This document shows, piece by piece, positions 1 to 64,000 of a DNA stretch of 64,000 bases. The notes below the pieces were generated by a model that saw only the letters and a program-made list of their open reading frames with translations, did not search any database and was not told the DNA's origin. Made by a program: the position numbers and the translations under genes. The stretch is from an uncultured cyanobacterium (GTDB lineage Bacteria > Cyanobacteriota > Cyanobacteriia > PCC-9006 > JAAUQQ01): assembly GCA_963718615.1 (NCBI GenBank), contig OY970368.1, positions 1,280,001 to 1,344,000 of the forward strand, read 5' to 3'. How positions within the stretch are numbered: the first letter of the stretch is position 1; each line of letters opens with the position of its first letter.

Positions 1-397
1 CCAGCTTACTCGGCCCACCGCTAGAAAACACAACCTCCACGACTAAATCTGGAATTGCCTTCTGCTCCCCCAAGCAATAGGACTCATCCCCCTGAGCCGC
101 CGCCGCGCCCACCTTCTCCAGGTCCATCGACCCCGTTGGCACAAACTCAATCCCCAGCTCCACCAAAAAGATTTCGATCAGCATCCCAATAATGCTCTTG
201 TAAATCTCATGCTCAGGGCTAACCGTCAAAATCTCTACCGTCCCATCCAAATAAAACAACCGCACATTTCGGCAACCCATGAAGCCTTCCTGAATCTTCT
301 TGAAACGCTCCCAGGAAAGATTGGACTGAACAATCCACTGATCCGGCCTTTGATTGGGCCATTGCTCCGGTTGCTTCCGTTCCAGCAGTTGAACCAT
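1..397 (-). CDS. Uma2 (DUF820) family putative endonuclease, 3' end outside window
   Basis: Not in ORF track; manual translation from ATG at 397 (GGAGG RBS upstream): MVQLLERK...LSWERFKKIQ...RLFYLDGTVEILTVSPEHE...QGDESYCLGEQKAIPDLVVEVVFSS, typical Uma2 motifs. Confidence 0.85.
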   Translation of the reverse strand, partial: MVQLLERKQPEQWPNQRPDQWIVQSNLSWERFKKIQEGFMGCRNVRLFYLDGTVEILTVSPEHEIYKSIIGMLIEIFLVELGIEFVPTGSMDLEKVGAAAAQGDESYCLGEQKAIPDLVVEVVFSSGGPSKL

Positions 398-490
398 GGC
401 ATCCTCCACTTGTTCACCCGTAAAAGATCATATTTCGAGATCGCTTCAACAAGCTAACTCCAGTCTATGGGATCTGAAAGGCAATGCATG

Positions 491-517
491 AAAAAAGGGT
501 GAACCGTAGCCCACCCT
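491..517 (-). terminator. Intrinsic terminator downstream of the duplicated chlH 3' end
   Basis: Minus strand AGGGTGGGCTACGGTTCACCCT hairpin followed by T-run; homologous to 1484-1510. Confidence 0.65.
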
Positions 518-534
518 GAGTAGGTGTTATTTGA

Positions 535-621
535 GGTGATGGGGTATCGGGGTATTGGAGGATCGGGTATCGGTAGAATGTAGCGTTCACTCCATCACCC
601 CCAACTCCATCACCCCATCAC
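535..621. repeat. STRR-like short repeats forming an imperfect inverted repeat (GTGATGGGGT...ACCCCATCAC)
   Basis: GGGTATCG units on the left, CCATCACCCC units on the right. Confidence 0.5.
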
Positions 622-625
622 GTCC

Positions 626-783
626 CTACTCCTCAACCCCCTCAATCCGGTCCTCAACCTCCTGATACAACTCCCGCAACAGATCCAGGTTCTCCTCACT
701 GGTCTCCCAGTAACCCCGACCGTTCACTTCCAACAGCGTTGTCACCATTTTGCGGAAGGAGTTGGGGTTGAGGTTCATGAGGC
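626..783 (-). pseudogene. chlH: Duplicated 3' end of chlH (last ~52 codons)
   Basis: 627-783 matches 1555-1711 with one synonymous mismatch; encodes [51 protein letters not shown]. Confidence 0.95.
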
Positions 784-836
784 ACTCTCTCAGTTGGACT
801 ACAATAGAACCATTGTTCTGTAAGCAGACGTGAATC

Positions 837-1091
837 ATGGACGTAACCCTTACATTGCCCCAAGAGCTGCAAGCCCATATAGAACAGGAGATGCAGGCAG
901 GCAGCTACCCTAGCGTCATGGAATATCTAATTGCTCTGGTAGAACGCGATCGCCAACGCAAGCAAGCCCAGAAAAAGTTAGATGAACTTCTACAGGAAGG
1001 ACTCGACTCACCTGCCCAAGAGATAGCACCTGATTACTGGAAAAGCCTCAAAGCATCTGTCATTCCTTCTTCCGCAGCGGATGCGCTTTAG
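837..1091 (+). CDS. ParD-like (CC2985-type RHH) antitoxin
   Basis: 84 aa, [11 protein letters not shown]...GSYPSVMEY...[11 protein letters not shown] motif; directly upstream of a ParE/RelE toxin. Confidence 0.85.
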
Positions 1092-1099
1092 CTTAATCC

Positions 1100-1432
1100 A
1101 TGAAATATCGGCTTATCGTCCGCGATCGGGCAACTCAGGATCTGCGCTCACAGGCGAACTATCTGCTCGCTCAGCATTCATCGCAATCAGCCAGCCAGTT
1201 TTTGGAGGCCGCTGAAACGACATTCAACCAGATTGCTAAAACACCCAGAATTGGCAGAGTGGTTCAGCTCGCTTCTGCTCGCTTTGGAGAAGTCAGACGC
1301 TGGCGAATCAAATCTTTTGGCGACTACTTGGTATTTTACGTCGTAACAGAAGCAGAGGTTGAGATCTTTCGGATACTGCACGGTGCGATGGATCTAGAAA
1401 ACATCATAGAATTTTTGGACGAGTCCAACTGA
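1100..1432 (+). CDS. ParE/RelE family toxin
   Basis: 110 aa, RATQDL...PRIG...YLVFY...VEIFRILHGAMDL signature. Confidence 0.9.
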   Translation: MKYRLIVRDRATQDLRSQANYLLAQHSSQSASQFLEAAETTFNQIAKTPRIGRVVQLASARFGEVRRWRIKSFGDYLVFYVVTEAEVEIFRILHGAMDLENIIEFLDESN

Positions 1433-1483
1433 ACTCTGTACCTACATTGCTAAAGTCAAGCGCGACCCGCACTGAGTGCTCAG

Positions 1484-1510
1484 AAAAAAAGGTGAGCCGT
1501 AACCCACCCT
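1484..1510 (-). terminator. Intrinsic terminator of chlH
   Basis: Minus strand AGGGTGGGTTACGGCTCACCT hairpin plus T-run, 44 bp after the chlH stop. Confidence 0.65.
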
Positions 1511-1553
1511 AAACACGCATATTTAATCAATCCGAGAAATCAAGAATCGGGTC

Positions 1554-4500
1554 TTACTCCTCAACGCCCTCAATCCGGTCCTCAACCTCCTGATACAACT
1601 CCCGCAACAGATCCAGGTTCTCCTCACTGGTCTCCCAGTAACCCCGACCGTTCACTTCCAACAGCGTTGTCACCATTTTGCGGAAGGAGTTGGGGTTGAG
1701 GTTCATGAGGCGATCGCGCATTTCCTTATCCTTAATAAACGTCTCATTCGCCTCCTCATAGACCCAGTTATCCACCGCATCCGCCGTCGCCGACCAGCCC
1801 GAAGTAAACGTCAGTCGCTTCGACAACTCCCGCACCCCTTCATAACCATGGCTCAGCATGCCCTCGTACCACTTGGGATTGAGCAGCTTGGTGCGGGAAT
1901 CCAAACGCACGGTTTCAGACAGCGTGCGCACTTGCGCATTAGCAGTGGTTGTGTCCGCAATAAACGCCGTCGGCTTTTTGCCATCGTCCCGCAAACTGGC
2001 TACGACCTTGGTGGGGTCAGAGTCGAAGTAGTGGGAGACGTCCGTTAGCGAGATTTCCGAGGAATCCAGGTTCTGGAACGAAACATCAGCGGTTTTGAGA
2101 CTAGACTCAAAGATTTCCCGCGACTGCTTCATCATGCCAGGATTATCGGAATCAAAGGCAAACGACTTACGTTCTAGATACATCTGTTGTAGCTCCGACT
2201 CTTCGCCCCAGGAGCTGTTTTCCACGGCCAGGTTGACGTTAGAAGAATAGGAGCCAGAGGCATTGGAGAAGACGCGCTGGGCGGCTTCGCGGATGCTGAC
2301 GCCCATCTCCTCGGCCTGCTCTTTGGCGTGTCTGCGGACGTAGTTCATCTCTAGGGGCTCATCGGCTTCAGCGGCCATCTTCACCGCCCGGTCGATCAGT
2401 GCCATTTGATTAATGAACAGGTCGCGGAAAACGCCGGAGCAGTTGACGACTACATCAATGCGGGGGCGACCCAACTCTTCCAGCGAGAGCAACTCCAGCT
2501 TATTGATCCGACCCAGACTGTCCGGCATGGGCTTGACGCCGACAAACCAAAGGATTTGCGCGAGGGATTCGCCGTAGGTTTTGATGTTGTCGGTGCCCCA
2601 AAGGACGCAAGCAATGGTTTCGGGGTAGGCTCCGTTGTTTTCGGCCCGCTGGCGATCGATCAACCGATCCACCACCACTTTTGCCGACATAACCGCCGCT
2701 GCCGTGGGAATCGACTGCGGATCCAGGGCATGGATGTTCTTACCGGAGGGCAAGACATTGGGATTACGAATCGGGTCTCCGCCGGGGCCGGGGAGAACAT
2801 ACTCGCCGTCGAGGGCTTTGATCAAGCTGCCCATTTCCATGTCAGCGCAGATTTGCTTGAGACAAAAGGCGAGGTAGTCAAATAGGACCGTGAGCTGCTC
2901 TTGATCAACGGTTTTGTAACCTAGCTTGTGCAACGCTTTGAGGTAGGCGGGCTTTTGCTTGATACCGAAGAAGTTGAGAATTTTCTTGAACCAGGCAAAA
3001 CGCTCGATCAGATCAACCCGACCTTCGCGGTTGGTCAGTTGCCGCACCATCGCCGCGACGGATGCCCGCACCGCTTGGGTGATTTTCTGGTTGAGTTCGA
3101 CGTCCTCCAGATTACCCAGGTCATTGCTGCGATAAATATCTTCCATCGTGCGACCTAGGCTGCGGGCGATCAGCGTTGGTAGGCCTATGATACCTTCTTC
3201 GTCGCGATCGAGACTGGCGATATTGACCAACGTCGCAATGGCTTCCTCCGCACTCGGTGGCTTACCAATCACATGCAGACCACAGGGCAAAAGCCTTGAT
3301 TCAATCTCCATTAGTTGGCGATACACGTTGCCGACCAGGCGATCGCTCTCTTCCAAGCTCAGCTCAGCATTCTCGTCAGGCAAAACGACATCCTTGTCCA
3401 AATTCACCCGCAGACAAACGCTGATAATGGTCTTAACGATCGACGTGCGCCGTTCGCTTTCCCGCAGGGTTTGGTAAGAACCGACCAGTTCGCCCAGTTC
3501 CTTCAGTCCCTTATATAACCCAGCATTTTCGGCGGGAGGCGTCAGGTAGCTGATCGTGGCGGCGTAGCCCCGGCGTTTGGCGATCGTTGCTTCGGAGGGG
3601 TTATTAGCGGCGTAGTAGTAGAGATCGGGAATGTTGCCGATCAAACTATCGGGATAACATTCGCCGGACATACCCATTTGCTTACCGGGCATAAACTCCA
3701 GGGACCCGTGGGTACCGAAGTGGAGCACTGCGTCCGCTTCCATCACCTTATTGAGGTAGGTGTAGTAGGCAGCGAAACCGTGGTGAGGGCTGGCGCTGCG
3801 GCTGTAGAGCAGCATCATCGGGTCGCCTTCGTAGCCGAAGGTTGGCTGCACACCAATGAACACATTGCCAAAGTGCTTGCCGTAGATCAGCAGACTCTCA
3901 CCGTCGCTGTTGAGCGTTCCCGGTGGTGGACCCCAGTTTTCTTCGAGGGCTTTGGAGAAGGGCGTCAGGCGCTCGTACTCGGATACCGGCATTCTGTAGG
4001 CGATGTTTAGCTCGGGGCTAGCATATTGGGCCTCGGCGTCGTGGATGATTTCCTCCATCAGCGCCTTGGGGGACTTGGGCAGCTTGGGAATGTCGTAGCC
4101 GCTGGCCTTCATCTCTTGCAGGACGCAGTAGATCGAGCCAAACACGTCCAGATAGGCAGCCGTTCCGACATTGCCCTTGTCCGGCGGGAAGCTGAAGACC
4201 GTGATCGCCACTTTCTTGTCGGTGCGGGGTTTGCGGTGGAGATTGGCCCATTTGATTGAGCGTTCCGCAATCATTTCCACCCGGTCTTGCAGCGTGTGGG
4301 CCTTGCCCGTGTTGCCGTCGCGACCGGAAAGCACAATCGGTTCGATCGCCCCATCCAACTCCGGAATCGCAATTTGCAACGCCACCTGAATCGGGTGCAG
4401 TCCTAGATCGCTTTCCTCCCACTCCTCCGTGGTTTGGAACACCAGGGGCAGCGCCACCATGTAGGGCCGGTTGAGGCGCTTGAGGGTTTCAATTGCCTTC

Positions 4501-5558
4501 GGATGATCCTGCCGCGCCGGACCGCCCACCAAGGCAAACCCCGTCAACGACACCGCCGCATCCACCAAAGCCTTGTCTTTCGCCAGGGGATCAAAAAAGT
4601 AGGCATTCACCGACTTAGAAAAGTCCAAACCGCCGTTAAACACCGGGATCACCCGCGCACCGCGATATTCCATTTCCGAGATAATGGCGACGTAGTGGGC
4701 GTCGTCTCCAGTGACGATGTGCGATCGCTGCAACACCAAACCAATCACCGGACCATCCTGGGCCACATCCTTACGGGAATTGCTCCAGTTCAAATATTCC
4801 TTGATGTCCTCAAACATCTCCGGAGCCAGCGGATGCCAAATGCCCTGCTCAGGATAAACCACGGGGTCTTCAAACTGAAGCTCGGGCTGATCCAAGTCCT
4901 GGGCGTCACCGCCTTTGTTGAGGACGTAGCGATCGGCAATCATCAGCAGGAAGTTTTCCAGATTCTCCGGCGAGCCCCCCAGCCAATACTGGAAGCTCAT
5001 CATGAAGCTGCGGGCATCCTGGGCCTTGTCCACCGGCAGATATTTCAGCACCTTCGGCAGCGTCCGCAGCAGCTTCAGCATGGCGTCCTCGAAGCCTGCG
5101 GCGTCCTTCTGGCGGCGCTTCTTCATGAATTCGCCAATGACGCTCTTGGACTGACCCAAGTTCGACATACGAAACTTGCCCAGCTTATTCAGCCGCATAA
5201 CGTTGGGCATGGAGGGGAAGCAAATGGCGGCGTCGAGCTGGTCGCGCACGGGCTCTACGGCAGCGGCGACTTTCTCGGCCAGATCCTCAATAAAAATCAG
5301 CGAGGCAATAAAGATATTGGCCTCGGCCACTTCCTTCTTGAAATTCTCGTAGTTTTCCTCGTCGCGCAATTCCTCGATCAGATAGCCGCTAATCTCCACC
5401 GCAATGCTGGGATTTTGGGCGTTGATTTTGCGGACGGCAGTGGATAGAGCACTCTGATACTGGGACTCCAGTACGACGTAGACCACCTTTACTAAGGAAC
5501 GGCCCTTGAGGTCGTCGGGGGTAATGTGTCGGATGGTGGACTTGACGTAGGTGAACAT
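1554..5558 (-). CDS. chlH: Magnesium chelatase subunit H
   Basis: [11 protein letters not shown]...[51 protein letters not shown]; start placed at the conserved MFT (5558). Confidence 0.98.
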
Positions 5559-6020
5559 GCAGTTCTGGGCTCCTCGGGATGCGTGTTCTGCTTGGACGAC
5601 TGGAACAGGAGATGAGCAAGCATACTCATCCATATAGTTTTTTACCAGAAACCGACCCCTAGGATTGGGGATCCTGGGAGCACTGACACAATTTGACAAG
5701 AACGACTATGAATTTTTGAAACGATCTGTTGTAATGCTTGACTTTTTGTGGATTGGGGCGATCGCGAAGTCGAGAACTTCAGCGCTACGACTTTTCGGAT
5801 GTCTATTCTCGGATGTCTATTCAATGTTGGCGCGGGAGAATCAGCTTTACCCGGTAGCCCAGATTTTGAAGCGCATTGCGGGTCAAATATCAGTTTAGTG
5901 CAGCACACTTCCTAGGATAATCCTCCGGGATAGGGGATGGGCAGTCGCGAGACGTTTTTCCAGGCAACACGGCGGATCTTCCTTTCTTTGTCAAATTCAA
6001 ACGTTTGCGGATTATAGAGA

Positions 6021-6035
6021 TATACTAAAAGTATA
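6021..6035. promoter_or_regulatory. Palindrome TATACT-N3-AGTATA, likely vapBC autoregulatory operator
   Basis: Perfect 6-bp inverted repeat ~20 bp upstream of the vapB start. Confidence 0.45.
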
Positions 6036-6054
6036 GACTTGAGGTTTGCACTTG

Positions 6055-6288
6055 ATGAACATTGCGAAGCTGTTTCAGAATGGTCAAAGTCAGGCTGTGC
6101 GGCTACCTAAGGCGTTTCGGTTTGAGGGCGATCGCGTCTTCATTAAGCAAGTTGGCAGCGCAGTGATTCTGTTGCCCTATCAAAATGCTTGGCAGGTGTT
6201 GTTCGATAGCTTGGATTTGTTTTCCGAGGATTTTATGGAAAATCGCCAAACACCTCTTCAGCAAGAACGTGAGACTTTATTTGATTAA
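6055..6288 (+). CDS. vapB: VapB antitoxin (AbrB/SpoVT-type)
   Basis: AKLFQNGQSQAVRLPKAFRF motif. Confidence 0.92.
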   Translation: MNIAKLFQNGQSQAVRLPKAFRFEGDRVFIKQVGSAVILLPYQNAWQVLFDSLDLFSEDFMENRQTPLQQERETLFD

Positions 6289-6351
6289 ATCTTAAGAATC
6301 TAAAGAATTTCAGGCCACATCAAGACAGGTCAGATTAAGCAACAATACAAC

Positions 6352-6750
6352 ATGCAGTATTTGCTAGATACCAATATTTGTATCTACATTATTAAGCGTA
6401 GACCGCCAGAGGTGCTGCAACGATTTTTGGTCTATGATCCGGGTGACATTGGCATCTCTACGATTACGATGGCAGAGCTTAGCTATGGGGTGCAAAAGAG
6501 CCAGCGTCCCCGGCAAAATCAAGCGGCATTGGAACAGTTTTTATTGCCGTTGGAGATTGTGGATTTTGATGCCGCTGCGGCTCAGAGGTATGGGCAAATC
6601 CGAGCTCATCTGGAGCAGCTGGGTCTGCCGATTGGTTCGTTGGACTTTTTAATTGCAGCCCAGGCCCTGAGTTTGGGGATAGTTTTGGTGACTAACAATG
6701 CAAAAGAGTTTATGCGGGTGCCGGAATTAAGGGTGGAAAATTGGATATGA
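6352..6750 (+). CDS. vapC: VapC PIN-domain toxin
   Basis: YLLDTNICIY...EL..G...IGSLDFLIAAQAL...VTNNAKEF. Confidence 0.95.
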   Translation: MQYLLDTNICIYIIKRRPPEVLQRFLVYDPGDIGISTITMAELSYGVQKSQRPRQNQAALEQFLLPLEIVDFDAAAAQRYGQIRAHLEQLGLPIGSLDFLIAAQALSLGIVLVTNNAKEFMRVPELRVENWI

Positions 6751-6840
6751 ATGAGGATTTTGAAGTGGTTCGACTGTCGCTCGCGCTAAAATGGATCAAG
6801 CCCCAGTGATGTTCCCCCGAAGAAGTAGACAGATGTCCAA

Positions 6841-6950
6841 ATGCAGATTGATCTCGGGGCAGAGCAACTTTTGGGGGTAGAACGGGGAAACCAACAAATC
6901 GCCGTAGAACCAGAGCGATTTTGTACCTAGCGGTTCCAAGCCAAACCTAC
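6841..6950 (+). pseudogene. xisH: XisH remnant (deleted, frameshifted, fused to xisI)
   Basis: MQIDLGAEQLLGVERGNQQIAVE joined directly to PER, then LYLAVPSQTY in another frame. Confidence 0.75.
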
Positions 6951-7298
6951 GACGAATATCGAAAGTTGGTAAAGCAAGTCTTGCAGCAACATGCGGCGAT
7001 TAAGCCTGCCTACGGCGAAATCGAAGTGGGTACGCTGTTTGATCAGGAAAGCGATCCTTCGGAGCTTGGCAAAGCCAATCGCTACCAAGTCATGCGCTCA
7101 GGCTGGCTCAAGGAACGTCGGGTCTATGGAGCACTCATCCATATTGATCTCAAAGATAGCAAATGCTGGATCCAGTACGACGGTACTGAAGTTGGGGTAG
7201 CAAACGAATTAGTTGAGTTAGGGATTCCGAAAGAGGATATCGTTTTGGCCTACCATGCCCCCCTCCTGAGGGAATACGGTGAGTTTGCGGTAGGGTAA
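6921..7298 (+). CDS. xisI: XisI family protein (N-terminus fused to XisH remnant; 8-aa insertion)
   Basis: YQVMRSGW...ALIHIDLKDSKCWIQYDGTEVGVANELVELGIPKEDIVLAYH...EFAVG. Confidence 0.85.
   Translation: MYLAVPSQTYDEYRKLVKQVLQQHAAIKPAYGEIEVGTLFDQESDPSELGKANRYQVMRSGWLKERRVYGALIHIDLKDSKCWIQYDGTEVGVANELVELGIPKEDIVLAYHAPLLREYGEFAVG
7054..7077. mobile_element. 24-nt small dispersed repeat (SDR-like) inserted into a HIP1 site
   Basis: GCG|ATCCTTCGGAGCTTGGCAAAGCCA|ATCGC; removal restores GCGATCGC and the usual ESDRYQ reading. Confidence 0.7.
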
Positions 7299-7322
7299 TG
7301 GCTCTAACTTCGACTCACCCCC

Positions 7323-8378
7323 ATGACGGATCCCCTTGGCCTAACCCCCTCCATTCTCAAAAACCTCAACGCCCGCACCCTCTATCGGGGCGACATCCTG
7401 TTTCCCTGTATTCCGGCTGCTTGCGGTGCCTACGTCAGCCACCTTGATATCCTCATGCGCAACTTTGGTCAGGCATTTGTGCCAGAGGAGCTAGAGCAAC
7501 TATCAACGCTTCTGCTCACTGCTATGAGCCAAGGTTACGCCCAAAGCCCCAATGCCCAAATCGCCTTTCACTACGAGGTGAAGGGGACTGCCCAGTTACA
7601 AAAAACGATCGCCTGTGAAATCTCCCTCGTGTTACCGTCCCTAGGTGAACAGTACGATACCTGGTATCGAATGGAGGACGCATCGCCCCTGTTTGGCGGG
7701 GTTGCCGATGCCAAGGTGCTGGCAGTGCTGGCCGAGTTGCTCCCGATGGAAACAACCGGCATGGAGCGGCCTAGGGTTTTGGATATTGGCGCAGGCGATG
7801 GCCGCAATGCCATTCCGATCGCCCAGAAAAATTATCAGGTCGATGCTGTTGATCTCACGCCGGAACTCACGGCTGAACTCAAACGAAAAGTTGCCCAGCT
7901 CCAGCTTGAATCCTGGTTGAAAGTCTTTGCAGCTGATCTCCTCGATCCGGCCATAAGCTTTCAAACAGACTGCTATGATCTGGTTTTCTTGTCAGAAGTG
8001 ACCTCGCATTTCCGCAGTATAGACGAGCTGCGGCAAATGTTTCTCAAAGCTTCAGCTTGTCTGAAACCAGGACGGTATTTACTGTTCAACTGCTTCTTGG
8101 CCAAGGAGGGGTTTGAACCAGATGCTATGGCCGTCGAAATGTCTCAAATTGCCTGGTCGAGTTTATTCTTGCGATCGCAGCTCGAAGCGGCCCAGGCTGA
8201 CCTCCCGTTTAGGCTGATCTCGGATGAGTCGGCTATTGAGTATGAGCGATCGCACCTCCCCGCAGAACACTGGCCCCCTACCCCGTGGTACGAAACCTGG
8301 GCGACAGGACGCAGTGCTTTTCCGTTTTTAGAGGGTACCTTCCCCCTAGAACTGCGCTGGTTACTTTATCAAAAATAG
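7323..8378 (+). CDS. Class I SAM-dependent methyltransferase
   Basis: VLDIGAGDGRN motif I, YDLVFLSEV, LKPG. Confidence 0.85.
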   Translation: MTDPLGLTPSILKNLNARTLYRGDILFPCIPAACGAYVSHLDILMRNFGQAFVPEELEQLSTLLLTAMSQGYAQSPNAQIAFHYEVKGTAQLQKTIACEISLVLPSLGEQYDTWYRMEDASPLFGGVADAKVLAVLAELLPMETTGMERPRVLDIGAGDGRNAIPIAQKNYQVDAVDLTPELTAELKRKVAQLQLESWLKVFAADLLDPAISFQTDCYDLVFLSEVTSHFRSIDELRQMFLKASACLKPGRYLLFNCFLAKEGFEPDAMAVEMSQIAWSSLFLRSQLEAAQADLPFRLISDESAIEYERSHLPAEHWPPTPWYETWATGRSAFPFLEGTFPLELRWLLYQK

Positions 8379-8567
8379 CCCAACTCTCATATCCTTAAGC
8401 ACGAGCCGCTTCTCCACAATCGCACAGAAGATTGATAACCGCTTGGGGAGCGCGTAACGCAGTAGGAGGATGTGCAATGGAACGTTTTATAGTTAATTGC
8501 GCCTAGCTACTGATCAGGAAAAACTAGCTAGACCATCGTCTAGAATCCAATCATAAAGACAAAAGCG

Positions 8568-9425
8568 ATGCGAGAGCGATTCCCAGAATCTTTGCCAGAA
8601 TCTTTGCCAGAATCTTTGCCAGAATCTTTGCCAGAACCGTTGTTTATCTTGCAACAGGTGACCCAGCGATTCAACGGCAGCGAAGCCCTTAGCCAGGTCA
8701 GTCTGAGCATTCAACCGGGCGATCGCGTGGCGCTCATCGGTCCCAGTGGGGCAGGCAAAAGTACGCTGCTGAGTTTGCTCAATGGCACGCGGTTGGCAAC
8801 GGAGGGCGAGGTTTGGGCGCTGGGTCGGTGTTGGCATCGGGTTTCGGGTCGCCAACGCCGTCAGCTTCAACGACAAATCGGCATGGTGTATCAGCAGTTT
8901 CATCTGGTAAATACACTACGGGTGATTCACAATGTCAATGCGGGGCACCTGGGCCGCTGGTCCGTGCCCAAGGCGTTGCTGTCCCTCATTCTGCCCCAGG
9001 ACGTGGCTTTAGCGCAGCAGGCCCTTGCCCAGGTGGGCATTGCCGAAAAACTCTGGACACGCACCGATCAGCTATCGGGAGGGCAGCAGCAGCGGGTGGC
9101 GATCGCCCGCGTCCTCATCCAGGATCCGTGGGTCATCTTAGCGGATGAGCCCATTGCTAGCCTTGACCCCGAGCGGGGTCGGGAGGTCATGCAGATCTTG
9201 GTGGATCTGTGCGCCGCTGGACGGACGCTAGTGGTGAGTTTGCATGATGTGGCCATGGCCCAGCGCTTTTGTAATCGGATCATTGGATTGCGCCAAGGCC
9301 GTGTCCTGTTTGATCAGCCCGTCACCGCCCTTGATGAAGCGCAAATCGCCCAGCTCTACGCCCTAGACTCGCCAGAAAATCCCCCTGCTAGTCGATCGCT
9401 AACGTCAGACAAAGCCATACACTAG
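8568..9425 (+). CDS. PhnC-like ABC transporter ATP-binding protein
   Basis: [37 protein letters not shown]. Confidence 0.88.
   Translation: MRERFPESLPESLPESLPESLPEPLFILQQVTQRFNGSEALSQVSLSIQPGDRVALIGPSGAGKSTLLSLLNGTRLATEGEVWALGRCWHRVSGRQRRQLQRQIGMVYQQFHLVNTLRVIHNVNAGHLGRWSVPKALLSLILPQDVALAQQALAQVGIAEKLWTRTDQLSGGQQQRVAIARVLIQDPWVILADEPIASLDPERGREVMQILVDLCAAGRTLVVSLHDVAMAQRFCNRIIGLRQGRVLFDQPVTALDEAQIAQLYALDSPENPPASRSLTSDKAIH
8583..8636. repeat. 12-bp tandem repeat CCAGAATCTTTG x4.5 (PESL repeats)
   Basis: Read directly from sequence. Confidence 0.95.
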
Positions 9426-9491
9426 GTCAGTAGCCTTCCGTCAGACAATCCTGGGGAAGGCTACGCAGTTGCCCTTCCTACGCTTTGAACC

Positions 9492-10628
9492 ATGAAGTGG
9501 ATTGATCAGCTTCCCCGCTGGTTTTCGTGGGGGCTTGTGCTCCCGTTGCTGGCCCTCAACGGTTGGGTCGCACTCCTGTTCTACCAGTACTTTGAGGGGT
9601 TGATTAAGATTTCCGTTGCGGCGACGCTGTTGACGTTTATTTTGAGTTACCCGGTGGGAGCCTTACAGCGGCTCAAACTGGGCCGAGGTCGCTCGGTTTT
9701 GCTGGTCTTGGTGGTGGCGTTAGCAGGGCTTGGGGTTTTGGGCGTGACGCTCATTCCTATCCTGCTCAATCAGCTCAATGATTTGGCGATGCGGCTGCCC
9801 AGTTGGCTGGATTCCGGTGCGGCTCAGCTGGATGCGCTCCAGGTTTGGGTGGCCCAGCGCAATTTGCCGGTGGATTTGATCAAATTGGGAGATCAACTGG
9901 AAGCGCGACTGTCGGGTCTTCTGCAAAATGCCAGTGGCATTGTTTTCGGGGTTTTGCCCGACGCCATTGGCAGCGTACTCGATTTTCTGCTGACGATTGT
10001 GCTGACGATTTATTTGCTTCTCCATGGCGATCGCTTTTGGAATGGCCTCTTTCAGTGGTTGCCGGATCGATTCAATGGCCAAATTCGCCCGCTGCTCAGC
10101 CAAAATTTTCAAAACTATTTTGCCGGTCAACTCAGTCTCGCGGCAGTCATGGGCGTGGCCATGACCATCGCATTTTTAATTATTCAAGTGCCCTTTGGCT
10201 TGCTTTTTGGCATTGGTGTTGGGGTTTTAGCGGTTTTTCCCTTTGGTACCGCAACCGGGGTTGCCATTGTCAGTTTGTTGACGGCGCTCAAAAGTATTTG
10301 GCTCGGGGTGCGGGTTTTAGCGGTGGCGTTGGTGATTGCCCAGGTGGTGGAAAATGCGATCGCCCCACTCCTGATCGGCGGTTTTACGGGTCTCAACCCC
10401 GTTTGGATTTTGCTATCGTTGCTTGTGGGGGCCAAGCTGGGTGGCATTTTGGGGTTAGTCATTGCCGTTCCCATCGCCAGCTCGATCAAAGAAGTTTTCA
10501 CGATTTTGCGAGAATCTGGGCTCACCGATAATAGTTCAGACCCTAAAGCAGATGATCACACAACGAATTCCTCGCTACAAAATGGTTCAGAAACGTCGAG
10601 TACGTTAACTCCATCTACCCTTCCCTAG
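9492..10628 (+). CDS. AI-2E (PerM) family transporter
   Basis: Multi-TM, NYFAGQ, ENAIAPLLIG..TGLNP, GGILGLVIAVP. Confidence 0.88.
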   Translation: MKWIDQLPRWFSWGLVLPLLALNGWVALLFYQYFEGLIKISVAATLLTFILSYPVGALQRLKLGRGRSVLLVLVVALAGLGVLGVTLIPILLNQLNDLAMRLPSWLDSGAAQLDALQVWVAQRNLPVDLIKLGDQLEARLSGLLQNASGIVFGVLPDAIGSVLDFLLTIVLTIYLLLHGDRFWNGLFQWLPDRFNGQIRPLLSQNFQNYFAGQLSLAAVMGVAMTIAFLIIQVPFGLLFGIGVGVLAVFPFGTATGVAIVSLLTALKSIWLGVRVLAVALVIAQVVENAIAPLLIGGFTGLNPVWILLSLLVGAKLGGILGLVIAVPIASSIKEVFTILRESGLTDNSSDPKADDHTTNSSLQNGSETSSTLTPSTLP

Positions 10629-10645
10629 GCATCGGCGATTTAAGC

Positions 10646-11617
10646 ATGGAAGTTTTGCCAGAAGCGAGCCCGACCGTCAAGTCATCGAAAATTCTTAGAC
10701 TATTGCCGGTGCTCCTAGCAGGGATATTGCTTGCGTTCACCTATCACTGGCTGAGCCATGAATTGACGGCCCATTCTCTGGCGCAAATTTGGCAAAGCTT
10801 TCGCAGTATTCCCCAATCTTCAATATTACTGGCCCTCAGTTTAACCTTGCTCAACTATGGGGTTTTGAGTGGTTACGATACGCTGGCCGTTCGCTATGCC
10901 CGTCGTCCGTTAACCTATGGGAGAACGGCATTGGTGGCCATGATTGGCTATGCCTTTAGCAATAATTTTGGGTTTACAGTGTTAAGTGGTGGGGCTATTC
11001 GCTATCGCTTTTATCGACGCTGGGGATTATCTGTGGGGGCGATCGCCCAAACCATTTTGTTTTGCAATCTTAGCTTTTGGGTCGGTCTGTTGACCCTCGG
11101 GGGGGCATTGTTTCTCTGGGATCCGTTTTCCGTGGCAGTTTTGTTGCGTCTACCCCTAGAGACGGTGCGGTCCTTGGGGGGATGTTTTCTCAGCCTTGTC
11201 CTCGCTTACCTCGGCTGGTGTTTGCTGAGTGTTCGGCCATTACGTTTGCGGCAATGGGTTTTGCCCCCCTTATCCTTGCGGTTGGCATTGGGACAAATGG
11301 GGGTCACTCTAGCGGATTGGATGATTGTGGCAGCGGTGCTTTATGTTTTGTTGCCGGGGACACTTTTGCCCTCCTATCCGTCTTTTTTAGGCATTTACTC
11401 CTTGGCTAAAGTGGCTGCGGTGATGAGCCATGTGCCAGGAGGGTTGGGAGTATTTGAGACGGTGGTGCTGAGCGCGATCGCGCCCCCCGCCCAAGCGATG
11501 CCGAAGGTTTTAAGTGTGTTTTTGGCCTACCGGGGGATTTACTATTTGTTGCCGTTGGCGATCGCCATCTTAGTCTGGACCAGTTACGAACTCAAGCTGG
11601 GCAAACCTGAAAAATAA
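10646..11617 (+). CDS. Lysylphosphatidylglycerol synthase TM (MprF flippase-like/UPF0104) domain protein
   Basis: GYDTLA, GGAIRYRFY, SHVPGGLGVFE, AYRGIYYLLP. Confidence 0.85.
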   Translation: MEVLPEASPTVKSSKILRLLPVLLAGILLAFTYHWLSHELTAHSLAQIWQSFRSIPQSSILLALSLTLLNYGVLSGYDTLAVRYARRPLTYGRTALVAMIGYAFSNNFGFTVLSGGAIRYRFYRRWGLSVGAIAQTILFCNLSFWVGLLTLGGALFLWDPFSVAVLLRLPLETVRSLGGCFLSLVLAYLGWCLLSVRPLRLRQWVLPPLSLRLALGQMGVTLADWMIVAAVLYVLLPGTLLPSYPSFLGIYSLAKVAAVMSHVPGGLGVFETVVLSAIAPPAQAMPKVLSVFLAYRGIYYLLPLAIAILVWTSYELKLGKPEK

Positions 11618-11755
11618 GCAATAAACCTGCAAAATCTAGACTAAAATCCCACAAACCCGACAGCAGATCTATCTTTATGAGGAAGTGAAACTATTGCAAG
11701 ATCTCTATAGTAAGACAGATCCTTTGAGTCATCTTAGTTTCTTCAAGATTTTCCT

Positions 11756-12841
11756 ATGTTGCACCTCTTCCAAGACAGTCTTGCGCTTCAGCTTGGCTTG
11801 GTTGTGGGGATAACGCTTGTAGTCATCGGTTTATTTGGACAGCTCAGCGCTATTTTACTCAACTTTGGTATCAAGGCGTTAGCCGCCCCGGAGCTAAATC
11901 GGTTTTATCGGAAGGTCATTGAACCTCGGCGATCGCTTCTCGGAATCGTCATTTCCCTAGGAGTTTTTGATGTCACCCTGTGGCTGTTTTTCCAGCGTTT
12001 CTTGCAGGTTCCCTGGTACAGCAGGATTGAAATTCCAGCAACGCTGACCTTTACCGTGGCGTTGGGCTGGCTAATGTCTCGGTTATTTAAAGAATATTTT
12101 GGGAGTTACTTGTTAGATGCCGCTGCCACGGGGGGGCGAAAAGTTAATAGCGAGTTTTTAGTTCTCGCTAAATTTTTAGCTAATTTCACAATTTTGGTGA
12201 TTCTCGTAATCCTCTTTGGCCAAACCCATAATTTTAATATATTTGGAGTGTTTGCCAGTTTGGGTGTGGGAGGAATTGCAATCGCCTTCTCCGCACAAAA
12301 AGTCCTAGAGCAGTTACTCGGTGGCATTGTTATTTATATCGATCGTCCCTTTAGTATCGATGATTATATTGGTTTGCCGGACGGAACCTATGGACGAGTC
12401 GAGTCCATTGGTCTACGATCAACAAAGGTTCGGACTTCGGGAAAAGGTACGCTGGCGATCGTTCCCAACAATGCAATCATTCAATCGACGGTGGAGAACT
12501 TTACGGGCGCGAAAAAAGTCATGGTACTGCTTTACCTGAATTTTAATCGTGTCATCTCGGCAGATGAAGAAGCCCTAATCCGCCAAGTTGTTTTGGATAG
12601 CACTCAAGATGTTTTCGGCTTAGATTCTCGCAACACTGACATTGTTTTCAAGAAAAATCTTCAGGGAATGCAGGCCCAGATTACATTTTTTATTTTGGGC
12701 TCTGGGGCTGTTTCAATGAAAATTCGACGTCAACTGCTGAATATTGCTAATCACAATCTGACGCAGCAGCTAAGAACCTACGGCATTGTTTTTGAAATCG
12801 AAGCGCCCACAGTTTATGTGGATTCTCCCATTACGATCTAG
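11756..12841 (+). CDS. MscS family mechanosensitive channel
   Basis: GIAIAFSAQ, DRPFSIDDYI, GRVESIGLRSTKVRT, IVPN. Confidence 0.92.
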   Translation: MLHLFQDSLALQLGLVVGITLVVIGLFGQLSAILLNFGIKALAAPELNRFYRKVIEPRRSLLGIVISLGVFDVTLWLFFQRFLQVPWYSRIEIPATLTFTVALGWLMSRLFKEYFGSYLLDAAATGGRKVNSEFLVLAKFLANFTILVILVILFGQTHNFNIFGVFASLGVGGIAIAFSAQKVLEQLLGGIVIYIDRPFSIDDYIGLPDGTYGRVESIGLRSTKVRTSGKGTLAIVPNNAIIQSTVENFTGAKKVMVLLYLNFNRVISADEEALIRQVVLDSTQDVFGLDSRNTDIVFKKNLQGMQAQITFFILGSGAVSMKIRRQLLNIANHNLTQQLRTYGIVFEIEAPTVYVDSPITI

Positions 12842-12849
12842 GAAAGTGG

Positions 12850-14040
12850 ATGAATATTGCTGAAGTTTTTCAGGGATTAGAGATTTATCTACCCCGCATC
12901 TTAGAAGTTCCGAAGCTCATCATTTTTGTCTGCTCTATTTTGCTTTCTACTATTGTAGGTCGCTACACACCGGGATTAGTCTGGCTAATCGTCCATCGCC
13001 TTGCTCAAGACTCTGTAGCGATTCTCTATGACCGTCTGGTTCAGCCCATTCGAGGGAGTTTTCAGACCGCTGGAACACTAACTTTAATCTCACTTTCTTT
13101 GGTTTGGCTACAGGCGGACTATCTGAGTCTATATGCCTTTCTCAAACCTTTTGTAGATTTGGGGGTGATTGTTTCTGTTGCTTGGCTAAGCTCTCGTATT
13201 TTTCGTCAGGTTTTGCGTTTCTATGGCATTGAACTGTTGCGACGATTAGGGAGAGAGGTGAATGAATTATTGCTAGTCATTGAAACTTTAGTCAATGTTT
13301 TGATTGGGTTTATAGCAGTTTTGGCCTTTGCTCAGAGTCAAAATTTTAATTTGATTGGTTTGATGGCAAGCTTGGGGTTGGGAGGGTTGGCGATCGCCTT
13401 TGCCGCCCAAAAAATTCTTGAGCAGCTTTTGAGTACGATTGTGCTGTATCTCGATCGCCCATTTGTGCCTGGGGACTATATTCGAGTCAGTCTCAATCCC
13501 CATAAATTGGATGTCTATGGTCGGGTGGAGTCCATTGGTTTGCGCTCGACAAAGCTACGAACATCTGGAAAGAGTACCTTGGTGATTATTCCCAATAATA
13601 CTCTAGCAAATCTGGACATTGAAAATGTGACCCGTGGTAAGAAGGTCATGGTGATGCTGTATTTAGATTTTTTAGCTCCGCTCAAGGTTCAAGATGCGGC
13701 TTTGGTGCAGCAAGTGATTACTGAAAGTACAGAATCTCTGTTAGGCATTGATCCTGGCAGTACTAGTATCAGTTTGCTGACGGAGGAAGGCCAAGGGAAT
13801 GGTCAAGGCAATGTTCAAGGCAATGTTCAAGGCAATGGTCAGGCTCCGGCTCCACCGATATTGCCCCGACGGGCAAGGGTAACGTTTTTTATTTTAGGAT
13901 CGAGTGAGGATTCAATTCAGTTGCGTAAGCGACTTTTGGAGCTAGCGAGTAGCAAAATCGCGAAGCGCCTTAATGTTCACGGGATTGAGTTTACGATGCA
14001 GGAGCCAACAATTTATGTAGAATCTCCTGTCACGCTTTAG
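12850..14040 (+). CDS. MscS family mechanosensitive channel (tandem paralogue)
   Basis: GLAIAFAAQ, DRPFVPGDYI, GRVESIGLRST; QGNV/QGNG 12-bp repeats at 13789-13842. Confidence 0.92.
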   Translation: MNIAEVFQGLEIYLPRILEVPKLIIFVCSILLSTIVGRYTPGLVWLIVHRLAQDSVAILYDRLVQPIRGSFQTAGTLTLISLSLVWLQADYLSLYAFLKPFVDLGVIVSVAWLSSRIFRQVLRFYGIELLRRLGREVNELLLVIETLVNVLIGFIAVLAFAQSQNFNLIGLMASLGLGGLAIAFAAQKILEQLLSTIVLYLDRPFVPGDYIRVSLNPHKLDVYGRVESIGLRSTKLRTSGKSTLVIIPNNTLANLDIENVTRGKKVMVMLYLDFLAPLKVQDAALVQQVITESTESLLGIDPGSTSISLLTEEGQGNGQGNVQGNVQGNGQAPAPPILPRRARVTFFILGSSEDSIQLRKRLLELASSKIAKRLNVHGIEFTMQEPTIYVESPVTL

Positions 14041-14108
14041 GGACAAAATAACTTGATCACCTCAACCCTCACCTGAATCCTTTCCTCAGATTCAGCGCTT
14101 AACGGAGG

Positions 14109-14618
14109 TTAAGGCTCACCCAGAAAATCCCGTTTCCCGACTTCTACTCCATCGTGTCTAAGGATGTCATAGGCCGTCGTCATATGGAAGTAGACATTCG
14201 GCAAGACAAAGCCCGATAAAAAAGGCCATCCCTGCATCGTGATGCTTTCTCCGCCACCGATCGGGACAGAAACTTCCTTCTCTTCGGTACCGTCAATCTG
14301 CTCGGCGGTGAAGGTCTGCAAATAGGCAACACTTTTCTCAAGGCGATCGATCAACTCAGGAAACGTTGTTTCTGTATCCGCGATGGAGGGAGCGTCTAAG
14401 CCTGCGAGCCTCGCCATGCCGCGTCTAGAGACATCGGAGGCAATCTGGATCTGTTTGGCAAGGGGAAACATATCGGGATACAAACGGCTGTTGACCAACA
14501 CCGTTGGATCAATGCCTTTGGCGACTGCGTGGGCTTCTCCTTTTTTGAGGATTGCAATGAGGTTGTTGAGCGTGCGGCTCAGGATGGGAATAGAAGCTTG
14601 ATACATCGAAAGGGTCAT
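14109..14618 (-). CDS. DUF1993 family protein
   Basis: MTLSMYQASIP...RLYPDMFPLAKQIQIASD...LPNVYFHMTTAYDILRH.GVEVGKRDF. Confidence 0.9.
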   Translation of the reverse strand: MTLSMYQASIPILSRTLNNLIAILKKGEAHAVAKGIDPTVLVNSRLYPDMFPLAKQIQIASDVSRRGMARLAGLDAPSIADTETTFPELIDRLEKSVAYLQTFTAEQIDGTEEKEVSVPIGGGESITMQGWPFLSGFVLPNVYFHMTTAYDILRHDGVEVGKRDFLGEP

Positions 14619-14753
14619 GGTGACTTCTCCTAAATCATTAGAGATTGGGTGGCGATGGGGCGATCGCCCCAAGTTTTGGTAACGCCCATTAGAGCAGCTT
14701 ACAGGGGCGATCGCCCTCAACCCAACAAATCTCTAAAACAAATCTCTAAAAGA

Positions 14754-17700
14754 CTAAGCACTAAAATACTTTGCCACCGGGTGATAGGTAATGATTGCCG
14801 TCGTTGATTCCTCGGGATACAATTGCTCACTTTCATCCATTGTCATACCGATGCGCTCAGCCCCCAAAATCTGCAACTGCTGCGCCTGATCCGCCACCCT
14901 CGGACAAGCCGGATAGCCAAAACTATAGCGGCTTCCCTGGTATCGCTGGGCCAACATATCGCGGATATTATCCGGCTCCAGATCGCCGTATCCCAGCTCC
15001 TGACGAATGCGAGCATGGCACCACTCCGCCATCGCCTCGGCCATCTGCACCGCAAGGCCGTGGAAATAGAGATAGTCCTTATACTGGTTCTCCGCAAACA
15101 GTTGCCGTGCATAGTCCGCCGAAATCTGACCGACCGTCACCGCCTGCATCGGAAACACATCAAACTGACGATCTTGTTGTACGAGATCCAGCGGTCTGAA
15201 GAAATCCGCAATACAAAGCCGTCGCATCGACTTCTGACGCGGGAATTCCCACGTAAACAACGGTTTAGGAAACGCCTCTTCCTGCCCGTCTTCCTGCCTT
15301 ACGGACGAACCGCCAGCCGTCCTCCCCGCCTCGGCCATCACCGCCGGGTCATAGACATGCACCGAATTGCCCTCCGCCGCGCAGGGGAAATAGCCATAGA
15401 CCAGTTGAGGATGCAAGAGATTCTCAGCCTTGATCTTTTGCTTCCATTCCTCCAGGACTGGATAAACCTTCTCCGCCAGGAATACATCGTACTCTTCTCG
15501 GCTTTGGTCCTTGGGCTTGCGGAATTGCCACTGCCCCGCAATCAGCGCTTGCAGATCCAGATGCCAATACAATTCCTCTAGGTCAAAGTCCTCGGGCATC
15601 AACACCTTCGCGCCCCAGAACGGTGGCACTGGTCGGGGAATATCAATCTCTACGGCTTCGGAACGATGGGTGTCAATGACCTCTGGCTCTTGCTTCTCCG
15701 GTTTCGGTGGACCCTTTAATTCTGCTTCTGCTTGCTCGATCGCCTGCCGACCCTTCTGGTTGTACTGGGCAAACTCTCCGATAAATCCCTCGCCATCCCC
15801 CCAAGCCTGCTCTCGCTTCGCAGGCATGAGTCGGTCCATAAACGTCAAGTCAGCAAAGGCATCCTTTCCATAAATGACCTGGCCGTTATAGGTCTCTTGA
15901 CAATCACCATAGACAAACTTAGGAGTCAGTGCCGCACCGCCTAAAATCACCGGCACCGTAATCCCTTTTTGGTTAAAGACCGCTAGGTTTTCCTTCATGA
16001 AGGCCGTCGACTTTACGAGCAATCCGCTCATGGCGATACAGTCAGGCTTGTGCTGCTCGTAAGCCTCAACAATGGCATCAACGGTTTGCTTAATCCCCAG
16101 GTTAATGACCTTATAGCCGTTGTTGGTGAGGATGATATCGACTAGGTTTTTGCCAATATCATGGACATCTCCCTTGACCGTCGCAATCAGGAATTTACCC
16201 TTCCCGGAATCGTCCTGCCCCTCAATTTTCTCCATAAACGGTTCGAGGAATGCCACCGCAAACTTCATCGTCTCTGCGGACTGCAAGACAAAGGGCAATT
16301 GCATTTGTCCCGAACCAAACAGCTCACCCACGACTTTCATGCCATCAAGCAAGAAGGTGTTGATGATTTGCAGCGGTGGATACTGCTCTAACGCCAGCTT
16401 GAGTGCATCTTCTAAGCCAATGCGTTCGCCATCAATAATGTGCTGTTTGAGCCGTTCTTCGATGGGTAAATCCGCCAGCGAAGCCGAAGACCGGGCATCT
16501 TTGGTACTCACCCCTTCAAATAGTGTCGTGAGTTGTGTCAGGGGATCATAGGCGCAAATATCGTTCTCAAAGCGTCGATTGTCGTAGATCAAATCCCGAC
16601 AAACCTGCTGATGTTCTGGCGCAATTTTACTCAAAGGCAAAATCTTTGCAGCGGAGACGATCGCCCCATCCATGCCCACCTGCATCGCCTCATGCAGAAA
16701 CATCGAATTGAGCGTAATCCGCGCCGCTGGACTCAAACCAAAGGAAATATTGGAAACTCCCAACATGAAGTGAACACCCGGAAGATGTTCCTTGATCCTG
16801 CGAATCGATTCGATCGTCGCCTTGCCGTTTTCCCGATCCTCTTCAATTCCGGTGGAAATGGGCAGCGCTAGGGTATCAAAAAAGATCTCGTGGGGGGGGA
16901 GACCAAACGCTAAGGCATCGCGGTAGGCCCGTTGGGCGATCGCAAACTTCCGCTCCGCCGATCGAGCCATACCCTCCTCGTCAATGGTTCCAATTACTAC
17001 CCCTGCGCCATAGGTTTTGGCCAGTTCTAGAACCTTAAAAAAGCGCTCATCCCCATCTTCATAGTTGGTCGAGTTGAGGATACATTTCCCCCCAGCCACC
17101 TTCAGCCCCGCTTCCATCTTTTGCCACTCGGTGGAATCGAGCATCAGGGGCAGCGTCACGTTGGTCACTAGGCGAGAGACCAGCTCATGCATGTCCCGTT
17201 CGCCATCCCGTCCAACGTAATCGACGTTGACATCCAGGATGTGGGCTCCTTCCTTGACTTGGGTTTTGGCGATCGCCATCAATCCATCCCAGTCATCTTC
17301 ATTCAGCAACTCCCGCACCTTCTTGGAACCACTGGCATTCAGCCGTTCCCCCACAATCAAAAAGGAATTGTCCTGGTCGTAGGGCTGGGCTGCATAAATC
17401 GATGCCGCTGCCGGGGTGTAATTCAACGCGGGTCGGACGGACGAACTGCTGTTCGTTTCTACAGAAGAACGGATGGGGCGGGGCTTTGGGGTTAATTCCT
17501 GGGCGATTTCCGCCAGGGCTGCAATGTGGTCCGGTCTGGTGCCGCAGCAACCGCCGATCACCTGTACGCCCAAATCCTCCACAAACCGATGCAGGGCAAT
17601 GCGCAATTCCATCGGCGTCAGCTTGTAATGGGCATGACCGCCAACATTCTCCGGCAACCCCGCATTGGGAATACAGGAGACCACAAAGGGCGAGGTCTCC

Positions 17701-18428
17701 GCCAAATACTTGATATGCTCGCTCATCAAATCCGGCCCCGTGGCACAGTTGAGCCCAAGAATATCGATCTTAAACGGCTCCAGAATACTCACCACCGCCG
17801 TAATATCCGAGCCCACCAACATCGTCCCCGTGGTTTCCATCGTCACCGAAACCATGATCGGGCGACGCTCCCCTTTCTGGGCACAAACCGTCTCCACTGC
17901 ATTCAACGCCGCCTTGATTTGCAGCACGTCTTGACAGGTCTCGATGATAAAGAGATCAACCCCGCCGTCGTAAAGCCCTTCGGCCTGGACCGTAAACGCT
18001 GTCAGCAGTTCATCGTAGGTAATATGGCCGAGGGTGGGAAGCTTGGTTCCTGGCCCAATGGACCCGGCCACAAAACGCGGCTTCTCTGGGGTCGAAAACT
18101 CTGCGGTGCAGGACTTGGCGAGCTCCGCTGCCCGCTTGCTAATCTCATAGGCTTGATCCTGGAGGCCATACTCTGCCAACACAAACGTGCTGCTGCCAAA
18201 GGTATCCGTTTCGATCACATCCGCCCCAGCCGCCAAAAAATCCCGGTGAACCTTGGCCACGGCCTCCGGCTTCGTCATAATCAAATACTCATTACAGCCC
18301 TCATACTCAGGTCCACCAAAATCCGCTGCGGTCAAATCCTGGACCTGGAGATTGGTCCCCATGGCACCGTCAAATACCAAAACGGGACGTTCGGGACTGT
18401 GGAGGCGATCGAGGAAAGAACTACGCAT
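14754..18428 (-). CDS. metH: Cobalamin-dependent methionine synthase
   Basis: [49 protein letters not shown]. Confidence 0.98.
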
Positions 18429-18700
18429 AGGAACTATCTGGTTAGAAAGACTGGGCTAAAAGATTGAAATTTATCTTCATATCTTACCCATCCTGCCTGA
18501 AATTCCGGGGATTCAGGTGTAAACAGACGCAAACTTTAAGGGAAGGGAAGGAAAATAGTGGGGCGATCGCCTCCTCCCAAAGTGCCCATCAACACCACAG
18601 CTCCGCAGGTGTTACCCCGCGAAGCTGGACTATGGAGCGATTTTGGTTAGCCCCTCAATGTAAGTTGCCTTTATCTAAGTTGCCTGCATCAGACCATGCG

Positions 18701-19213
18701 TTATTGAGCCACGACATCAATGATGGCGTTTTTCACTTGCTGCTTGATCTGCTGCTCCTTTTGGGCAACGGTTGCGCCCGACTGTCCCAAATCCTGTGCC
18801 CAATTTGATTGTTTTTGTTCAAAGGGGTGAGGTGTTAGGGTTTCGCCCTTAGCGAGGGTTTGTTTATACCAATCTGTAAATTGGCTGGCACGGGTTTTTA
18901 GGGTGGTGTAGCGATCGCCATAGCGCTCCGGCATTGCTTGCTTTTTCTGCTGCAAGTAAGCCGTAAATTTAACCCGCAGGGCTTGGAAAACCGATTTCCA
19001 GAAGGGCGTGGCGGTTTCCGTTTCCGCTGTAGGCGTTTCTAGCTCCAGCACTTCCGTCAGCGTACCTTTCGAAATACTCCAAACTTCGCTGGAACCGGCT
19101 TTGGTTTCCTTCAGGGCTTCAGAGAAAGCCGCTTGGAAAATGGACTGGATGCGCTTGGCTCGGGTTTGAGCAATGGTTTTGGCCTGGTGAAAACCCACTT
19201 GATGATCAGACAT
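18701..19213 (-). CDS. Hypothetical coiled-coil protein
   Basis: 170-aa ORF with GGAGG RBS, co-oriented with the DUF1232 gene. Confidence 0.7.
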   Translation of the reverse strand: MSDHQVGFHQAKTIAQTRAKRIQSIFQAAFSEALKETKAGSSEVWSISKGTLTEVLELETPTAETETATPFWKSVFQALRVKFTAYLQQKKQAMPERYGDRYTTLKTRASQFTDWYKQTLAKGETLTPHPFEQKQSNWAQDLGQSGATVAQKEQQIKQQVKNAIIDVVAQ

Positions 19214-19259
19214 GGAGATGCCTCCGAAGGAGTAGAGTGTACTTTAGGGTTTGGGAATG

Positions 19260-19316
19260 AGGTCGGTGCGTAGGTCGGCGCGTAGGTCGGTGCGTCAATC
19301 GGCGCGTAAATCGGCG
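19260..19316. repeat. Imperfect 12-bp tandem repeat (AGGTCGGYGCGT) x~5
   Basis: Read directly from sequence. Confidence 0.8.
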
Positions 19317-19329
19317 TGAATGAATTTGC

Positions 19330-19608
19330 CTAAACGCTTTCAGCGACGCTTTCAGTAGTGTTTTGCATGGTTTCGGTGTCTTTGCCCTTGCGCTGGCGCT
19401 GTTCGAGCAGGAGCTGAGACACTTCCGTCACCAACAGCGTCGCAATCAAGCCATCGTCAATCCAGCCCACAAAGGGAACGAAGTCTGTAATCAAATCCAC
19501 CGGACTGAAGAGGTAGGCGACGCTGCCTAGAATGGCAATCCAACGATATTTGGGGTGCTTCAAAACCGAACGATAAACGGTGTACAGGGGCTGGAGAATG
19601 GCCTTCAT
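19330..19608 (-). CDS. YkvA/DUF1232 family membrane protein
   Basis: AYLFSPVDLITDFVPFVGWIDD motif. Confidence 0.9.
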   Translation of the reverse strand: MKAILQPLYTVYRSVLKHPKYRWIAILGSVAYLFSPVDLITDFVPFVGWIDDGLIATLLVTEVSQLLLEQRQRKGKDTETMQNTTESVAESV

Positions 19609-19692
19609 GGTGGTTGGTGTTCCGCGTCGATAGCCCTATGATGGCGAAGTTGTTCTCTCGCTGCGAGTGGGGCTTTCCCCTGAAAAAGAGGA

Positions 19693-19719
19693 GAAAACCC
19701 TATAGGGGGTAGGGTTTTC
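19693..19719. terminator. Hairpin GAAAACCCTA...TAGGGTTTTC downstream of leuA
   Basis: 10-bp perfect inverted repeat just after the leuA stop. Confidence 0.5.
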
Positions 19720-19735
19720 GCGCTTTTAAGTTCGG

Positions 19736-21499
19736 TTAATGCGATCGGGTGAGTTCAGCCGTCGCCTGCGCCGGTACCGGATTTTTCAGAACGGCTTGGC
19801 ATAGCCGATTGACGCCGCTAATGACGGCCAAGAGCGAGGCGGTGACGATGCTGGAATGGATGCCGACGCCATATACCGATGGGCTAGATGGGCCAGGGTG
19901 ACGATCGCCCCTCAGCTCAATAAACGCCACGGCCTGGGCTTCACTGCCGGAGGTGAGCGATCGCTCCTCAAAGGATTTCACTTGAATTTGGCCCAGGCTT
20001 TCCAAACTGCCACCGAGGTAGACCAATTGTTCATTCAGCGCCGTCACAAAGGCTTCAATCGGCCCCCCATTACCCAAATGGGTGCAAGTCATTGGCATTT
20101 GATTCACCAACAGATCCACCGTCGTTTCTTGCAACCCGCAGAAAAGCAACCGGTGTTGCAAGTACTGCAAGGGGGTCGTCGTCTGTAAATAGGTTTGCTC
20201 AAACAACTGCCAAAGGGTAGCAGCGGTCATTTCCCCTCGCTGCGGACCAGACCCATCCAGCACTTGCTGAACCACCTGGCCAAACTCGACCTGCAAGGGT
20301 CGTGGCATCACCAAGCCATAGTCCCGCTCCAGCAAGAAGGCGATTCCGCCCTTACCAGACTGGCTGTTCACCCGCACCACAGATTCGTAGGTTCGCCCCA
20401 CATCTGCCGGGTCTAGGGGCAAGTAAGGGACTTCCCAGGGGGCGTCGGGGGCTTGCACCGCCAAACCTTTTTTGATGGCGTCCTGGTGGGAACCGGAAAA
20501 GGCGGTGTAAACCAGCTCTCCCACGTAGGGATGGCGGGGGTGGATCGGCAATTGGGTGCAGTCTTGGACGAGGGCGGCGATCGCATCTATCTGAGAAAAA
20601 TCCAACCCTGGGTAGATGCCTTGGGTATATAAATTCATTGCTAACGTGACGAGATCCACATTGCCCGTGCGCTCGCCGTTGCCAAACAAACAGCCCTCAA
20701 CCCGCTCAGCCCCAGCCATTTGAGCCAGTTCCGCCGCCGCCACGCTGGTTCCCCGATCATGGTGGTTGTGAACGCTCAAAACCACGCTATCCCGTCGGGT
20801 CAGGTGTCGATGCATCCACTCCACTTGGTCGGCAAAAACATTCGGGGTTGAAACTTCAACGCTTGCCGGCAGATTAATAATGGCCTTCTGCGCTGGCGTG
20901 GGTTGCCAGATATCCAGAACGGCGTCGCAGATCTCCTTAGCAAAGTCAAGCTCAGTCGCCGTAAAGGTTTCGGGTGAATACTGGAAGGTCCAATCGGTTT
21001 CCGGGCATGCCGCTGCCAGCGCTCTCATCCATTGGGCCGCTTGGGTCGCTAGGGCGATGGTTTGAGCCTGATCAGCGTTAAAGACAATACGGCGAAAATT
21101 AGGGGCAGTGGCATTGTATACATGAACGATCGCCCGCTTCACCCCTCGCAAGGCCTCAAACGTCCGTCGGATCAACGGTTCTCGCGATTGAGTCAACACC
21201 TGAATCGTCACATCCTCAGGAATCAGCGCCTGGTCAATCAAATGGCGAACAAAGTCGAATTCCGTTTGTGAGGCGGCGGGGAAACCCACTTCGATTTGCT
21301 TGAAACCGATCTGGGTGAGGCATTGGAAAAACCGCAGTTTGCGATCGCGATCCATCGGTTCGGCCAGAGCCTGATTGCCATCCCGGAGGTCGGTGCTGAG
21401 CCAGAGGGGAGGCTGGGTGATGACTTGATTGGGCCAGGTGCGATCGGGCAAGTTCACAGGCACAAAGGCTTGATATCTACGGGCAGGGGTCTTCAACAT
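19736..21499 (-). CDS. leuA: 2-isopropylmalate synthase (yeast/actinobacterial LeuA type)
   Basis: PDRTWP...[49 protein letters not shown]. Confidence 0.95.
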
Positions 21500-21714
21500 C
21501 GTTCTCTCCAAAATTTCTCAAGGCGATAAAGGCGGGTCGGCTGGGTGTAGCGAAAATCATGGGGGCTGCCAGGATAGCCAGTTTGAACCTGACAACCCAC
21601 GGGCAGTCCCAGCAAAGCTGCCAGCAAAAGATGGCCTTGCATGGAAAACTCCAAAATAATGAAGGTTGAAAAAAGTCTTGAAAAAGTCTTGGCCCGGTTA
21701 AGGGTGTGATGAAA

Positions 21715-21801
21715 TTATTTTTGCCCAACGGGCAGCAGCAGCATCCGGCCTAAATCAAGGCTGGAGGGAAGCGATCGCGGTTGCTGCGGTTGAATCGACA
21801 T
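21715..21801 (-). promoter_or_regulatory. Candidate leuA leader peptide MSIQPQQPRSLPSSLDLGRMLLLPVGQK
   Basis: 28-codon ORF with 6 Leu codons including CTG CTG CTG, ~215 nt upstream of leuA; hairpin at 21563-21598. Confidence 0.55.
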
Positions 21802-22112
21802 CACAAGTCGCCGAAACGAAATAACAAACGAGTGGAATCAGCCTGTAGGGGAAATGGATCCTACAACTTTCCCATGCTAACCACAAATCATTAAATCGGT
21901 CAACCCCATTTTTGACGGAATTTTTATCATGAAATGGCCACGAAAAATAGCCAAGAATAGTTCTCCTGTTCTAAAAAATGACCTTAAGTCAGGAATTACA
22001 GTTTTTTTGATGCAGAAGTCTAGACAGTATTGCACGTTGCACATACAATCTGTAGCAAAATCAGTAAAGTTGTTAAAGCAACCCGTTTAAGTTGGTTGCG
22101 CACATTAGTACT

Positions 22113-22562
22113 ATGGCTAACATTGAAGTTCTTGGCGAAGAAATTACCAATGATTGCGCTGCCCTCCGTATCCGGCAGCTCAATCGCGTGATCTCCGGCA
22201 TCTATGATGAGGAGTTGCGGCCCTTTAAGTTGACGATCGCTCAACTGGACATCCTGGCATTGGTTTCCCAGTATGAAAGCATTACGCCTCAGGTGATCGG
22301 GCTAGAGCTGAATGTAGAGAAATCTACCCTCAGCCGAGGTTTGGACCGGATGGTTCGTAATGGCTGGCTCAAGGCAAGTTACAGTCCAGGCAAGCGTTTA
22401 CAGGCTGTCTCCCTGTCTCGCAAGGGCGAAAATTTGCTAAAAAAAGCCATCGAAGGCTGGACCAAGGCCCAAGCCCGCACGGAGGAGTTGCTCGGCAAGC
22501 GGCATCTCGGCAATCTGTTCAAGATGGCCGAACGCCTGATGCCAGAGGAGGAAGAGGAATAA
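22113..22562 (+). CDS. MarR family transcriptional regulator
   Basis: CAALRIRQLNRVISGIYDEELRP..LTIAQ...EKSTLSRGLDRM..NGW. Confidence 0.9.
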   Translation: MANIEVLGEEITNDCAALRIRQLNRVISGIYDEELRPFKLTIAQLDILALVSQYESITPQVIGLELNVEKSTLSRGLDRMVRNGWLKASYSPGKRLQAVSLSRKGENLLKKAIEGWTKAQARTEELLGKRHLGNLFKMAERLMPEEEEE

Positions 22563-22646
22563 CGCGGCAGTCCCCCTCGGCTGACTTGAAGCGGTCAAGC
22601 TGAAGCGCTTGAGTTGCCCCCTAAAACCCAACAGTCCCAGGCATTG

Positions 22647-22717
22647 GCTTAGGCTTGTTAGCTTAGGCTTGTTAGCTTAGGCTTGTTGGGTTTCGCTGGC
22701 GCTCAACGCTAACCTAC
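22647..22717. repeat. 14-bp tandem repeat x3 followed by a GTAG-type REP-like palindrome
   Basis: GCTTAGGCTTGTTA x3; minus strand GTAGGTTAGCGTTGAGCGCCAGCGAAACCCAAC (22685-22717), similar to 44094-44124. Confidence 0.7.
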
Positions 22718-22727
22718 GGTGGGTCGC

Positions 22728-25316
22728 TTAACCGACGCTGGTGAGGAGCTTTTCCTCTTCTTCGCGGGAAACGAGGCGGCCTTCGTCTTCAAACCCCGTG
22801 AGCTGGTCGAAGTTGAGGTAGCGGTAGAGATCGGCGGCAAAGGGATCAACTTTATCGGTGACGATTTCTAGATATTCTTCAACGGAGGGGATTCGGCCCA
22901 GGAGGGCGCAGACTGCGGCCAGTTCCGCTGAGCCCAGATAGACCTGAGCGCCCTTACCCATGCGGTTGTTGAAATTCCGTGTTGAGGTTGAGAACACGGT
23001 TACCCCATCGGCTACACGGGCTTGGTTGCCCATGCAGAGGCTACAACCGGGCATCTCCAACCGGGCTCCCGCTGCCGCAAAGGTGGCGTAGTAGCCTTCC
23101 TCCCGCAGCATTTGCTCATCCATCCGCGTTGGGGGGCAGACCCAGAGACGACCCTTGACGGTGCCTGCTCCCTCCAGAATTTTGGCGGCGGCACGGTAAT
23201 GGCCAATGTTGGTCATGCAAGAGCCGATAAACACTTCATCAATCCGATCCCCGACACAATCGGACATCAGTTTGATATTGTCGGGATCGTTAGGAGCCGC
23301 GACGATTGGCTGCTTGAGCTGATCCAAGTCCACCTCGATAATGTCCGCATATTCGGCATCGGCATCGGCACTCATTAAGCTGGGATTGGCCAGCCAGTCT
23401 TCCATTTGCTTGATCCGGCGAGCCAGGGTCCGTGCATCCTGGTAGCCCCGTGCAATCATATTTTTCATCAAGGCAACGTTGGAACGCAGATATTCCGCCA
23501 CGGTGTCTTCGCTGAGCTTGATTGTGCAGCCTGCGCAGGAGCGTTCAGCGCTGGCGTCGGTGAGCTCAAAGGCCTGCTCTAGCTTCAGATCCGGCAAACC
23601 TTCCATTTCCAAAATTTTGCCCGAGAAGACATTGATTTTGTTTTGCTTCTCGACGGTCAGCTTGCCCGCTTGCATGGCCGCATAGGGAATGGCATTGACC
23701 ACATCCCGCAGCGTCACGCCGGGTTGCAGCTTACCCTTGAAGCGGACGAGTATGGATTCGGGCATATCCAGGGGCATTGCGCCGATCGCCGCTGCAAAGG
23801 CCACTAGTCCAGACCCCGCCGGGAACGAAATCCCCAAGGGAAACCGGGTGTGGGAATCGCCGCCGGTGCCCACGGTATCGGGTAACAGCATCCGGTTTAG
23901 CCAAGAGTGGATGATGCCATCTCCGGGATGGAGCGCTACGCCCCCCCGCTGGGCAAAGAAATCTGGCAGGGTATGGTGGGTTTCAATGTCCACAGGCTTG
24001 GGATAGGCCGCTGTGTGACAGAAGCTCTGCATCACTAGGTCTGCGCTAAAGCCAAGGCAGGCGAGCTCTTTCATCTCATCGCGGGTCATGGGTCCCGTGG
24101 TGTCCTGGGAGCCCACTGTGGTCATGAGGGGTTCGCAGGAGGTGCCGGGGCGAACGCCGGGGAGGCCGCAGGCTTTGCCCACCATTTTTTGGGCGAGGGT
24201 ATAGCCTTTGCCGGTGTCAGCGGGGGCGCTGGGTCGGGTGAAGAGAGGGCTGGCGTCGAGGCCGAGGGCGGTGCGGGTTTTGTCCGTGAGCGATCGCCCA
24301 ATCAAAAGCGGAATCCGCCCCCCGGCCCGAACCTCATCCAAGAGGGTCTCCGGTTTCAGCTCAAACGTGGAAATGACTTCACCGGCTTCATTCTGAATTT
24401 CGCCCTTATAGGGATAAATCGTAATCACATCGCCCGTTTCCAGCGCCGTAACGTCGCATTCAATTGGCAGGGAGCCAGAGTCTTCGGCGGTATTGAAGAA
24501 AATCGGCGCAATCTTCCCCCCGAGAATCACCCCACCTGTGCGCTTGTTGGGCACAAAGGGAATATCTTCACCGACGCACCAGATCACCGAGTTCATCGCC
24601 GATTTACGGGAGGAGCCGGTGCCTACGACATCTCCTACATAGGCAATGGCATGGCCTTTTTGCTTGAGTTCCTTGATCGTCTCCAAGCCCTCAGGCATTT
24701 TGCTTTCCAGCATCGCCAGGGCGTGGAGCGGAATATCCGGGCGAGTGGTGGCATGGGGGGCCGGGGAGAGATCGTCCGTATTGGTTTCGCCGGGAACTTT
24801 GAACACCGTTACCGTAATCGATTCAGGCACCGGCGGGCGGCTGGTAAACCAATCGGCCTTGGCCCAGGCGTCAACCACTTGCTTGGCATAGGCATTGGTC
24901 TCGGACAGCAGCATCACATCATTGAAGGCGTCGTAAACCAGAAGAATTTTGCTCAAGGACCGAGCGGCGGCGGCGGCAATCTCGGTATCCTCTAGTTTCA
25001 GCAATTCAATCAAGGAACTAACGTTATAGCCGCCCATCATCGTGCCTAGCAGTTCCACTGCCTCTTGGGCGGATACCAGCGGACTTGAGACCTCCCCCTT
25101 GGCAACGGAGGTCAAAAAAGATGCTTTGACGTAGGAAGCGGGGTCCACACCGGGGGGGATGCGATTGCGCAACAAATGCCGCAAAAATTCTTCTTCCCCC
25201 GCAGGCGGAGCTTTGAGGAGATCACACAGTGCGGCAGTTTGCTCGGCGGTTAAGGGAAGAGGTGGAATTCCCAGGGTATTTCGTTCAGCAGCATGGTGGC
25301 GATATTGTTCTAGCAT
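22728..25316 (-). CDS. acnB: Aconitate hydratase B
   Basis: [61 protein letters not shown]. Confidence 0.98.
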
Positions 25317-25441
25317 CTTCAACCCTCTAGCGTTCGCAAGGCCGTAAATCAGTATAGAGATCCTAGCGAACCCAGGGCGAATCGATAGCGACGAATGATG
25401 CAGAATCGTTGGTTTAGGCGTGTTGGTTTAGGTGTGTTGGT

Positions 25442-25765
25442 TTAGGTGTTGAGTTTGCTGAAATAGCGATAGCTGCCGCCCAGCAATAGGGTGCCTCCAA
25501 TCAGGACTGACGCTTGGGCTAAAGGAGGGGCAGGAGCCGCAGCCAAGCTGTCGAGGGCCTCTGACAAAATTGTGCCCTTGGCGTTGGGGCAGGGGGTGCC
25601 AGGGGTTTGGGCCATCGTTTGGGGGGTGCCAGGGGAGGGTTGTACGGCTTGGGGACGAGCCAGTTCGATGGCGGCGAGGCTGGCGGCAGCCTGGGGACTC
25701 CAGGTTAGGATCGTGGTGCCGGTGGCGATCGCAGTAGCAAAAAGAACTGATTGTGCAAAATTCAT
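25442..25765 (-). CDS. Small secreted/membrane-anchored hypothetical protein
   Basis: Signal-like N-terminus, Pro/Thr/Gln-rich middle, C-terminal PAPP + hydrophobic helix + basic tail. Confidence 0.55.
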   Translation of the reverse strand: MNFAQSVLFATAIATGTTILTWSPQAAASLAAIELARPQAVQPSPGTPQTMAQTPGTPCPNAKGTILSEALDSLAAAPAPPLAQASVLIGGTLLLGGSYRYFSKLNT

Positions 25766-26058
25766 GAGCCCCAGGCCATCCTTCGACAGTGCAATAACAG
25801 TGCAATAAAAAAACGCAATCGAAAAAAGCTGAGAGAAATGCGCCGGCTGCGTGTATCTGTTTTCCACGGCGGTGTGAAAACATTGAACGAGGAGAGAGCC
25901 CTGATGATCCTACGGAGCATTTCCCTGAGCGATGTCCCCAGTATGGTGCATCTCCGCAGAACTGCTAAGGGGGAGCACTGAGTTTTTACGATATTTTTTT
26001 ACTACCACTGCCGCTGCTTCACATAGATACGGATTGAGCCCAGCATTTCTACGGGGAG

Positions 26059-27384
26059 CTACTGAGCCATGAGGCAATTCGCGCTTCTAGTTCGGCGACC
26101 CCTGGATGCGGCACTGTTTTCCTCATCATCAGTAAAAAACAGTGCGTTTTCTAGCCAACCGGATTCGTGCAGTCTAGCGATGTCATTCTGCTCCAACACC
26201 TGCTTTGCTCCAGGAATCTCCAGAATTCGTTTGATCTGGGCATCAGGATGGTTGGGTAGACGGTAGGTGACAGAGGCAAATTCAAGGGATTGAGGACTGA
26301 GTAACCGCAGCAATTGAGGCGAGTGAGTCGTTGCAATGACTTGAAGACTACCCGCAGCCGCTTTTTGCTCGATCAATTGAAGCAGAAGATTGAGACGCGC
26401 AGGGTGGATACCATTATCAAGCTCTTCCAGAAAGAACAGTTCCTGACGCTCGGCACTGAGCAGGGCAGCCAGCATAGCTAGAAATCGCAGAGTTCCGTCA
26501 GAAGCACTGTTCGCAGAAATACGTTGACCATTCGCTTCCACGAGGGTAATAAGAACTTTCCCTGAAAAGTCGGACGGAAATTCTAGGTCAACGGCGTCCA
26601 TGGGGGTGAGTTCTTGCAACCATTCCAGTAAAATCTGCTTTTTGACAGGATTTTGACAAAGCTGTTGGAGGACAGAGGAGAGATTTTCGCCGCGATCGCC
26701 TAACGTCCTCTGCCCCGGTAACGATGCAATACGAGTTGCCTCAGGATCCAAATCGAGAAATTTTAATCTTGATAAATTTTGCAAGACTTCCTGTGCTAGG
26801 GCGTCCTCCACGGACTGTTTTTCTCCCTTAACTTGTTTATAGAGAGAAATTCTGGCCAAAAACTGAAGATGAGAATTTCCAGCCGTCAAGGATTCACCGA
26901 TGGAGGTCGATGGAGCAGAGCTGATGCGATAAGAAAAACCACCCTGAGAATCGCTGGCTCGGAGTTTGGCGTCAAAAATGATCTTGGGCTGCTGACCCAC
27001 GATTGACAACCGTTCTGCAACAACAAAGGGACCCAAAATCGTATCTTGAGTATCAACGACGATGGAATATTGAGCCGTGAGAGACTCCTGGTTATGTTCA
27101 ATCAAGAGTTCCACTTCGATCTCAAATTCTGAACGACCAGCATAGGAAATTTCCTTTGTCCCCCCCCGAATCCCCCGCCATTGCAAGGAACCACCATCGG
27201 TGTATTTAGCACCAATGATGTCCGGCAGAGAGTACCCTTCGCCAATACCGTGCAGAAACCGCAGCGCATCTCGCACATTGCTTTTGCCTGAAGCATTTGC
27301 CCCGACCAGCAGCGTCAAAGGTCCTAGACTCAGCTCTGCATTCTGAAACCCCTTGAAATTTTTTAACCGTAATCGGGTCAGCAT
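26059..27384 (-). CDS. AAA_21/RecF-like ABC ATPase (defence-type; partner gene apparently deleted)
   Basis: LRLKNFKGF, GANASGKSN, SDGTLRFL, LEELDNGIHP, IATTHSP; lower GC than neighbours. Confidence 0.88.
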   Translation of the reverse strand: MLTRLRLKNFKGFQNAELSLGPLTLLVGANASGKSNVRDALRFLHGIGEGYSLPDIIGAKYTDGGSLQWRGIRGGTKEISYAGRSEFEIEVELLIEHNQESLTAQYSIVVDTQDTILGPFVVAERLSIVGQQPKIIFDAKLRASDSQGGFSYRISSAPSTSIGESLTAGNSHLQFLARISLYKQVKGEKQSVEDALAQEVLQNLSRLKFLDLDPEATRIASLPGQRTLGDRGENLSSVLQQLCQNPVKKQILLEWLQELTPMDAVDLEFPSDFSGKVLITLVEANGQRISANSASDGTLRFLAMLAALLSAERQELFFLEELDNGIHPARLNLLLQLIEQKAAAGSLQVIATTHSPQLLRLLSPQSLEFASVTYRLPNHPDAQIKRILEIPGAKQVLEQNDIARLHESGWLENALFFTDDEENSAASRGRRTRSANCLMAQ

Positions 27385-27433
27385 TGGCTCAAGCTCACTC
27401 GGTTTCTCTATTTTATCCCCCGATCCATTCGAC

Positions 27434-28297
27434 CTATTCCCGAGGTTCTACCGCCGCAAACAAAGCCGAGTAGTCCTTGTCCGCTAGCCCTAGGGCGATC
27501 GCCTTCTCCAAAATCCGCTCCGTACCCTCCAAATTTCCCGTTTGCAGCTCCAGCGTCGCCGCCTCCTTCAAAAACAACTGCACATCCTTGAGCAAATGCT
27601 TCGTTGGGAAATTGGGATTGTCAAAATTGTGGTCCTGCATTCGATCGAGCTTCTTATCAAACGTCGGTGCATAGAGAGCGCTCGAACGCAAAATGTCCAT
27701 GAGCTGCTCCACCGGCACCTGATGCAGCCGCGCAAACGCCAAACTCAAGGCAAAACTATTGGTCAAACTGGCAATCAGTTGATTCAGCGCCAGTTTCAGT
27801 GCCATGGCCGTTCCCACCGGGCCGATGTATCGAGGCGCTTCGCCCCAATGCTGGAGCAGCGGCTGCCACTGGGTAAACTGCTCCGGCGTGCCGCCCACCA
27901 TCACCTGCAACGTACCCGTCTGGGCTTCCGGGATGCTGCCCAGGACAGGGGCTTCGAGATATTCGGCTCCGGCTTCGGTGAGTTCCTGGGCGATCGCCTG
28001 ACTTTCACTGGGAGCAATCGTCCCCATCTGGATCACCGTTTTGCCCGCCAACAATGCCTTGATCTCGCTATCCAAAATCGTCTCTCGGATGGCATGGGCA
28101 TCAGTCAGCATCAGGATGAGGCAATCGGCAAAGCTGGCGAGGGCTTGGGGAGAGGCGGCGATCGCCACGCCTAATTCCGCGAGGGGCTGCACTTTGGCCA
28201 GGGTTCGGTTCTGCACCGTCACCGAGAGTCCTGCCTGGTGTAGTCGCTGGGCCATGGGAGCCCCCATGAGACCGGTACCCATTACGCCATATTCCAT
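27434..28297 (-). CDS. NAD(P)-dependent oxidoreductase, 3-hydroxyisobutyrate dehydrogenase family
   Basis: GTGLMGAPMA, EAPVLGS, MVGG, KLALN, FPTKHLLKD. Confidence 0.92.
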   Translation of the reverse strand: MEYGVMGTGLMGAPMAQRLHQAGLSVTVQNRTLAKVQPLAELGVAIAASPQALASFADCLILMLTDAHAIRETILDSEIKALLAGKTVIQMGTIAPSESQAIAQELTEAGAEYLEAPVLGSIPEAQTGTLQVMVGGTPEQFTQWQPLLQHWGEAPRYIGPVGTAMALKLALNQLIASLTNSFALSLAFARLHQVPVEQLMDILRSSALYAPTFDKKLDRMQDHNFDNPNFPTKHLLKDVQLFLKEAATLELQTGNLEGTERILEKAIALGLADKDYSALFAAVEPRE

Positions 28298-28348
28298 GGT
28301 GATTTGCCGCCTTCGAGAGTGATTGTGCAATGTGCAGGGGATTGAGCC

Positions 28349-28819
28349 CTACTTATTAAACAACTCAAAGACCTGACGGCAAAACGTTTTAATCGATTGA
28401 ATCACATCATCGACCGGGGTTTTGTCGCCCACAATCGTCCAATCCGCCACCGTGGAGAGCCGCCACTGTTCGCCGTTGTAGGTAAAGCCTAAAACCTCCA
28501 GACCAATGAGCCGCAGAGCCGTTTTCGAGTCCTGGGTCTGCGCCTCCAGCGATGGCGCTTCGGGGTCGGCTTCAAAGGCAACGCCATCAAAAAAACGCAG
28601 TTGAACCAGCATACTGCGACTCTGGAATCGGGGACTCCACCCCGGCCAGTGAAACCCAATGTCGATGGAGTCGGGATCAATCCTGGCGCGGGTGTCAGGA
28701 TCATTGGCCCAGGGCTTCAGGTCTGCGCGGGCATCGGGGAAGTGGGTCTTGAACAGGTTCACCACCGCCGCAATCTTGCTGGCCAACTGCACATCCGTCG
28801 CTTGCTCGGCTGCATTCAC
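28349..28819 (-). CDS. Conserved cyanobacterial hypothetical protein
   Basis: MNAAEQA...ADLKPWANDPDT...DPDSIDIGFHWPGW; GGAG RBS, GTG start. Confidence 0.75.
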   Translation of the reverse strand: MNAAEQATDVQLASKIAAVVNLFKTHFPDARADLKPWANDPDTRARIDPDSIDIGFHWPGWSPRFQSRSMLVQLRFFDGVAFEADPEAPSLEAQTQDSKTALRLIGLEVLGFTYNGEQWRLSTVADWTIVGDKTPVDDVIQSIKTFCRQVFELFNK

Positions 28820-28906
28820 GCGAGTTACTCCTTTACCACCGGGGCTCGTTCTATTCTTACATTTCTTTAAATCTCATGAAGCTGTTGCCATATTTGTTAC
28901 TAAACC

Positions 28907-29140
28907 CTAGGGCTGGGGCGTAGGAAGCTGAGGATCGATGCTTTGAGGCGTGCTTTGCGCCGTTTCTGTTTGAGCTGTTTCCGTTTGCGCCGGTTGACAG
29001 TGACTGGAGGCGTGGCTAGAGGCATCGCTGGAGGAAATTTTGCAACGACTCTCTTGGACAATTCCCAGGGTGGTATAGGTGGCAAGCCCGAGGGTCAATA
29101 ATGCCCCAAATAGACTGCTGAGCATCCAGGTGGCTGACAT
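28907..29140 (-). CDS. Small hypothetical protein with N-terminal TM helix
   Basis: 77 aa, hydrophobic N-terminus, QTETA duplication. Confidence 0.45.
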   Translation of the reverse strand: MSATWMLSSLFGALLTLGLATYTTLGIVQESRCKISSSDASSHASSHCQPAQTETAQTETAQSTPQSIDPQLPTPQP

Positions 29141-29317
29141 GGGTTTTATCTTGAATTCTGCTCTTCAAGATGACGAAGTTAGGCTTGCTCTGACGAAGGG
29201 GCCAGTGACGTTTTCAAAACTGGTTGCGACCCCATGACGGGGGCCTGCCCAAAACGTCGGCGGGCGATCGCCCCTAGCCAATTGTCCTTAATTTCCCCTC
29301 ATCAACCCCCCTTCCCC

Positions 29318-30265
29318 CTAATCAATCCCCCAGCGCCGCCGCCAGCTAGAGGTGGATTCGCGATCGCTCTCGGCCTGCTCCTGTTGTTGCTGTGCCAAAA
29401 TCGCCTCAGCCGAACCATTCAAGCCCGGATCTCGCAAAGGAATGCCCGCGCGGGTTTGCAAATGCTCCTGTTCTAGGGGCGAAAGCGGCATCAAGCCTTC
29501 ACCCGAGAAACTGGCCACGGTACCCAGGGACCATTCATGGGGACGAGCGGCCTGCGGCTGGGATAGGGGAATCGTGCCAATTTTTAACCCCGCTGCCACC
29601 AGGGCTGAGCGCACGGAGGCGGACCGGGAATAGGTGGCCAAAATCGCTTGGGGGGTCATCACAGCCGCCACCTGCCGAAAAAAGTCAACGGTCCACAGTT
29701 GCGGACAGCGCCGGGGCGAAAACGGATCGAAAAAGACTGCATCAGCTTGAAAACCGCTGGCTTGAACCTGGGCGATCGTCTGTCGCGCATCGCCAATCAA
29801 GAGCTGGGCTCGCAGTCTCGCCTCTGCCACCCCTTGCGATTGCGCCAATGCCCTTAAGCTCGCTTGGACCGGGGCTGACCAACCCTGTAGCAAATCCGAG
29901 TTGGCGGCAGCGATGGGCACCGAGGCGTCTAGCTCCAAACCATAGAGCTCCACCGGGCAGTGGGGATTGACTCGCCAAAGGGTTTCAAGGGCCGCAGCCG
30001 TGTTGTATCCCAAACCATAGCAAACGTCGAGTAATCGGACCGGTGATTGTAATGGTGATTGTAATGGTGAGCCGACCGAGGATTGCTGGGCTAAGAGCGG
30101 GAGTTGAGTGGCGATCGCAAACTTCTCCAAGGCCTCGCGTTTTGCCCCTTGGGTACTGTGAAAGGTCTCGTTAAAGACCGCTGAAAAAAAGGTAAAAGAG
30201 CCATCCTGGGTCAACTGAGGCACCCATGGCTCTGCTGTAGATGGGTCTGATTCAGCTTGTACCAT
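29318..30265 (-). CDS. MnmC/MnmD-like SAM-dependent methyltransferase
   Basis: TQDGSFTFFS..FNETFHS, LDVCYGLGYN, IGDARQT, FFDPFSPRRCPQLWT, LATYS. Confidence 0.88.
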   Translation of the reverse strand: MVQAESDPSTAEPWVPQLTQDGSFTFFSAVFNETFHSTQGAKREALEKFAIATQLPLLAQQSSVGSPLQSPLQSPVRLLDVCYGLGYNTAAALETLWRVNPHCPVELYGLELDASVPIAAANSDLLQGWSAPVQASLRALAQSQGVAEARLRAQLLIGDARQTIAQVQASGFQADAVFFDPFSPRRCPQLWTVDFFRQVAAVMTPQAILATYSRSASVRSALVAAGLKIGTIPLSQPQAARPHEWSLGTVASFSGEGLMPLSPLEQEHLQTRAGIPLRDPGLNGSAEAILAQQQQEQAESDRESTSSWRRRWGID

Positions 30266-30277
30266 CCAGGCGTCCTC

Positions 30278-31813
30278 CTAGGGCGTTCGTATTGTGGGCT
30301 GAATGACCAAGTTTAAGCCGATTTCAAACATGCGTTGCCAGGGCGAAGCAACCGTCAGGTCTTCAATCCGCCAAGCCCCAAACGAATGCCGCATCGTCCT
30401 TTGCCAGACGGCCTGAATCTGGCGAGCTATTTCTTGATGAATGGCGGGGGCTTGCTGATTAAAATCGTAATAAGATGCCCCTAGGGTTGGTAAATAGTTC
30501 TGGACCATCGCCCCTCGCACCACGCTTTGATAGGCCCAATCTTCGAGGAGATGGTGGATTTTGTTGAAGGCGATCGCCTCCCCCTCCCCGCCCTTCCAAC
30601 CCAAAATCGCCGTCGCCAACACCGTCCCAATGGTGTTACAACTCGTATTCCACCCCCCATAGGCCAAAAGTCCATCCCAAAGCTGGGCATCGTCTAGCAA
30701 CTGAACCAGTTCGGTTTCCCCTCCATTGGCAAAGGCCACATCGGCGACGGCAACCGCTTGACCTGCACCAAGATAGGCTTCGATTTGACTGACGAAGAAG
30801 CGTAAGTTGCGGTAGCTACTGTAGGTCATGTCCTTCTGGTCTTGGTCCCAAGCTTCCTGCATGACTTGGCCAGGGCTGTTGAGGGCAAGAATACAGTCGG
30901 CCTGAGCGGGGGTGGGGGCGAGTTGGGCTCCGGCGGCGAGCAGGTGCGATCGCAAGCTTTCCCCCAGGGGCCGATCTTCGTAGAGCGGCACAATCTGCTC
31001 GGCACAGACGGAACTATAGAGGGGGTAAAACCGGGGTTGAAGCCTCTGCTGTTGGGTATAGGCGCGCGCTAACAACGTGCAGCCCACTTCATCAGCTCCC
31101 GGATAGAGATGGACTTGGCGTTGCAGACGCAAGTCGCTAATTTTCCGGACAATTTGCTGTTGATCGATGGCGGTCAACCCGTAGGGAGCCGAGTCATCTT
31201 GGGGAATCGCCAAAAAGTCAATCACCCCCGCTTGCACCAAGTCGATCGTCGCTTGATTCACCGCAAGATTCTTGGCACGACGCTGTTGATAATCGGCAAG
31301 TACATCCGCCGGTAATTGGGCCGTGAGCTGTTGTAATTCTTGGGTTTCTTCGGGGGGGAGGGGGAGGCGATCGCCCCGGTCCGTCAGCCAACCCCAACGA
31401 AAGATCTGCGCCCCAAAGTCTGCGTAGTAATCCGGTTCCTCTTCGCTGCTGCTATAGGACGGCGTCCGCATAATCAGATTGCTGGCAAAGAGTTTCAGCT
31501 CAGGCTGCTTGGCTTTGATGGCTTTGAGGGGCTCTAGACAGGACAAGAGATGATCGATCGAATGATGGTGCAATCGCGAAGGCAGCAGCCCGCCATAGAC
31601 CAGCATCTCAATGGAAAGAATCGCGTAGTGGCAGTCGGAGAACTGCTTTTGGAGCCAATTCCAGAGGCGATCGCGATCGGCAGGTCGTTTCTTTTGACCC
31701 AAATATTCAAGGGGCGGCACCCGAAGATCGATCTGGGGCTGGAGACGCGCAATCTGTTGAGGATAGCTGAAATTGCATGGACGCTCGTCGAGGGGGAGGT
31801 AAAGGATCTTCAT
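30278..31813 (-). CDS. DUF4127 family protein
   Basis: ILYLPLDERPCN, MLVYGGLLPSR, PQDD, YPGADEVG, YGGWNTSCN, PWQRMFE. Confidence 0.88.
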   Translation of the reverse strand: MKILYLPLDERPCNFSYPQQIARLQPQIDLRVPPLEYLGQKKRPADRDRLWNWLQKQFSDCHYAILSIEMLVYGGLLPSRLHHHSIDHLLSCLEPLKAIKAKQPELKLFASNLIMRTPSYSSSEEEPDYYADFGAQIFRWGWLTDRGDRLPLPPEETQELQQLTAQLPADVLADYQQRRAKNLAVNQATIDLVQAGVIDFLAIPQDDSAPYGLTAIDQQQIVRKISDLRLQRQVHLYPGADEVGCTLLARAYTQQQRLQPRFYPLYSSVCAEQIVPLYEDRPLGESLRSHLLAAGAQLAPTPAQADCILALNSPGQVMQEAWDQDQKDMTYSSYRNLRFFVSQIEAYLGAGQAVAVADVAFANGGETELVQLLDDAQLWDGLLAYGGWNTSCNTIGTVLATAILGWKGGEGEAIAFNKIHHLLEDWAYQSVVRGAMVQNYLPTLGASYYDFNQQAPAIHQEIARQIQAVWQRTMRHSFGAWRIEDLTVASPWQRMFEIGLNLVIQPTIRTP

Positions 31814-31913
31814 GCAAAAACAAATCAATCGTCAACAATGATGAGTTATTTGTTCCTACTGTAAGCGAGATGAGGGAGGATAGAACAATGACTTGACCTG
31901 AGAGTAGTGATTA

Positions 31914-32480
31914 ATGTCCCGGTTGTCTGAAGCTTGCTTAAACCAGATTTTGGCTTATCAAATCTGTATTGCTTGGGCAGGAGAAGCCCTCTGTGAGCCC
32001 CCTCGCTTGGGCTGGTGGCGCACAGACCTGGTCGATCAGCTAGGGGGGGGAGATTTATTGAGGCGCTTACTCCCTAGAACAGCTCAGTGGTCAGGCTTAC
32101 AAGCTGTCCGACAGGCAGCCATCCAGACGGATACTCACCTTCGCCGAGAAATACCGGAGGCAGACCAGATAAGAACCTTATTTTTTTGGGGCTTTGATAT
32201 TGATGAGCAGCTCTCAGATCGCTTAAGCATCCACAAAAAGTCCGAGGCAGACCCCCAGAAGGTCTTGCCGTTACCGCTCAAGCTGGCAGACCCGTTTTCT
32301 CCGAAAGCCTTTGAAGTTGCGATCGCAGGCGAAGTAAACGTGGAGATTACGCGCAACGGCAGAGCCATTCAAGGAGATATACCCATCACCCCAGAGCAAC
32401 AGGCCAAAAAACTTGTGGCTGCCCTCGTTAATCCCATCCCTGAGCAATATCCTATGCCGTTCTACCGGATACAGGGTTAA
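31914..32480 (+). CDS. brxE: BREX type 6 protein BrxE
   Basis: QICIAWAGE...PRLGWWRTDLVD..GGGD...LPRT..W; first gene of the BREX operon. Confidence 0.85.
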   Translation: MSRLSEACLNQILAYQICIAWAGEALCEPPRLGWWRTDLVDQLGGGDLLRRLLPRTAQWSGLQAVRQAAIQTDTHLRREIPEADQIRTLFFWGFDIDEQLSDRLSIHKKSEADPQKVLPLPLKLADPFSPKAFEVAIAGEVNVEITRNGRAIQGDIPITPEQQAKKLVAALVNPIPEQYPMPFYRIQG

Positions 32481-32481
32481 C

Positions 32482-33315
32482 ATGTGGGTCCAAGATTTTT
32501 TGCGAGCTGACACGATGGTCACCACTGGCTATGGATGTGAGATTACCGATCGCCATACTCGCCTTCTTCGCCTTGCCCTGTCCCTAGACGAAAGCTTTCT
32601 ATACTGGCAACATGTGCGTTTGGGTCTTAAAGTCGGGGATCAAGCAGTGACTGCCTTCGATGAGCGCTGGTTTGGTAGTAAAAGCATGGCACGGATCAAA
32701 ACACTGCTAGGCCTACTGGGTCACCGGTATGGGTCCTATCCTGTAACGCTGATGATTCTTCAACAATGGCTGCCTCGGGATCGGGTGACACGCCAAAATT
32801 TATGTCACTGGCATTTGCAGCTAGCAGACCCTAGTTACCGTGCCTTCGCCGGAAATTTTTTGCCCAATCGCTATGACTATGGCGAAGCCGTGATCAATCG
32901 CGATATCGTAGCTCGCTGGGTACAAACCCAGTTTCCTGATTGGACGTCTGCAACGGTCAGGCGCATGGCTACGGCACTAATGACTTCAGCGACAGAAGCC
33001 GGTCTCTGCAGCCGTGGCTCTGGAACACGCCAGCTAAGCTATCCCAAAGTGAGAGATGAGGCGCTGACCTACTGGCTCTATCTGCTCCGACAGATCAAGT
33101 TTGAAGGTAGTTTGCTAAGGAATCCTTACTTCCGCTCCGTAGGATTGGAGGGAGCCTTTTTGGAAGAACGGCTGGCAAAACTGTCCGGTTTGAGTTTTCG
33201 TCGGATGGGAGATATCCATGAGTTTGGCTGGCGCTACGCGAACTTGCAATGTTGGGCCGTTGATGCGCTCAATCTTGATGCCTCAGTCATTCTGGAAGGA
33301 GAAACTGGAGCATGA
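32482..33315 (+). CDS. brxA: BREX protein BrxA (DUF1819-like)
   Basis: Position between brxE and brxB; CHWHLQLADP.YR.F motif; start uncertain (32482 or 32515). Confidence 0.78.
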   Translation: MWVQDFLRADTMVTTGYGCEITDRHTRLLRLALSLDESFLYWQHVRLGLKVGDQAVTAFDERWFGSKSMARIKTLLGLLGHRYGSYPVTLMILQQWLPRDRVTRQNLCHWHLQLADPSYRAFAGNFLPNRYDYGEAVINRDIVARWVQTQFPDWTSATVRRMATALMTSATEAGLCSRGSGTRQLSYPKVRDEALTYWLYLLRQIKFEGSLLRNPYFRSVGLEGAFLEERLAKLSGLSFRRMGDIHEFGWRYANLQCWAVDALNLDASVILEGETGA

Positions 33316-33950
33316 CGCCAGGAGGAACACTCAACACATCAATTGATGCAGCTGTGGAATCCCTTAGGCAGGATCTCCTTGGAGTTGATGGACCCAAAAT
33401 CAGCACCATGCGAAATTATCGCTTTGCTATTTTGCTGTACGACCCCAAGGCAGAATTTACACTGCGAGGTCGGATTCGTTATTTAAGTGATGAATTACAG
33501 GGAAAAGGATGGAATATATTATCTATTTCCCTACATAAGCTGCTCTTGGATCGACTGCATGCAGAAGACCCAGAAATTCTGGAAAGCCTGATGCAGCGCG
33601 AGCAGCGGCTGTACCGACGCTCCCCCGAACGTGCGCTGAACCACCTTAAGGAAAAAGTCGCTCCCTACATCGAAGGTCCAGAGGGAATCGCGAAGGACGT
33701 TGTGAATTGGGTCAACCAATTTGTGACCGACCATCCCGATGAGACGGATCGAACGCTGGTTTTTCTTGGACGGGCAGGGGCTCTCTACCCATTCTTTCGC
33801 TCCTCTGCTTTGCTCAAGCACCTGGATGGTAAGACACAAAACTTACCCGTTGTCCTACTTTATCCAGGCACGAAGAAAGAGCTGAATGCTTTATCGTTTA
33901 TGGGAGAACTAGCGTCGGATCGGGATTACCGTCCCCGGATCTACTCTTAA
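33312..33950 (+). CDS. brxB: BREX protein BrxB (DUF1788)
   Basis: FAILLYDPKAEF, GALYPFFRSSALL, PVVLLYPG, LSFMG...DYRPRIY; ATGA overlap with brxA. Confidence 0.9.
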   Translation: MTPGGTLNTSIDAAVESLRQDLLGVDGPKISTMRNYRFAILLYDPKAEFTLRGRIRYLSDELQGKGWNILSISLHKLLLDRLHAEDPEILESLMQREQRLYRRSPERALNHLKEKVAPYIEGPEGIAKDVVNWVNQFVTDHPDETDRTLVFLGRAGALYPFFRSSALLKHLDGKTQNLPVVLLYPGTKKELNALSFMGELASDRDYRPRIYS

Positions 33951-34038
33951 AAGCATCTAGCAATCCGAGATTTGGGATTGCTCCAGACTGAACTCAGGGT
34001 GTATTCCTCGCCCTTAAACGGTAAAAGGACTCGATCGC

Positions 34039-37000
34039 ATGAAACTCGCGGCAATTTTTGCCAGGGATGTTACTCGGAACATCCCGCCCGTCGTCTACTT
34101 CCATGAGCAGACTCCCGAGAAACTAGCAGAAGAAGTTTCTGAGTACATTATCACCGGAGGCTATGCCGATGGGGATCCCCGTGCGCAGCAGTCGAAGGCG
34201 ACGGGAATTCATGAGCAGTTTGTGCGGCTGCTCGGTGGAATTGCCAAAGCGTTAGGAAAGTCTGGTGGTCCAGAGCTGCCTGCCTCTTGGATTTCTGGTT
34301 TTTACGGTTCGGGTAAGTCGAGCTTCGCCAAGTTATTGGGGCTAGCGCTGGATGGGAAAGCGCTGCCCGATGGTCGTGGATTGGCCGCAGCGCTGTTAGC
34401 TCGGGATGACTCTGCCAAAGCCCAGGAGTTCCAGAAGGTTTGGGATGAGCTTAAAAGTCAGATTGACCCCATTGCAGTGGTCTTCGATATCGGTGCGGTG
34501 GCGCGGGATGATGAGCAGATCCATAACGCGATTCGACGGCAGCTCCAGCTGCGACTGGGCTATTGCGAGAATAGTTATGTAGCGGACTATGAGCTGAAGC
34601 TGGAGCAGGATGGCAAATGGGCTGAGTTTTTGGCCTGTGCCCAGCAGTCGTTGGGTAAGCCTTGGGATGAGGTGAAAACCGAAAAACTGGCTGAGGATAA
34701 GTTCTCCGCTGTTCTCCATGCCTTAATGCCAGAACTCTATTCTGAGGAGATGGCTTGGATTGATAGCCGGGCCGGGAGTCAGACGGGCATGGGCAGTTCG
34801 GCAGAAGAGGCGACCCAGGCGATCGCGGCCATGCTCAACTATCGCGCCAAGGACAAGACGCTGTTCATCGTCGTGGACGAGGTGAGCCAATACATCTTCC
34901 AGAACACGGGGCGGATGCTGGCGCTCCAGTCCTTTGTGTCATCGCTGGGGCAGCGGCTTAAGGGCCAGGTTTGGCTGCTGGCAACAGGCCAACAAAAGCT
35001 GGAAGACAACGAAGATGAGAGCAACATTGGCAAACTCAAGGACCGCTTTCCGCCGTCGCTGCGGGTGCATTTAGCGCCAGCGAATATCAAAGACGTGGTC
35101 CACAAGCGACTGCTGAAGAAGAACGCCAGCGAGGAGCCAGCCCTGCGGCAGCTCTTTGCCCAGCATCGCAGCGAGCTGAAGCTCTATGGCTACCAGTGCG
35201 ACAACATCACGGAAGAGGATTTTGTCGAGGTGTATCCGCTGCTGCCGGGCTATGTGGACCTGGTGATGCAGATCGCCTCGAACCTGCGGACGCGTTCGGC
35301 CAAGGCCAAGGGGGATGACTATGCCATTCGTGGTCTTTTGCAGTTGCTGGGCGAACTTTTCCGTGAGCAAAGGCTGGGAGAAAAGGATCTTGGCGAGCTG
35401 ATCACTTTAGATCAAATCTTTGAGATTCAGCGTTCTGCTTTGGACAACGATGTTCAAATTACCCTGAGTCGAATCTTTGACCACAACGCTGTGTTAGCTA
35501 ATTCTCCAGAAGAACGGGCGGCCAAGGCTGTGGCCCTGTTAGAACTGATCCAAGACCAGGAGCCCACCACGCCAGCGCTGGTGAGCCAATGTTTGTACCA
35601 GCGGCTGGGGGCAGGTAATCAAACGACTCAGATTGAGCAGGCCTTGAATAATCTCCGCGATTGGGGGCTGCTGTCCTATTCCGAGAAAACGGGCTATAAA
35701 ATCCAAAGTTCTGCGGGGCAAGAATGGGGGAGGGAGCGGGATAGCTATTCTGTTTCTTCGGGGGTGAGGAGCGAGCTGGTGGCGAGCAAGCTCAAGGATT
35801 TGTTGGGTGGGCTGGCTCGGCCTCGCTACCAAAACAACACCTTTCGCTGGTCTGCCTTTTACAACGATGGTAAGGAACAGCGAGAGGTGCCGTTGCAGAG
35901 CCCCCGTGACCTGGATGTGGTGACGGTGGATTTTCGCTATCTCAAAAGTAAGGACGATCGCAAACCCGATCTATGGATTCAGGAGAGCGATACTCATTTA
36001 TTGAAAAACCGTCTGATTTGGGTGGTGGGTGAAACCGGCGAATTGGACAGCCTCTTGCAGCACTTGGGGCGCTCCAAGCACATGCTGAGTAAGTATGAGT
36101 CGCGCAAACAGTCCTTGTCTGATGCGAAGAAGCGGTTGCTCGGGGATGAGCAGAGCAATTGCGATCGCCTAGAGAGCAAGGTCAAAGACGCCGTCAGCGC
36201 TGCCTTCATGGCGGGGGAGGTGTATTTCCAGGGGCGTAAGCTGGACAAGCAGACCCTGGGGAGTAGCTTTACGCAGCTGCTGGAGCAAGCGGCCAATCAT
36301 GTGCTGCCCCAGCTCTATAGCCGCTATGAGGGTACTCGCGTGGACCCGGCGGAGCTGAAGCAGCTACTGGCCAAGGAAATATCCGGGCCGTCCCAGAAGT
36401 TTATGGCGGGGGGCCTAGGCATCTTGGAAGAGGATGCGGGCAAATATACGCCGGTTTGTAATGGGACTGTGCCCCAGCGGATTTTGCAATATGTCCAGGA
36501 GGAGCAGGGGGTTGCCGGGGGAACCTTGCTCAGCCACTTTGGGGGACCGCCCTATGGTTACACGCCGGACCTGGTGCGGGCCTGTTTGGCAGGGTTGCTG
36601 CGGGGGCGCAAGCTCTCTATTCGACCGGAATCGGGCGCGGTGATCACATCCATTCAGGATGCGGGGGCGCGGGATATGTTCGAGAAGGATCGGGAGCTGA
36701 AGCGGGCTGAGGTGCTGCCGCCCAGCGAGACGGGAATTACGCCGCGCGATCGCATCAGCATGTGCAAGCTATTTGAAAAATACTTCAACACCGAGCTGGA
36801 GCGCGAAGACGATGCGATCGCCGATGCGGTTTTCCAATATTTCCCGGCCCAGTCCCAGCGCATTCGCGAGTTAGAGGCCAAGTACAATCGGCTGCCCCAG
36901 CGGCCCCCCTTGCCCAGCAGCATTGAGAAGCTGCGCGATGCTTTGCCCAAATGCGTGGGTGCTCGTCAGGTGGACCCAACCCTAAAGGAACTGAAGCGTC

Positions 37001-37665
37001 AGTTAGATGTTTTGGGGGATGGCTTACAGAAGCTGGGGATTATCCTGTCGGAGCTGACCGATGAGCGGCTGGCGGCGGTGGAGCGGGCGATGGGGGTGCA
37101 GCAAAACCAGGTGCAGCAGCTCCAGGCGGTGGAGCGAGATGGGGCCGTGCAGGGGGCGATCGCCAAATTAGCAGATCAGCTCGCCCTAGATGAGCCCTGG
37201 CGGGATATTGCGGCGCTGGATGCTGACCTCACAGCCATTGAACAGCACTACAAAGAGGTAAGGCTCTCGCTGCTTCAGGCCCAGGAGCAGGCGGCGGAGC
37301 AGATTAAAACCCAGATTCAGCGCCGTTCTGGGTTCTCGACGCTGAGTGCTGATCGGGCGGAATATGTCGTTGAGCCCGTGCGCAAAGCAGTAGATGACAC
37401 CACCCAGGAGGCCCTTTACCCTGAGCTACTACGACTGAAGGATTCTGCGAAGCTGCGGTTGCAGCGGGCTGCGGAACAGGCAAATAGCTATTTGGATGAT
37501 GCGCTGTCCACGGTGTCCGAAACAGAGGTGATTCTCTTCGATGCCCAGTTGAAGCATCAGGAAATCGGTTCGCCTGAGGAGGTGGAAGCGTTGGTCAATC
37601 GGCTCAAGGAGCGGCTGTTGGCTCAGCTCGCTGGAAAGGACAATGTGCGAATTCGGATCCAGTAA
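34039..37665 (+). CDS. brxC: BREX P-loop ATPase BrxC
   Basis: 1208 aa, EVSEYIIT, WISGFYGSGKSSFAK, IVVDEVSQY, KLKDRF, EVYPLLP. Confidence 0.93.
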   Translation: MKLAAIFARDVTRNIPPVVYFHEQTPEKLAEEVSEYIITGGYADGDPRAQQSKATGIHEQFVRLLGGIAKALGKSGGPELPASWISGFYGSGKSSFAKLLGLALDGKALPDGRGLAAALLARDDSAKAQEFQKVWDELKSQIDPIAVVFDIGAVARDDEQIHNAIRRQLQLRLGYCENSYVADYELKLEQDGKWAEFLACAQQSLGKPWDEVKTEKLAEDKFSAVLHALMPELYSEEMAWIDSRAGSQTGMGSSAEEATQAIAAMLNYRAKDKTLFIVVDEVSQYIFQNTGRMLALQSFVSSLGQRLKGQVWLLATGQQKLEDNEDESNIGKLKDRFPPSLRVHLAPANIKDVVHKRLLKKNASEEPALRQLFAQHRSELKLYGYQCDNITEEDFVEVYPLLPGYVDLVMQIASNLRTRSAKAKGDDYAIRGLLQLLGELFREQRLGEKDLGELITLDQIFEIQRSALDNDVQITLSRIFDHNAVLANSPEERAAKAVALLELIQDQEPTTPALVSQCLYQRLGAGNQTTQIEQALNNLRDWGLLSYSEKTGYKIQSSAGQEWGRERDSYSVSSGVRSELVASKLKDLLGGLARPRYQNNTFRWSAFYNDGKEQREVPLQSPRDLDVVTVDFRYLKSKDDRKPDLWIQESDTHLLKNRLIWVVGETGELDSLLQHLGRSKHMLSKYESRKQSLSDAKKRLLGDEQSNCDRLESKVKDAVSAAFMAGEVYFQGRKLDKQTLGSSFTQLLEQAANHVLPQLYSRYEGTRVDPAELKQLLAKEISGPSQKFMAGGLGILEEDAGKYTPVCNGTVPQRILQYVQEEQGVAGGTLLSHFGGPPYGYTPDLVRACLAGLLRGRKLSIRPESGAVITSIQDAGARDMFEKDRELKRAEVLPPSETGITPRDRISMCKLFEKYFNTELEREDDAIADAVFQYFPAQSQRIRELEAKYNRLPQRPPLPSSIEKLRDALPKCVGARQVDPTLKELKRQLDVLGDGLQKLGIILSELTDERLAAVERAMGVQQNQVQQLQAVERDGAVQGAIAKLADQLALDEPWRDIAALDADLTAIEQHYKEVRLSLLQAQEQAAEQIKTQIQRRSGFSTLSADRAEYVVEPVRKAVDDTTQEALYPELLRLKDSAKLRLQRAAEQANSYLDDALSTVSETEVILFDAQLKHQEIGSPEEVEALVNRLKERLLAQLAGKDNVRIRIQ

Positions 37666-37682
37666 GCTGGGCAGGCTGATCG

Positions 37683-38994
37683 CTAGCCTCTAATGAGCGT
37701 GATGGCTCGATTTTGAGGACTGCATATAATCTCACTGGAGGTCCGGTCTGCGATCGCCCCCACCCCATCACTCTGGTCAAAAATCACGAGCCAGCCAGAC
37801 TGAAGTCCCAGCCCAGCCAAATACTGATCCAATTGCTCCAGGCCCGCCGCCAAAGGATCGGGTCGCCCTGAGCGCCAGACCTTTAGCTCAATGCCCAGGG
37901 TGACTGCTCGATAGCGAAACGGTCGTGGAATAGGCCAACATGCGCGGCATCACCTCCCGGTAAATGGGATTGGCAATGACTAAGCTGCCGGTCTCATCCA
38001 GGCGGCAAAGGCCCAGATCGATGACAAATTCAATGTCATCCACTGGCACATCGCCTAGGGGTTGCCCTGCCAACATGGGCTCCAGGATGGACTTGATCCG
38101 AGGCTCTCTGATGCGACTGGCGAGGCTGTCAATGTGGGTGTCGCGTCGTTGGATGAGCAGCTCTTTGGCGGCTTGAATATGCTCCTCGGTGATGGCAAGC
38201 GTGGGATCTGGAGCGACCACTTCTACGGCCTGTCTGGCCAGGGCATTGACGAGCCAGGGGTGGCCGTTGCTGAGGTGATAGGCGAGCTGGGTGGCGGCTG
38301 GGGTAAAGACCTGTCCGGTGTCTTCGCTGTGCTGGGCGTAGAGGGTGGCGACTTCCTCGGGGGTAAAGTTGCCCAGGGTGAGGGATTCAATTTTGATGTT
38401 GAAGGGACTGGCGGTGTGGAGTCGTTCGCTGCCGCCGGAGGCAACCTTGTAATCCCGCACATCCCTGAGGCCGATGAGGGCAACGGACTGGGGAAAGCCT
38501 TGGGGGCGACGGGGATAGCCGGAGCGAATTTGTCTGAGCAAGGAGATGAGAACTTCGTTTTCGAGGGCATCGACCTCGTCGATGAGGAGCACAATGGGAC
38601 GGGGGGAGGAGATGGCCCAGCCTTGCAAAGCACCATTGATGCTTGTGCCTGAATTTGCTTCGGGCCAAGAAAGGGGCTGAAGTTCGGGGGGAAGGTGATA
38701 TTGGATCCCCAGGAGCCATTCTTGGAGTATGGCTTGCTCTGCGGCAGTTGGGTCATCGGGATAGCCTGCACCCACTTCTGCGGAGACCATGACGGCGCAA
38801 TATTGGCCGCTGGCGGTGAGCTGCTGGGCGAGCGCGAGCATGGCGGTGGTTTTGCCGGTTTGGCGGGGGGCATGGATGACGAAGTAGCCCTGCTGGTCAA
38901 TCAAGCGCTTGACGGTGGGCAAGCGCGTTGCAGGGGGGAGCATGTAGTGCAGGTCGGGCCGACAGGGACCAGCGGTGTTGAACCAGCGTGCCAT
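37683..38994 (-). pseudogene. AAA-like ATPase with C-terminal PD-(D/E)XK-type domain, broken by internal deletion/frameshift
   Basis: MARWFNTAGPC, HAPRQTGKTT, LLIDEVD; reading frame stops at 37888, but the C-terminus ...LGIELKVWRSGRPDPL..GLEQLDQYL..LG...GWLVIFDQ...ITLIRG* continues in another frame to 37683. Confidence 0.8.
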
Positions 38995-38998
38995 GGAA

Positions 38999-39499
38999 CT
39001 AACTCTCTCCAGATTGCTTGAGTGCAATATCAATCACTGCCTGGCTAAGGCGAATGCCCTGGCCTAACATACGCTGGATTGAGTCTTTGAGAGTGACGGG
39101 ATGCCCTTCTCGCTTGGCACGGAGCAAGATTCCGATGGAGCCCGTGAGTTGCAATCCACTTAAACGTGCAATTCGTCGCCCGACGGCTTCGTCAATACAG
39201 ACCGTCGGAATGTTTCGATCCAGAGCAAGCTGAATGACGGCTGCCTCGCCCAGATCCAGAGAATTTGCCAGCATTGGATTTGGCGTTACCGGCTGGGTTT
39301 GTTTTTTAAGCCATGTTGCTTCATTAAATGCCACTAGACCGAAGCCACTAGGACCGCCTGCGGCTATTTCCTTGCAGACTTCTTGGGGGATCCAAACCTC
39401 TGTATAGAGTTCGCGCAGGATCTTCAAATCTCCCAAGGCTGCAATCAGGGCAAGTGTTGGCGAGGTATTCATGACAATGGTCTTGGCAGTATCAGGCAT
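38999..39499 (-). CDS. DUF3368 PIN-like putative toxin
   Basis: NTSPTLAL, IPQEV..E, LDLGEAAVI.LA, IDEAVGRR.A..GL..TGSIGIL. Confidence 0.88.
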   Translation of the reverse strand: MPDTAKTIVMNTSPTLALIAALGDLKILRELYTEVWIPQEVCKEIAAGGPSGFGLVAFNEATWLKKQTQPVTPNPMLANSLDLGEAAVIQLALDRNIPTVCIDEAVGRRIARLSGLQLTGSIGILLRAKREGHPVTLKDSIQRMLGQGIRLSQAVIDIALKQSGES

Positions 39500-39746
39500 T
39501 GTCTAGATCTGAAAGAATATCTTCTGCTGTGAGGTCAATCATGGCTACGTTGTAGCGATGGAGGTTAAGGAGGAAGAACACTCGATCTACTCCTAAGAGC
39601 TGTGCAGCCATTCCAGAAGAGAGGCGCTGGAGTTCAAAGAGCTTCACTGCCATGGCCCATTTGGCTTCTTCTTCAAACTGCTGGCGGGTTTGGTGAAGCG
39701 CATCTGGGAGGCGATCTGGATAATCGATGGAAAGGCTCTGAACCAT
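39492..39746 (-). CDS. UPF0175 family putative antitoxin
   Basis: AVKLFELQRLSSGMAAQLLGVDRV.F; overlaps the DUF3368 start. Confidence 0.88.
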   Translation of the reverse strand: MVQSLSIDYPDRLPDALHQTRQQFEEEAKWAMAVKLFELQRLSSGMAAQLLGVDRVFFLLNLHRYNVAMIDLTAEDILSDLDNA

Positions 39747-39916
39747 GGTTCTTGGGGCTTTTAGGCGACTTTAACCATTGTAGTCGCATGAACCGAGGAA
39801 GCTGAGGAGGGATAGATCGCATCATTGCATTGACGAAGATTGCAATTCCTAGGGATTTTCACCGAATTGAAGGAAAATTAGTGACTGACTTGCTCTCTCT
39901 CTAGACTCTGGTTTCG

Positions 39917-42900
39917 ATGACTGCTGCCGTTGCTCTGCTGACCGCTGACGCGAAGACGAAGCTTTCGAGTACGATTCGGGGGCTGCGCGATCGCCTCCTC
40001 ACGGATCTCCACAACGCCGCTGATAGCGCCTATAAGCTGAGTATTCGCGATCGCACCCAAGCGGGTCTCACAGAAGCCCAACGCCGCAAACGCCAGCGCC
40101 TAGAGGAATGGCTGGATGAGCAATTGCGGGCGGAGCTGGGCAAGCAAACCCCTGTGAAGGGCAAACCGGTGAAGCCGCCGACGAAGGCCGCAGAGCGACA
40201 AATCTGGGAACGCCACCTGCGGGATGCGGAAAAGCTAGCAGCGGCGACGCTGTTGAATCGGCTGGTGGTGATTAAGCAACTGGAGGCCATGGGTGAGATT
40301 AAGCCCAAGGTGGTGACGGGGGGCTGGGAGAGTCCGGGGTATCGGGATTTTCGGGATTTTGCGCCGGAGCTGTGTCGGGCGGATGCGGGGGATGGCACGG
40401 AGGGCTATAGCTTTTTGTTGCAGTTGCTGTTTGATGAGCTGGCGCTGGAGCTGCCGGGGTTGTTTGGGCCGGTGGGCCAGATGACGGGGTTAACGGAGTT
40501 GTTTCCGGTGCCAGAGGCGACGCTGCGCCATGTGGTGGAGCAGTTGAATCAGCCGGAGCTGGAGTCGGCTTGGGGGGATGATACGACGTTGGGCTGGGTC
40601 TATCAGTATTGGAATGACCCGGAGCGGGAGGCGCTAGATGCCAAGTTGAATGGCGGGGGCAAGGTGGAGCCCCATGAGGTTGCCAGTAAGACGCAGATGT
40701 TTACGGAGCGCTACATGGTGGAGTGGCTGCTGCAAAACAGTTTGGGGCAGCAGTGGTTGGCGATTTGTGCGGGGAATGGCTGGGTGCCGTGGGTGGAGTC
40801 GGAGGGGGTGTTGGCGCGGTTGGCGGCGCGGCGGGCGGAGTGGCGAGCAAAGCGGGAGGCGGGGGAGGTGGCGCTGGATGCGTTGATGCCGATTGAGACG
40901 GCGTTGGAGGGGCGGTGGAAGTATTGGGTGGAGCAGCCGGGGGTGAGGGGTAGCCAAAGCCTCACCAGCATTCGCGATATCAAGATCCTAGATCCCGCCT
41001 GCGGTTCAGGCCATTTTTTGGTGATTGCGTTTGATTTGTTGGTGGCGTTGTACGAAGAAGAGGCGCGGCACCGGGGGGTGGATTGGAGCGGGGCGGAGAT
41101 TGGGGAGTGGATTTTGGCGAATAATTTGCATGGGCTGGATTTGGATCCGAGGGCGGTGCAGATTGCGGCGGCGGGGTTGTTTTTGAAGGCGCGGGGGTTA
41201 GGGGCGCGGGTGAGTCGGTTGAATTTGGTGGCGTCGAGTTTGAGTTTGGCGACGTTGCCGGGGGATGATCCGGCGCGGGTGGCGTTGCAGGTTGAGGTTG
41301 AGGCTGCAACTGGGATTCCGGCGCAGTTGACGGAGCAGATTGTGGCGGCGTTGGCGGGGGCGGATGCTTGGGGGAGTTTGTTGAGGGTGGATGAGGCGGT
41401 GGATCGGGCGATTCGGGAGTTTGAGGCGGGGGTGCAGTTGGAACTTGGGGCTGGTGCTCCTCTCTCTCGCCAAGAACAAGCAGCGGGGAGAGGGGTTGGG
41501 GGTGAGGGTCTTCGTGCTCTGTTGGTGGAGCGGCTGGAGGCGTTTTTGGCGCGGTGTACGCGGAGTGATGATTTGGGGTTGCGGTTGCGGGGGGAGCAGT
41601 TGGCGGCGGGGGTGCGGTTTATTCGGTTGGTGCGGGAGGGGGCTTATGATTTGGTGGTGGGGAATCCGCCGTATCAGGGCTCTAGCAAGATGGCGGAGGA
41701 TGGCTATTTGAAGCGGCATTATCCGAGGGGGAAGGCGGATTTGTATGCGGCGTTTTTGGAGCGGGGGTTGCAGTTGGCAAAGCCGGGTGGGTTGTCGGCG
41801 TTGTTGACGATGCGGAATTGGATGTTTATTAGTCAGTATTCGGCAATTCGTGAATATTTGATTGATAATTTTGATTTGCGATCTTTAGGTGATTTTGATC
41901 GCGGGGCATTTGATGAGGTGCCCAATGAAGTTTTGGCCGTGGTGATGAGTGTGTTTCGTAATCAGCCGCCTTCGGGGGAGTTGAGTGTTGCGCTTCAGCC
42001 GACGCCGTTTGATGATTTATCCTATGACCGGCAGCGGACGAATCGGAAGCGGGCTGCGGTGTTGGCTCAGTTGGGGCGGTTTGAGTTTAGGAGCGATCGC
42101 TTCGAGGCCATCAAAGAAAAGCCGCTCATCTACTGGTGGGATGAGGAGTTTCTGAAGCGATATGCTGAGACCTCTAAAGTTGGAGAAGAAGCACCTGTTA
42201 AGTTCGGAGCCAACACAGGAAATAACTCTCGTTTTATTAGATCACCATGGGAAGTCCAAAGCAACTCAATTTACGCGGTCAAAACTTTTGCTACAAATGC
42301 ATTAAGCTCTACTTTTCGCTGGGTTCCATACATAAAAGGTGCTGCAGGTAAAGTCTGGTTTGAAAACTTGAGTCACATCATTAAATGGCAGCAACAGGCC
42401 TTAGAGCTTAAAGTCAGCGTTGTTCATAACTATGGCGAGGCTGGGCTGAACTGGAAGATCTGCAATAGCCAATATTATTTTGAGCCAGGAATTGCCTTTG
42501 TTATGATTGGTGCAGGCTTTTCAGCAAGGGCTCACAGATATAAAAGTGTCATCGATTCAATGGGTACATCGGTTTTTTCTAATGATTTATCTGAAGTTAC
42601 ATGTTTGTTAAATAGTTATCTCAGTAAGACAATTGCAACTGCGTTGAATCCTTCGATTCATTTTCAAGTCGGCGACGTAAACCGCCTCCCCCTCTTCCCC
42701 ATCGAATCCGCCGACGAAATCTTCATCCAACTAGATCGCGCCTTCACCCAACACGAAGCCGCCCGCGAAACCTCCATCGAATTCAAACAACCCGGCCCCA
42801 CCTGCTGGCCCTACGCCCAAACCTGGGCACAACAAGCCGTAGACCGCCCCGCCGGAACTCCCTTACCTGAGTGGCAACCCGAATACGAAAATCCAGAACC

Positions 42901-44089
42901 CACCGCCCACATCTCCTACGCCCTCGGCATCGCCCTAGGCCGCTTCGGCCCCAACGGCGAAGGCATCCTCTCCCCAGCCTCCAATCCCCAAACACCCAAC
43001 CGACCCTCAAACGCCACGATCCCCCTTTCCAAGGGGGACCTAGGGGGTCGCCTTGCCGCTTCAGACACCGAGCCAACCGAAGCCCTCCCCCACGGCATCC
43101 TCTACCTCTCCGCCTACTCCGGCGATCGCCCCGACAGCCCCGACAACCTCAACCACCCCGCCTGCGCCCCCCTCCGCACCGCCTGGGAGCAGCACCGTCG
43201 CGACATCGATCGCAAAAAAAACCTCCACACCTGGCTCCGCGAAAAATTCTTCAGCGACTGCCACCTCAAACAATACGAACAACGCCCCATCTACCTCCCC
43301 CTCAGCTCCGACAAAAAGAACTTCGTCGCCCACCTCTCCATCCACCGCTGGACCAACACCAGCCTCCAAACCCTGATCGCCGACCACCTCCGCCCCGACC
43401 TCACCCTCCTCGAAGGCGAACTCGCCGACCTCGGCAGCGCCCTTAGCCCCAGCAATCTCCAAGGCAGCACCCAAGACCAAGCCAAAGCCGAAAAACGCCG
43501 CAACGACCTCCTCGCCCTCCGCCAAGAACTCGAAGCCTTCATCCGCCTCGTCCAGCAATGCGCCGAACAAGGCCCACCCCCCGCCAGCCCCAAAGACCCC
43601 CCCCGCGAAACCAACGCCCGCTTCATCATGGACCTCGACGACGGCGTCATGATCAACAGCGCCGCCCTCTGGCCCCTGCTCGAACCCCAAGGCTGGAAAA
43701 AACCCAAAACCTGGTGGAGCGAACTCTGCACCGCCAACGGCAAAAAAGACTACGACTGGAGCCACCTCGCCGCCCGCTACTTCCCCAGCCGCGTCGATGG
43801 CAAATGCCGCACCGACCCCAGCCTCGCCGTCGCCCACGGCTGCTTCTGGCGCTACCACCCCGCCAAAGCCTACGAATGGGAACTGCGCCTCCAAGACGAA
43901 ATCGGCCCCCACTTCACCCTCGACGAACCCGACTCCACCCCCTGCCGCCAGGACTTTGAAACCAATCACCCCGACCAAGCCGCAGAATTAAAGGAGAAAG
44001 AAACCAAACGCCGGGAGCGCAAACACAAAAAAGAAGACAAAGACCCACACTCAACCTCAAACGAAGCCCAACTCGCCCTCAACCTTTAA
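39917..44089 (+). CDS. pglX: BREX adenine-specific DNA methyltransferase PglX
   Basis: LGWVYQYWN, TQMFTERYMV, ILDPACGSGHFL, VVGNPPY, ADLYAAF, DLDDGVMIN. Confidence 0.95.
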   Translation: MTAAVALLTADAKTKLSSTIRGLRDRLLTDLHNAADSAYKLSIRDRTQAGLTEAQRRKRQRLEEWLDEQLRAELGKQTPVKGKPVKPPTKAAERQIWERHLRDAEKLAAATLLNRLVVIKQLEAMGEIKPKVVTGGWESPGYRDFRDFAPELCRADAGDGTEGYSFLLQLLFDELALELPGLFGPVGQMTGLTELFPVPEATLRHVVEQLNQPELESAWGDDTTLGWVYQYWNDPEREALDAKLNGGGKVEPHEVASKTQMFTERYMVEWLLQNSLGQQWLAICAGNGWVPWVESEGVLARLAARRAEWRAKREAGEVALDALMPIETALEGRWKYWVEQPGVRGSQSLTSIRDIKILDPACGSGHFLVIAFDLLVALYEEEARHRGVDWSGAEIGEWILANNLHGLDLDPRAVQIAAAGLFLKARGLGARVSRLNLVASSLSLATLPGDDPARVALQVEVEAATGIPAQLTEQIVAALAGADAWGSLLRVDEAVDRAIREFEAGVQLELGAGAPLSRQEQAAGRGVGGEGLRALLVERLEAFLARCTRSDDLGLRLRGEQLAAGVRFIRLVREGAYDLVVGNPPYQGSSKMAEDGYLKRHYPRGKADLYAAFLERGLQLAKPGGLSALLTMRNWMFISQYSAIREYLIDNFDLRSLGDFDRGAFDEVPNEVLAVVMSVFRNQPPSGELSVALQPTPFDDLSYDRQRTNRKRAAVLAQLGRFEFRSDRFEAIKEKPLIYWWDEEFLKRYAETSKVGEEAPVKFGANTGNNSRFIRSPWEVQSNSIYAVKTFATNALSSTFRWVPYIKGAAGKVWFENLSHIIKWQQQALELKVSVVHNYGEAGLNWKICNSQYYFEPGIAFVMIGAGFSARAHRYKSVIDSMGTSVFSNDLSEVTCLLNSYLSKTIATALNPSIHFQVGDVNRLPLFPIESADEIFIQLDRAFTQHEAARETSIEFKQPGPTCWPYAQTWAQQAVDRPAGTPLPEWQPEYENPEPTAHISYALGIALGRFGPNGEGILSPASNPQTPNRPSNATIPLSKGDLGGRLAASDTEPTEALPHGILYLSAYSGDRPDSPDNLNHPACAPLRTAWEQHRRDIDRKKNLHTWLREKFFSDCHLKQYEQRPIYLPLSSDKKNFVAHLSIHRWTNTSLQTLIADHLRPDLTLLEGELADLGSALSPSNLQGSTQDQAKAEKRRNDLLALRQELEAFIRLVQQCAEQGPPPASPKDPPRETNARFIMDLDDGVMINSAALWPLLEPQGWKKPKTWWSELCTANGKKDYDWSHLAARYFPSRVDGKCRTDPSLAVAHGCFWRYHPAKAYEWELRLQDEIGPHFTLDEPDSTPCRQDFETNHPDQAAELKEKETKRRERKHKKEDKDPHSTSNEAQLALNL

Positions 44090-44093
44090 GACC

Positions 44094-44124
44094 GTAGGCT
44101 GGGTTGAGCCCCGCGAAACCCAGC
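44094..44124 (+). repeat. GTAG-type REP-like palindrome
   Basis: GTAGGCTGGGTTGAGCCCCGCGAAACCCAGC, stem GCTGGGTT/AACCCAGC, immediately after the pglX stop. Confidence 0.7.
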
Positions 44125-44158
44125 AATGCCATCGTTTAGAACCGTTTAGCCAGCCACC

Positions 44159-44417
44159 ATGCCAGCCAGAGACCTTTTCCATAATGCAGTCGTTCACGCC
44201 CTTCAAAAAGACGGGTGGACTATCACCGACGATCCCCTTACGATTCGCTATGGTAAAGATCGTGTCTCCATCGACCTGGGTGCAGAACGACTCCTGGCAG
44301 CAGAACGCGGAAACGAGAAAATAGCAGTAGAGATCAAAAGCTTCCTTTGAGCAATATCAAGTCCAGTTACTTGTTTACGATCCAGATCAGGAGGTTATTA
44401 CTCAATGGCAAGCTTAG
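44159..44417 (+). pseudogene. xisH: XisH pseudogene (internal deletion)
   Basis: MPARDLFH..V..ALQKDGWTITDDPL...IDLGAE...IAVEIKSFL* then out-of-frame C-terminus YQVQLLVYDPDQEVITQW. Confidence 0.85.
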
Positions 44418-44788
44418 AAACAACACCAGCAAGCACAAGCACAAGCACAAGCACAAGCACAATCGAAACCTATCGCCAGTGCATTCAAGCCCTGCTAAAA
44501 GAATATGGGCAACCCCCAAAGAATGATCATGATATCCAGACGCAACTCATCTTCGATACGACCCATGACCACTACCAACTGCTAGAAGTGGGTTGGGAAA
44601 ACGAAGAACGCATCTATAACTGCATCATGCATCTCGATATTCGAGATAGAAAAATCTGGATTCAGCGCAATATGACAGATATTAGCCTTGCTAAGAGGTT
44701 GGTTGATGAAGGGATTCCTAAAACTGATATTGTGCTCGGCCTGCATCCCCCCAAGAGGCGGCCCTATACAGAATACGGTGTCGCTTAA
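44405..44788 (+). CDS. xisI: XisI family protein
   Basis: LIFDTTHDHYQLLEVGW...MHLDIRDRKIWIQRNMT...GIPKTDIVLGLHPP; CAAGCA tandem repeat (STSTST) near the N-terminus. Confidence 0.9.
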   Translation: MASLETTPASTSTSTSTSTIETYRQCIQALLKEYGQPPKNDHDIQTQLIFDTTHDHYQLLEVGWENEERIYNCIMHLDIRDRKIWIQRNMTDISLAKRLVDEGIPKTDIVLGLHPPKRRPYTEYGVA

Positions 44789-44804
44789 GCTTAAAACTAC
44801 AACC

Positions 44805-45008
44805 ATGACAAGCAAACAGACTACATCCCCGCCAGACAACTCAAATGAGCAGCTCCTGCTCAAATACTGGCGATTGCTGCCCGAAACACATCAGCAATAC
44901 GTCATCGACTATGCCGAATTCCTAAGGCAAAAGTATGGCTCAAAGACTGACTCTGCTGAAGCAAAGGAAAACATAACCGAGCCTAACCCAAATCCTACCA
45001 ATCTATAA
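44805..45008 (+). CDS. Small DUF2281-like antitoxin-type protein
   Basis: EQLLLKYWRLLPETHQQYVIDYAEFLRQK helical motif. Confidence 0.6.
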   Translation: MTSKQTTSPPDNSNEQLLLKYWRLLPETHQQYVIDYAEFLRQKYGSKTDSAEAKENITEPNPNPTNL

Positions 45009-45053
45009 CAGTTTTCTGATGCCATCTCACTTCAACTTTGAGGATATATTGTC

Positions 45054-45464
45054 ATGATTCCGATTCAACTCAACCTACCTGAAAGTATCACTTCCATCAC
45101 TAAAGGTACACCAGAGGAGTTTGTACAGGAGCTACGCTTGGCTGCTGCTGTCAAGTGGTACGAAGTCGGAACCGTATCTGAGTCACAAGCTTGTGAAATT
45201 GCTGGCATTAGTTGCCAAGCCTTTCGAGAAGCCCTCGATCGCTTTGGCGTCTCCCCTTATGTTGTCGGCGTTCGACAAGCCATCCTCAAGCAGATTGGCG
45301 ACTCCCCCTTGCCAGTCAGCCCCGAGGAGCTGGAATCAGAGATCTCTTGTCCTCCGCTCTCTGGGCCATTAACTCGCTTCATTGGTGCAGCTAAAGGAAA
45401 TTACAAGTCTGTGGAAGAGATTGACCAATTCATCCGTGAGGAACGTGATTCATGGAAATTCTGA
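45054..45464 (+). CDS. UPF0175-domain antitoxin with an extra C-terminal VapB-like segment
   Basis: ELRLAAAVKWYE.G.VS...A.EIAGIS; C-terminal IGAAKGNYKSVEEIDQFIREERDSW. Confidence 0.75.
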   Translation: MIPIQLNLPESITSITKGTPEEFVQELRLAAAVKWYEVGTVSESQACEIAGISCQAFREALDRFGVSPYVVGVRQAILKQIGDSPLPVSPEELESEISCPPLSGPLTRFIGAAKGNYKSVEEIDQFIREERDSWKF

Positions 45465-45904
45465 ATCTTCTCCAGGGCGATCGCATCTACCTAGACACCA
45501 ACATATGGATCTATGCACTAGAAGAAGTTCCTGAGTTTTCCCAGTCCCTAATGGCCATCTTTCAGGCCATTGAACAAGAAACCATCACAGCGCTCACAAG
45601 TGAACTGTCCTTGGCCGAAGCCCTGGTTCGACCCATTAAAAATTCCAAGCCCCGTGACCAAGACATGTATAAACAAGCTATCGTCAGCGCTGGGAATCTA
45701 CAGGTCATGCCAGTTGATCGGACGATTCTGATCCGAGCGGCTCACGTGAGAGCTGAAACCAAATTGAAGCTCCCGGATGCCATTCATGCGGCAACCGCTC
45801 TATTTACCCAATGCACAACCTTCTTGACCAACGATAAGCAGCTCGGAGCCATCCCCGACATCACAGTCCTTCTCCTCTCCCAGCTCAACGCCGAATCGAC
45901 CTAG
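45452..45904 (+). CDS. VapC-like PIN domain toxin
   Basis: IYLDTNIWIY, SELSLAEALV.P, LKLPDAIHAATA, FLTND. Confidence 0.92.
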   Translation: MEILNLLQGDRIYLDTNIWIYALEEVPEFSQSLMAIFQAIEQETITALTSELSLAEALVRPIKNSKPRDQDMYKQAIVSAGNLQVMPVDRTILIRAAHVRAETKLKLPDAIHAATALFTQCTTFLTNDKQLGAIPDITVLLLSQLNAEST

Positions 45905-45909
45905 AATTA

Positions 45910-48852
45910 ATGCCCCAACTCGGCCCCATCACCCAAACACTCGAAGAAGAAATCAAACGAGACCTACGCCAGCAGGGCCTCATCATCTGGCTCGACAAAG
46001 ACGCCCACTACAGCGCCTACGTAGACCAGCTGATCGATCGCCATGCCCACAACGACTTCTTCGCCCCCGTCATCGCCTTTCGCGGCAGCTACCTCCAGCT
46101 TCTCTTCGACCTCGAAACCTACGGCAACGGCCTTGACCCGGATCGCCTCCTCATCCACATGCCCGGCCACAGCGAAGAAACCATCCGCAAAACCCCCCTC
46201 CTAGAGCTATACCTCCCCGGCAAACGCTTCCGCAAAGCCCTCCCCACCCTCGTCCGCGAGGCCGCCACCGGACGCCTCGCCCCCGATGAGATCGAAACCT
46301 ACCTCACCCACGGCCTCACCGACCTGGCCAGCGCCGAAACCTGGCTCACCACAGCCATCGCCCAACGCCAAGGCCACAACGACCCACACCGCAGCGACCT
46401 GGAAAACTACCTCAGTGGCCTCAGCCTAGAATGGATCCTCGAAGGAGCCCTGGGCCTCCACCCCGAATTTCAACAGCGCGTCAACAGCCTTGAACTGGGC
46501 CTAGAACTCGCCCAATACCTCACCCGCCACACCGGATTTAGCGATGAGTTTAGACGGTTTTACCTCAGTGACCGCACCGGTTCCCGCACCACCGGCTCCA
46601 TCGCCGAAGCCTTCACCGCCTGGCTGATGTGCGTCGAATACGTCCAGGATCTCCAGCGTGAGCCCCACCTCCCCGAACTCCAACCCCTCACCCAGCTCTC
46701 CGCTCCCCTCCGCCAAACCTGCCTGAACTTGGTCCATCACCTGCGGGACAAGCAACCCAAAACCTATCGCCAGCTCGCCCTACGCGTCGAAGGCCACCTC
46801 GAAAAAGAAATCGACCAAGTCGAAGCCACAGACCTCGGCAAGATCGACACCTTCCGCTGGGAAGAAAACAAAATCCTCGACAGCGCCCTAGCCGCCCTCG
46901 ACAGCGCCCACTGGCAGACCGTCCTCAATGCCTCCAGCCCCCGCATCGATAACAAATCCTTCTGGCTCAGCCAAGACCCCGAACGCGCCCAGGAATGGAG
47001 CCTAATCCACAGCGCCGCCCTCTTGGGCACCCGCCTGCGCGCCGCCCCCGATCCCCTGGCCGATAGCCTTAGTCTCGCGGATGCGATCGCCGTCTATACC
47101 GAAACCGCCTACCGCGTAGACCAAGCCCACCGCCAATTCGAACAGCAACGGGCCAAGCTCTTCGACTCCGCCTTGCCCCACTTCAGCCAGCTCCTCAGCG
47201 CCGCCGAAGCTCTGCGGGCCGAGTACCGTGCCTGGGCTGACCGGTTGTGCGATCGCTTCTGCCAGCTCTGCCAAGACCAAGGCTTCCTGCCCGAACCCCA
47301 CCTGCAACAGCGCCACCTCTTTGACCAAGTCGTGCTACCCCTGACCACAACCCACGGCGGTCGTAAGCCCACCAAAGTCGCCTACTTCCTGATTGATGCC
47401 TTCCGTTACGAAATGGCCGCCGAACTGCTGCCCCAACTGGAAGGCCCCAACCAAAACAGCGGAATTCAGGCCCATCTCAAAGCTCGCTATGCCGAACTGC
47501 CGACCATCACCGCTGTCGGGATGAACCTGCTGGCTCCGGTGAGCAGCGGCGGCAAGCTCACTGTTGCAGGAACAGACAAAAAGTTTGCTGGGTTTAAGAC
47601 CGGAGAATATACCGTTAAAGACCCCAAGAGCCGGGAGCGAGCCATGGGCGATCGCGCTGTAGGCAAACACGGCACAGTCATGCTGAAGCTAGATGAAGTG
47701 AGCGGCCTAGACCATACAACCCTCGATCGAAAATGTGACAAAGCCCAGCTCATTATTGTTCACAGTAAAGAGATCGACGACGCAGGAGAAGCCAACGTTG
47801 GCCCCCTCGCCTTTGCTGAGTTGCTCAAGCAAATCAAGTCTGCTTGCAATCGATTAAGGGCGATCGGCATTGGCGAATTTGTCCTCACCGCCGACCATGG
47901 CTTCTTACTGCAAGAAGAGACCTTTAGCAGCGTGGACCAAGGCACGAAGAAAACCCCGGAGCGTCGATACGCTTTCTCCCTCCATCCTGAACAGGGTAAC
48001 AAAAAGCTTTCGGTTTCCCTCGGCAGCCTGGGCTATCTAGATAAAAATGGGGGCAAAGAGGGCCATTTGATTTTCCTGCGCAGCACCGAGGTCTTCACCA
48101 CCGGCACCAAGGGCGCAAAATTTGTCCATGGCGGCAACAGCCTCCAGGAGCGTGTTATTCCGGTGTTGACCCTTTCGACGCGAAAACAGGCCCCGCTCAA
48201 TCTGCTGCGCTATCGCATTGAACTCGAAGCGGGCGAGAGCGTCATGAACCTGCAACGCTTGCAAGTCAGCATCAAGTCTGCGGCGGAGGCCCAGGGCGTG
48301 CTCGATTTCACCCATCCTCAGAAAAAAATTAGCTTGGGACTGCGGGTGCGCGATCGCGCCGATATCCAGGTCCGCATCAAGGGAGTCACCGCCGCAGAAA
48401 TGGCCAACCAGCAAATCTTGCTCGCCCCCAACGCCGACAAACCCGCCGAAATCTTCTTCGACCTCACCGGCCCCTACGACGAGCGCGTCCAGCTAGAGGC
48501 CTACCATCCCGACGGCATCGAAGAGGTTGAAGCCTGTCTCTCCCAAGCCTTTTTCCCAGTTGCAGGGGCACCAATTGAGAAAACAGAAGATTCAAAATCT
48601 AAGACGGTTGCACCCAAACCTCCCCCTGTTGCCACGGGCTGGATCGACAACTTCGAAGATGAGTCCCTCCAAAAGGTTTTCCGCCACATCGAAGACCATG
48701 GCTCACTTCATGAAACAGAACTGATTCAGATGCTAGGTAGTGCTCGAAAAGCTCGAATGTTCTCCAGGGAAATTGATAACTATCAACTCAAAATTCCTTT
48801 CACGATTCGTAGTGAATCCACTGCCTCCGGTAAGCGATACGTCAAAAACTAG
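45910..48852 (+). CDS. pglZ: BREX PglZ-domain phosphatase/nuclease
   Basis: YFLIDAFRYE, ELPTITAVGMN, EIDDAGE, LTADHGF, FVHGGNSLQERVIPV. Confidence 0.93.
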   Translation: MPQLGPITQTLEEEIKRDLRQQGLIIWLDKDAHYSAYVDQLIDRHAHNDFFAPVIAFRGSYLQLLFDLETYGNGLDPDRLLIHMPGHSEETIRKTPLLELYLPGKRFRKALPTLVREAATGRLAPDEIETYLTHGLTDLASAETWLTTAIAQRQGHNDPHRSDLENYLSGLSLEWILEGALGLHPEFQQRVNSLELGLELAQYLTRHTGFSDEFRRFYLSDRTGSRTTGSIAEAFTAWLMCVEYVQDLQREPHLPELQPLTQLSAPLRQTCLNLVHHLRDKQPKTYRQLALRVEGHLEKEIDQVEATDLGKIDTFRWEENKILDSALAALDSAHWQTVLNASSPRIDNKSFWLSQDPERAQEWSLIHSAALLGTRLRAAPDPLADSLSLADAIAVYTETAYRVDQAHRQFEQQRAKLFDSALPHFSQLLSAAEALRAEYRAWADRLCDRFCQLCQDQGFLPEPHLQQRHLFDQVVLPLTTTHGGRKPTKVAYFLIDAFRYEMAAELLPQLEGPNQNSGIQAHLKARYAELPTITAVGMNLLAPVSSGGKLTVAGTDKKFAGFKTGEYTVKDPKSRERAMGDRAVGKHGTVMLKLDEVSGLDHTTLDRKCDKAQLIIVHSKEIDDAGEANVGPLAFAELLKQIKSACNRLRAIGIGEFVLTADHGFLLQEETFSSVDQGTKKTPERRYAFSLHPEQGNKKLSVSLGSLGYLDKNGGKEGHLIFLRSTEVFTTGTKGAKFVHGGNSLQERVIPVLTLSTRKQAPLNLLRYRIELEAGESVMNLQRLQVSIKSAAEAQGVLDFTHPQKKISLGLRVRDRADIQVRIKGVTAAEMANQQILLAPNADKPAEIFFDLTGPYDERVQLEAYHPDGIEEVEACLSQAFFPVAGAPIEKTEDSKSKTVAPKPPPVATGWIDNFEDESLQKVFRHIEDHGSLHETELIQMLGSARKARMFSREIDNYQLKIPFTIRSESTASGKRYVKN

Positions 48853-48899
48853 GTCCTTGTCTCGTAGGTTTCTATTCCTGTTGTTTCCCTCTGGTTATC

Positions 48900-50228
48900 A
48901 TGACTATCTCCCAACGCGACATTGAACATATCTTCGAGCGCCTGCGCTCCGGCGTGGTCCCCGAGCGGGGCTTAGAGGCCTTCGCCGTTGGCATCGACAA
49001 ACAGCGCAATGAAATCCATCGGCAATTGAGTCTGGCAGGCGATCGCGAAGGCGTCTTCAAATTCCTGCGGGGCGGCTACGGCTGCGGCAAGACCTTCATG
49101 TCCCAGCTCACCGTCCTCGATGCCCAAACCCAGGGCTTCGCCACCAGTTTCATCGTCGTCTCCGACAACGACCTCCACTTCTACAAGTTCGACGACGTTT
49201 ACCGCAAAATCGTCCAGGAGCTGGGCACGAATCAATGCCCCAAAGGAGCCCTCAACGACATTATCGATCGCTGGATCGGCAGCGTCGAAGATGCCCTGAT
49301 CGATGGCGGAGCCAACGAAGACAGCGATGACTTCGATGCCCAGGTCAAACAGCGCCTGGAAGAAGACCTCGCCTCCATGACCAACGGCAAAGCCCCCGAA
49401 GACATGGCCCGCGTTCTCCGCGCCATCTTCGAACTCAAACAAGCAGGCAAACTAGCCGAAGCCAGTGCCCTGATCTCCTGGCTCTCCGGCAGTGAGAACG
49501 TCGCCGCCACAGCCAAAAAAGTGGCAGGCATCAAAGGCGACATCGGCAGCCGCGAAGCCCTCGACTACCTCCAGGGCATCCTCGCCATCACCCGCGCCGC
49601 TGGCTACCAGGGCCTCGTCATCGTCATCGACGAAGCCGAAACCATCCTGCGGATGCGCAATGACGTGCGCGGCAAATCCCTCAACGGCATTCGCCAAATC
49701 TGCGACGCCGCCGATAAATACCCTGGTCTGCTCTGGGTCTTCACCGGCACCCCCGAATTCTTCGACACCAAGCGCGGCGTTGCCGGACTTCAGCCCCTGA
49801 ACGACCGCATTGAGTTCCTCTCTGGCTCGAAAGACAACAGATTTTCCAATCCTCGCCAGCCTCAGCTCGAACTCAAACCCTTCGATGCAGCACGCCTAAA
49901 AGAAGTCGCCCTCAAGCTGCGAGAAATCTACCCCACCCAAGATCAAGCCTTGCTGCGCACAAAAGTCCCCGTTGAATTTATTGAACGGCTGGTGGAGCAA
50001 GTGACAGCGGGCTTCAAAGGGGATGTCGGTGTGGTCCCCCGTCAGTTTCTGCGCCGCTTTGTCAATGTTCTAGATTTGGTGATTCAGAACCCGGACTACA
50101 ACCCCATGGCCGAGGAAGGCTTTGAGCCCGTCGATCCCACTGAAGACGAACAGCGTATCCAGGAAGGCAAACCGCCCTATGACCCTGAGCCCGAGGATGA
50201 AAAGGGCTATGAATTGGTTGAATTTTAG
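48900..50228 (+). CDS. brxD: BREX ATP-binding protein BrxD
   Basis: LRSGVVPERGL, RGGYGCGKTF, IVIDEAE, GTPEFF, PRQFLR. Confidence 0.93.
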   Translation: MTISQRDIEHIFERLRSGVVPERGLEAFAVGIDKQRNEIHRQLSLAGDREGVFKFLRGGYGCGKTFMSQLTVLDAQTQGFATSFIVVSDNDLHFYKFDDVYRKIVQELGTNQCPKGALNDIIDRWIGSVEDALIDGGANEDSDDFDAQVKQRLEEDLASMTNGKAPEDMARVLRAIFELKQAGKLAEASALISWLSGSENVAATAKKVAGIKGDIGSREALDYLQGILAITRAAGYQGLVIVIDEAETILRMRNDVRGKSLNGIRQICDAADKYPGLLWVFTGTPEFFDTKRGVAGLQPLNDRIEFLSGSKDNRFSNPRQPQLELKPFDAARLKEVALKLREIYPTQDQALLRTKVPVEFIERLVEQVTAGFKGDVGVVPRQFLRRFVNVLDLVIQNPDYNPMAEEGFEPVDPTEDEQRIQEGKPPYDPEPEDEKGYELVEF

Positions 50229-50242
50229 GGAGGAGCGAAGTC

Positions 50243-52360
50243 ATGACCACAGCCTTTTCTCGCTTTCATCCTCGCTTGCAAGAGGCGATCGCCAACCGCA
50301 TCGGCTGGACCTCCCTCCGCCCCGTCCAAGAACTGGCTAGCCACGCCATCCTCGACGGCAAAAACGCCGTCATCCTCGCCCCCACTGCCGGAGGCAAAAC
50401 CGAAGCCTCGATGTTTCCGCTGCTTTCCAGCGTCATGGCCAATGAGCCCGAGGGACTTGGACTGATTTACATCGCCCCGATCAAAGCCCTGCTCAACAAC
50501 CAAGCCGAACGCCTGGGCACTTATACCGAAATGGTCGGTCTGCGCCGCTTCCTCTGGCATGGTGATGTCACCGCAACTGAAAAGAAGACGTTTATTCAAG
50601 ACCCCGCCACGTTACTGATGACCACCCCGGAATCCTTAGAGGTGATGTTGCTATCGCCCAAGGTGCCGGATACCAAGATTTTTAAGGATCTGCGGGCGAT
50701 CGTCATTGATGAGGTTCATGCCCTGGCTGGGAGCGATCGCGGCACCCACCTCCTCTCCGTCCTAGAACGCCTCGCCCGCCACACCGAGAACGACATCCAG
50801 CGCATCGGCCTCAGCGCCACCGTCGGCAATCCTGAAGCCATCCTCACCTGGCTCCAGGGCACTTCCCAACGCCAGGGCGAAGTCATCGACCCCCCCAAGC
50901 AACCCTCTCCCAAAGCGCTGCGCATTTACCTGCGCGATACCCTCGGCGGCATCGCCACCGAAGCCAGCGCCCAGGCTTACCAAAACAAAAGCCTCTTCTT
51001 TTGCCAGAGCCGCGCCCTCTCCGAAGACATTGCCGAGCGCATGCGCCATCGCGGCACCGATGTCTTTGTCCACCACAGCTCCGTCTCCCTCGAAGAACGA
51101 GCTGCTGCGGAAGAACGCTTTAGTCGTGGCAGCAACACCTGCATCGTCTGCACCTCCACCCTAGAACTGGGCATCGACGTCGGCGACCTCGACCTCGTCC
51201 TCCAAGCCAACGCTGCTTCTACTGTCGCATCCTTCCTCCAGCGCCTGGGCCGCACCGGACGACGCCAGGGGCAGCGGGCCAACACCACGTTCTACTGCGA
51301 GGATGTGGAGACGGTCTTGCAAGCCGTGGCGATCGTCGAGCTGACCCGCAAAGGCTGGGTCGAATCCGTCCCCGTCCAAACCCGCTGCTGGCCCGTCCTC
51401 GTCCACCAACTCCTCGCCCTCACCCTCCAATTCGGAGCCATCAGCCCGGAGCGCTGCTGGGAACAGCTCTCCACCGTCTCGGATTTCTCCGGCATCAGCC
51501 GCGAAGAATTTGATGACCTGCTTCAGTTCATGGAGCGAGAAACCTTTCTTTTCAGCTCTGGCGGCCTGCTCTCCATGGGCGACAAGGCCGAGAAAGTCTT
51601 TGGTCGAAAGAACTTCATGGAACTCTACGCGGTCTTCAGCAGCCCCCAGCTCTACAAAGTTCAAACCAAGGCCAACTACACCGTCGGCACATTAGAACAA
51701 TCTTTCGTCGATAAGCTCGTCCCCGACATGAGCTCCTTCCTCCTCGGCGGGCGCGGTTGGACCGTCATCAACGTCAACCATGACGACCGCACCGTCCAGG
51801 TCATGGCCGCTCCCCGAGGCAAAAAGCCGAGCTGGAGCGGTTTTGCTCCCCAGCTCCTCAGCTTCGAACTCTGCCAGCAAATCGCCGAGCTGATTCGTAG
51901 CGACCAGCCCATTCCCCTCCTCGACCCCATCGCCCAGGATGCCCTCACCTCCTACCGCGAAGAAGTCGCCCCCCTAATCAAGCCCAACCAGCTCAATCTC
52001 ATTGTCGAAGAGAAGCGATCGCTCATCTGGACCTTTGCTGGAGGTCAAATCAATCACACGCTCAAATATGGCTTTCAGTTCCACCACGACTGGAAAGTGG
52101 TCGTCGATAACTTCCGCATTCGCATTGAAGGAGAGGAAGTGGGGACAACCTCGATCTTGCTGGCGATCGAGCAAATGCAAAAACCCGGCTTCTGGGAAGC
52201 AGCAGCCACCCGCGACTTCATCCTGGAGCAGCTCCCCAACTATCGGCTGAGCAAGTTTCAACCCGCGCTGCCGGATGAGTATTCGCTAGAGTTGGTTTGG
52301 GATTATTTACTGGATGTGAGGGGGGCGATCGCATACCTACGCAAAACACTAGATCAATAG
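50243..52360 (+). CDS. brxHI: BREX Lhr-like DEAD/DEAH helicase BrxHI
   Basis: APTAGGKTEA, PIKAL, TTPESLE, IDEVH, SAT, TSTLELGIDVG, QRLGRTGR. Confidence 0.92.
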   Translation: MTTAFSRFHPRLQEAIANRIGWTSLRPVQELASHAILDGKNAVILAPTAGGKTEASMFPLLSSVMANEPEGLGLIYIAPIKALLNNQAERLGTYTEMVGLRRFLWHGDVTATEKKTFIQDPATLLMTTPESLEVMLLSPKVPDTKIFKDLRAIVIDEVHALAGSDRGTHLLSVLERLARHTENDIQRIGLSATVGNPEAILTWLQGTSQRQGEVIDPPKQPSPKALRIYLRDTLGGIATEASAQAYQNKSLFFCQSRALSEDIAERMRHRGTDVFVHHSSVSLEERAAAEERFSRGSNTCIVCTSTLELGIDVGDLDLVLQANAASTVASFLQRLGRTGRRQGQRANTTFYCEDVETVLQAVAIVELTRKGWVESVPVQTRCWPVLVHQLLALTLQFGAISPERCWEQLSTVSDFSGISREEFDDLLQFMERETFLFSSGGLLSMGDKAEKVFGRKNFMELYAVFSSPQLYKVQTKANYTVGTLEQSFVDKLVPDMSSFLLGGRGWTVINVNHDDRTVQVMAAPRGKKPSWSGFAPQLLSFELCQQIAELIRSDQPIPLLDPIAQDALTSYREEVAPLIKPNQLNLIVEEKRSLIWTFAGGQINHTLKYGFQFHHDWKVVVDNFRIRIEGEEVGTTSILLAIEQMQKPGFWEAAATRDFILEQLPNYRLSKFQPALPDEYSLELVWDYLLDVRGAIAYLRKTLDQ

Positions 52361-52399
52361 CAGTTTGCGAGGGAACACCATCACAAGAGGCCTAGAAAA

Positions 52400-52471
52400 A
52401 GCGGATGATGGGACTCGAACCCACGACATTCAGCTTGGGAAGCTGACGTTCTACCACTGAACTACATCCGC
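52400..52471 (-). tRNA. tRNA-Gly(CCC)
   Basis: GCGGATGTAGTTCAGTGGTAGAACGTCAGCTTCCCAAGCTGAATGTCGTGGGTTCGAGTCCCATCATCCGC; cloverleaf, anticodon CCC. Confidence 0.96.
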
Positions 52472-52535
52472 ATCGTCAGGAACAATTATACTGCAAACTT
52501 TCTCTTGAATCCATCTACCCCTCCAGACTTAACCC

Positions 52536-53411
52536 GTGATGACTCCGACCCTGTCAGGCTCCCCCCATCCCCAAACCACGATCGCCCATCCCTTCTCCCA
52601 AACCGGCATTGGTCTCCACAGTGGCCTTACCACCACTGTTTCCGTTAAACCAGCTCCCCTCGGCAGTGGACGAATCTTTCAGCGCATCGACCTGCCGGGA
52701 CAGCCCCTCATTCCTGCAACGCTCGCCGCCGTCAACCCCACTCAACTCTCTACGGAGCTCGTGGTCGAAGGAGCCAGTGTTCGCACCGTCGAGCATTTGC
52801 TGGCCGCGTTGGCTGGCATGGGAGTAGTGAATGTGCTGATGGAAGTGGATGGACCGGAGGTGCCGTTGCTGGATGGCTCCGCCCAGCTTTGGGTAGAGGC
52901 GATCGCCCAAGCCGGTCTCCAATTCCACCCCCCCTACCCCCCCTTCCAAACGCCGCCCCCGACCCTCCAAGCCCCCCTCACCCTCCACGCAGGCGACGCC
53001 TTCATCACCGCCATCCCCGCCGACCACACCCGCCTCACCTATGGCATTGACTTTCCCCACCCTGCCATTGGCAACCAGTGGTTTAGCCTTGACTGGACCC
53101 CCGAAGGCTTTGCCCAGGAGATTGCACCTGCTCGAACCTTTGGCTTTGCAGAACAGGTCGAGCAATTGCGTAACCTGGGCCTCATCAAAGGCGGAAGCCT
53201 GGAGAATGCACTCGTTTGTGGTCCCGAGGGCTGGATCAATCCTCCTTTAAGATTTGCAAATGAACCTGCCCGTCATAAACTTTTAGATCTAGTGGGGGAT
53301 TTGAGCCTGCTGGGGGTTTTGCCCCAGGCCCACATCCTGGCCTATAAAGCGAGCCACACCCTGCATACGCGGTTTGCTCAACTGCTTCAGGCGCGGCTGA
53401 CCGTGAGCTGA
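52536..53411 (+). CDS. lpxC: UDP-3-O-acyl-GlcNAc deacetylase
   Basis: [49 protein letters not shown]. Confidence 0.97.
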
Positions 53412-53445
53412 CCGTGAGCTGACCAGATTGAAACTCCATATACCT

Positions 53446-54012
53446 ATGACCATCACCAGCGATACGCCGACCGTCACCGCCCCTAAACCTGAACCGACAG
53501 CCGACGATCCCCTAACCTCAATTCCGAGCTCGATGGACCCGTCCGATGCCACGGTTGCTGCGCCCGTTGCTGCTCAGGTTTTAATTCCGGTCGAAACCAT
53601 TCAGGGGCTGTTGCCGCACCGTTATCCGTTCGCGCTGGTCGATCGCATCATTGAGTATGTGCCGGGAAAAATGGCCGTAGGGATCAAAAATGTCACGGTG
53701 AACGAGCCTCACTTTCAAGGACACTTTCCCGACCGTCCGATTATGCCGGGGGTGTTGATCATCGAAGCGCTGGCCCAGGTGGGGGGCGTGATTGTCACCC
53801 AGATTCCTGATGTGCCCGCAGGTCTGTTTGTCTTTGCTGGCATTGACAAGGTTCGATTCCGCCGCCCCGTTGTTCCTGGGGACCAGCTCATCCTCAAGGC
53901 CGAGCTCCTCAGCATCAAACGCAAACGCTTTGGCAAGGTTAACGCAGAAGCCTTTGTGGATGGACAACTGGCCGCCAGCGGTGAACTGATGTTTTCGCTG
54001 ATGGATGCCTAG
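53446..54012 (+). CDS. fabZ: 3-hydroxyacyl-ACP dehydratase
   Basis: [40 protein letters not shown]. Confidence 0.97.
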
Positions 54013-54071
54013 GGTGGACAGCTTAGAGAGAGGTCTTCGAGAGACCTCTAGAATGTCAACGGTGTTATAGG

Positions 54072-54926
54072 GTGGGAAGCGTGCTGCAAAGCGATTTGAT
54101 TGAGCGGAGTGTCAGTGCATTGGTGCCACAAATTCACCCCACAGCCGTTGTCCATCCGGGGGCTGAGGTTCATCCAACGGTCAAGATTGGTCCCTACGTT
54201 GTGGTTGGGGAGCATGTCAAAATCGGCGCGGATACGGTTATCGATGCCCATGTAGTGATTGACGGTTGGGTTGAAATTGGTGCTCGTAATCGCATTTTTC
54301 CCGGTGCGGCCATTGGTTTGGATCCCCAGGATTTGAAGTATGACGGAGACTTGACGCTGGTCAAGATTGGTGATGACAACCGCATCCGGGAGTTTGTCAC
54401 AATCAACCGCGCTACGAAAGCAGGAGAAGTCACTCAGCTCGGCAATGGCAATTTGCTCATGGCCTATGTCCATGTGGCCCACAATTGTGTGTTGCACGAT
54501 GGCATTGTGATTGCCAATGCCGTTTCCCTGGCGGGGCATGTGGAAATTGAATCGCGGGCGGTGATTGGGGGGATGGCTGGGTTCCATCAGTTTGTCCATG
54601 TGGGAGAACTGGCGATGGTGGGAGCCATGAGTCGCATTGACCGAGATGTGCCGCCGTTTATGTTGGTGGAGGGGAGTCCGCCTCGGGTGCGATCGCTCAA
54701 TCTCGTGGGCCTGCGTCGCTCAGGGCTCACCACCCAAGAAGAGGGCCAGGTCTATAAAGCCATCAAACAGGCTTACCGCATTCTCTTCCGCTCGGGTCAT
54801 CATTTGGATGACAATCTGCGGGAGCTGGAGCCGCTGCTGGCCTATGAATCGGTTCGGCATCTCTATCGCTTTGTCAAGGATTCAACCCAGGGGGAAAAGC
54901 GGCGCGGATTGGTGCCTGGAAAGTGA
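54072..54926 (+). CDS. lpxA: UDP-GlcNAc O-acyltransferase (true start probably ~54109-54124)
   Basis: IHPTAVVHP hexapeptide repeats, PQDLKY, IREFVTINRAT, HVAHNC, HQF. Confidence 0.96.
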   Translation: MGSVLQSDLIERSVSALVPQIHPTAVVHPGAEVHPTVKIGPYVVVGEHVKIGADTVIDAHVVIDGWVEIGARNRIFPGAAIGLDPQDLKYDGDLTLVKIGDDNRIREFVTINRATKAGEVTQLGNGNLLMAYVHVAHNCVLHDGIVIANAVSLAGHVEIESRAVIGGMAGFHQFVHVGELAMVGAMSRIDRDVPPFMLVEGSPPRVRSLNLVGLRRSGLTTQEEGQVYKAIKQAYRILFRSGHHLDDNLRELEPLLAYESVRHLYRFVKDSTQGEKRRGLVPGK

Positions 54927-56158
54927 TGCAGCGAATGGTTAAACGAATTTTTATCAGTACTGGTGAAGTGTCCGGAGATTTGCAGGGCAGCTTACTGGTG
55001 GCGGCGCTGCGGCGGCAGGCAAATCTGCGGGGGCTGGATCTAGAGATTCTGGCCTTGGGGGGCGATCGCATGGCTGCCGAAGGGGCAAAACTCCTGGGGC
55101 ATACAAGTGCGATTGGTTCCATCGGTGTCGTTGAGTCGATTGGCTACGCTTGGCCCACTTGGCAAATACAGCAACGGGCGAAGCAATTTCTGCGGCAGAA
55201 TCCACCGGACCTAGCCGTATTAATTGATTACATGGGGCCGAATATTGCCCTGGGTAATTATCTGCACCAAACCTATCCTGACTTGCCGATCTTCTACTAT
55301 ATTGCCCCTCAGGAATGGGTATGGTCGGCCAATAGCAAAAGCACGCGTCAAATCATTGGGTTTGCTAACGAAATTCTGGCGATTTTTCCCGGTGAGGCCC
55401 GCTATTATCAGGCACAAGGAGCTAATGTCACTTGGGTCGGGCATCCGCTGGTGGATACCTTGACGCAGATTCCCGGTCGGGACGAGGCGCGGGCCAAGCT
55501 GGGGATTGGCCCCGAAGAACTGGCGATCGCCCTCCTCCCCGCCTCCCGTGAGCAAGAGCTTAAATATTTGCTTCCTGTCCTGTTTGAAGCGGCCCAACGG
55601 ATCCAAGCACAGCTTCCCAACGTCCATTACTGGATTCCGGTGGCGCTCGAACAATACCGACTGCGGCTAGAGCAAGCGATTCAAGATTACGGATTACGGG
55701 CAACACTGTTGTCGGAGCAAGAAGGCCAAATCCCTAGTCCGAAGGCCAGTTCAATACCCAGTCCAACTCAATGGGCGATCGCCGCTGCTGACCTCGCCAT
55801 CACCAAATCCGGCACCGCCAATCTCGAAATTGCCTTGCAGAATGTGCCACAAGTGGTGGTCTATCGTTTTAGTGCCGTGACGGCCTGGGTCGCTCGCAAC
55901 ATCCTCAAACTCTCGATTCCGTTTGTCTCCCCGCCCAATCTGGTGGAGATGGAAGCGATCGTTCCGGAGTTGCTCCAGGAGGACATGACCCCAGAGCGCA
56001 TTACTGCTGAGGCGATCGCCCTGCTCCAAACCGATGCGCGTCAGGCAATGCTGGCGGGATATGCCCGCATGCGCGCGGCCTTGGGGGAACCGGGGGTTTG
56101 CGATCGCGCCGCGACGCTCCTATTGGAACGACTGACTGCGGGGAGCGATCGGGACTGA
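54923..56158 (+). CDS. lpxB: Lipid-A-disaccharide synthase
   Basis: IFISTGEVSGDLQG, YYIAPQEWVW, WVGHPL, LLPASR, KSGT.NLE. Confidence 0.96.
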   Translation: MMQRMVKRIFISTGEVSGDLQGSLLVAALRRQANLRGLDLEILALGGDRMAAEGAKLLGHTSAIGSIGVVESIGYAWPTWQIQQRAKQFLRQNPPDLAVLIDYMGPNIALGNYLHQTYPDLPIFYYIAPQEWVWSANSKSTRQIIGFANEILAIFPGEARYYQAQGANVTWVGHPLVDTLTQIPGRDEARAKLGIGPEELAIALLPASREQELKYLLPVLFEAAQRIQAQLPNVHYWIPVALEQYRLRLEQAIQDYGLRATLLSEQEGQIPSPKASSIPSPTQWAIAAADLAITKSGTANLEIALQNVPQVVVYRFSAVTAWVARNILKLSIPFVSPPNLVEMEAIVPELLQEDMTPERITAEAIALLQTDARQAMLAGYARMRAALGEPGVCDRAATLLLERLTAGSDRD

Positions 56159-56439
56159 ACTGCCAGTTGATCAGCCGTTGTGGATTGACTCAAAACGGGC
56201 TTGAGCCCCGACCAGTTATAGATTTCAATTTTGTCGCCGGAGCAACTTTCAAAGACAAATCGTTGCATGGGAAAAAGCACCTGCTCCCGATGCTTTGCAG
56301 TCGCTCTAGTCGCGCCCAAGGGCTTCAAGCAGATGACTTGCAGATTCGTGGTGTTGTTGAAATAACAACATTGAATTTTAGAAACATTAGAAATACTAGA
56401 AACATTGGAGGCATTTGAGATCAAAGGATGGGTTTCCAT
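56041..56439 (-). CDS. DUF1830-like cyanobacterial protein
   Basis: CCYFNNTTNLQV...EQVLFPMQRFVFE....KIEIY pattern; 3' end overlaps lpxB. Confidence 0.65.
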   Translation of the reverse strand: METHPLISNASNVSSISNVSKIQCCYFNNTTNLQVICLKPLGATRATAKHREQVLFPMQRFVFESCSGDKIEIYNWSGLKPVLSQSTTADQLAVQSRSLPAVSRSNRSVAARSQTPGSPKAARMRAYPASIA

Positions 56440-56680
56440 AGCGATCCATGTTGAAGTTGAATGGGCTAGCAATCAATGTGCGGCTTAACTCAACCACTGA
56501 CTTTTCAAATCACAGTTTTTATTATCTCGCAGGATTCACGGATATGCGAGTATCATTGACTACCTTAAGAAAAATAGGCTGGAAACTTCTAGCGTAATTG
56601 TTAGGAATCGCTGGCATAGGAAACTCCCGCCTCCGCCGAAGACAGAGGCGAAAAATCCTGGCCAGATGTTGATGCATCCC

Positions 56681-57949
56681 CTAGGGCGAAACCTGCACCG
56701 AAGAATCCACAGGTGTTTCAGCTTCCTGTTCGGGCTGCGGCTTGATTTGCTTGCAGGCATATTGGACTGCCCTCGCCGTACTCCCGCCAGCGGGAGGCTG
56801 TTCGACGAGCCCCGCAAGACCAAAGTCTTCTTGGTAAATTTCTTTGCGCTCATCGGTGTAGAGCTTCAGCACGCGGGTTTGGGTCGTCTGGGCCGCGCAG
56901 TCGGTCAATCGATACAGCAACGCACTACGCACCGGCTCCTTCAGTGCAACACCCATAAAGGCATTGTTTTGACCTCGAAAGGCCCGGTATTCCCAGTAGG
57001 ATAGGGTGCCATCCTGATGAGCAATGGAAGTCGGCGCGATCAACGTGCGATCGCCCACCCCATTCGCCGCTACCTCAACCCAATACTCACTCTTGAGCTC
57101 CGTCGCCTCCTCATCCTGGGGCGTAATATCTACCGTGGAATTGCCTTGAGCCTGCCGTTCAATGTCCCGCAGCGCATTTTGGGCAAAGGAATCCTCTGGT
57201 CGTTCATCCAGGGCACGCTGAAACTGGACAACGGCTTGCCCCAATTCCCCTGCGCGCAGGGCTTGGTACCCCGCACTCATGTAGCGATCGTAGGCCGTGC
57301 TGCGGGTCGCCACTGAGGCGGGAGCAGTTGACCCCTGGGGCAGGGTTTTGGTTTGGGTTAACTGCTGCTGATAGAGCGTTGCTACCGTTTGACTAAAGGG
57401 TTCTAGGGCGCGATCGCCATCGCGATCCGGATTGTCCGTCTGCCACCAAGCGGCCACTCGCTTTACCGCCATGGCTTCGTTATTGCCGCTGGCAGCATAC
57501 TGCCGTTGAAACTGGTCTTGCACCATACACAGAACAATGGAGCGTGCCGTAACCGGACTCCCGGCAAATTGTAGTGGCGTCAGGCTCCGCCCCAGGCAGG
57601 CTTGGGACCATTGGGGGATGCGCTTGCTATCCAGTTGCCAATCGCCGTAATAGGCGTCTCCCTTAAGCGCTTTTCCTTGCTGCACCGTCAATCGTAGGGC
57701 CTCAGCTAAGGATTGAATCTGTCGCTGCGCCAAGGTCTTTGAGGTATCTTTTGAGGCATCTGAGGAATCAGAAGCGCCAGAGGCTGCTGGCGTAACTTCC
57801 GCTTGGGCCAAACCGCCGCTTAAAAGCATAGCCAGACTGATACCTAGACTCCATTGGAATGGCGATCGCATTGCTGCAACCTTGTGGTGTAAAACGCTCT
57901 GGCGTAAACCCTTATTTTCTAAACCCTTATTTTCTAAACCCATGGTCAA
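56681..57949 (-). CDS. Secreted multidomain protein (lysozyme-like? + TPR + surface-adhesin-E-like)
   Basis: Signal peptide; YDRYMSAGY..L......A...FQRALDERPED.FAQ.A TPR; C-terminal W.Y...DC beta domain. Confidence 0.65.
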   Translation of the reverse strand: MTMGLENKGLENKGLRQSVLHHKVAAMRSPFQWSLGISLAMLLSGGLAQAEVTPAASGASDSSDASKDTSKTLAQRQIQSLAEALRLTVQQGKALKGDAYYGDWQLDSKRIPQWSQACLGRSLTPLQFAGSPVTARSIVLCMVQDQFQRQYAASGNNEAMAVKRVAAWWQTDNPDRDGDRALEPFSQTVATLYQQQLTQTKTLPQGSTAPASVATRSTAYDRYMSAGYQALRAGELGQAVVQFQRALDERPEDSFAQNALRDIERQAQGNSTVDITPQDEEATELKSEYWVEVAANGVGDRTLIAPTSIAHQDGTLSYWEYRAFRGQNNAFMGVALKEPVRSALLYRLTDCAAQTTQTRVLKLYTDERKEIYQEDFGLAGLVEQPPAGGSTARAVQYACKQIKPQPEQEAETPVDSSVQVSP

Positions 57950-58246
57950 CCTGACCCTACAACTTGACTAAGCTTTCCGTAAAGCAATTCTGAAGACCCG
58001 GAAAATTTGCTGACTTCCCGTGGAATCTTTACCTATTGTTTCACACAAGTGTAAAATCCCAAGCTTGCTTCTCCCTGGATGCCCATTAACGCCCTTGAAT
58101 ACCGCTGAATACTCCTAAAGGGGTTGAATACATGAAAAGCAGCAGTGACTGTATCTTTATCTATCTGGTTTTTGATTGAATTTAGCTCTGTTGAATTTGG
58201 TCTTGTTTGTTGGCTCTGTTTGTTAGCTCAGTTTGTCGGTTGAATG

Positions 58247-58984
58247 TCAGGCCAACACCGTTTCGATTAATTGACCTTCCTGCACCCGAAAGATGCGATC
58301 GGCCTGTTTTGCAATGGCTGGATTATGGGTTGCCATAATCAAGGTTTTATGGGAATCTCGGCTGAGCTGAAGGAGCAATGCTAAGACGCGATCGCCAGTT
58401 TCCTCATCCAAATTGCCCGTGGGTTCGTCGGCGAGAATGAGGCGAGGGTTGTGGGCAAGGGCACGGGCGATGGCTACCCGCTGTTGCTGTCCCCCGGAGA
58501 GCTTATCGGGATAGCTGCTGGCGCGATCGCCCAGTCCCACCCGCTCCAGAAGAGACAGGGCGGATTCACGGGCCAGATTCAGCGATCGCCCCGCGAGTTC
58601 TTGGGGAAGGGTAATATTTTCCAGCACCGTCAGGGTCGGGATGAGATTAAAGAATTGAAAAATAAAACCCAGGCGATCGCGACGAAACAGAGTGCGATCG
58701 CGCTCACTCAAGGCTGTGAGGATAACCTCTCCAATTTGGATAGCGCCGTCATTGGGCTGATCTATGCCACTGATTAAATTTAACAATGTACTTTTGCCGC
58801 TGCCGCTCTGCCCGAGTAACACCGCAAATTCACCGGGGGCCAAGCGTAGATTGACCGCATTCAACACCGTGCGCTCATTATCCCCCTCCCAAAAGCGTTT
58901 GGTTAACTGGCAGAGTTCAACGGCATCCCCACCCAGGGCTGCATCAAAGCTGGCTGGGGAACTTGAGGCGGACGAAGCAGTCAT
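58247..58984 (-). CDS. LolD/MacB-type ABC transporter ATP-binding protein
   Basis: [47 protein letters not shown]. Confidence 0.92.
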
Positions 58985-59655
58985 ATAGAACTAACAATCA
59001 AAAGGATGGCTTAACTTTGTCAGGATACTTCAATAACGCAGGCAGTAATACAGGCAAGCGTGGAGGCAAGCCTTTAGAACCAGGGCAGTCTGTGGCTCCG
59101 GTAAGCCCATAAAAAGCACTTCTTCTGGCGAAGGTGAGTACGGAGTTGTACTGATGTATTAAGCCGATTCTCCTAAATCACTATCTATTACTGTCTATAC
59201 TCATTCCCATTTGCGGAATTTAACTCTATGATTCAAACTAGTCAGTGCGATCTATCACTAAGGATTTGGGCAACCTGCTGATGAGGTTCAGAAAATTTCT
59301 TTAGGCGATTTTTCCAAAATCTCTTGAAAATTCAGAAATCGCCAGAATAAATGTGGTTGACCTTTATGTCGGATATGCTCTCTGCCTTAGGGCAGTCTGC
59401 GTTGACTGTTGTCGAGTGATACCTTATTCACCGTCGTGATCCCGGTAGGTAATAAATTGACTCCCCCTTAAATCTTGATTAGCTCGTTTGATTACCCAAT
59501 GCCTTGTCCTGTAAGGCATTGGAAGCTTTGGGTATTCAAACTCGCTAGCGTTTTCCTCCCGCGCAATCCTCCGGCACGAGTTTAATCAAGTGCGATTGCA
59601 GCGGAAATCCTAAAGCACCTAAGGCATTCGTTCAGCTATATTTCCCGAGAATTCT

Positions 59656-61749
59656 ATGGTTCGTGCTTCATCGTTTGATGTTTTTGACACCGTTTTGACT
59701 CGGAGTGTCGGTTCGCCAGAGTCCAGTTTTTTGTTACTGGGTAAGCAGTTACAAGGGCGATCGCTCATTTCCTGCACGGCAGAAGCCTTTGCCCGGATCC
59801 GTCGCGATGCCGAACAGCGGGCCTTTGCCAATGGCGGTGGGCTGGATTCCTCGGTGGACCTCCGCCAAATCTATGAAGAAGTGGGGTTTGTGCTGCGGCT
59901 CACTGCCGCAGAGCAGATGCAACTGTTAGAGGCGGAACTTGCGCTAGAGCGATCGCTGTTGCAACCGGTGCCTGCGGCCCAGGATTTACTAAAAGCGGCC
60001 CGTGCCCGAGGCGAACAGATTTTGTTTGTGTCGGATATGTATGTGGGCACAGAATTTGTTCAGGACATGCTGCAACGGCATGGGTTGGCTCAAGCGGGCG
60101 ATCGCATCTACGTCTCCTGTGACCATGCCCAATCCAAGCAATCCCAGCGATTGTATGGGCTCATGCTTCAGCAGGAAGGTCTAGCCCCAGGGGACGTTAC
60201 TCACTGCGGCAATAATGCCTGGGCCGATGTCAAAATGGCTCACCGTAGCGGTCTTCTGACCCATCCCTTTGACCAGGGGAACCTCAATCGCTACGAAGAG
60301 ATCTTAGAAGCCCATGCCTGGAAAACCGAGGGTCTTTCTTCTGCCTTGGCGGGGGCCTCGCGTTTGGCTCGGCTGTCTCGGCCCGTGGCCTCGGACCATG
60401 AGCGGGCATTGCGAGATGTGGCGGCGAGTGTGGCTGCTCCTTTTTTGGTGGGCTTCACGCTGTGGGTGCTCAAACGCGCCAAAAAGCTGGGGTTGAAGCG
60501 GCTGTATTTCTTGGCTCGGGATGGGCAGGTTTTGTTGGCGATCGCCCGTCGTCTGATCAAAAAGTTCGATTTTGATTGCGAGCTGCACTATCTCTACGGC
60601 AGTCGGCAGGCTTGGCTGCTGCCGAGTCTGACCCAGGTCAACGAAGAGAGTTTGGCCAATATTTTCCCGGTAGATGTGGATGTCGATCTGTTATCCATTC
60701 GGGTCCTACTGGCCAGATTTCAGCTGCAGCCGGAGGAAATCGCGGACTGTCTGCTTGGCCTAGGGCTCACCCCCAGCGATTGGGATCGGCAATTAACGCC
60801 CACAGAACACCGGGCCTTGCGCCATCAGTTTTTAACCCCCGGTCCGGTCCAAGATCAGGTCTTGGCCAAGGCAGCGGCAGCGCGCCAACTGCTGAAAACC
60901 TATCTCCAGGATGTCGGCGTTTTGAGCGGTCAACCCATGGGCTTAATTGATCTGGGGACCGGCGCAACGCTCTTCCATGCCCTGTCTGCCCTCTGCGCCA
61001 GCGAGAAAATCAGATCGCCCCACGGGTTTTACCTCGGGCTACGGCAGGGGGTCAAGGCTTCTCGATTTGGCATGCCAGAGGTTTATCTTCAGGATCAGCG
61101 TCGCAACCTCGGCTTTACGGATGCCCAGGGATTGGTGACCATGCTAGAGACCTTCTGTAGCGCGGATCATGGCTCTGTCATTGGCTATCGCCTCGTGAAC
61201 GAGTCTTCGGAGCTTGCGGCACTGGGCAACGTCAGGCGTGTCGAGCCTATTTTCACAGAACCCCAAAACCAACGAGTACTCGATTGGGGATATGACCTCG
61301 TTCGCGAAACCATTTATGCCGTGGCCGATCGCCTGCTGCTCGATCCCGCACTGCTCAATCCCGAAGCAACCCTCTGCGGGGCCTGCCTCGATCTTTTCAA
61401 CGTCTTTTGGAACCACCCCACTCGCTCAGAGAGCATTGCCTGGGGTTCGTTTCCCATGGAGGATGGCTGGGGCAAGGAAGCGGTGTCTATTCCTTTGGCG
61501 ATGGCCTATGGTTGGGCAGATTTAGCCAAGCGTCACCATCGCCGTCATTGGTGGCATGGGGCAGCCCTCGCCCAAAGCGCTAGGCCGATCCAGTGGGCCT
61601 TCTGGATTCGGATTCGGGTGGAGAAGCAGCTCAAAGCCCTTAAACAGCGGCTACAGGCGGAGCAAAAGCGGCGTCAGGGGGCGATCGCCCTCTCCCAGAA
61701 CCGTTCTTCTTCCCTGGCGTTTAATCCATCACCGCCCTATCGAGAATAA
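59656..61749 (+). CDS. HAD-superfamily hydrolase-like protein (polysaccharide-locus type)
   Basis: SFDVFDT..TR, VSDMY, YVSC...SK, HCGNN..AD, YFLARDG. Confidence 0.8.
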   Translation: MVRASSFDVFDTVLTRSVGSPESSFLLLGKQLQGRSLISCTAEAFARIRRDAEQRAFANGGGLDSSVDLRQIYEEVGFVLRLTAAEQMQLLEAELALERSLLQPVPAAQDLLKAARARGEQILFVSDMYVGTEFVQDMLQRHGLAQAGDRIYVSCDHAQSKQSQRLYGLMLQQEGLAPGDVTHCGNNAWADVKMAHRSGLLTHPFDQGNLNRYEEILEAHAWKTEGLSSALAGASRLARLSRPVASDHERALRDVAASVAAPFLVGFTLWVLKRAKKLGLKRLYFLARDGQVLLAIARRLIKKFDFDCELHYLYGSRQAWLLPSLTQVNEESLANIFPVDVDVDLLSIRVLLARFQLQPEEIADCLLGLGLTPSDWDRQLTPTEHRALRHQFLTPGPVQDQVLAKAAAARQLLKTYLQDVGVLSGQPMGLIDLGTGATLFHALSALCASEKIRSPHGFYLGLRQGVKASRFGMPEVYLQDQRRNLGFTDAQGLVTMLETFCSADHGSVIGYRLVNESSELAALGNVRRVEPIFTEPQNQRVLDWGYDLVRETIYAVADRLLLDPALLNPEATLCGACLDLFNVFWNHPTRSESIAWGSFPMEDGWGKEAVSIPLAMAYGWADLAKRHHRRHWWHGAALAQSARPIQWAFWIRIRVEKQLKALKQRLQAEQKRRQGAIALSQNRSSSLAFNPSPPYRE

Positions 61750-61983
61750 CCGCCCCGAGATTAACGGCCCTGACCCTCAGCAGCCTGTGGCAAGACCGTC
61801 ATCCCATTGCCATGGCAACGTCATATCTCGCCGTTATGCTGGTGAGTGTTCATACTTCTCACACACCACGGGTCAGGGGAATTTCCCCTGGCTTTTTTGT
61901 GGCTGGATTCTGGTCGGGTTGCGCTACAGTGACAGCGATATGTAATGGTGTAACTCGTTGTGTAATTCAAGGATCGCTTAACC

Positions 61984-63780
61984 GTGCGTCGCTGGTTTTT
62001 GCTTAACTGGTTTTGGCTTCAACGGATTCAAGGCTGGGTCGCCCTGCCGCATCAACCTCAACGAAAAGCTTTTCGACCCAGCGTCCTCTTGGTTGCGGGA
62101 CTGGGCTGTTTCCTGGTCATGGCGATCGAGACGGCTCCTGGCTGGACCCAATTACCGTCTCCGACTCCCCCAGTTCCTCAAAACCCACCGATTCCTGCTT
62201 CTAGTAGCCCTGACTCTAGCTCTAGCAGTCCCGCACTCTCGGTTTCCAATACCCTGTTGAATTCCTTTTGGCGCGTTCCCAATCCCACTGCATCTTTGGC
62301 AACGGAATGGATTCGGCTGGATGGAACTCGGATTTTTCAAATTGCAGGGCTCAGTAATAATTTGCCCGAACGTCAGCAGCAGGTTCAGGCGAATTTGCAA
62401 CGCATTGCCCAAGCTTATTTTCGCGATCGCGACGCCGATCTCCAAGTCCAAATTCAAGAATCCGAGGGCCAACCCGTCCTGCGGGTTAATGACAGCTATT
62501 TGCTGACGGTCACGGCCTACGATGCCCAGCTCCGGGGGATCGAGCAACAGGATTGGGCCACGGAACTTCAGACGATTTTGGAGCGATCGCTGGTCCAAGC
62601 CAAACAAGCTCGGCAGCGTCCAGCGTTGATTGAACAGGGTAAAAAAGCTGCTGTTTTGTTCGTGACAATTCTCATTGGCAGCTTTGTTCTAGAAAACTAT
62701 AAACAACAACTACAACGTCGCCCGGTTTCCCTGGGAGATCCGGAACAACCCCTCTCGTTGCTTCAACGATGGCGACTCAATCAGGGCAGACTGCGCACGC
62801 TTAAACAGCAATTGATTCAAACCAGCCAAACCGCCCTTTGGATCGGGGGATGGCTCTATGGACTATCTTTATTTCCCTACACCCGCCCCATGGCCGTTTG
62901 GCTCGCGGTCAGTTTGCGTATTCCGCTGGTGATCAGTGCGGTTTTAGCCGGGGTTTATATTTTAGTGCGGTTGAGTCATTTGTTAGTTGATCGCTTTAGT
63001 TTAGCCCTGAGTAGCAATCCCCTTTTGGCGAGAGGGCCATTGGAACGAGCCCATCAGCGGATCAATACCATTGCTCGGGTAATCAAAGGTCTAACGGTTT
63101 TGCTGATCGCCAGTACAGGGATTATTATTACGCTTCTTATTTTAGGCATTGATATCGGTCCCCTCCTAGCCGGTGCAGGCCTTTTAGGCGTCGCGATTTC
63201 CCTTGCATCCCAAAACGTCATTAAAGACGCGATTAATGGATTTTTGATTGTCCTAGAAGATCAATATGGCGTCGGCGATATTGTGCAAATTGGCGAATGG
63301 ACTGGTTTAGTTGAAGATCTAAATCTGCGCATTACCCAATTGCGAAACTCTGAAGGTAAGCTGATTTCAATTCCCAACAGCGAAGTCAAGATCGTTGCTA
63401 ATCTATCGAGTAATTGGGCGAGGGTTGATCTGAATATTCCGGTACCCTATGAAGTTAACTTAGAAAAAGCACTGGATCTGATTCAAACGACGGCGATCGC
63501 CCTCAGCCAAGAAGAACCTTGGTCTAACCTGATTTTGGAAGAACCACAGCTCATGGGTGTTGAAGACTTTAGCGAACGCGGTTTAGTCATTAAACTATGG
63601 ATCAAAACCCAGCCGCTCAAGCAATGGGAAGTCGCTCGAGAATACCGACGTCGACTCAAGCGTAGCTTTGATGAGGCCGGTATTGAAATTCCAGCTCAGC
63701 AGCGATCGCTCTGGTATCACATGCCACCCTTGGAAGAGATTCAAGTTTTAAATGCTAAAACCGATGCTGGACAAACGTGA
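61984..63780 (+). CDS. MscS family channel with large periplasmic N-terminus
   Basis: AGAGLLGVAISLASQNVIKD, EDQYGVGD, GLVE.LNLRITQLR, IPNS, QWEVARE. Confidence 0.92.
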   Translation: MRRWFLLNWFWLQRIQGWVALPHQPQRKAFRPSVLLVAGLGCFLVMAIETAPGWTQLPSPTPPVPQNPPIPASSSPDSSSSSPALSVSNTLLNSFWRVPNPTASLATEWIRLDGTRIFQIAGLSNNLPERQQQVQANLQRIAQAYFRDRDADLQVQIQESEGQPVLRVNDSYLLTVTAYDAQLRGIEQQDWATELQTILERSLVQAKQARQRPALIEQGKKAAVLFVTILIGSFVLENYKQQLQRRPVSLGDPEQPLSLLQRWRLNQGRLRTLKQQLIQTSQTALWIGGWLYGLSLFPYTRPMAVWLAVSLRIPLVISAVLAGVYILVRLSHLLVDRFSLALSSNPLLARGPLERAHQRINTIARVIKGLTVLLIASTGIIITLLILGIDIGPLLAGAGLLGVAISLASQNVIKDAINGFLIVLEDQYGVGDIVQIGEWTGLVEDLNLRITQLRNSEGKLISIPNSEVKIVANLSSNWARVDLNIPVPYEVNLEKALDLIQTTAIALSQEEPWSNLILEEPQLMGVEDFSERGLVIKLWIKTQPLKQWEVAREYRRRLKRSFDEAGIEIPAQQRSLWYHMPPLEEIQVLNAKTDAGQT

Positions 63781-63825
63781 CTAAAATCTTCACTAAAATC
63801 TTCAAGGATGACCCATGCTTTAGCC

Positions 63826-64000
63826 CTAAACGCGATGTTTCATCATCTGGGCAGGCAGCAATTGAGGCAATCCCTCCCTCTGAGGTTCAGACCAGTAGCT
63901 GAGCCGCCAATCTTGAGTGGCAGCGAAAGTTGTTTCGTCCCAACTCAAGACACCAACGGGCAACTGCGTGAGTTGATGAAACTGAGCAAAGAGGGCTTGT
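63826..64000 (-). CDS. 3' end of a hypothetical protein entering from outside the window
   Basis: Open frame QALFAQFHQLTQLPVGVLSWDE...MMKHRV*. Confidence 0.3.
   Translation of the reverse strand, partial: QALFAQFHQLTQLPVGVLSWDETTFAATQDWRLSYWSEPQREGLPQLLPAQMMKHRV

What the first reader, a model, noticed from the sequence alone, without database searches (positions are those of the whole stretch)
4680..53060. HIP1 sites sit at G/T-to-C/A strand-asymmetry switch points, suggesting a HIP1-anchored mutational or repair process
Seen: at many GCGATCGC sites the top strand is G/T-rich to the left and C/A-rich to the right. Examples on minus-strand genes: chlH 4721, metH 17269, acnB 24290 (GGGCGGTGCGGGTTTTGTCCGTGA|GCGATCGC|CCAATCAAAAGCGGAATCCGCCCCCC), DUF4127 30570 and 31367. 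Examples on plus-strand genes: pglX 42093, brxHI 50733 and 52325, lpxC 52899. The polarity is therefore independent of transcription direction, rotationally symmetric about the palindrome, and extends tens to thousands of bp. Known: HIP1 function is unresolved, and links to CGATCG/GATC methylation and repair have been proposed. Inference: the polarity is what repeated cutting or nicking at HIP1 followed by 5'->3' resection would leave (C->T and A->G on the exposed strand 5' of the site), or biased repair synthesis starting there. I do not know a description of this long-range flank skew but could not search the literature. The examples were picked by eye.
Basis: partly seen in the sequence, partly recalled or inferred. 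Interest (0 to 1): 0.85.

Follow-up and report, generated by a model that had tools for sequence, protein, structure and literature searches.

The report
Polar G/C skew gradient flanking HIP1
DNA next to the cyanobacterial HIP1 palindrome is G-rich on its 5' side and C-rich on its 3' side for about 100-150 bases on both strands, a real and seemingly undescribed footprint that points to a direction-dependent DNA process starting at HIP1.

Summary
All 8,831 HIP1 sites of this 6.1-Mb genome, averaged, show an antisymmetric skew (z = 58). So do the window's own sites: 68 of 85 have the stated polarity. 245 other palindromic octamers, all other hexamers, and GATC outside CGATCG show nothing.

Three corrections:
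- The skew is G versus C, not G/T versus C/A.
- It decays with a length of about 50 bp and is gone by 150-200 bp, so it does not reach thousands.
- It is a log-linear tilt, G > A = T > C, on the strand 5' of the site. It is strongest at synonymous sites. A transitions-only deamination model cannot reproduce it.

New here: the unit is the polar 7-mer GCGATCG. Its 5' flank is skewed and its 3' flank is not. The same polarity appears in 15 of 16 sampled cyanobacterial genomes with variable strength, and is nil in one HIP1-rich genome. E. coli Chi, GATC and CCWGG leave no such footprint.

Best reading, inferred and not shown: a strand-polar short-tract nick, repair or recombination process anchored on G-CGATCG. 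This fits the 7-mers of Elhai's 2015 model. I found no description in the literature searched.

The parts
1..64000 (.). All 85 HIP1 octamers of the window, from 946-953 to 63702-63709, each with about 150 bp of flank on either side. 68 have a G-richer left flank and C-richer right flank, 15 have the opposite, 2 are equal.
24290..24297 (.). HIP1 inside the aconitase B ORF (- strand). G-C over bases 11-80 is +25 on the left and -7 on the right. 98th percentile of genome sites.
24140..24289 (+). G-rich 5' flank (top strand) of HIP1 24290.
24298..24447 (+). C-rich 3' flank (top strand) of HIP1 24290. Equivalently, the G-rich 5' flank on the bottom strand.
52899..52906 (.). HIP1 inside the lpxC ORF (+ strand). 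This is the most extreme site of the window: +16 on the left, -42 on the right, top percentile. The right flank is a very C-rich stretch, so coding may add to the skew here.
16936..16943 (.). HIP1 in metH (- strand). Left +12, right -13.
29264..29271 (.). Intergenic HIP1. Left +1, right -25.
50733..50740 (.). HIP1 in the Lhr-type helicase ORF (+ strand) of the BREX-like cluster. Left +4, right -19.
57047..57054 (.). HIP1 in a - strand ORF. Left +6, right -18.
29360..29367 (.). Counter-example with opposite polarity: left -26, right -9. One of the 15 such sites.
52015..52022 (.). Counter-example with opposite polarity: left -18, right -3.

Best explanation
The skew is the evolutionary footprint of a strand-polar, short-tract DNA transaction anchored on the 7-mer G-CGATCG. 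HIP1 holds one such 7-mer on each strand.

Most likely mechanism: a nick is made at or opposite this half-site. Excision and resynthesis then run for some tens of nucleotides in one fixed direction. Synthesis from a 3'-OH at the site necessarily fills the 3' flank of the nicked strand, which is the C-rich, G-poor strand. Uncorrected errors of that patch, biased by base identity, tilt the composition.

SHOWN: the anchoring motif, the polarity, the tract-like decay, the base spectrum and the spread among cyanobacteria.

INFERRED: that a nick exists; which strand is resynthesised; which enzyme acts; and whether cytosine methylation of CGATCG is what is read, as in Elhai's 2015 G-mC mismatch-repair model.
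For: 1. MOTIF LOGIC. Sites are more than 300 bp from any full HIP1; values are fourfold GC skew on the motif strand (same result).
- GCGATCGD (n=1,631): +0.171 +- 0.009 in the 5' flank and 0.000 +- 0.009 in the 3' flank.
- GCGATCH (n=1,035): +0.015.
- HCGATCGD (n=646): -0.003.
- GATC outside CGATCG (n=5,802): -0.006.
- One more G upstream changes nothing (0.179 against 0.168).
These are exactly the two 7-mers that Elhai proposed as functional units (PMC4390886, section 3.4, read).

2. TRACT-LIKE DECAY. At 2,714 isolated sites the fourfold ln(G/C) shift is 1.5 at 5 bp, 1.0 at 17 bp, 0.5 at about 45 bp and 0.1 at 150 bp. A single exponential fits with a length of 48 bp; a double exponential gives 13 and 77 bp.

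3. BASE-LEVEL, CONTEXT-FREE TILT.
- At 11-20 bp, G gains about +0.4-0.46 and C loses about -0.5 in log-odds against A and T. This holds at twofold and fourfold sites alike. T/A is unchanged.
- The k-mer content of the flanks follows from the mononucleotide tilt. There is no motif and no 10.5-bp periodicity.
- The two flanks are not more complementary than shuffled pairs: 9.69 against 9.80 positions.

4. NOT PROTEIN-DRIVEN. The tilt is strongest at synonymous sites, present in non-coding DNA, and equal in sense and antisense orientation. It is strong enough to shift amino-acid usage upstream versus downstream of HIP1.

5. SAME POLARITY ELSEWHERE.
- The antisymmetric skew at 11-40 bp is positive in 15 of 16 sampled genomes of different families, and above 3 SE in 8 of them.
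- Six loci of G000's own family, pooled, give +0.108 +- 0.019.

6. SUBSTITUTION DENSITY IN ANOTHER GENUS. I compared G024 and G045 over about 169 kb aligned, with 234 of 245 HIP1 conserved.
- Third-position divergence at 3-40 bp from HIP1 is 0.2403 +- 0.0059, against 0.2278 far away. The ratio is 1.055 +- 0.026.
- In a three-genome count, transversions near HIP1 number 251 observed against 203.9 expected. I summed these. This is post hoc and about 3 sigma.
A small extra, transversion-rich input is what patch synthesis predicts.
Against: - No nick, enzyme or methylation state was observed.
- MutH (PF02976) and Vsr (PF03852) families were found in 0 of 5 genomes searched: G000, G012, G023, G030 and G015. 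The actor is therefore unknown.
- I could not identify a CGATCG methyltransferase in G000. Its only C5-methylase sits beside a BsuBI/PstI-type endonuclease and is sporadically distributed. Its orphan N6/N4 methylase also has orthologs in three HIP1-poor genomes.
- E. coli's nick-directed systems leave no such footprint at GATC (3,283 sites) or CCWGG (2,079 sites). The known analogues therefore give no precedent.
- The excess divergence near HIP1 is only about 2 sigma, and it comes from a genus with weaker skew than G000.
- In the three-genome test, per-base rates of favoured changes (1.079 +- 0.053) and disfavoured changes (1.062 +- 0.049) did not differ.
- Non-coding positions show only about 0.3-0.45 of the fourfold tilt. 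A pure mutation bias does not predict this unless intergenic DNA is more constrained or turns over faster.
- A log-linear tilt is equally what biased conversion or weak selection gives.
Confidence: 0.4

Rival explanations
1. Biased gene conversion or 'molecular drive' linked to recombination or natural transformation. HIP1 acts as a Chi-like or uptake-type site. The heteroduplex always forms with the same strand polarity next to the 7-mer. Mismatches are accepted or rejected according to the base on that strand: G-containing mismatches are recognised best and C-containing ones worst.
For: - The tilt is log-linear with A and T neutral, as for conversion or selection.
- The weaker effect in non-coding DNA would fit recombination that needs conserved homology.
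- Substitution density near HIP1 is close to flat, 1.055 +- 0.026.
- Kamoku & Nielsen report that homologous HIP1 sites raise transformation up to 7-fold, and more than 100-fold when methylated, and they discuss a Chi-like role (bioRxiv 10.1101/2024.09.10.611283; abstract and discussion read).
- A 2026 GBE paper links HIP1 abundance to competence and pilus genes (PMC13756078; abstract and discussion read).
- Marker efficiency in pneumococcal transformation depends on mismatch type (PMC3375284, introduction passage). The ranking of single mismatches is my recollection.
Against: - E. coli Chi (183 sites in 800 kb) shows no 5'-versus-3' flank switch: -0.024 +- 0.017.
- addAB deletion did not abolish the HIP1 effect in PCC 7002.
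- G/A and G/T shift equally, as do C/A and C/T. This fits a base-identity effect better than mismatch-pair-specific repair.
- A 50-bp scale is short for recombination tracts.
- G+C content does not rise, so this is not classical GC-biased conversion.
Confidence: 0.25
2. Direct weak selection for G-rich DNA 5' of each half-site. The G-rich single strand ending at HIP1 might be preferred by RecA, DprA, uptake machinery or another binding protein.
For: - The log-linear tilt has a size typical of codon-bias-like selection.
- The polarity is conserved across families.
- RecA is reported to prefer TGG-type repeats (PMC3763553, abstract as listed).
Against: - There is no motif, no helical periodicity and no G-run excess beyond the tilt.
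- T is not favoured, whereas RecA-preferred sequences are G/T-rich.
- About 27% of the genome lies within 100 bp of a HIP1, and protein composition is dragged along. That would be a heavy load for selection.
- One HIP1-rich genome has no skew at all: G012, 281 sites, -0.002 +- 0.010.
Confidence: 0.12
3. Reverse causality: HIP1 sites arise or survive preferentially where the sequence already switches from G-rich to C-rich.
For: The per-site distribution is a shifted bell of unchanged width. Exponential weighting of pre-existing variation would give the same shape.
Against: - No process is known that senses 100 bp of composition.
- The gradient peaks at the site and decays smoothly.
- Each flank follows its own terminal base.
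- Other G...C palindromes show nothing.
Confidence: 0.06
4. One reading: cutting at HIP1, 5'->3' resection, and deamination (C->T, A->G) of the exposed 3' strand.
For: The geometry gives the right strand. At twofold sites, C/T and A/G ratios shift in the predicted direction.
Against: At fourfold sites A and T do not move and purine content rises from 0.455 to 0.60. A transitions-only model fails, with chi2 of 680-2047 against 32-153.
Confidence: 0.04
5. Locally better mismatch repair of one strand's replication errors. Excision runs one way from a nick at the half-site, so errors of the other strand dominate.
For: It fits the 7-mer logic of Elhai's model. MutL is present in all 5 genomes searched.
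Against: It predicts fewer substitutions near HIP1. For the skew seen in genus g20 I estimate 5-11% fewer. The observed ratio is 1.055 +- 0.026. MutL is also present in G012, which lacks the skew.
Confidence: 0.03
6. Artefact of coding frame, gene orientation, repeats or composition.
For: HIP1 has a frame preference: 2,409, 1,946 and 806 sites in the three frames.
Against: - A constant or period-3 coding signal cancels in the antisymmetric part.
- The effect is present in both gene orientations and in non-coding DNA.
- It is absent at all control words.
- The whole per-site distribution is shifted.
Confidence: 0.01

Closest known systems
Elhai's hypothetical G-mC-directed mismatch repair (Life 2015, PMC4390886)
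   Same: It names the two 7-mers GCGATCG and CGATCGC inside HIP1 as the functional units, and postulates a nick on the opposite strand (section 3.4). Here each flank's skew follows exactly its own 7-mer.
   Different: The model was built to explain how HIP1 accumulates. It predicts no flank gradient. A term search of that paper found no 'skew' or 'asymmetr'. Its nicking enzyme is unknown. A variant with locally better repair is disfavoured.
Replication-associated strand compositional asymmetry (chromosomal GC skew)
   Same: G exceeds C on one strand and switches sign at a point. Both are thought to reflect strand-specific mutation or repair.
   Different: The scale is 100 bp around 8,832 points, not megabases around an origin and terminus. 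The polarity is 'terminus-like'. There is no T>A at fourfold sites. This genome has no clear chromosome-scale skew.
Chi recombination hotspots (E. coli GCTGGTGG); Chi 'embedded in GT-rich islands' (Tracy et al. 1997, recalled, not read)
   Same: A polar short motif. The strand 5' of it becomes the recombinogenic 3' tail. HIP1 has been called Chi-like.
   Different: I found no flank switch at 183 E. coli Chi sites. HIP1 is two opposed polar units. recC is rare in cyanobacteria (PMC5101192). addAB is not needed for the HIP1 effect.
Methyl-directed (MutH/GATC) and very-short-patch (Vsr/CCWGG) repair of E. coli
   Same: A nick at or near a methylation site followed by excision and resynthesis. VSP repair is said to have reshaped oligonucleotide frequencies (recalled).
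   Different: There is no antisymmetric flank skew beyond 10 bp at 3,283 GATC or 2,079 CCWGG sites. No MutH or Vsr homologue was found in the five cyanobacterial genomes searched.
DNA uptake sequences (Haemophilus USS, Neisseria DUS) accumulating by molecular drive (recalled)
   Same: A hyper-abundant short motif with extended flanking preferences. HIP1 is now proposed as an uptake signal (PMC13756078).
   Different: Known uptake-sequence flanks are about 20 bp, motif-like and AT-rich. They are not a 100-bp G-versus-C gradient. I did not test those genomes.
GC-biased gene conversion at recombination hotspots
   Same: A selection-like, log-linear shift of base composition around an initiation site.
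   Different: Here G+C content is unchanged (0.68-0.70). The bias is between G and C on one strand.

Membership tests
HIP1 (highly iterated palindrome 1) | GCGATCGC is grossly over-represented | tested here: met
   85 in the window against 1.57 expected. 8,832 in the genome against 88 for the reversed word.
HIP1 (highly iterated palindrome 1) | Sites are conserved beyond the neutral expectation (Xu et al. 2018, abstract seen) | tested here: met
   In another genus, 234 of 245 aligned HIP1 are conserved at 11% overall divergence. This was not tested for G000 itself.
Elhai G-mC-directed repair model | The functional unit is the 7-mer G+CGATCG, one per strand | tested here: met
   The skew needs the full 7-mer and lies only on its 5' side.
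Elhai G-mC-directed repair model | CGATCG is methylated at its first C by a resident methyltransferase | tested here: inconclusive
   G000 has one C5-methylase in an R-M pair, one orphan N6/N4 methylase and one Dam-like enzyme. Specificity cannot be read from sequence.
Elhai G-mC-directed repair model | A nicking enzyme reads G-mC | not testable with these tools
   No candidate was identified. MutH and Vsr families were not found.
Methyl-directed mismatch repair (MutHLS type) | A MutH endonuclease is present | tested here: not met
   PF02976 was found in 0 of 5 genomes, while the E. coli control rings. [quoted passage not shown]
Very short patch repair | A Vsr endonuclease is present | tested here: not met
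   PF03852 was found in 0 of 5 genomes.
Chi-type hotspot | A polar oligomer acts in one orientation | tested here: met
   The 7-mer is polar.
Chi-type hotspot | Recognition by RecBCD or AddAB | not tested
   Literature only. addAB deletion had no effect, and recC is mostly confined to marine picocyanobacteria.
Chi-type hotspot | A comparable flank footprint at canonical Chi | tested here: not met
   E. coli, 183 sites: the 5'-3' difference is -0.024 +- 0.017.
Replication strand asymmetry | A chromosome-scale sign switch at origin and terminus, with T>A accompanying G>C | tested here: not met
   The cumulative skew is irregular. The scale is 100 bp. The fourfold T-A skew is about 0.
GC-biased gene conversion | G+C content rises near the initiation site | tested here: not met
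   Fourfold G+C is 0.69-0.70 near the site and 0.68 far away.
Extended palindrome / hairpin element (REP-like) | The two flanks are complementary to each other | tested here: not met
   9.69 complementary positions against 9.80 +- 0.03 in shuffled pairs. Only position 1 is in excess.

The most novel reading that the evidence does not exclude
Each HIP1 half-site (G-CGATCG) is the entry point of an as yet unidentified strand-polar nick-and-patch system. This would be the missing strand-discrimination or repair nuclease of cyanobacteria, which lack MutH, and it may read cytosine methylation. The +-50-bp G/C gradient would be its evolutionary read-out, giving polarity, tract length and error spectrum. 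The process would shape about a quarter of the genome, including local codon choice and amino-acid usage.
Probability: 0.3. Interest if true: 0.9.

Novelty: new variant of a known kind. Interest (0 to 1): 0.78.

Why it matters
HIP1 has been known for three decades without an agreed function. A polar, distance-graded, base-specific footprint tied to the 7-mer half-site gives concrete, testable parameters:
- which strand is acted on and in which direction;
- how far the process reaches, about 50 bp;
- what spectrum it leaves, G > A = T > C.

Several simple ideas become less likely. These are ssDNA deamination, hairpin selection, a wrapped protein complex and locally improved repair.

Strength varies between lineages, from nil in one HIP1-rich genus to very strong here. 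That variation offers a comparative handle for finding the responsible genes.

There is also a practical side. 26.7% of this genome lies within 100 bp of a HIP1. Synonymous codon choice (NNG against NNC) and even amino-acid usage depend on position relative to HIP1. This matters for codon-usage models, for tests of selection in cyanobacteria and for the design of homology arms.

Tried and rejected
POLARISED SUBSTITUTION SPECTRA FOR G000.
- The nearest genomes held are only 76% identical in metH.
- Family genus g3 pairs are 83-88% identical with patchy synteny. I abandoned this route.
- Public runs hold a relative 2-5% divergent (X5).

LEADING AND LAGGING STRAND SPLIT. Not possible, because the cumulative GC skew is irregular.

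TESTS THAT CAME OUT NEGATIVE.
- Hairpin or extended-palindrome idea.
- Specific flank motif, G-run or G4 idea, and 10.5-bp periodicity.
- Dependence on local HIP1 density as a proxy for age.

GENE-CONTENT CORRELATES OF SKEW STRENGTH.
- The orphan N6/N4 methylase has an ortholog in 33 of 60 genomes. Among them are genomes with little skew beyond 10 bp and three HIP1-poor genomes.
- The C5-methylase has clear orthologs in only 2 of 60 genomes, G013 and G032.
- MutL is found in all 5 genomes searched.
No pattern emerged.
- G012 and G037 (genus g8) show no clear skew. Elhai lists four HIP1-rich strains without a recognisable CGATCG methyltransferase.

THREE-GENOME POLARISED TEST. It was underpowered to separate favoured from disfavoured rates.

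PAPERS. Claverys 1983 (PMC390196) is not held, so the mismatch hierarchy is recalled. Supplements were not consulted. Supplementary tables of Elhai 2015 and of the 2026 GBE paper may bear on methyltransferase distribution.

LITERATURE SEARCHES FOR PRIOR DESCRIPTION.
- Searches were searches. One search was too loose to be useful.
- Searches were term searches in Xu 2018, Elhai 2015 and the GBE 2026 paper.
I found no description of the flank skew. Subscription journals are not covered.


Full report
WHAT WAS CHECKED. The window is G000:C1:1280001-1344000 of a single-contig 6.10-Mb genome with 52.3% G+C. It holds 85 GCGATCGC, against 1.57 expected from shuffles. The genome holds 8,832. The quoted flanks of site 24290 are correct.

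Averaged over 8,831 sites, the top strand is keto-rich to the left of HIP1 and amino-rich to the right. The left-minus-right difference is 0.50 at 1-5 bp, 0.24 at 11-20, 0.154 at 21-40, 0.077 at 41-80, 0.027 at 81-150 and 0.0015 at 151-300 bp.
- The whole per-site distribution is shifted. The median is +8, against 0 at 20,000 random positions.
- In the window alone, 68 of 85 sites have the stated polarity, 15 the opposite and 2 neither (t = 6.7).
- Using my own ORF-based gene calls (4,674 ORFs), the polarity is the same for sites in + ORFs (2,508), - ORFs (2,653), intergenic sites (942) and mixed sites (2,728).
- Controls are clean. 245 other palindromic octamers (6,678 sites) give -0.0013 +- 0.0015, against 0.0880 (CI 0.085-0.091) for HIP1. 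Among 64 palindromic hexamers only CGATCG shows a clear effect. Among all 4,096 hexamers only HIP1 sub-words stand out.
- No skew is detectable in any bin from 151 to 2,000 bp.

WHAT THE SKEW IS MADE OF. It is G versus C.
- At fourfold sites, G/(G+C) on the strand lying 5' of HIP1 rises at 11-20 bp. It goes from 0.46 to 0.67 where that strand is the coding strand, and from 0.54 to 0.73 where it is the antisense strand. It reaches 0.92-0.94 at 1-2 bp. A, T and G+C content do not move.
- At 11-20 bp the GC skew is +-0.40 at fourfold sites, 0.37 at all third positions, 0.13 at non-coding positions, 0.09 at first positions and 0.06 at second positions.
- Twofold sites shift as well. C loses about 0.5 and G gains about 0.46 in log-odds against T and A. 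At fourfold sites G/A and G/T both gain 0.38, C/A and C/T both lose about 0.47, and T/A is unchanged.
- The pattern is therefore a log-linear tilt, G > A = T > C. A tilt model parametrised from the twofold sites alone predicts the fourfold composition (chi2 32-153). A model with only extra C->T and A->G fails (chi2 680-2047).
- The k-mer content of the flanks follows from the single-base tilt. There is no motif and no helical periodicity.
- The two flanks are not complementary beyond chance.
- At 2,714 isolated sites the fourfold ln(G/C) shift falls from 1.5 at 5 bp to 0.1 at 150 bp. The fit is a single exponential of 48 bp, or 13 plus 77 bp.
- 26.7% of the genome lies within 100 bp of a HIP1. 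Amino-acid usage differs on the two sides within genes. V, M, G, W and E are 12-18% more frequent upstream. H, T, N, P and I are more frequent downstream.

THE UNIT IS A POLAR 7-MER. All sites here are more than 300 bp from any full HIP1.
- GCGATCG followed by a base other than C (n=1,631) has a skewed 5' flank (+0.171 +- 0.009) and an unskewed 3' flank (0.000 +- 0.009).
- GCGATC not followed by G gives +0.015.
- CGATCG without the outer G gives -0.003.
- GATC outside CGATCG gives nothing.
- A further G upstream adds nothing.
HIP1 is thus two opposed polar units. These are the same two 7-mers that Elhai proposed as the functional units of a hypothetical G-mC-directed mismatch repair (PMC4390886, section 3.4).

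OTHER GENOMES. I took 40-100 kb samples from 15 further cyanobacterial genomes of different families.
- Counting G000, the antisymmetric GC skew at 11-40 bp is positive in 15 of 16 genomes and above 3 SE in 8. G000 is the strongest at +0.137. G023 gives +0.113, G032 +0.096 and G013 +0.085.
- It is nil in G012 (281 sites, -0.002 +- 0.010). Its congener G037 gives +0.035 +- 0.016.
- Skew strength correlates with the share of HIP1 extended to GGCGATCGCC (Spearman 0.61, n=16).
- Six loci from G000's own family give +0.108 +- 0.019.
- In E. coli K-12 (first 800 kb), Chi (183 sites) has no flank switch (-0.024 +- 0.017). GATC (3,283 sites) and CCWGG (2,079 sites) have no antisymmetric skew beyond 10 bp.

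A RATE TEST IN ANOTHER GENUS. Genus g20 has a weaker skew. G024 and G045 align over about 169 kb at about 89% identity.
- 234 of 245 HIP1 are conserved.
- Third-position divergence is 0.2403 +- 0.0059 at 3-40 bp from conserved HIP1 and 0.2278 beyond 150 bp. The ratio is 1.055 +- 0.026.
- With a third genome (G069), per-base rates near HIP1 are 1.079 +- 0.053 for tilt-favoured changes and 1.062 +- 0.049 for disfavoured changes.
- Fluxes into and out of G (232 against 263) and C (242 against 217) balance within error.
- Transversions are 251 observed against 203.9 expected. This is my sum and is post hoc.
This argues against locally improved repair. It is compatible with a small extra mutational input or with conversion or selection.

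ACTORS. MutH and Vsr families were not found in G000, G012, G023, G030 or G015. MutL is in all five. G000 has:
- one C5-methylase next to a BsuBI/PstI-type endonuclease, sporadically distributed;
- one orphan N6/N4 methylase, with orthologs in 33 of 60 genomes, including three HIP1-poor ones;
- one Dam-like enzyme.
I could not assign the CGATCG specificity.

LITERATURE.
- Elhai 2015: outline and sections 11 and 18 read, plus a term search.
- Xu 2018: term search only.
- The 2026 GBE paper: abstract, discussion and term search.
- Kamoku & Nielsen 2024: abstract and discussion.
- Cassier-Chauvat 2016: passages.
- A 2026 Nostoc editing preprint: passages.
None mentions a flank skew. Searches for HIP1 or GCGATCGC together with 'GC skew' or 'skew' found nothing relevant. 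Subscription journals and supplements were not seen.

READING. A polar, tract-like, base-level and largely non-adaptive process anchored on G-CGATCG is the most economical account. I put a nick-primed short patch first (0.40). Polar heteroduplex conversion or drive linked to recombination or transformation comes second (0.25). Weak direct selection is third (0.12). The mechanism is inferred. Only the footprint is shown.

Noticed in passing
window 34039-52360 (+ strand): A BREX-like defence cluster: a DUF6079 protein (34039-37665), an Eco57I/MmeI-type methylase that is PglX-like (39917-44089), a PglZ-domain protein (45910-48852) and an Lhr/DEAD-type helicase (50243-52360).
   Followed up: partly
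whole genome G000: Several GC-rich palindromic hexamers are nearly absent in 6.1 Mb: GGCGCC 13, CCGCGG 17, CGGCCG 34, CCCGGG 35, CACGTG 90, GGGCCC 92. This suggests restriction avoidance.
   Followed up: no
G000:C1:6017570-6019643 (L041 1414-3487): The only C5-cytosine methylase of the genome sits directly upstream of a BsuBI/PstI-family endonuclease. CTGCAG occurs only 418 times. Orthologs were found in only 2 of 60 sampled genomes.
   Followed up: partly
whole genome G000: There is no chromosome-scale GC skew. The cumulative curve is irregular, so origin and terminus cannot be placed from composition.
   Followed up: no
L110 (G006) about 14034-14178: An element of about 140 bp in a family relative matches 17 separate places in G002 and 2 in G007 at 82-88% identity. 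It looks like a small dispersed repeat.
   Followed up: no
G030 and G028 samples (L026-L030, L056-L058): In these two high-GC, very HIP1-dense genomes the flank skew is low in amplitude but persists to at least 200 bp (+0.03 to +0.05). The near peak seen in G000 is missing.
   Followed up: no
G024/G045 alignments (L152-L155, L207-L212): Non-coding positions diverge less (0.10-0.13) than third codon positions (0.23). This indicates constraint or alignment bias in intergenic DNA. It may explain why the HIP1 tilt is weaker in non-coding DNA.
   Followed up: partly
window 52907-53060: An extremely C-rich stretch of the lpxC ORF lies right after HIP1 52899. It makes this site the most extreme of the window.
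   Followed up: no
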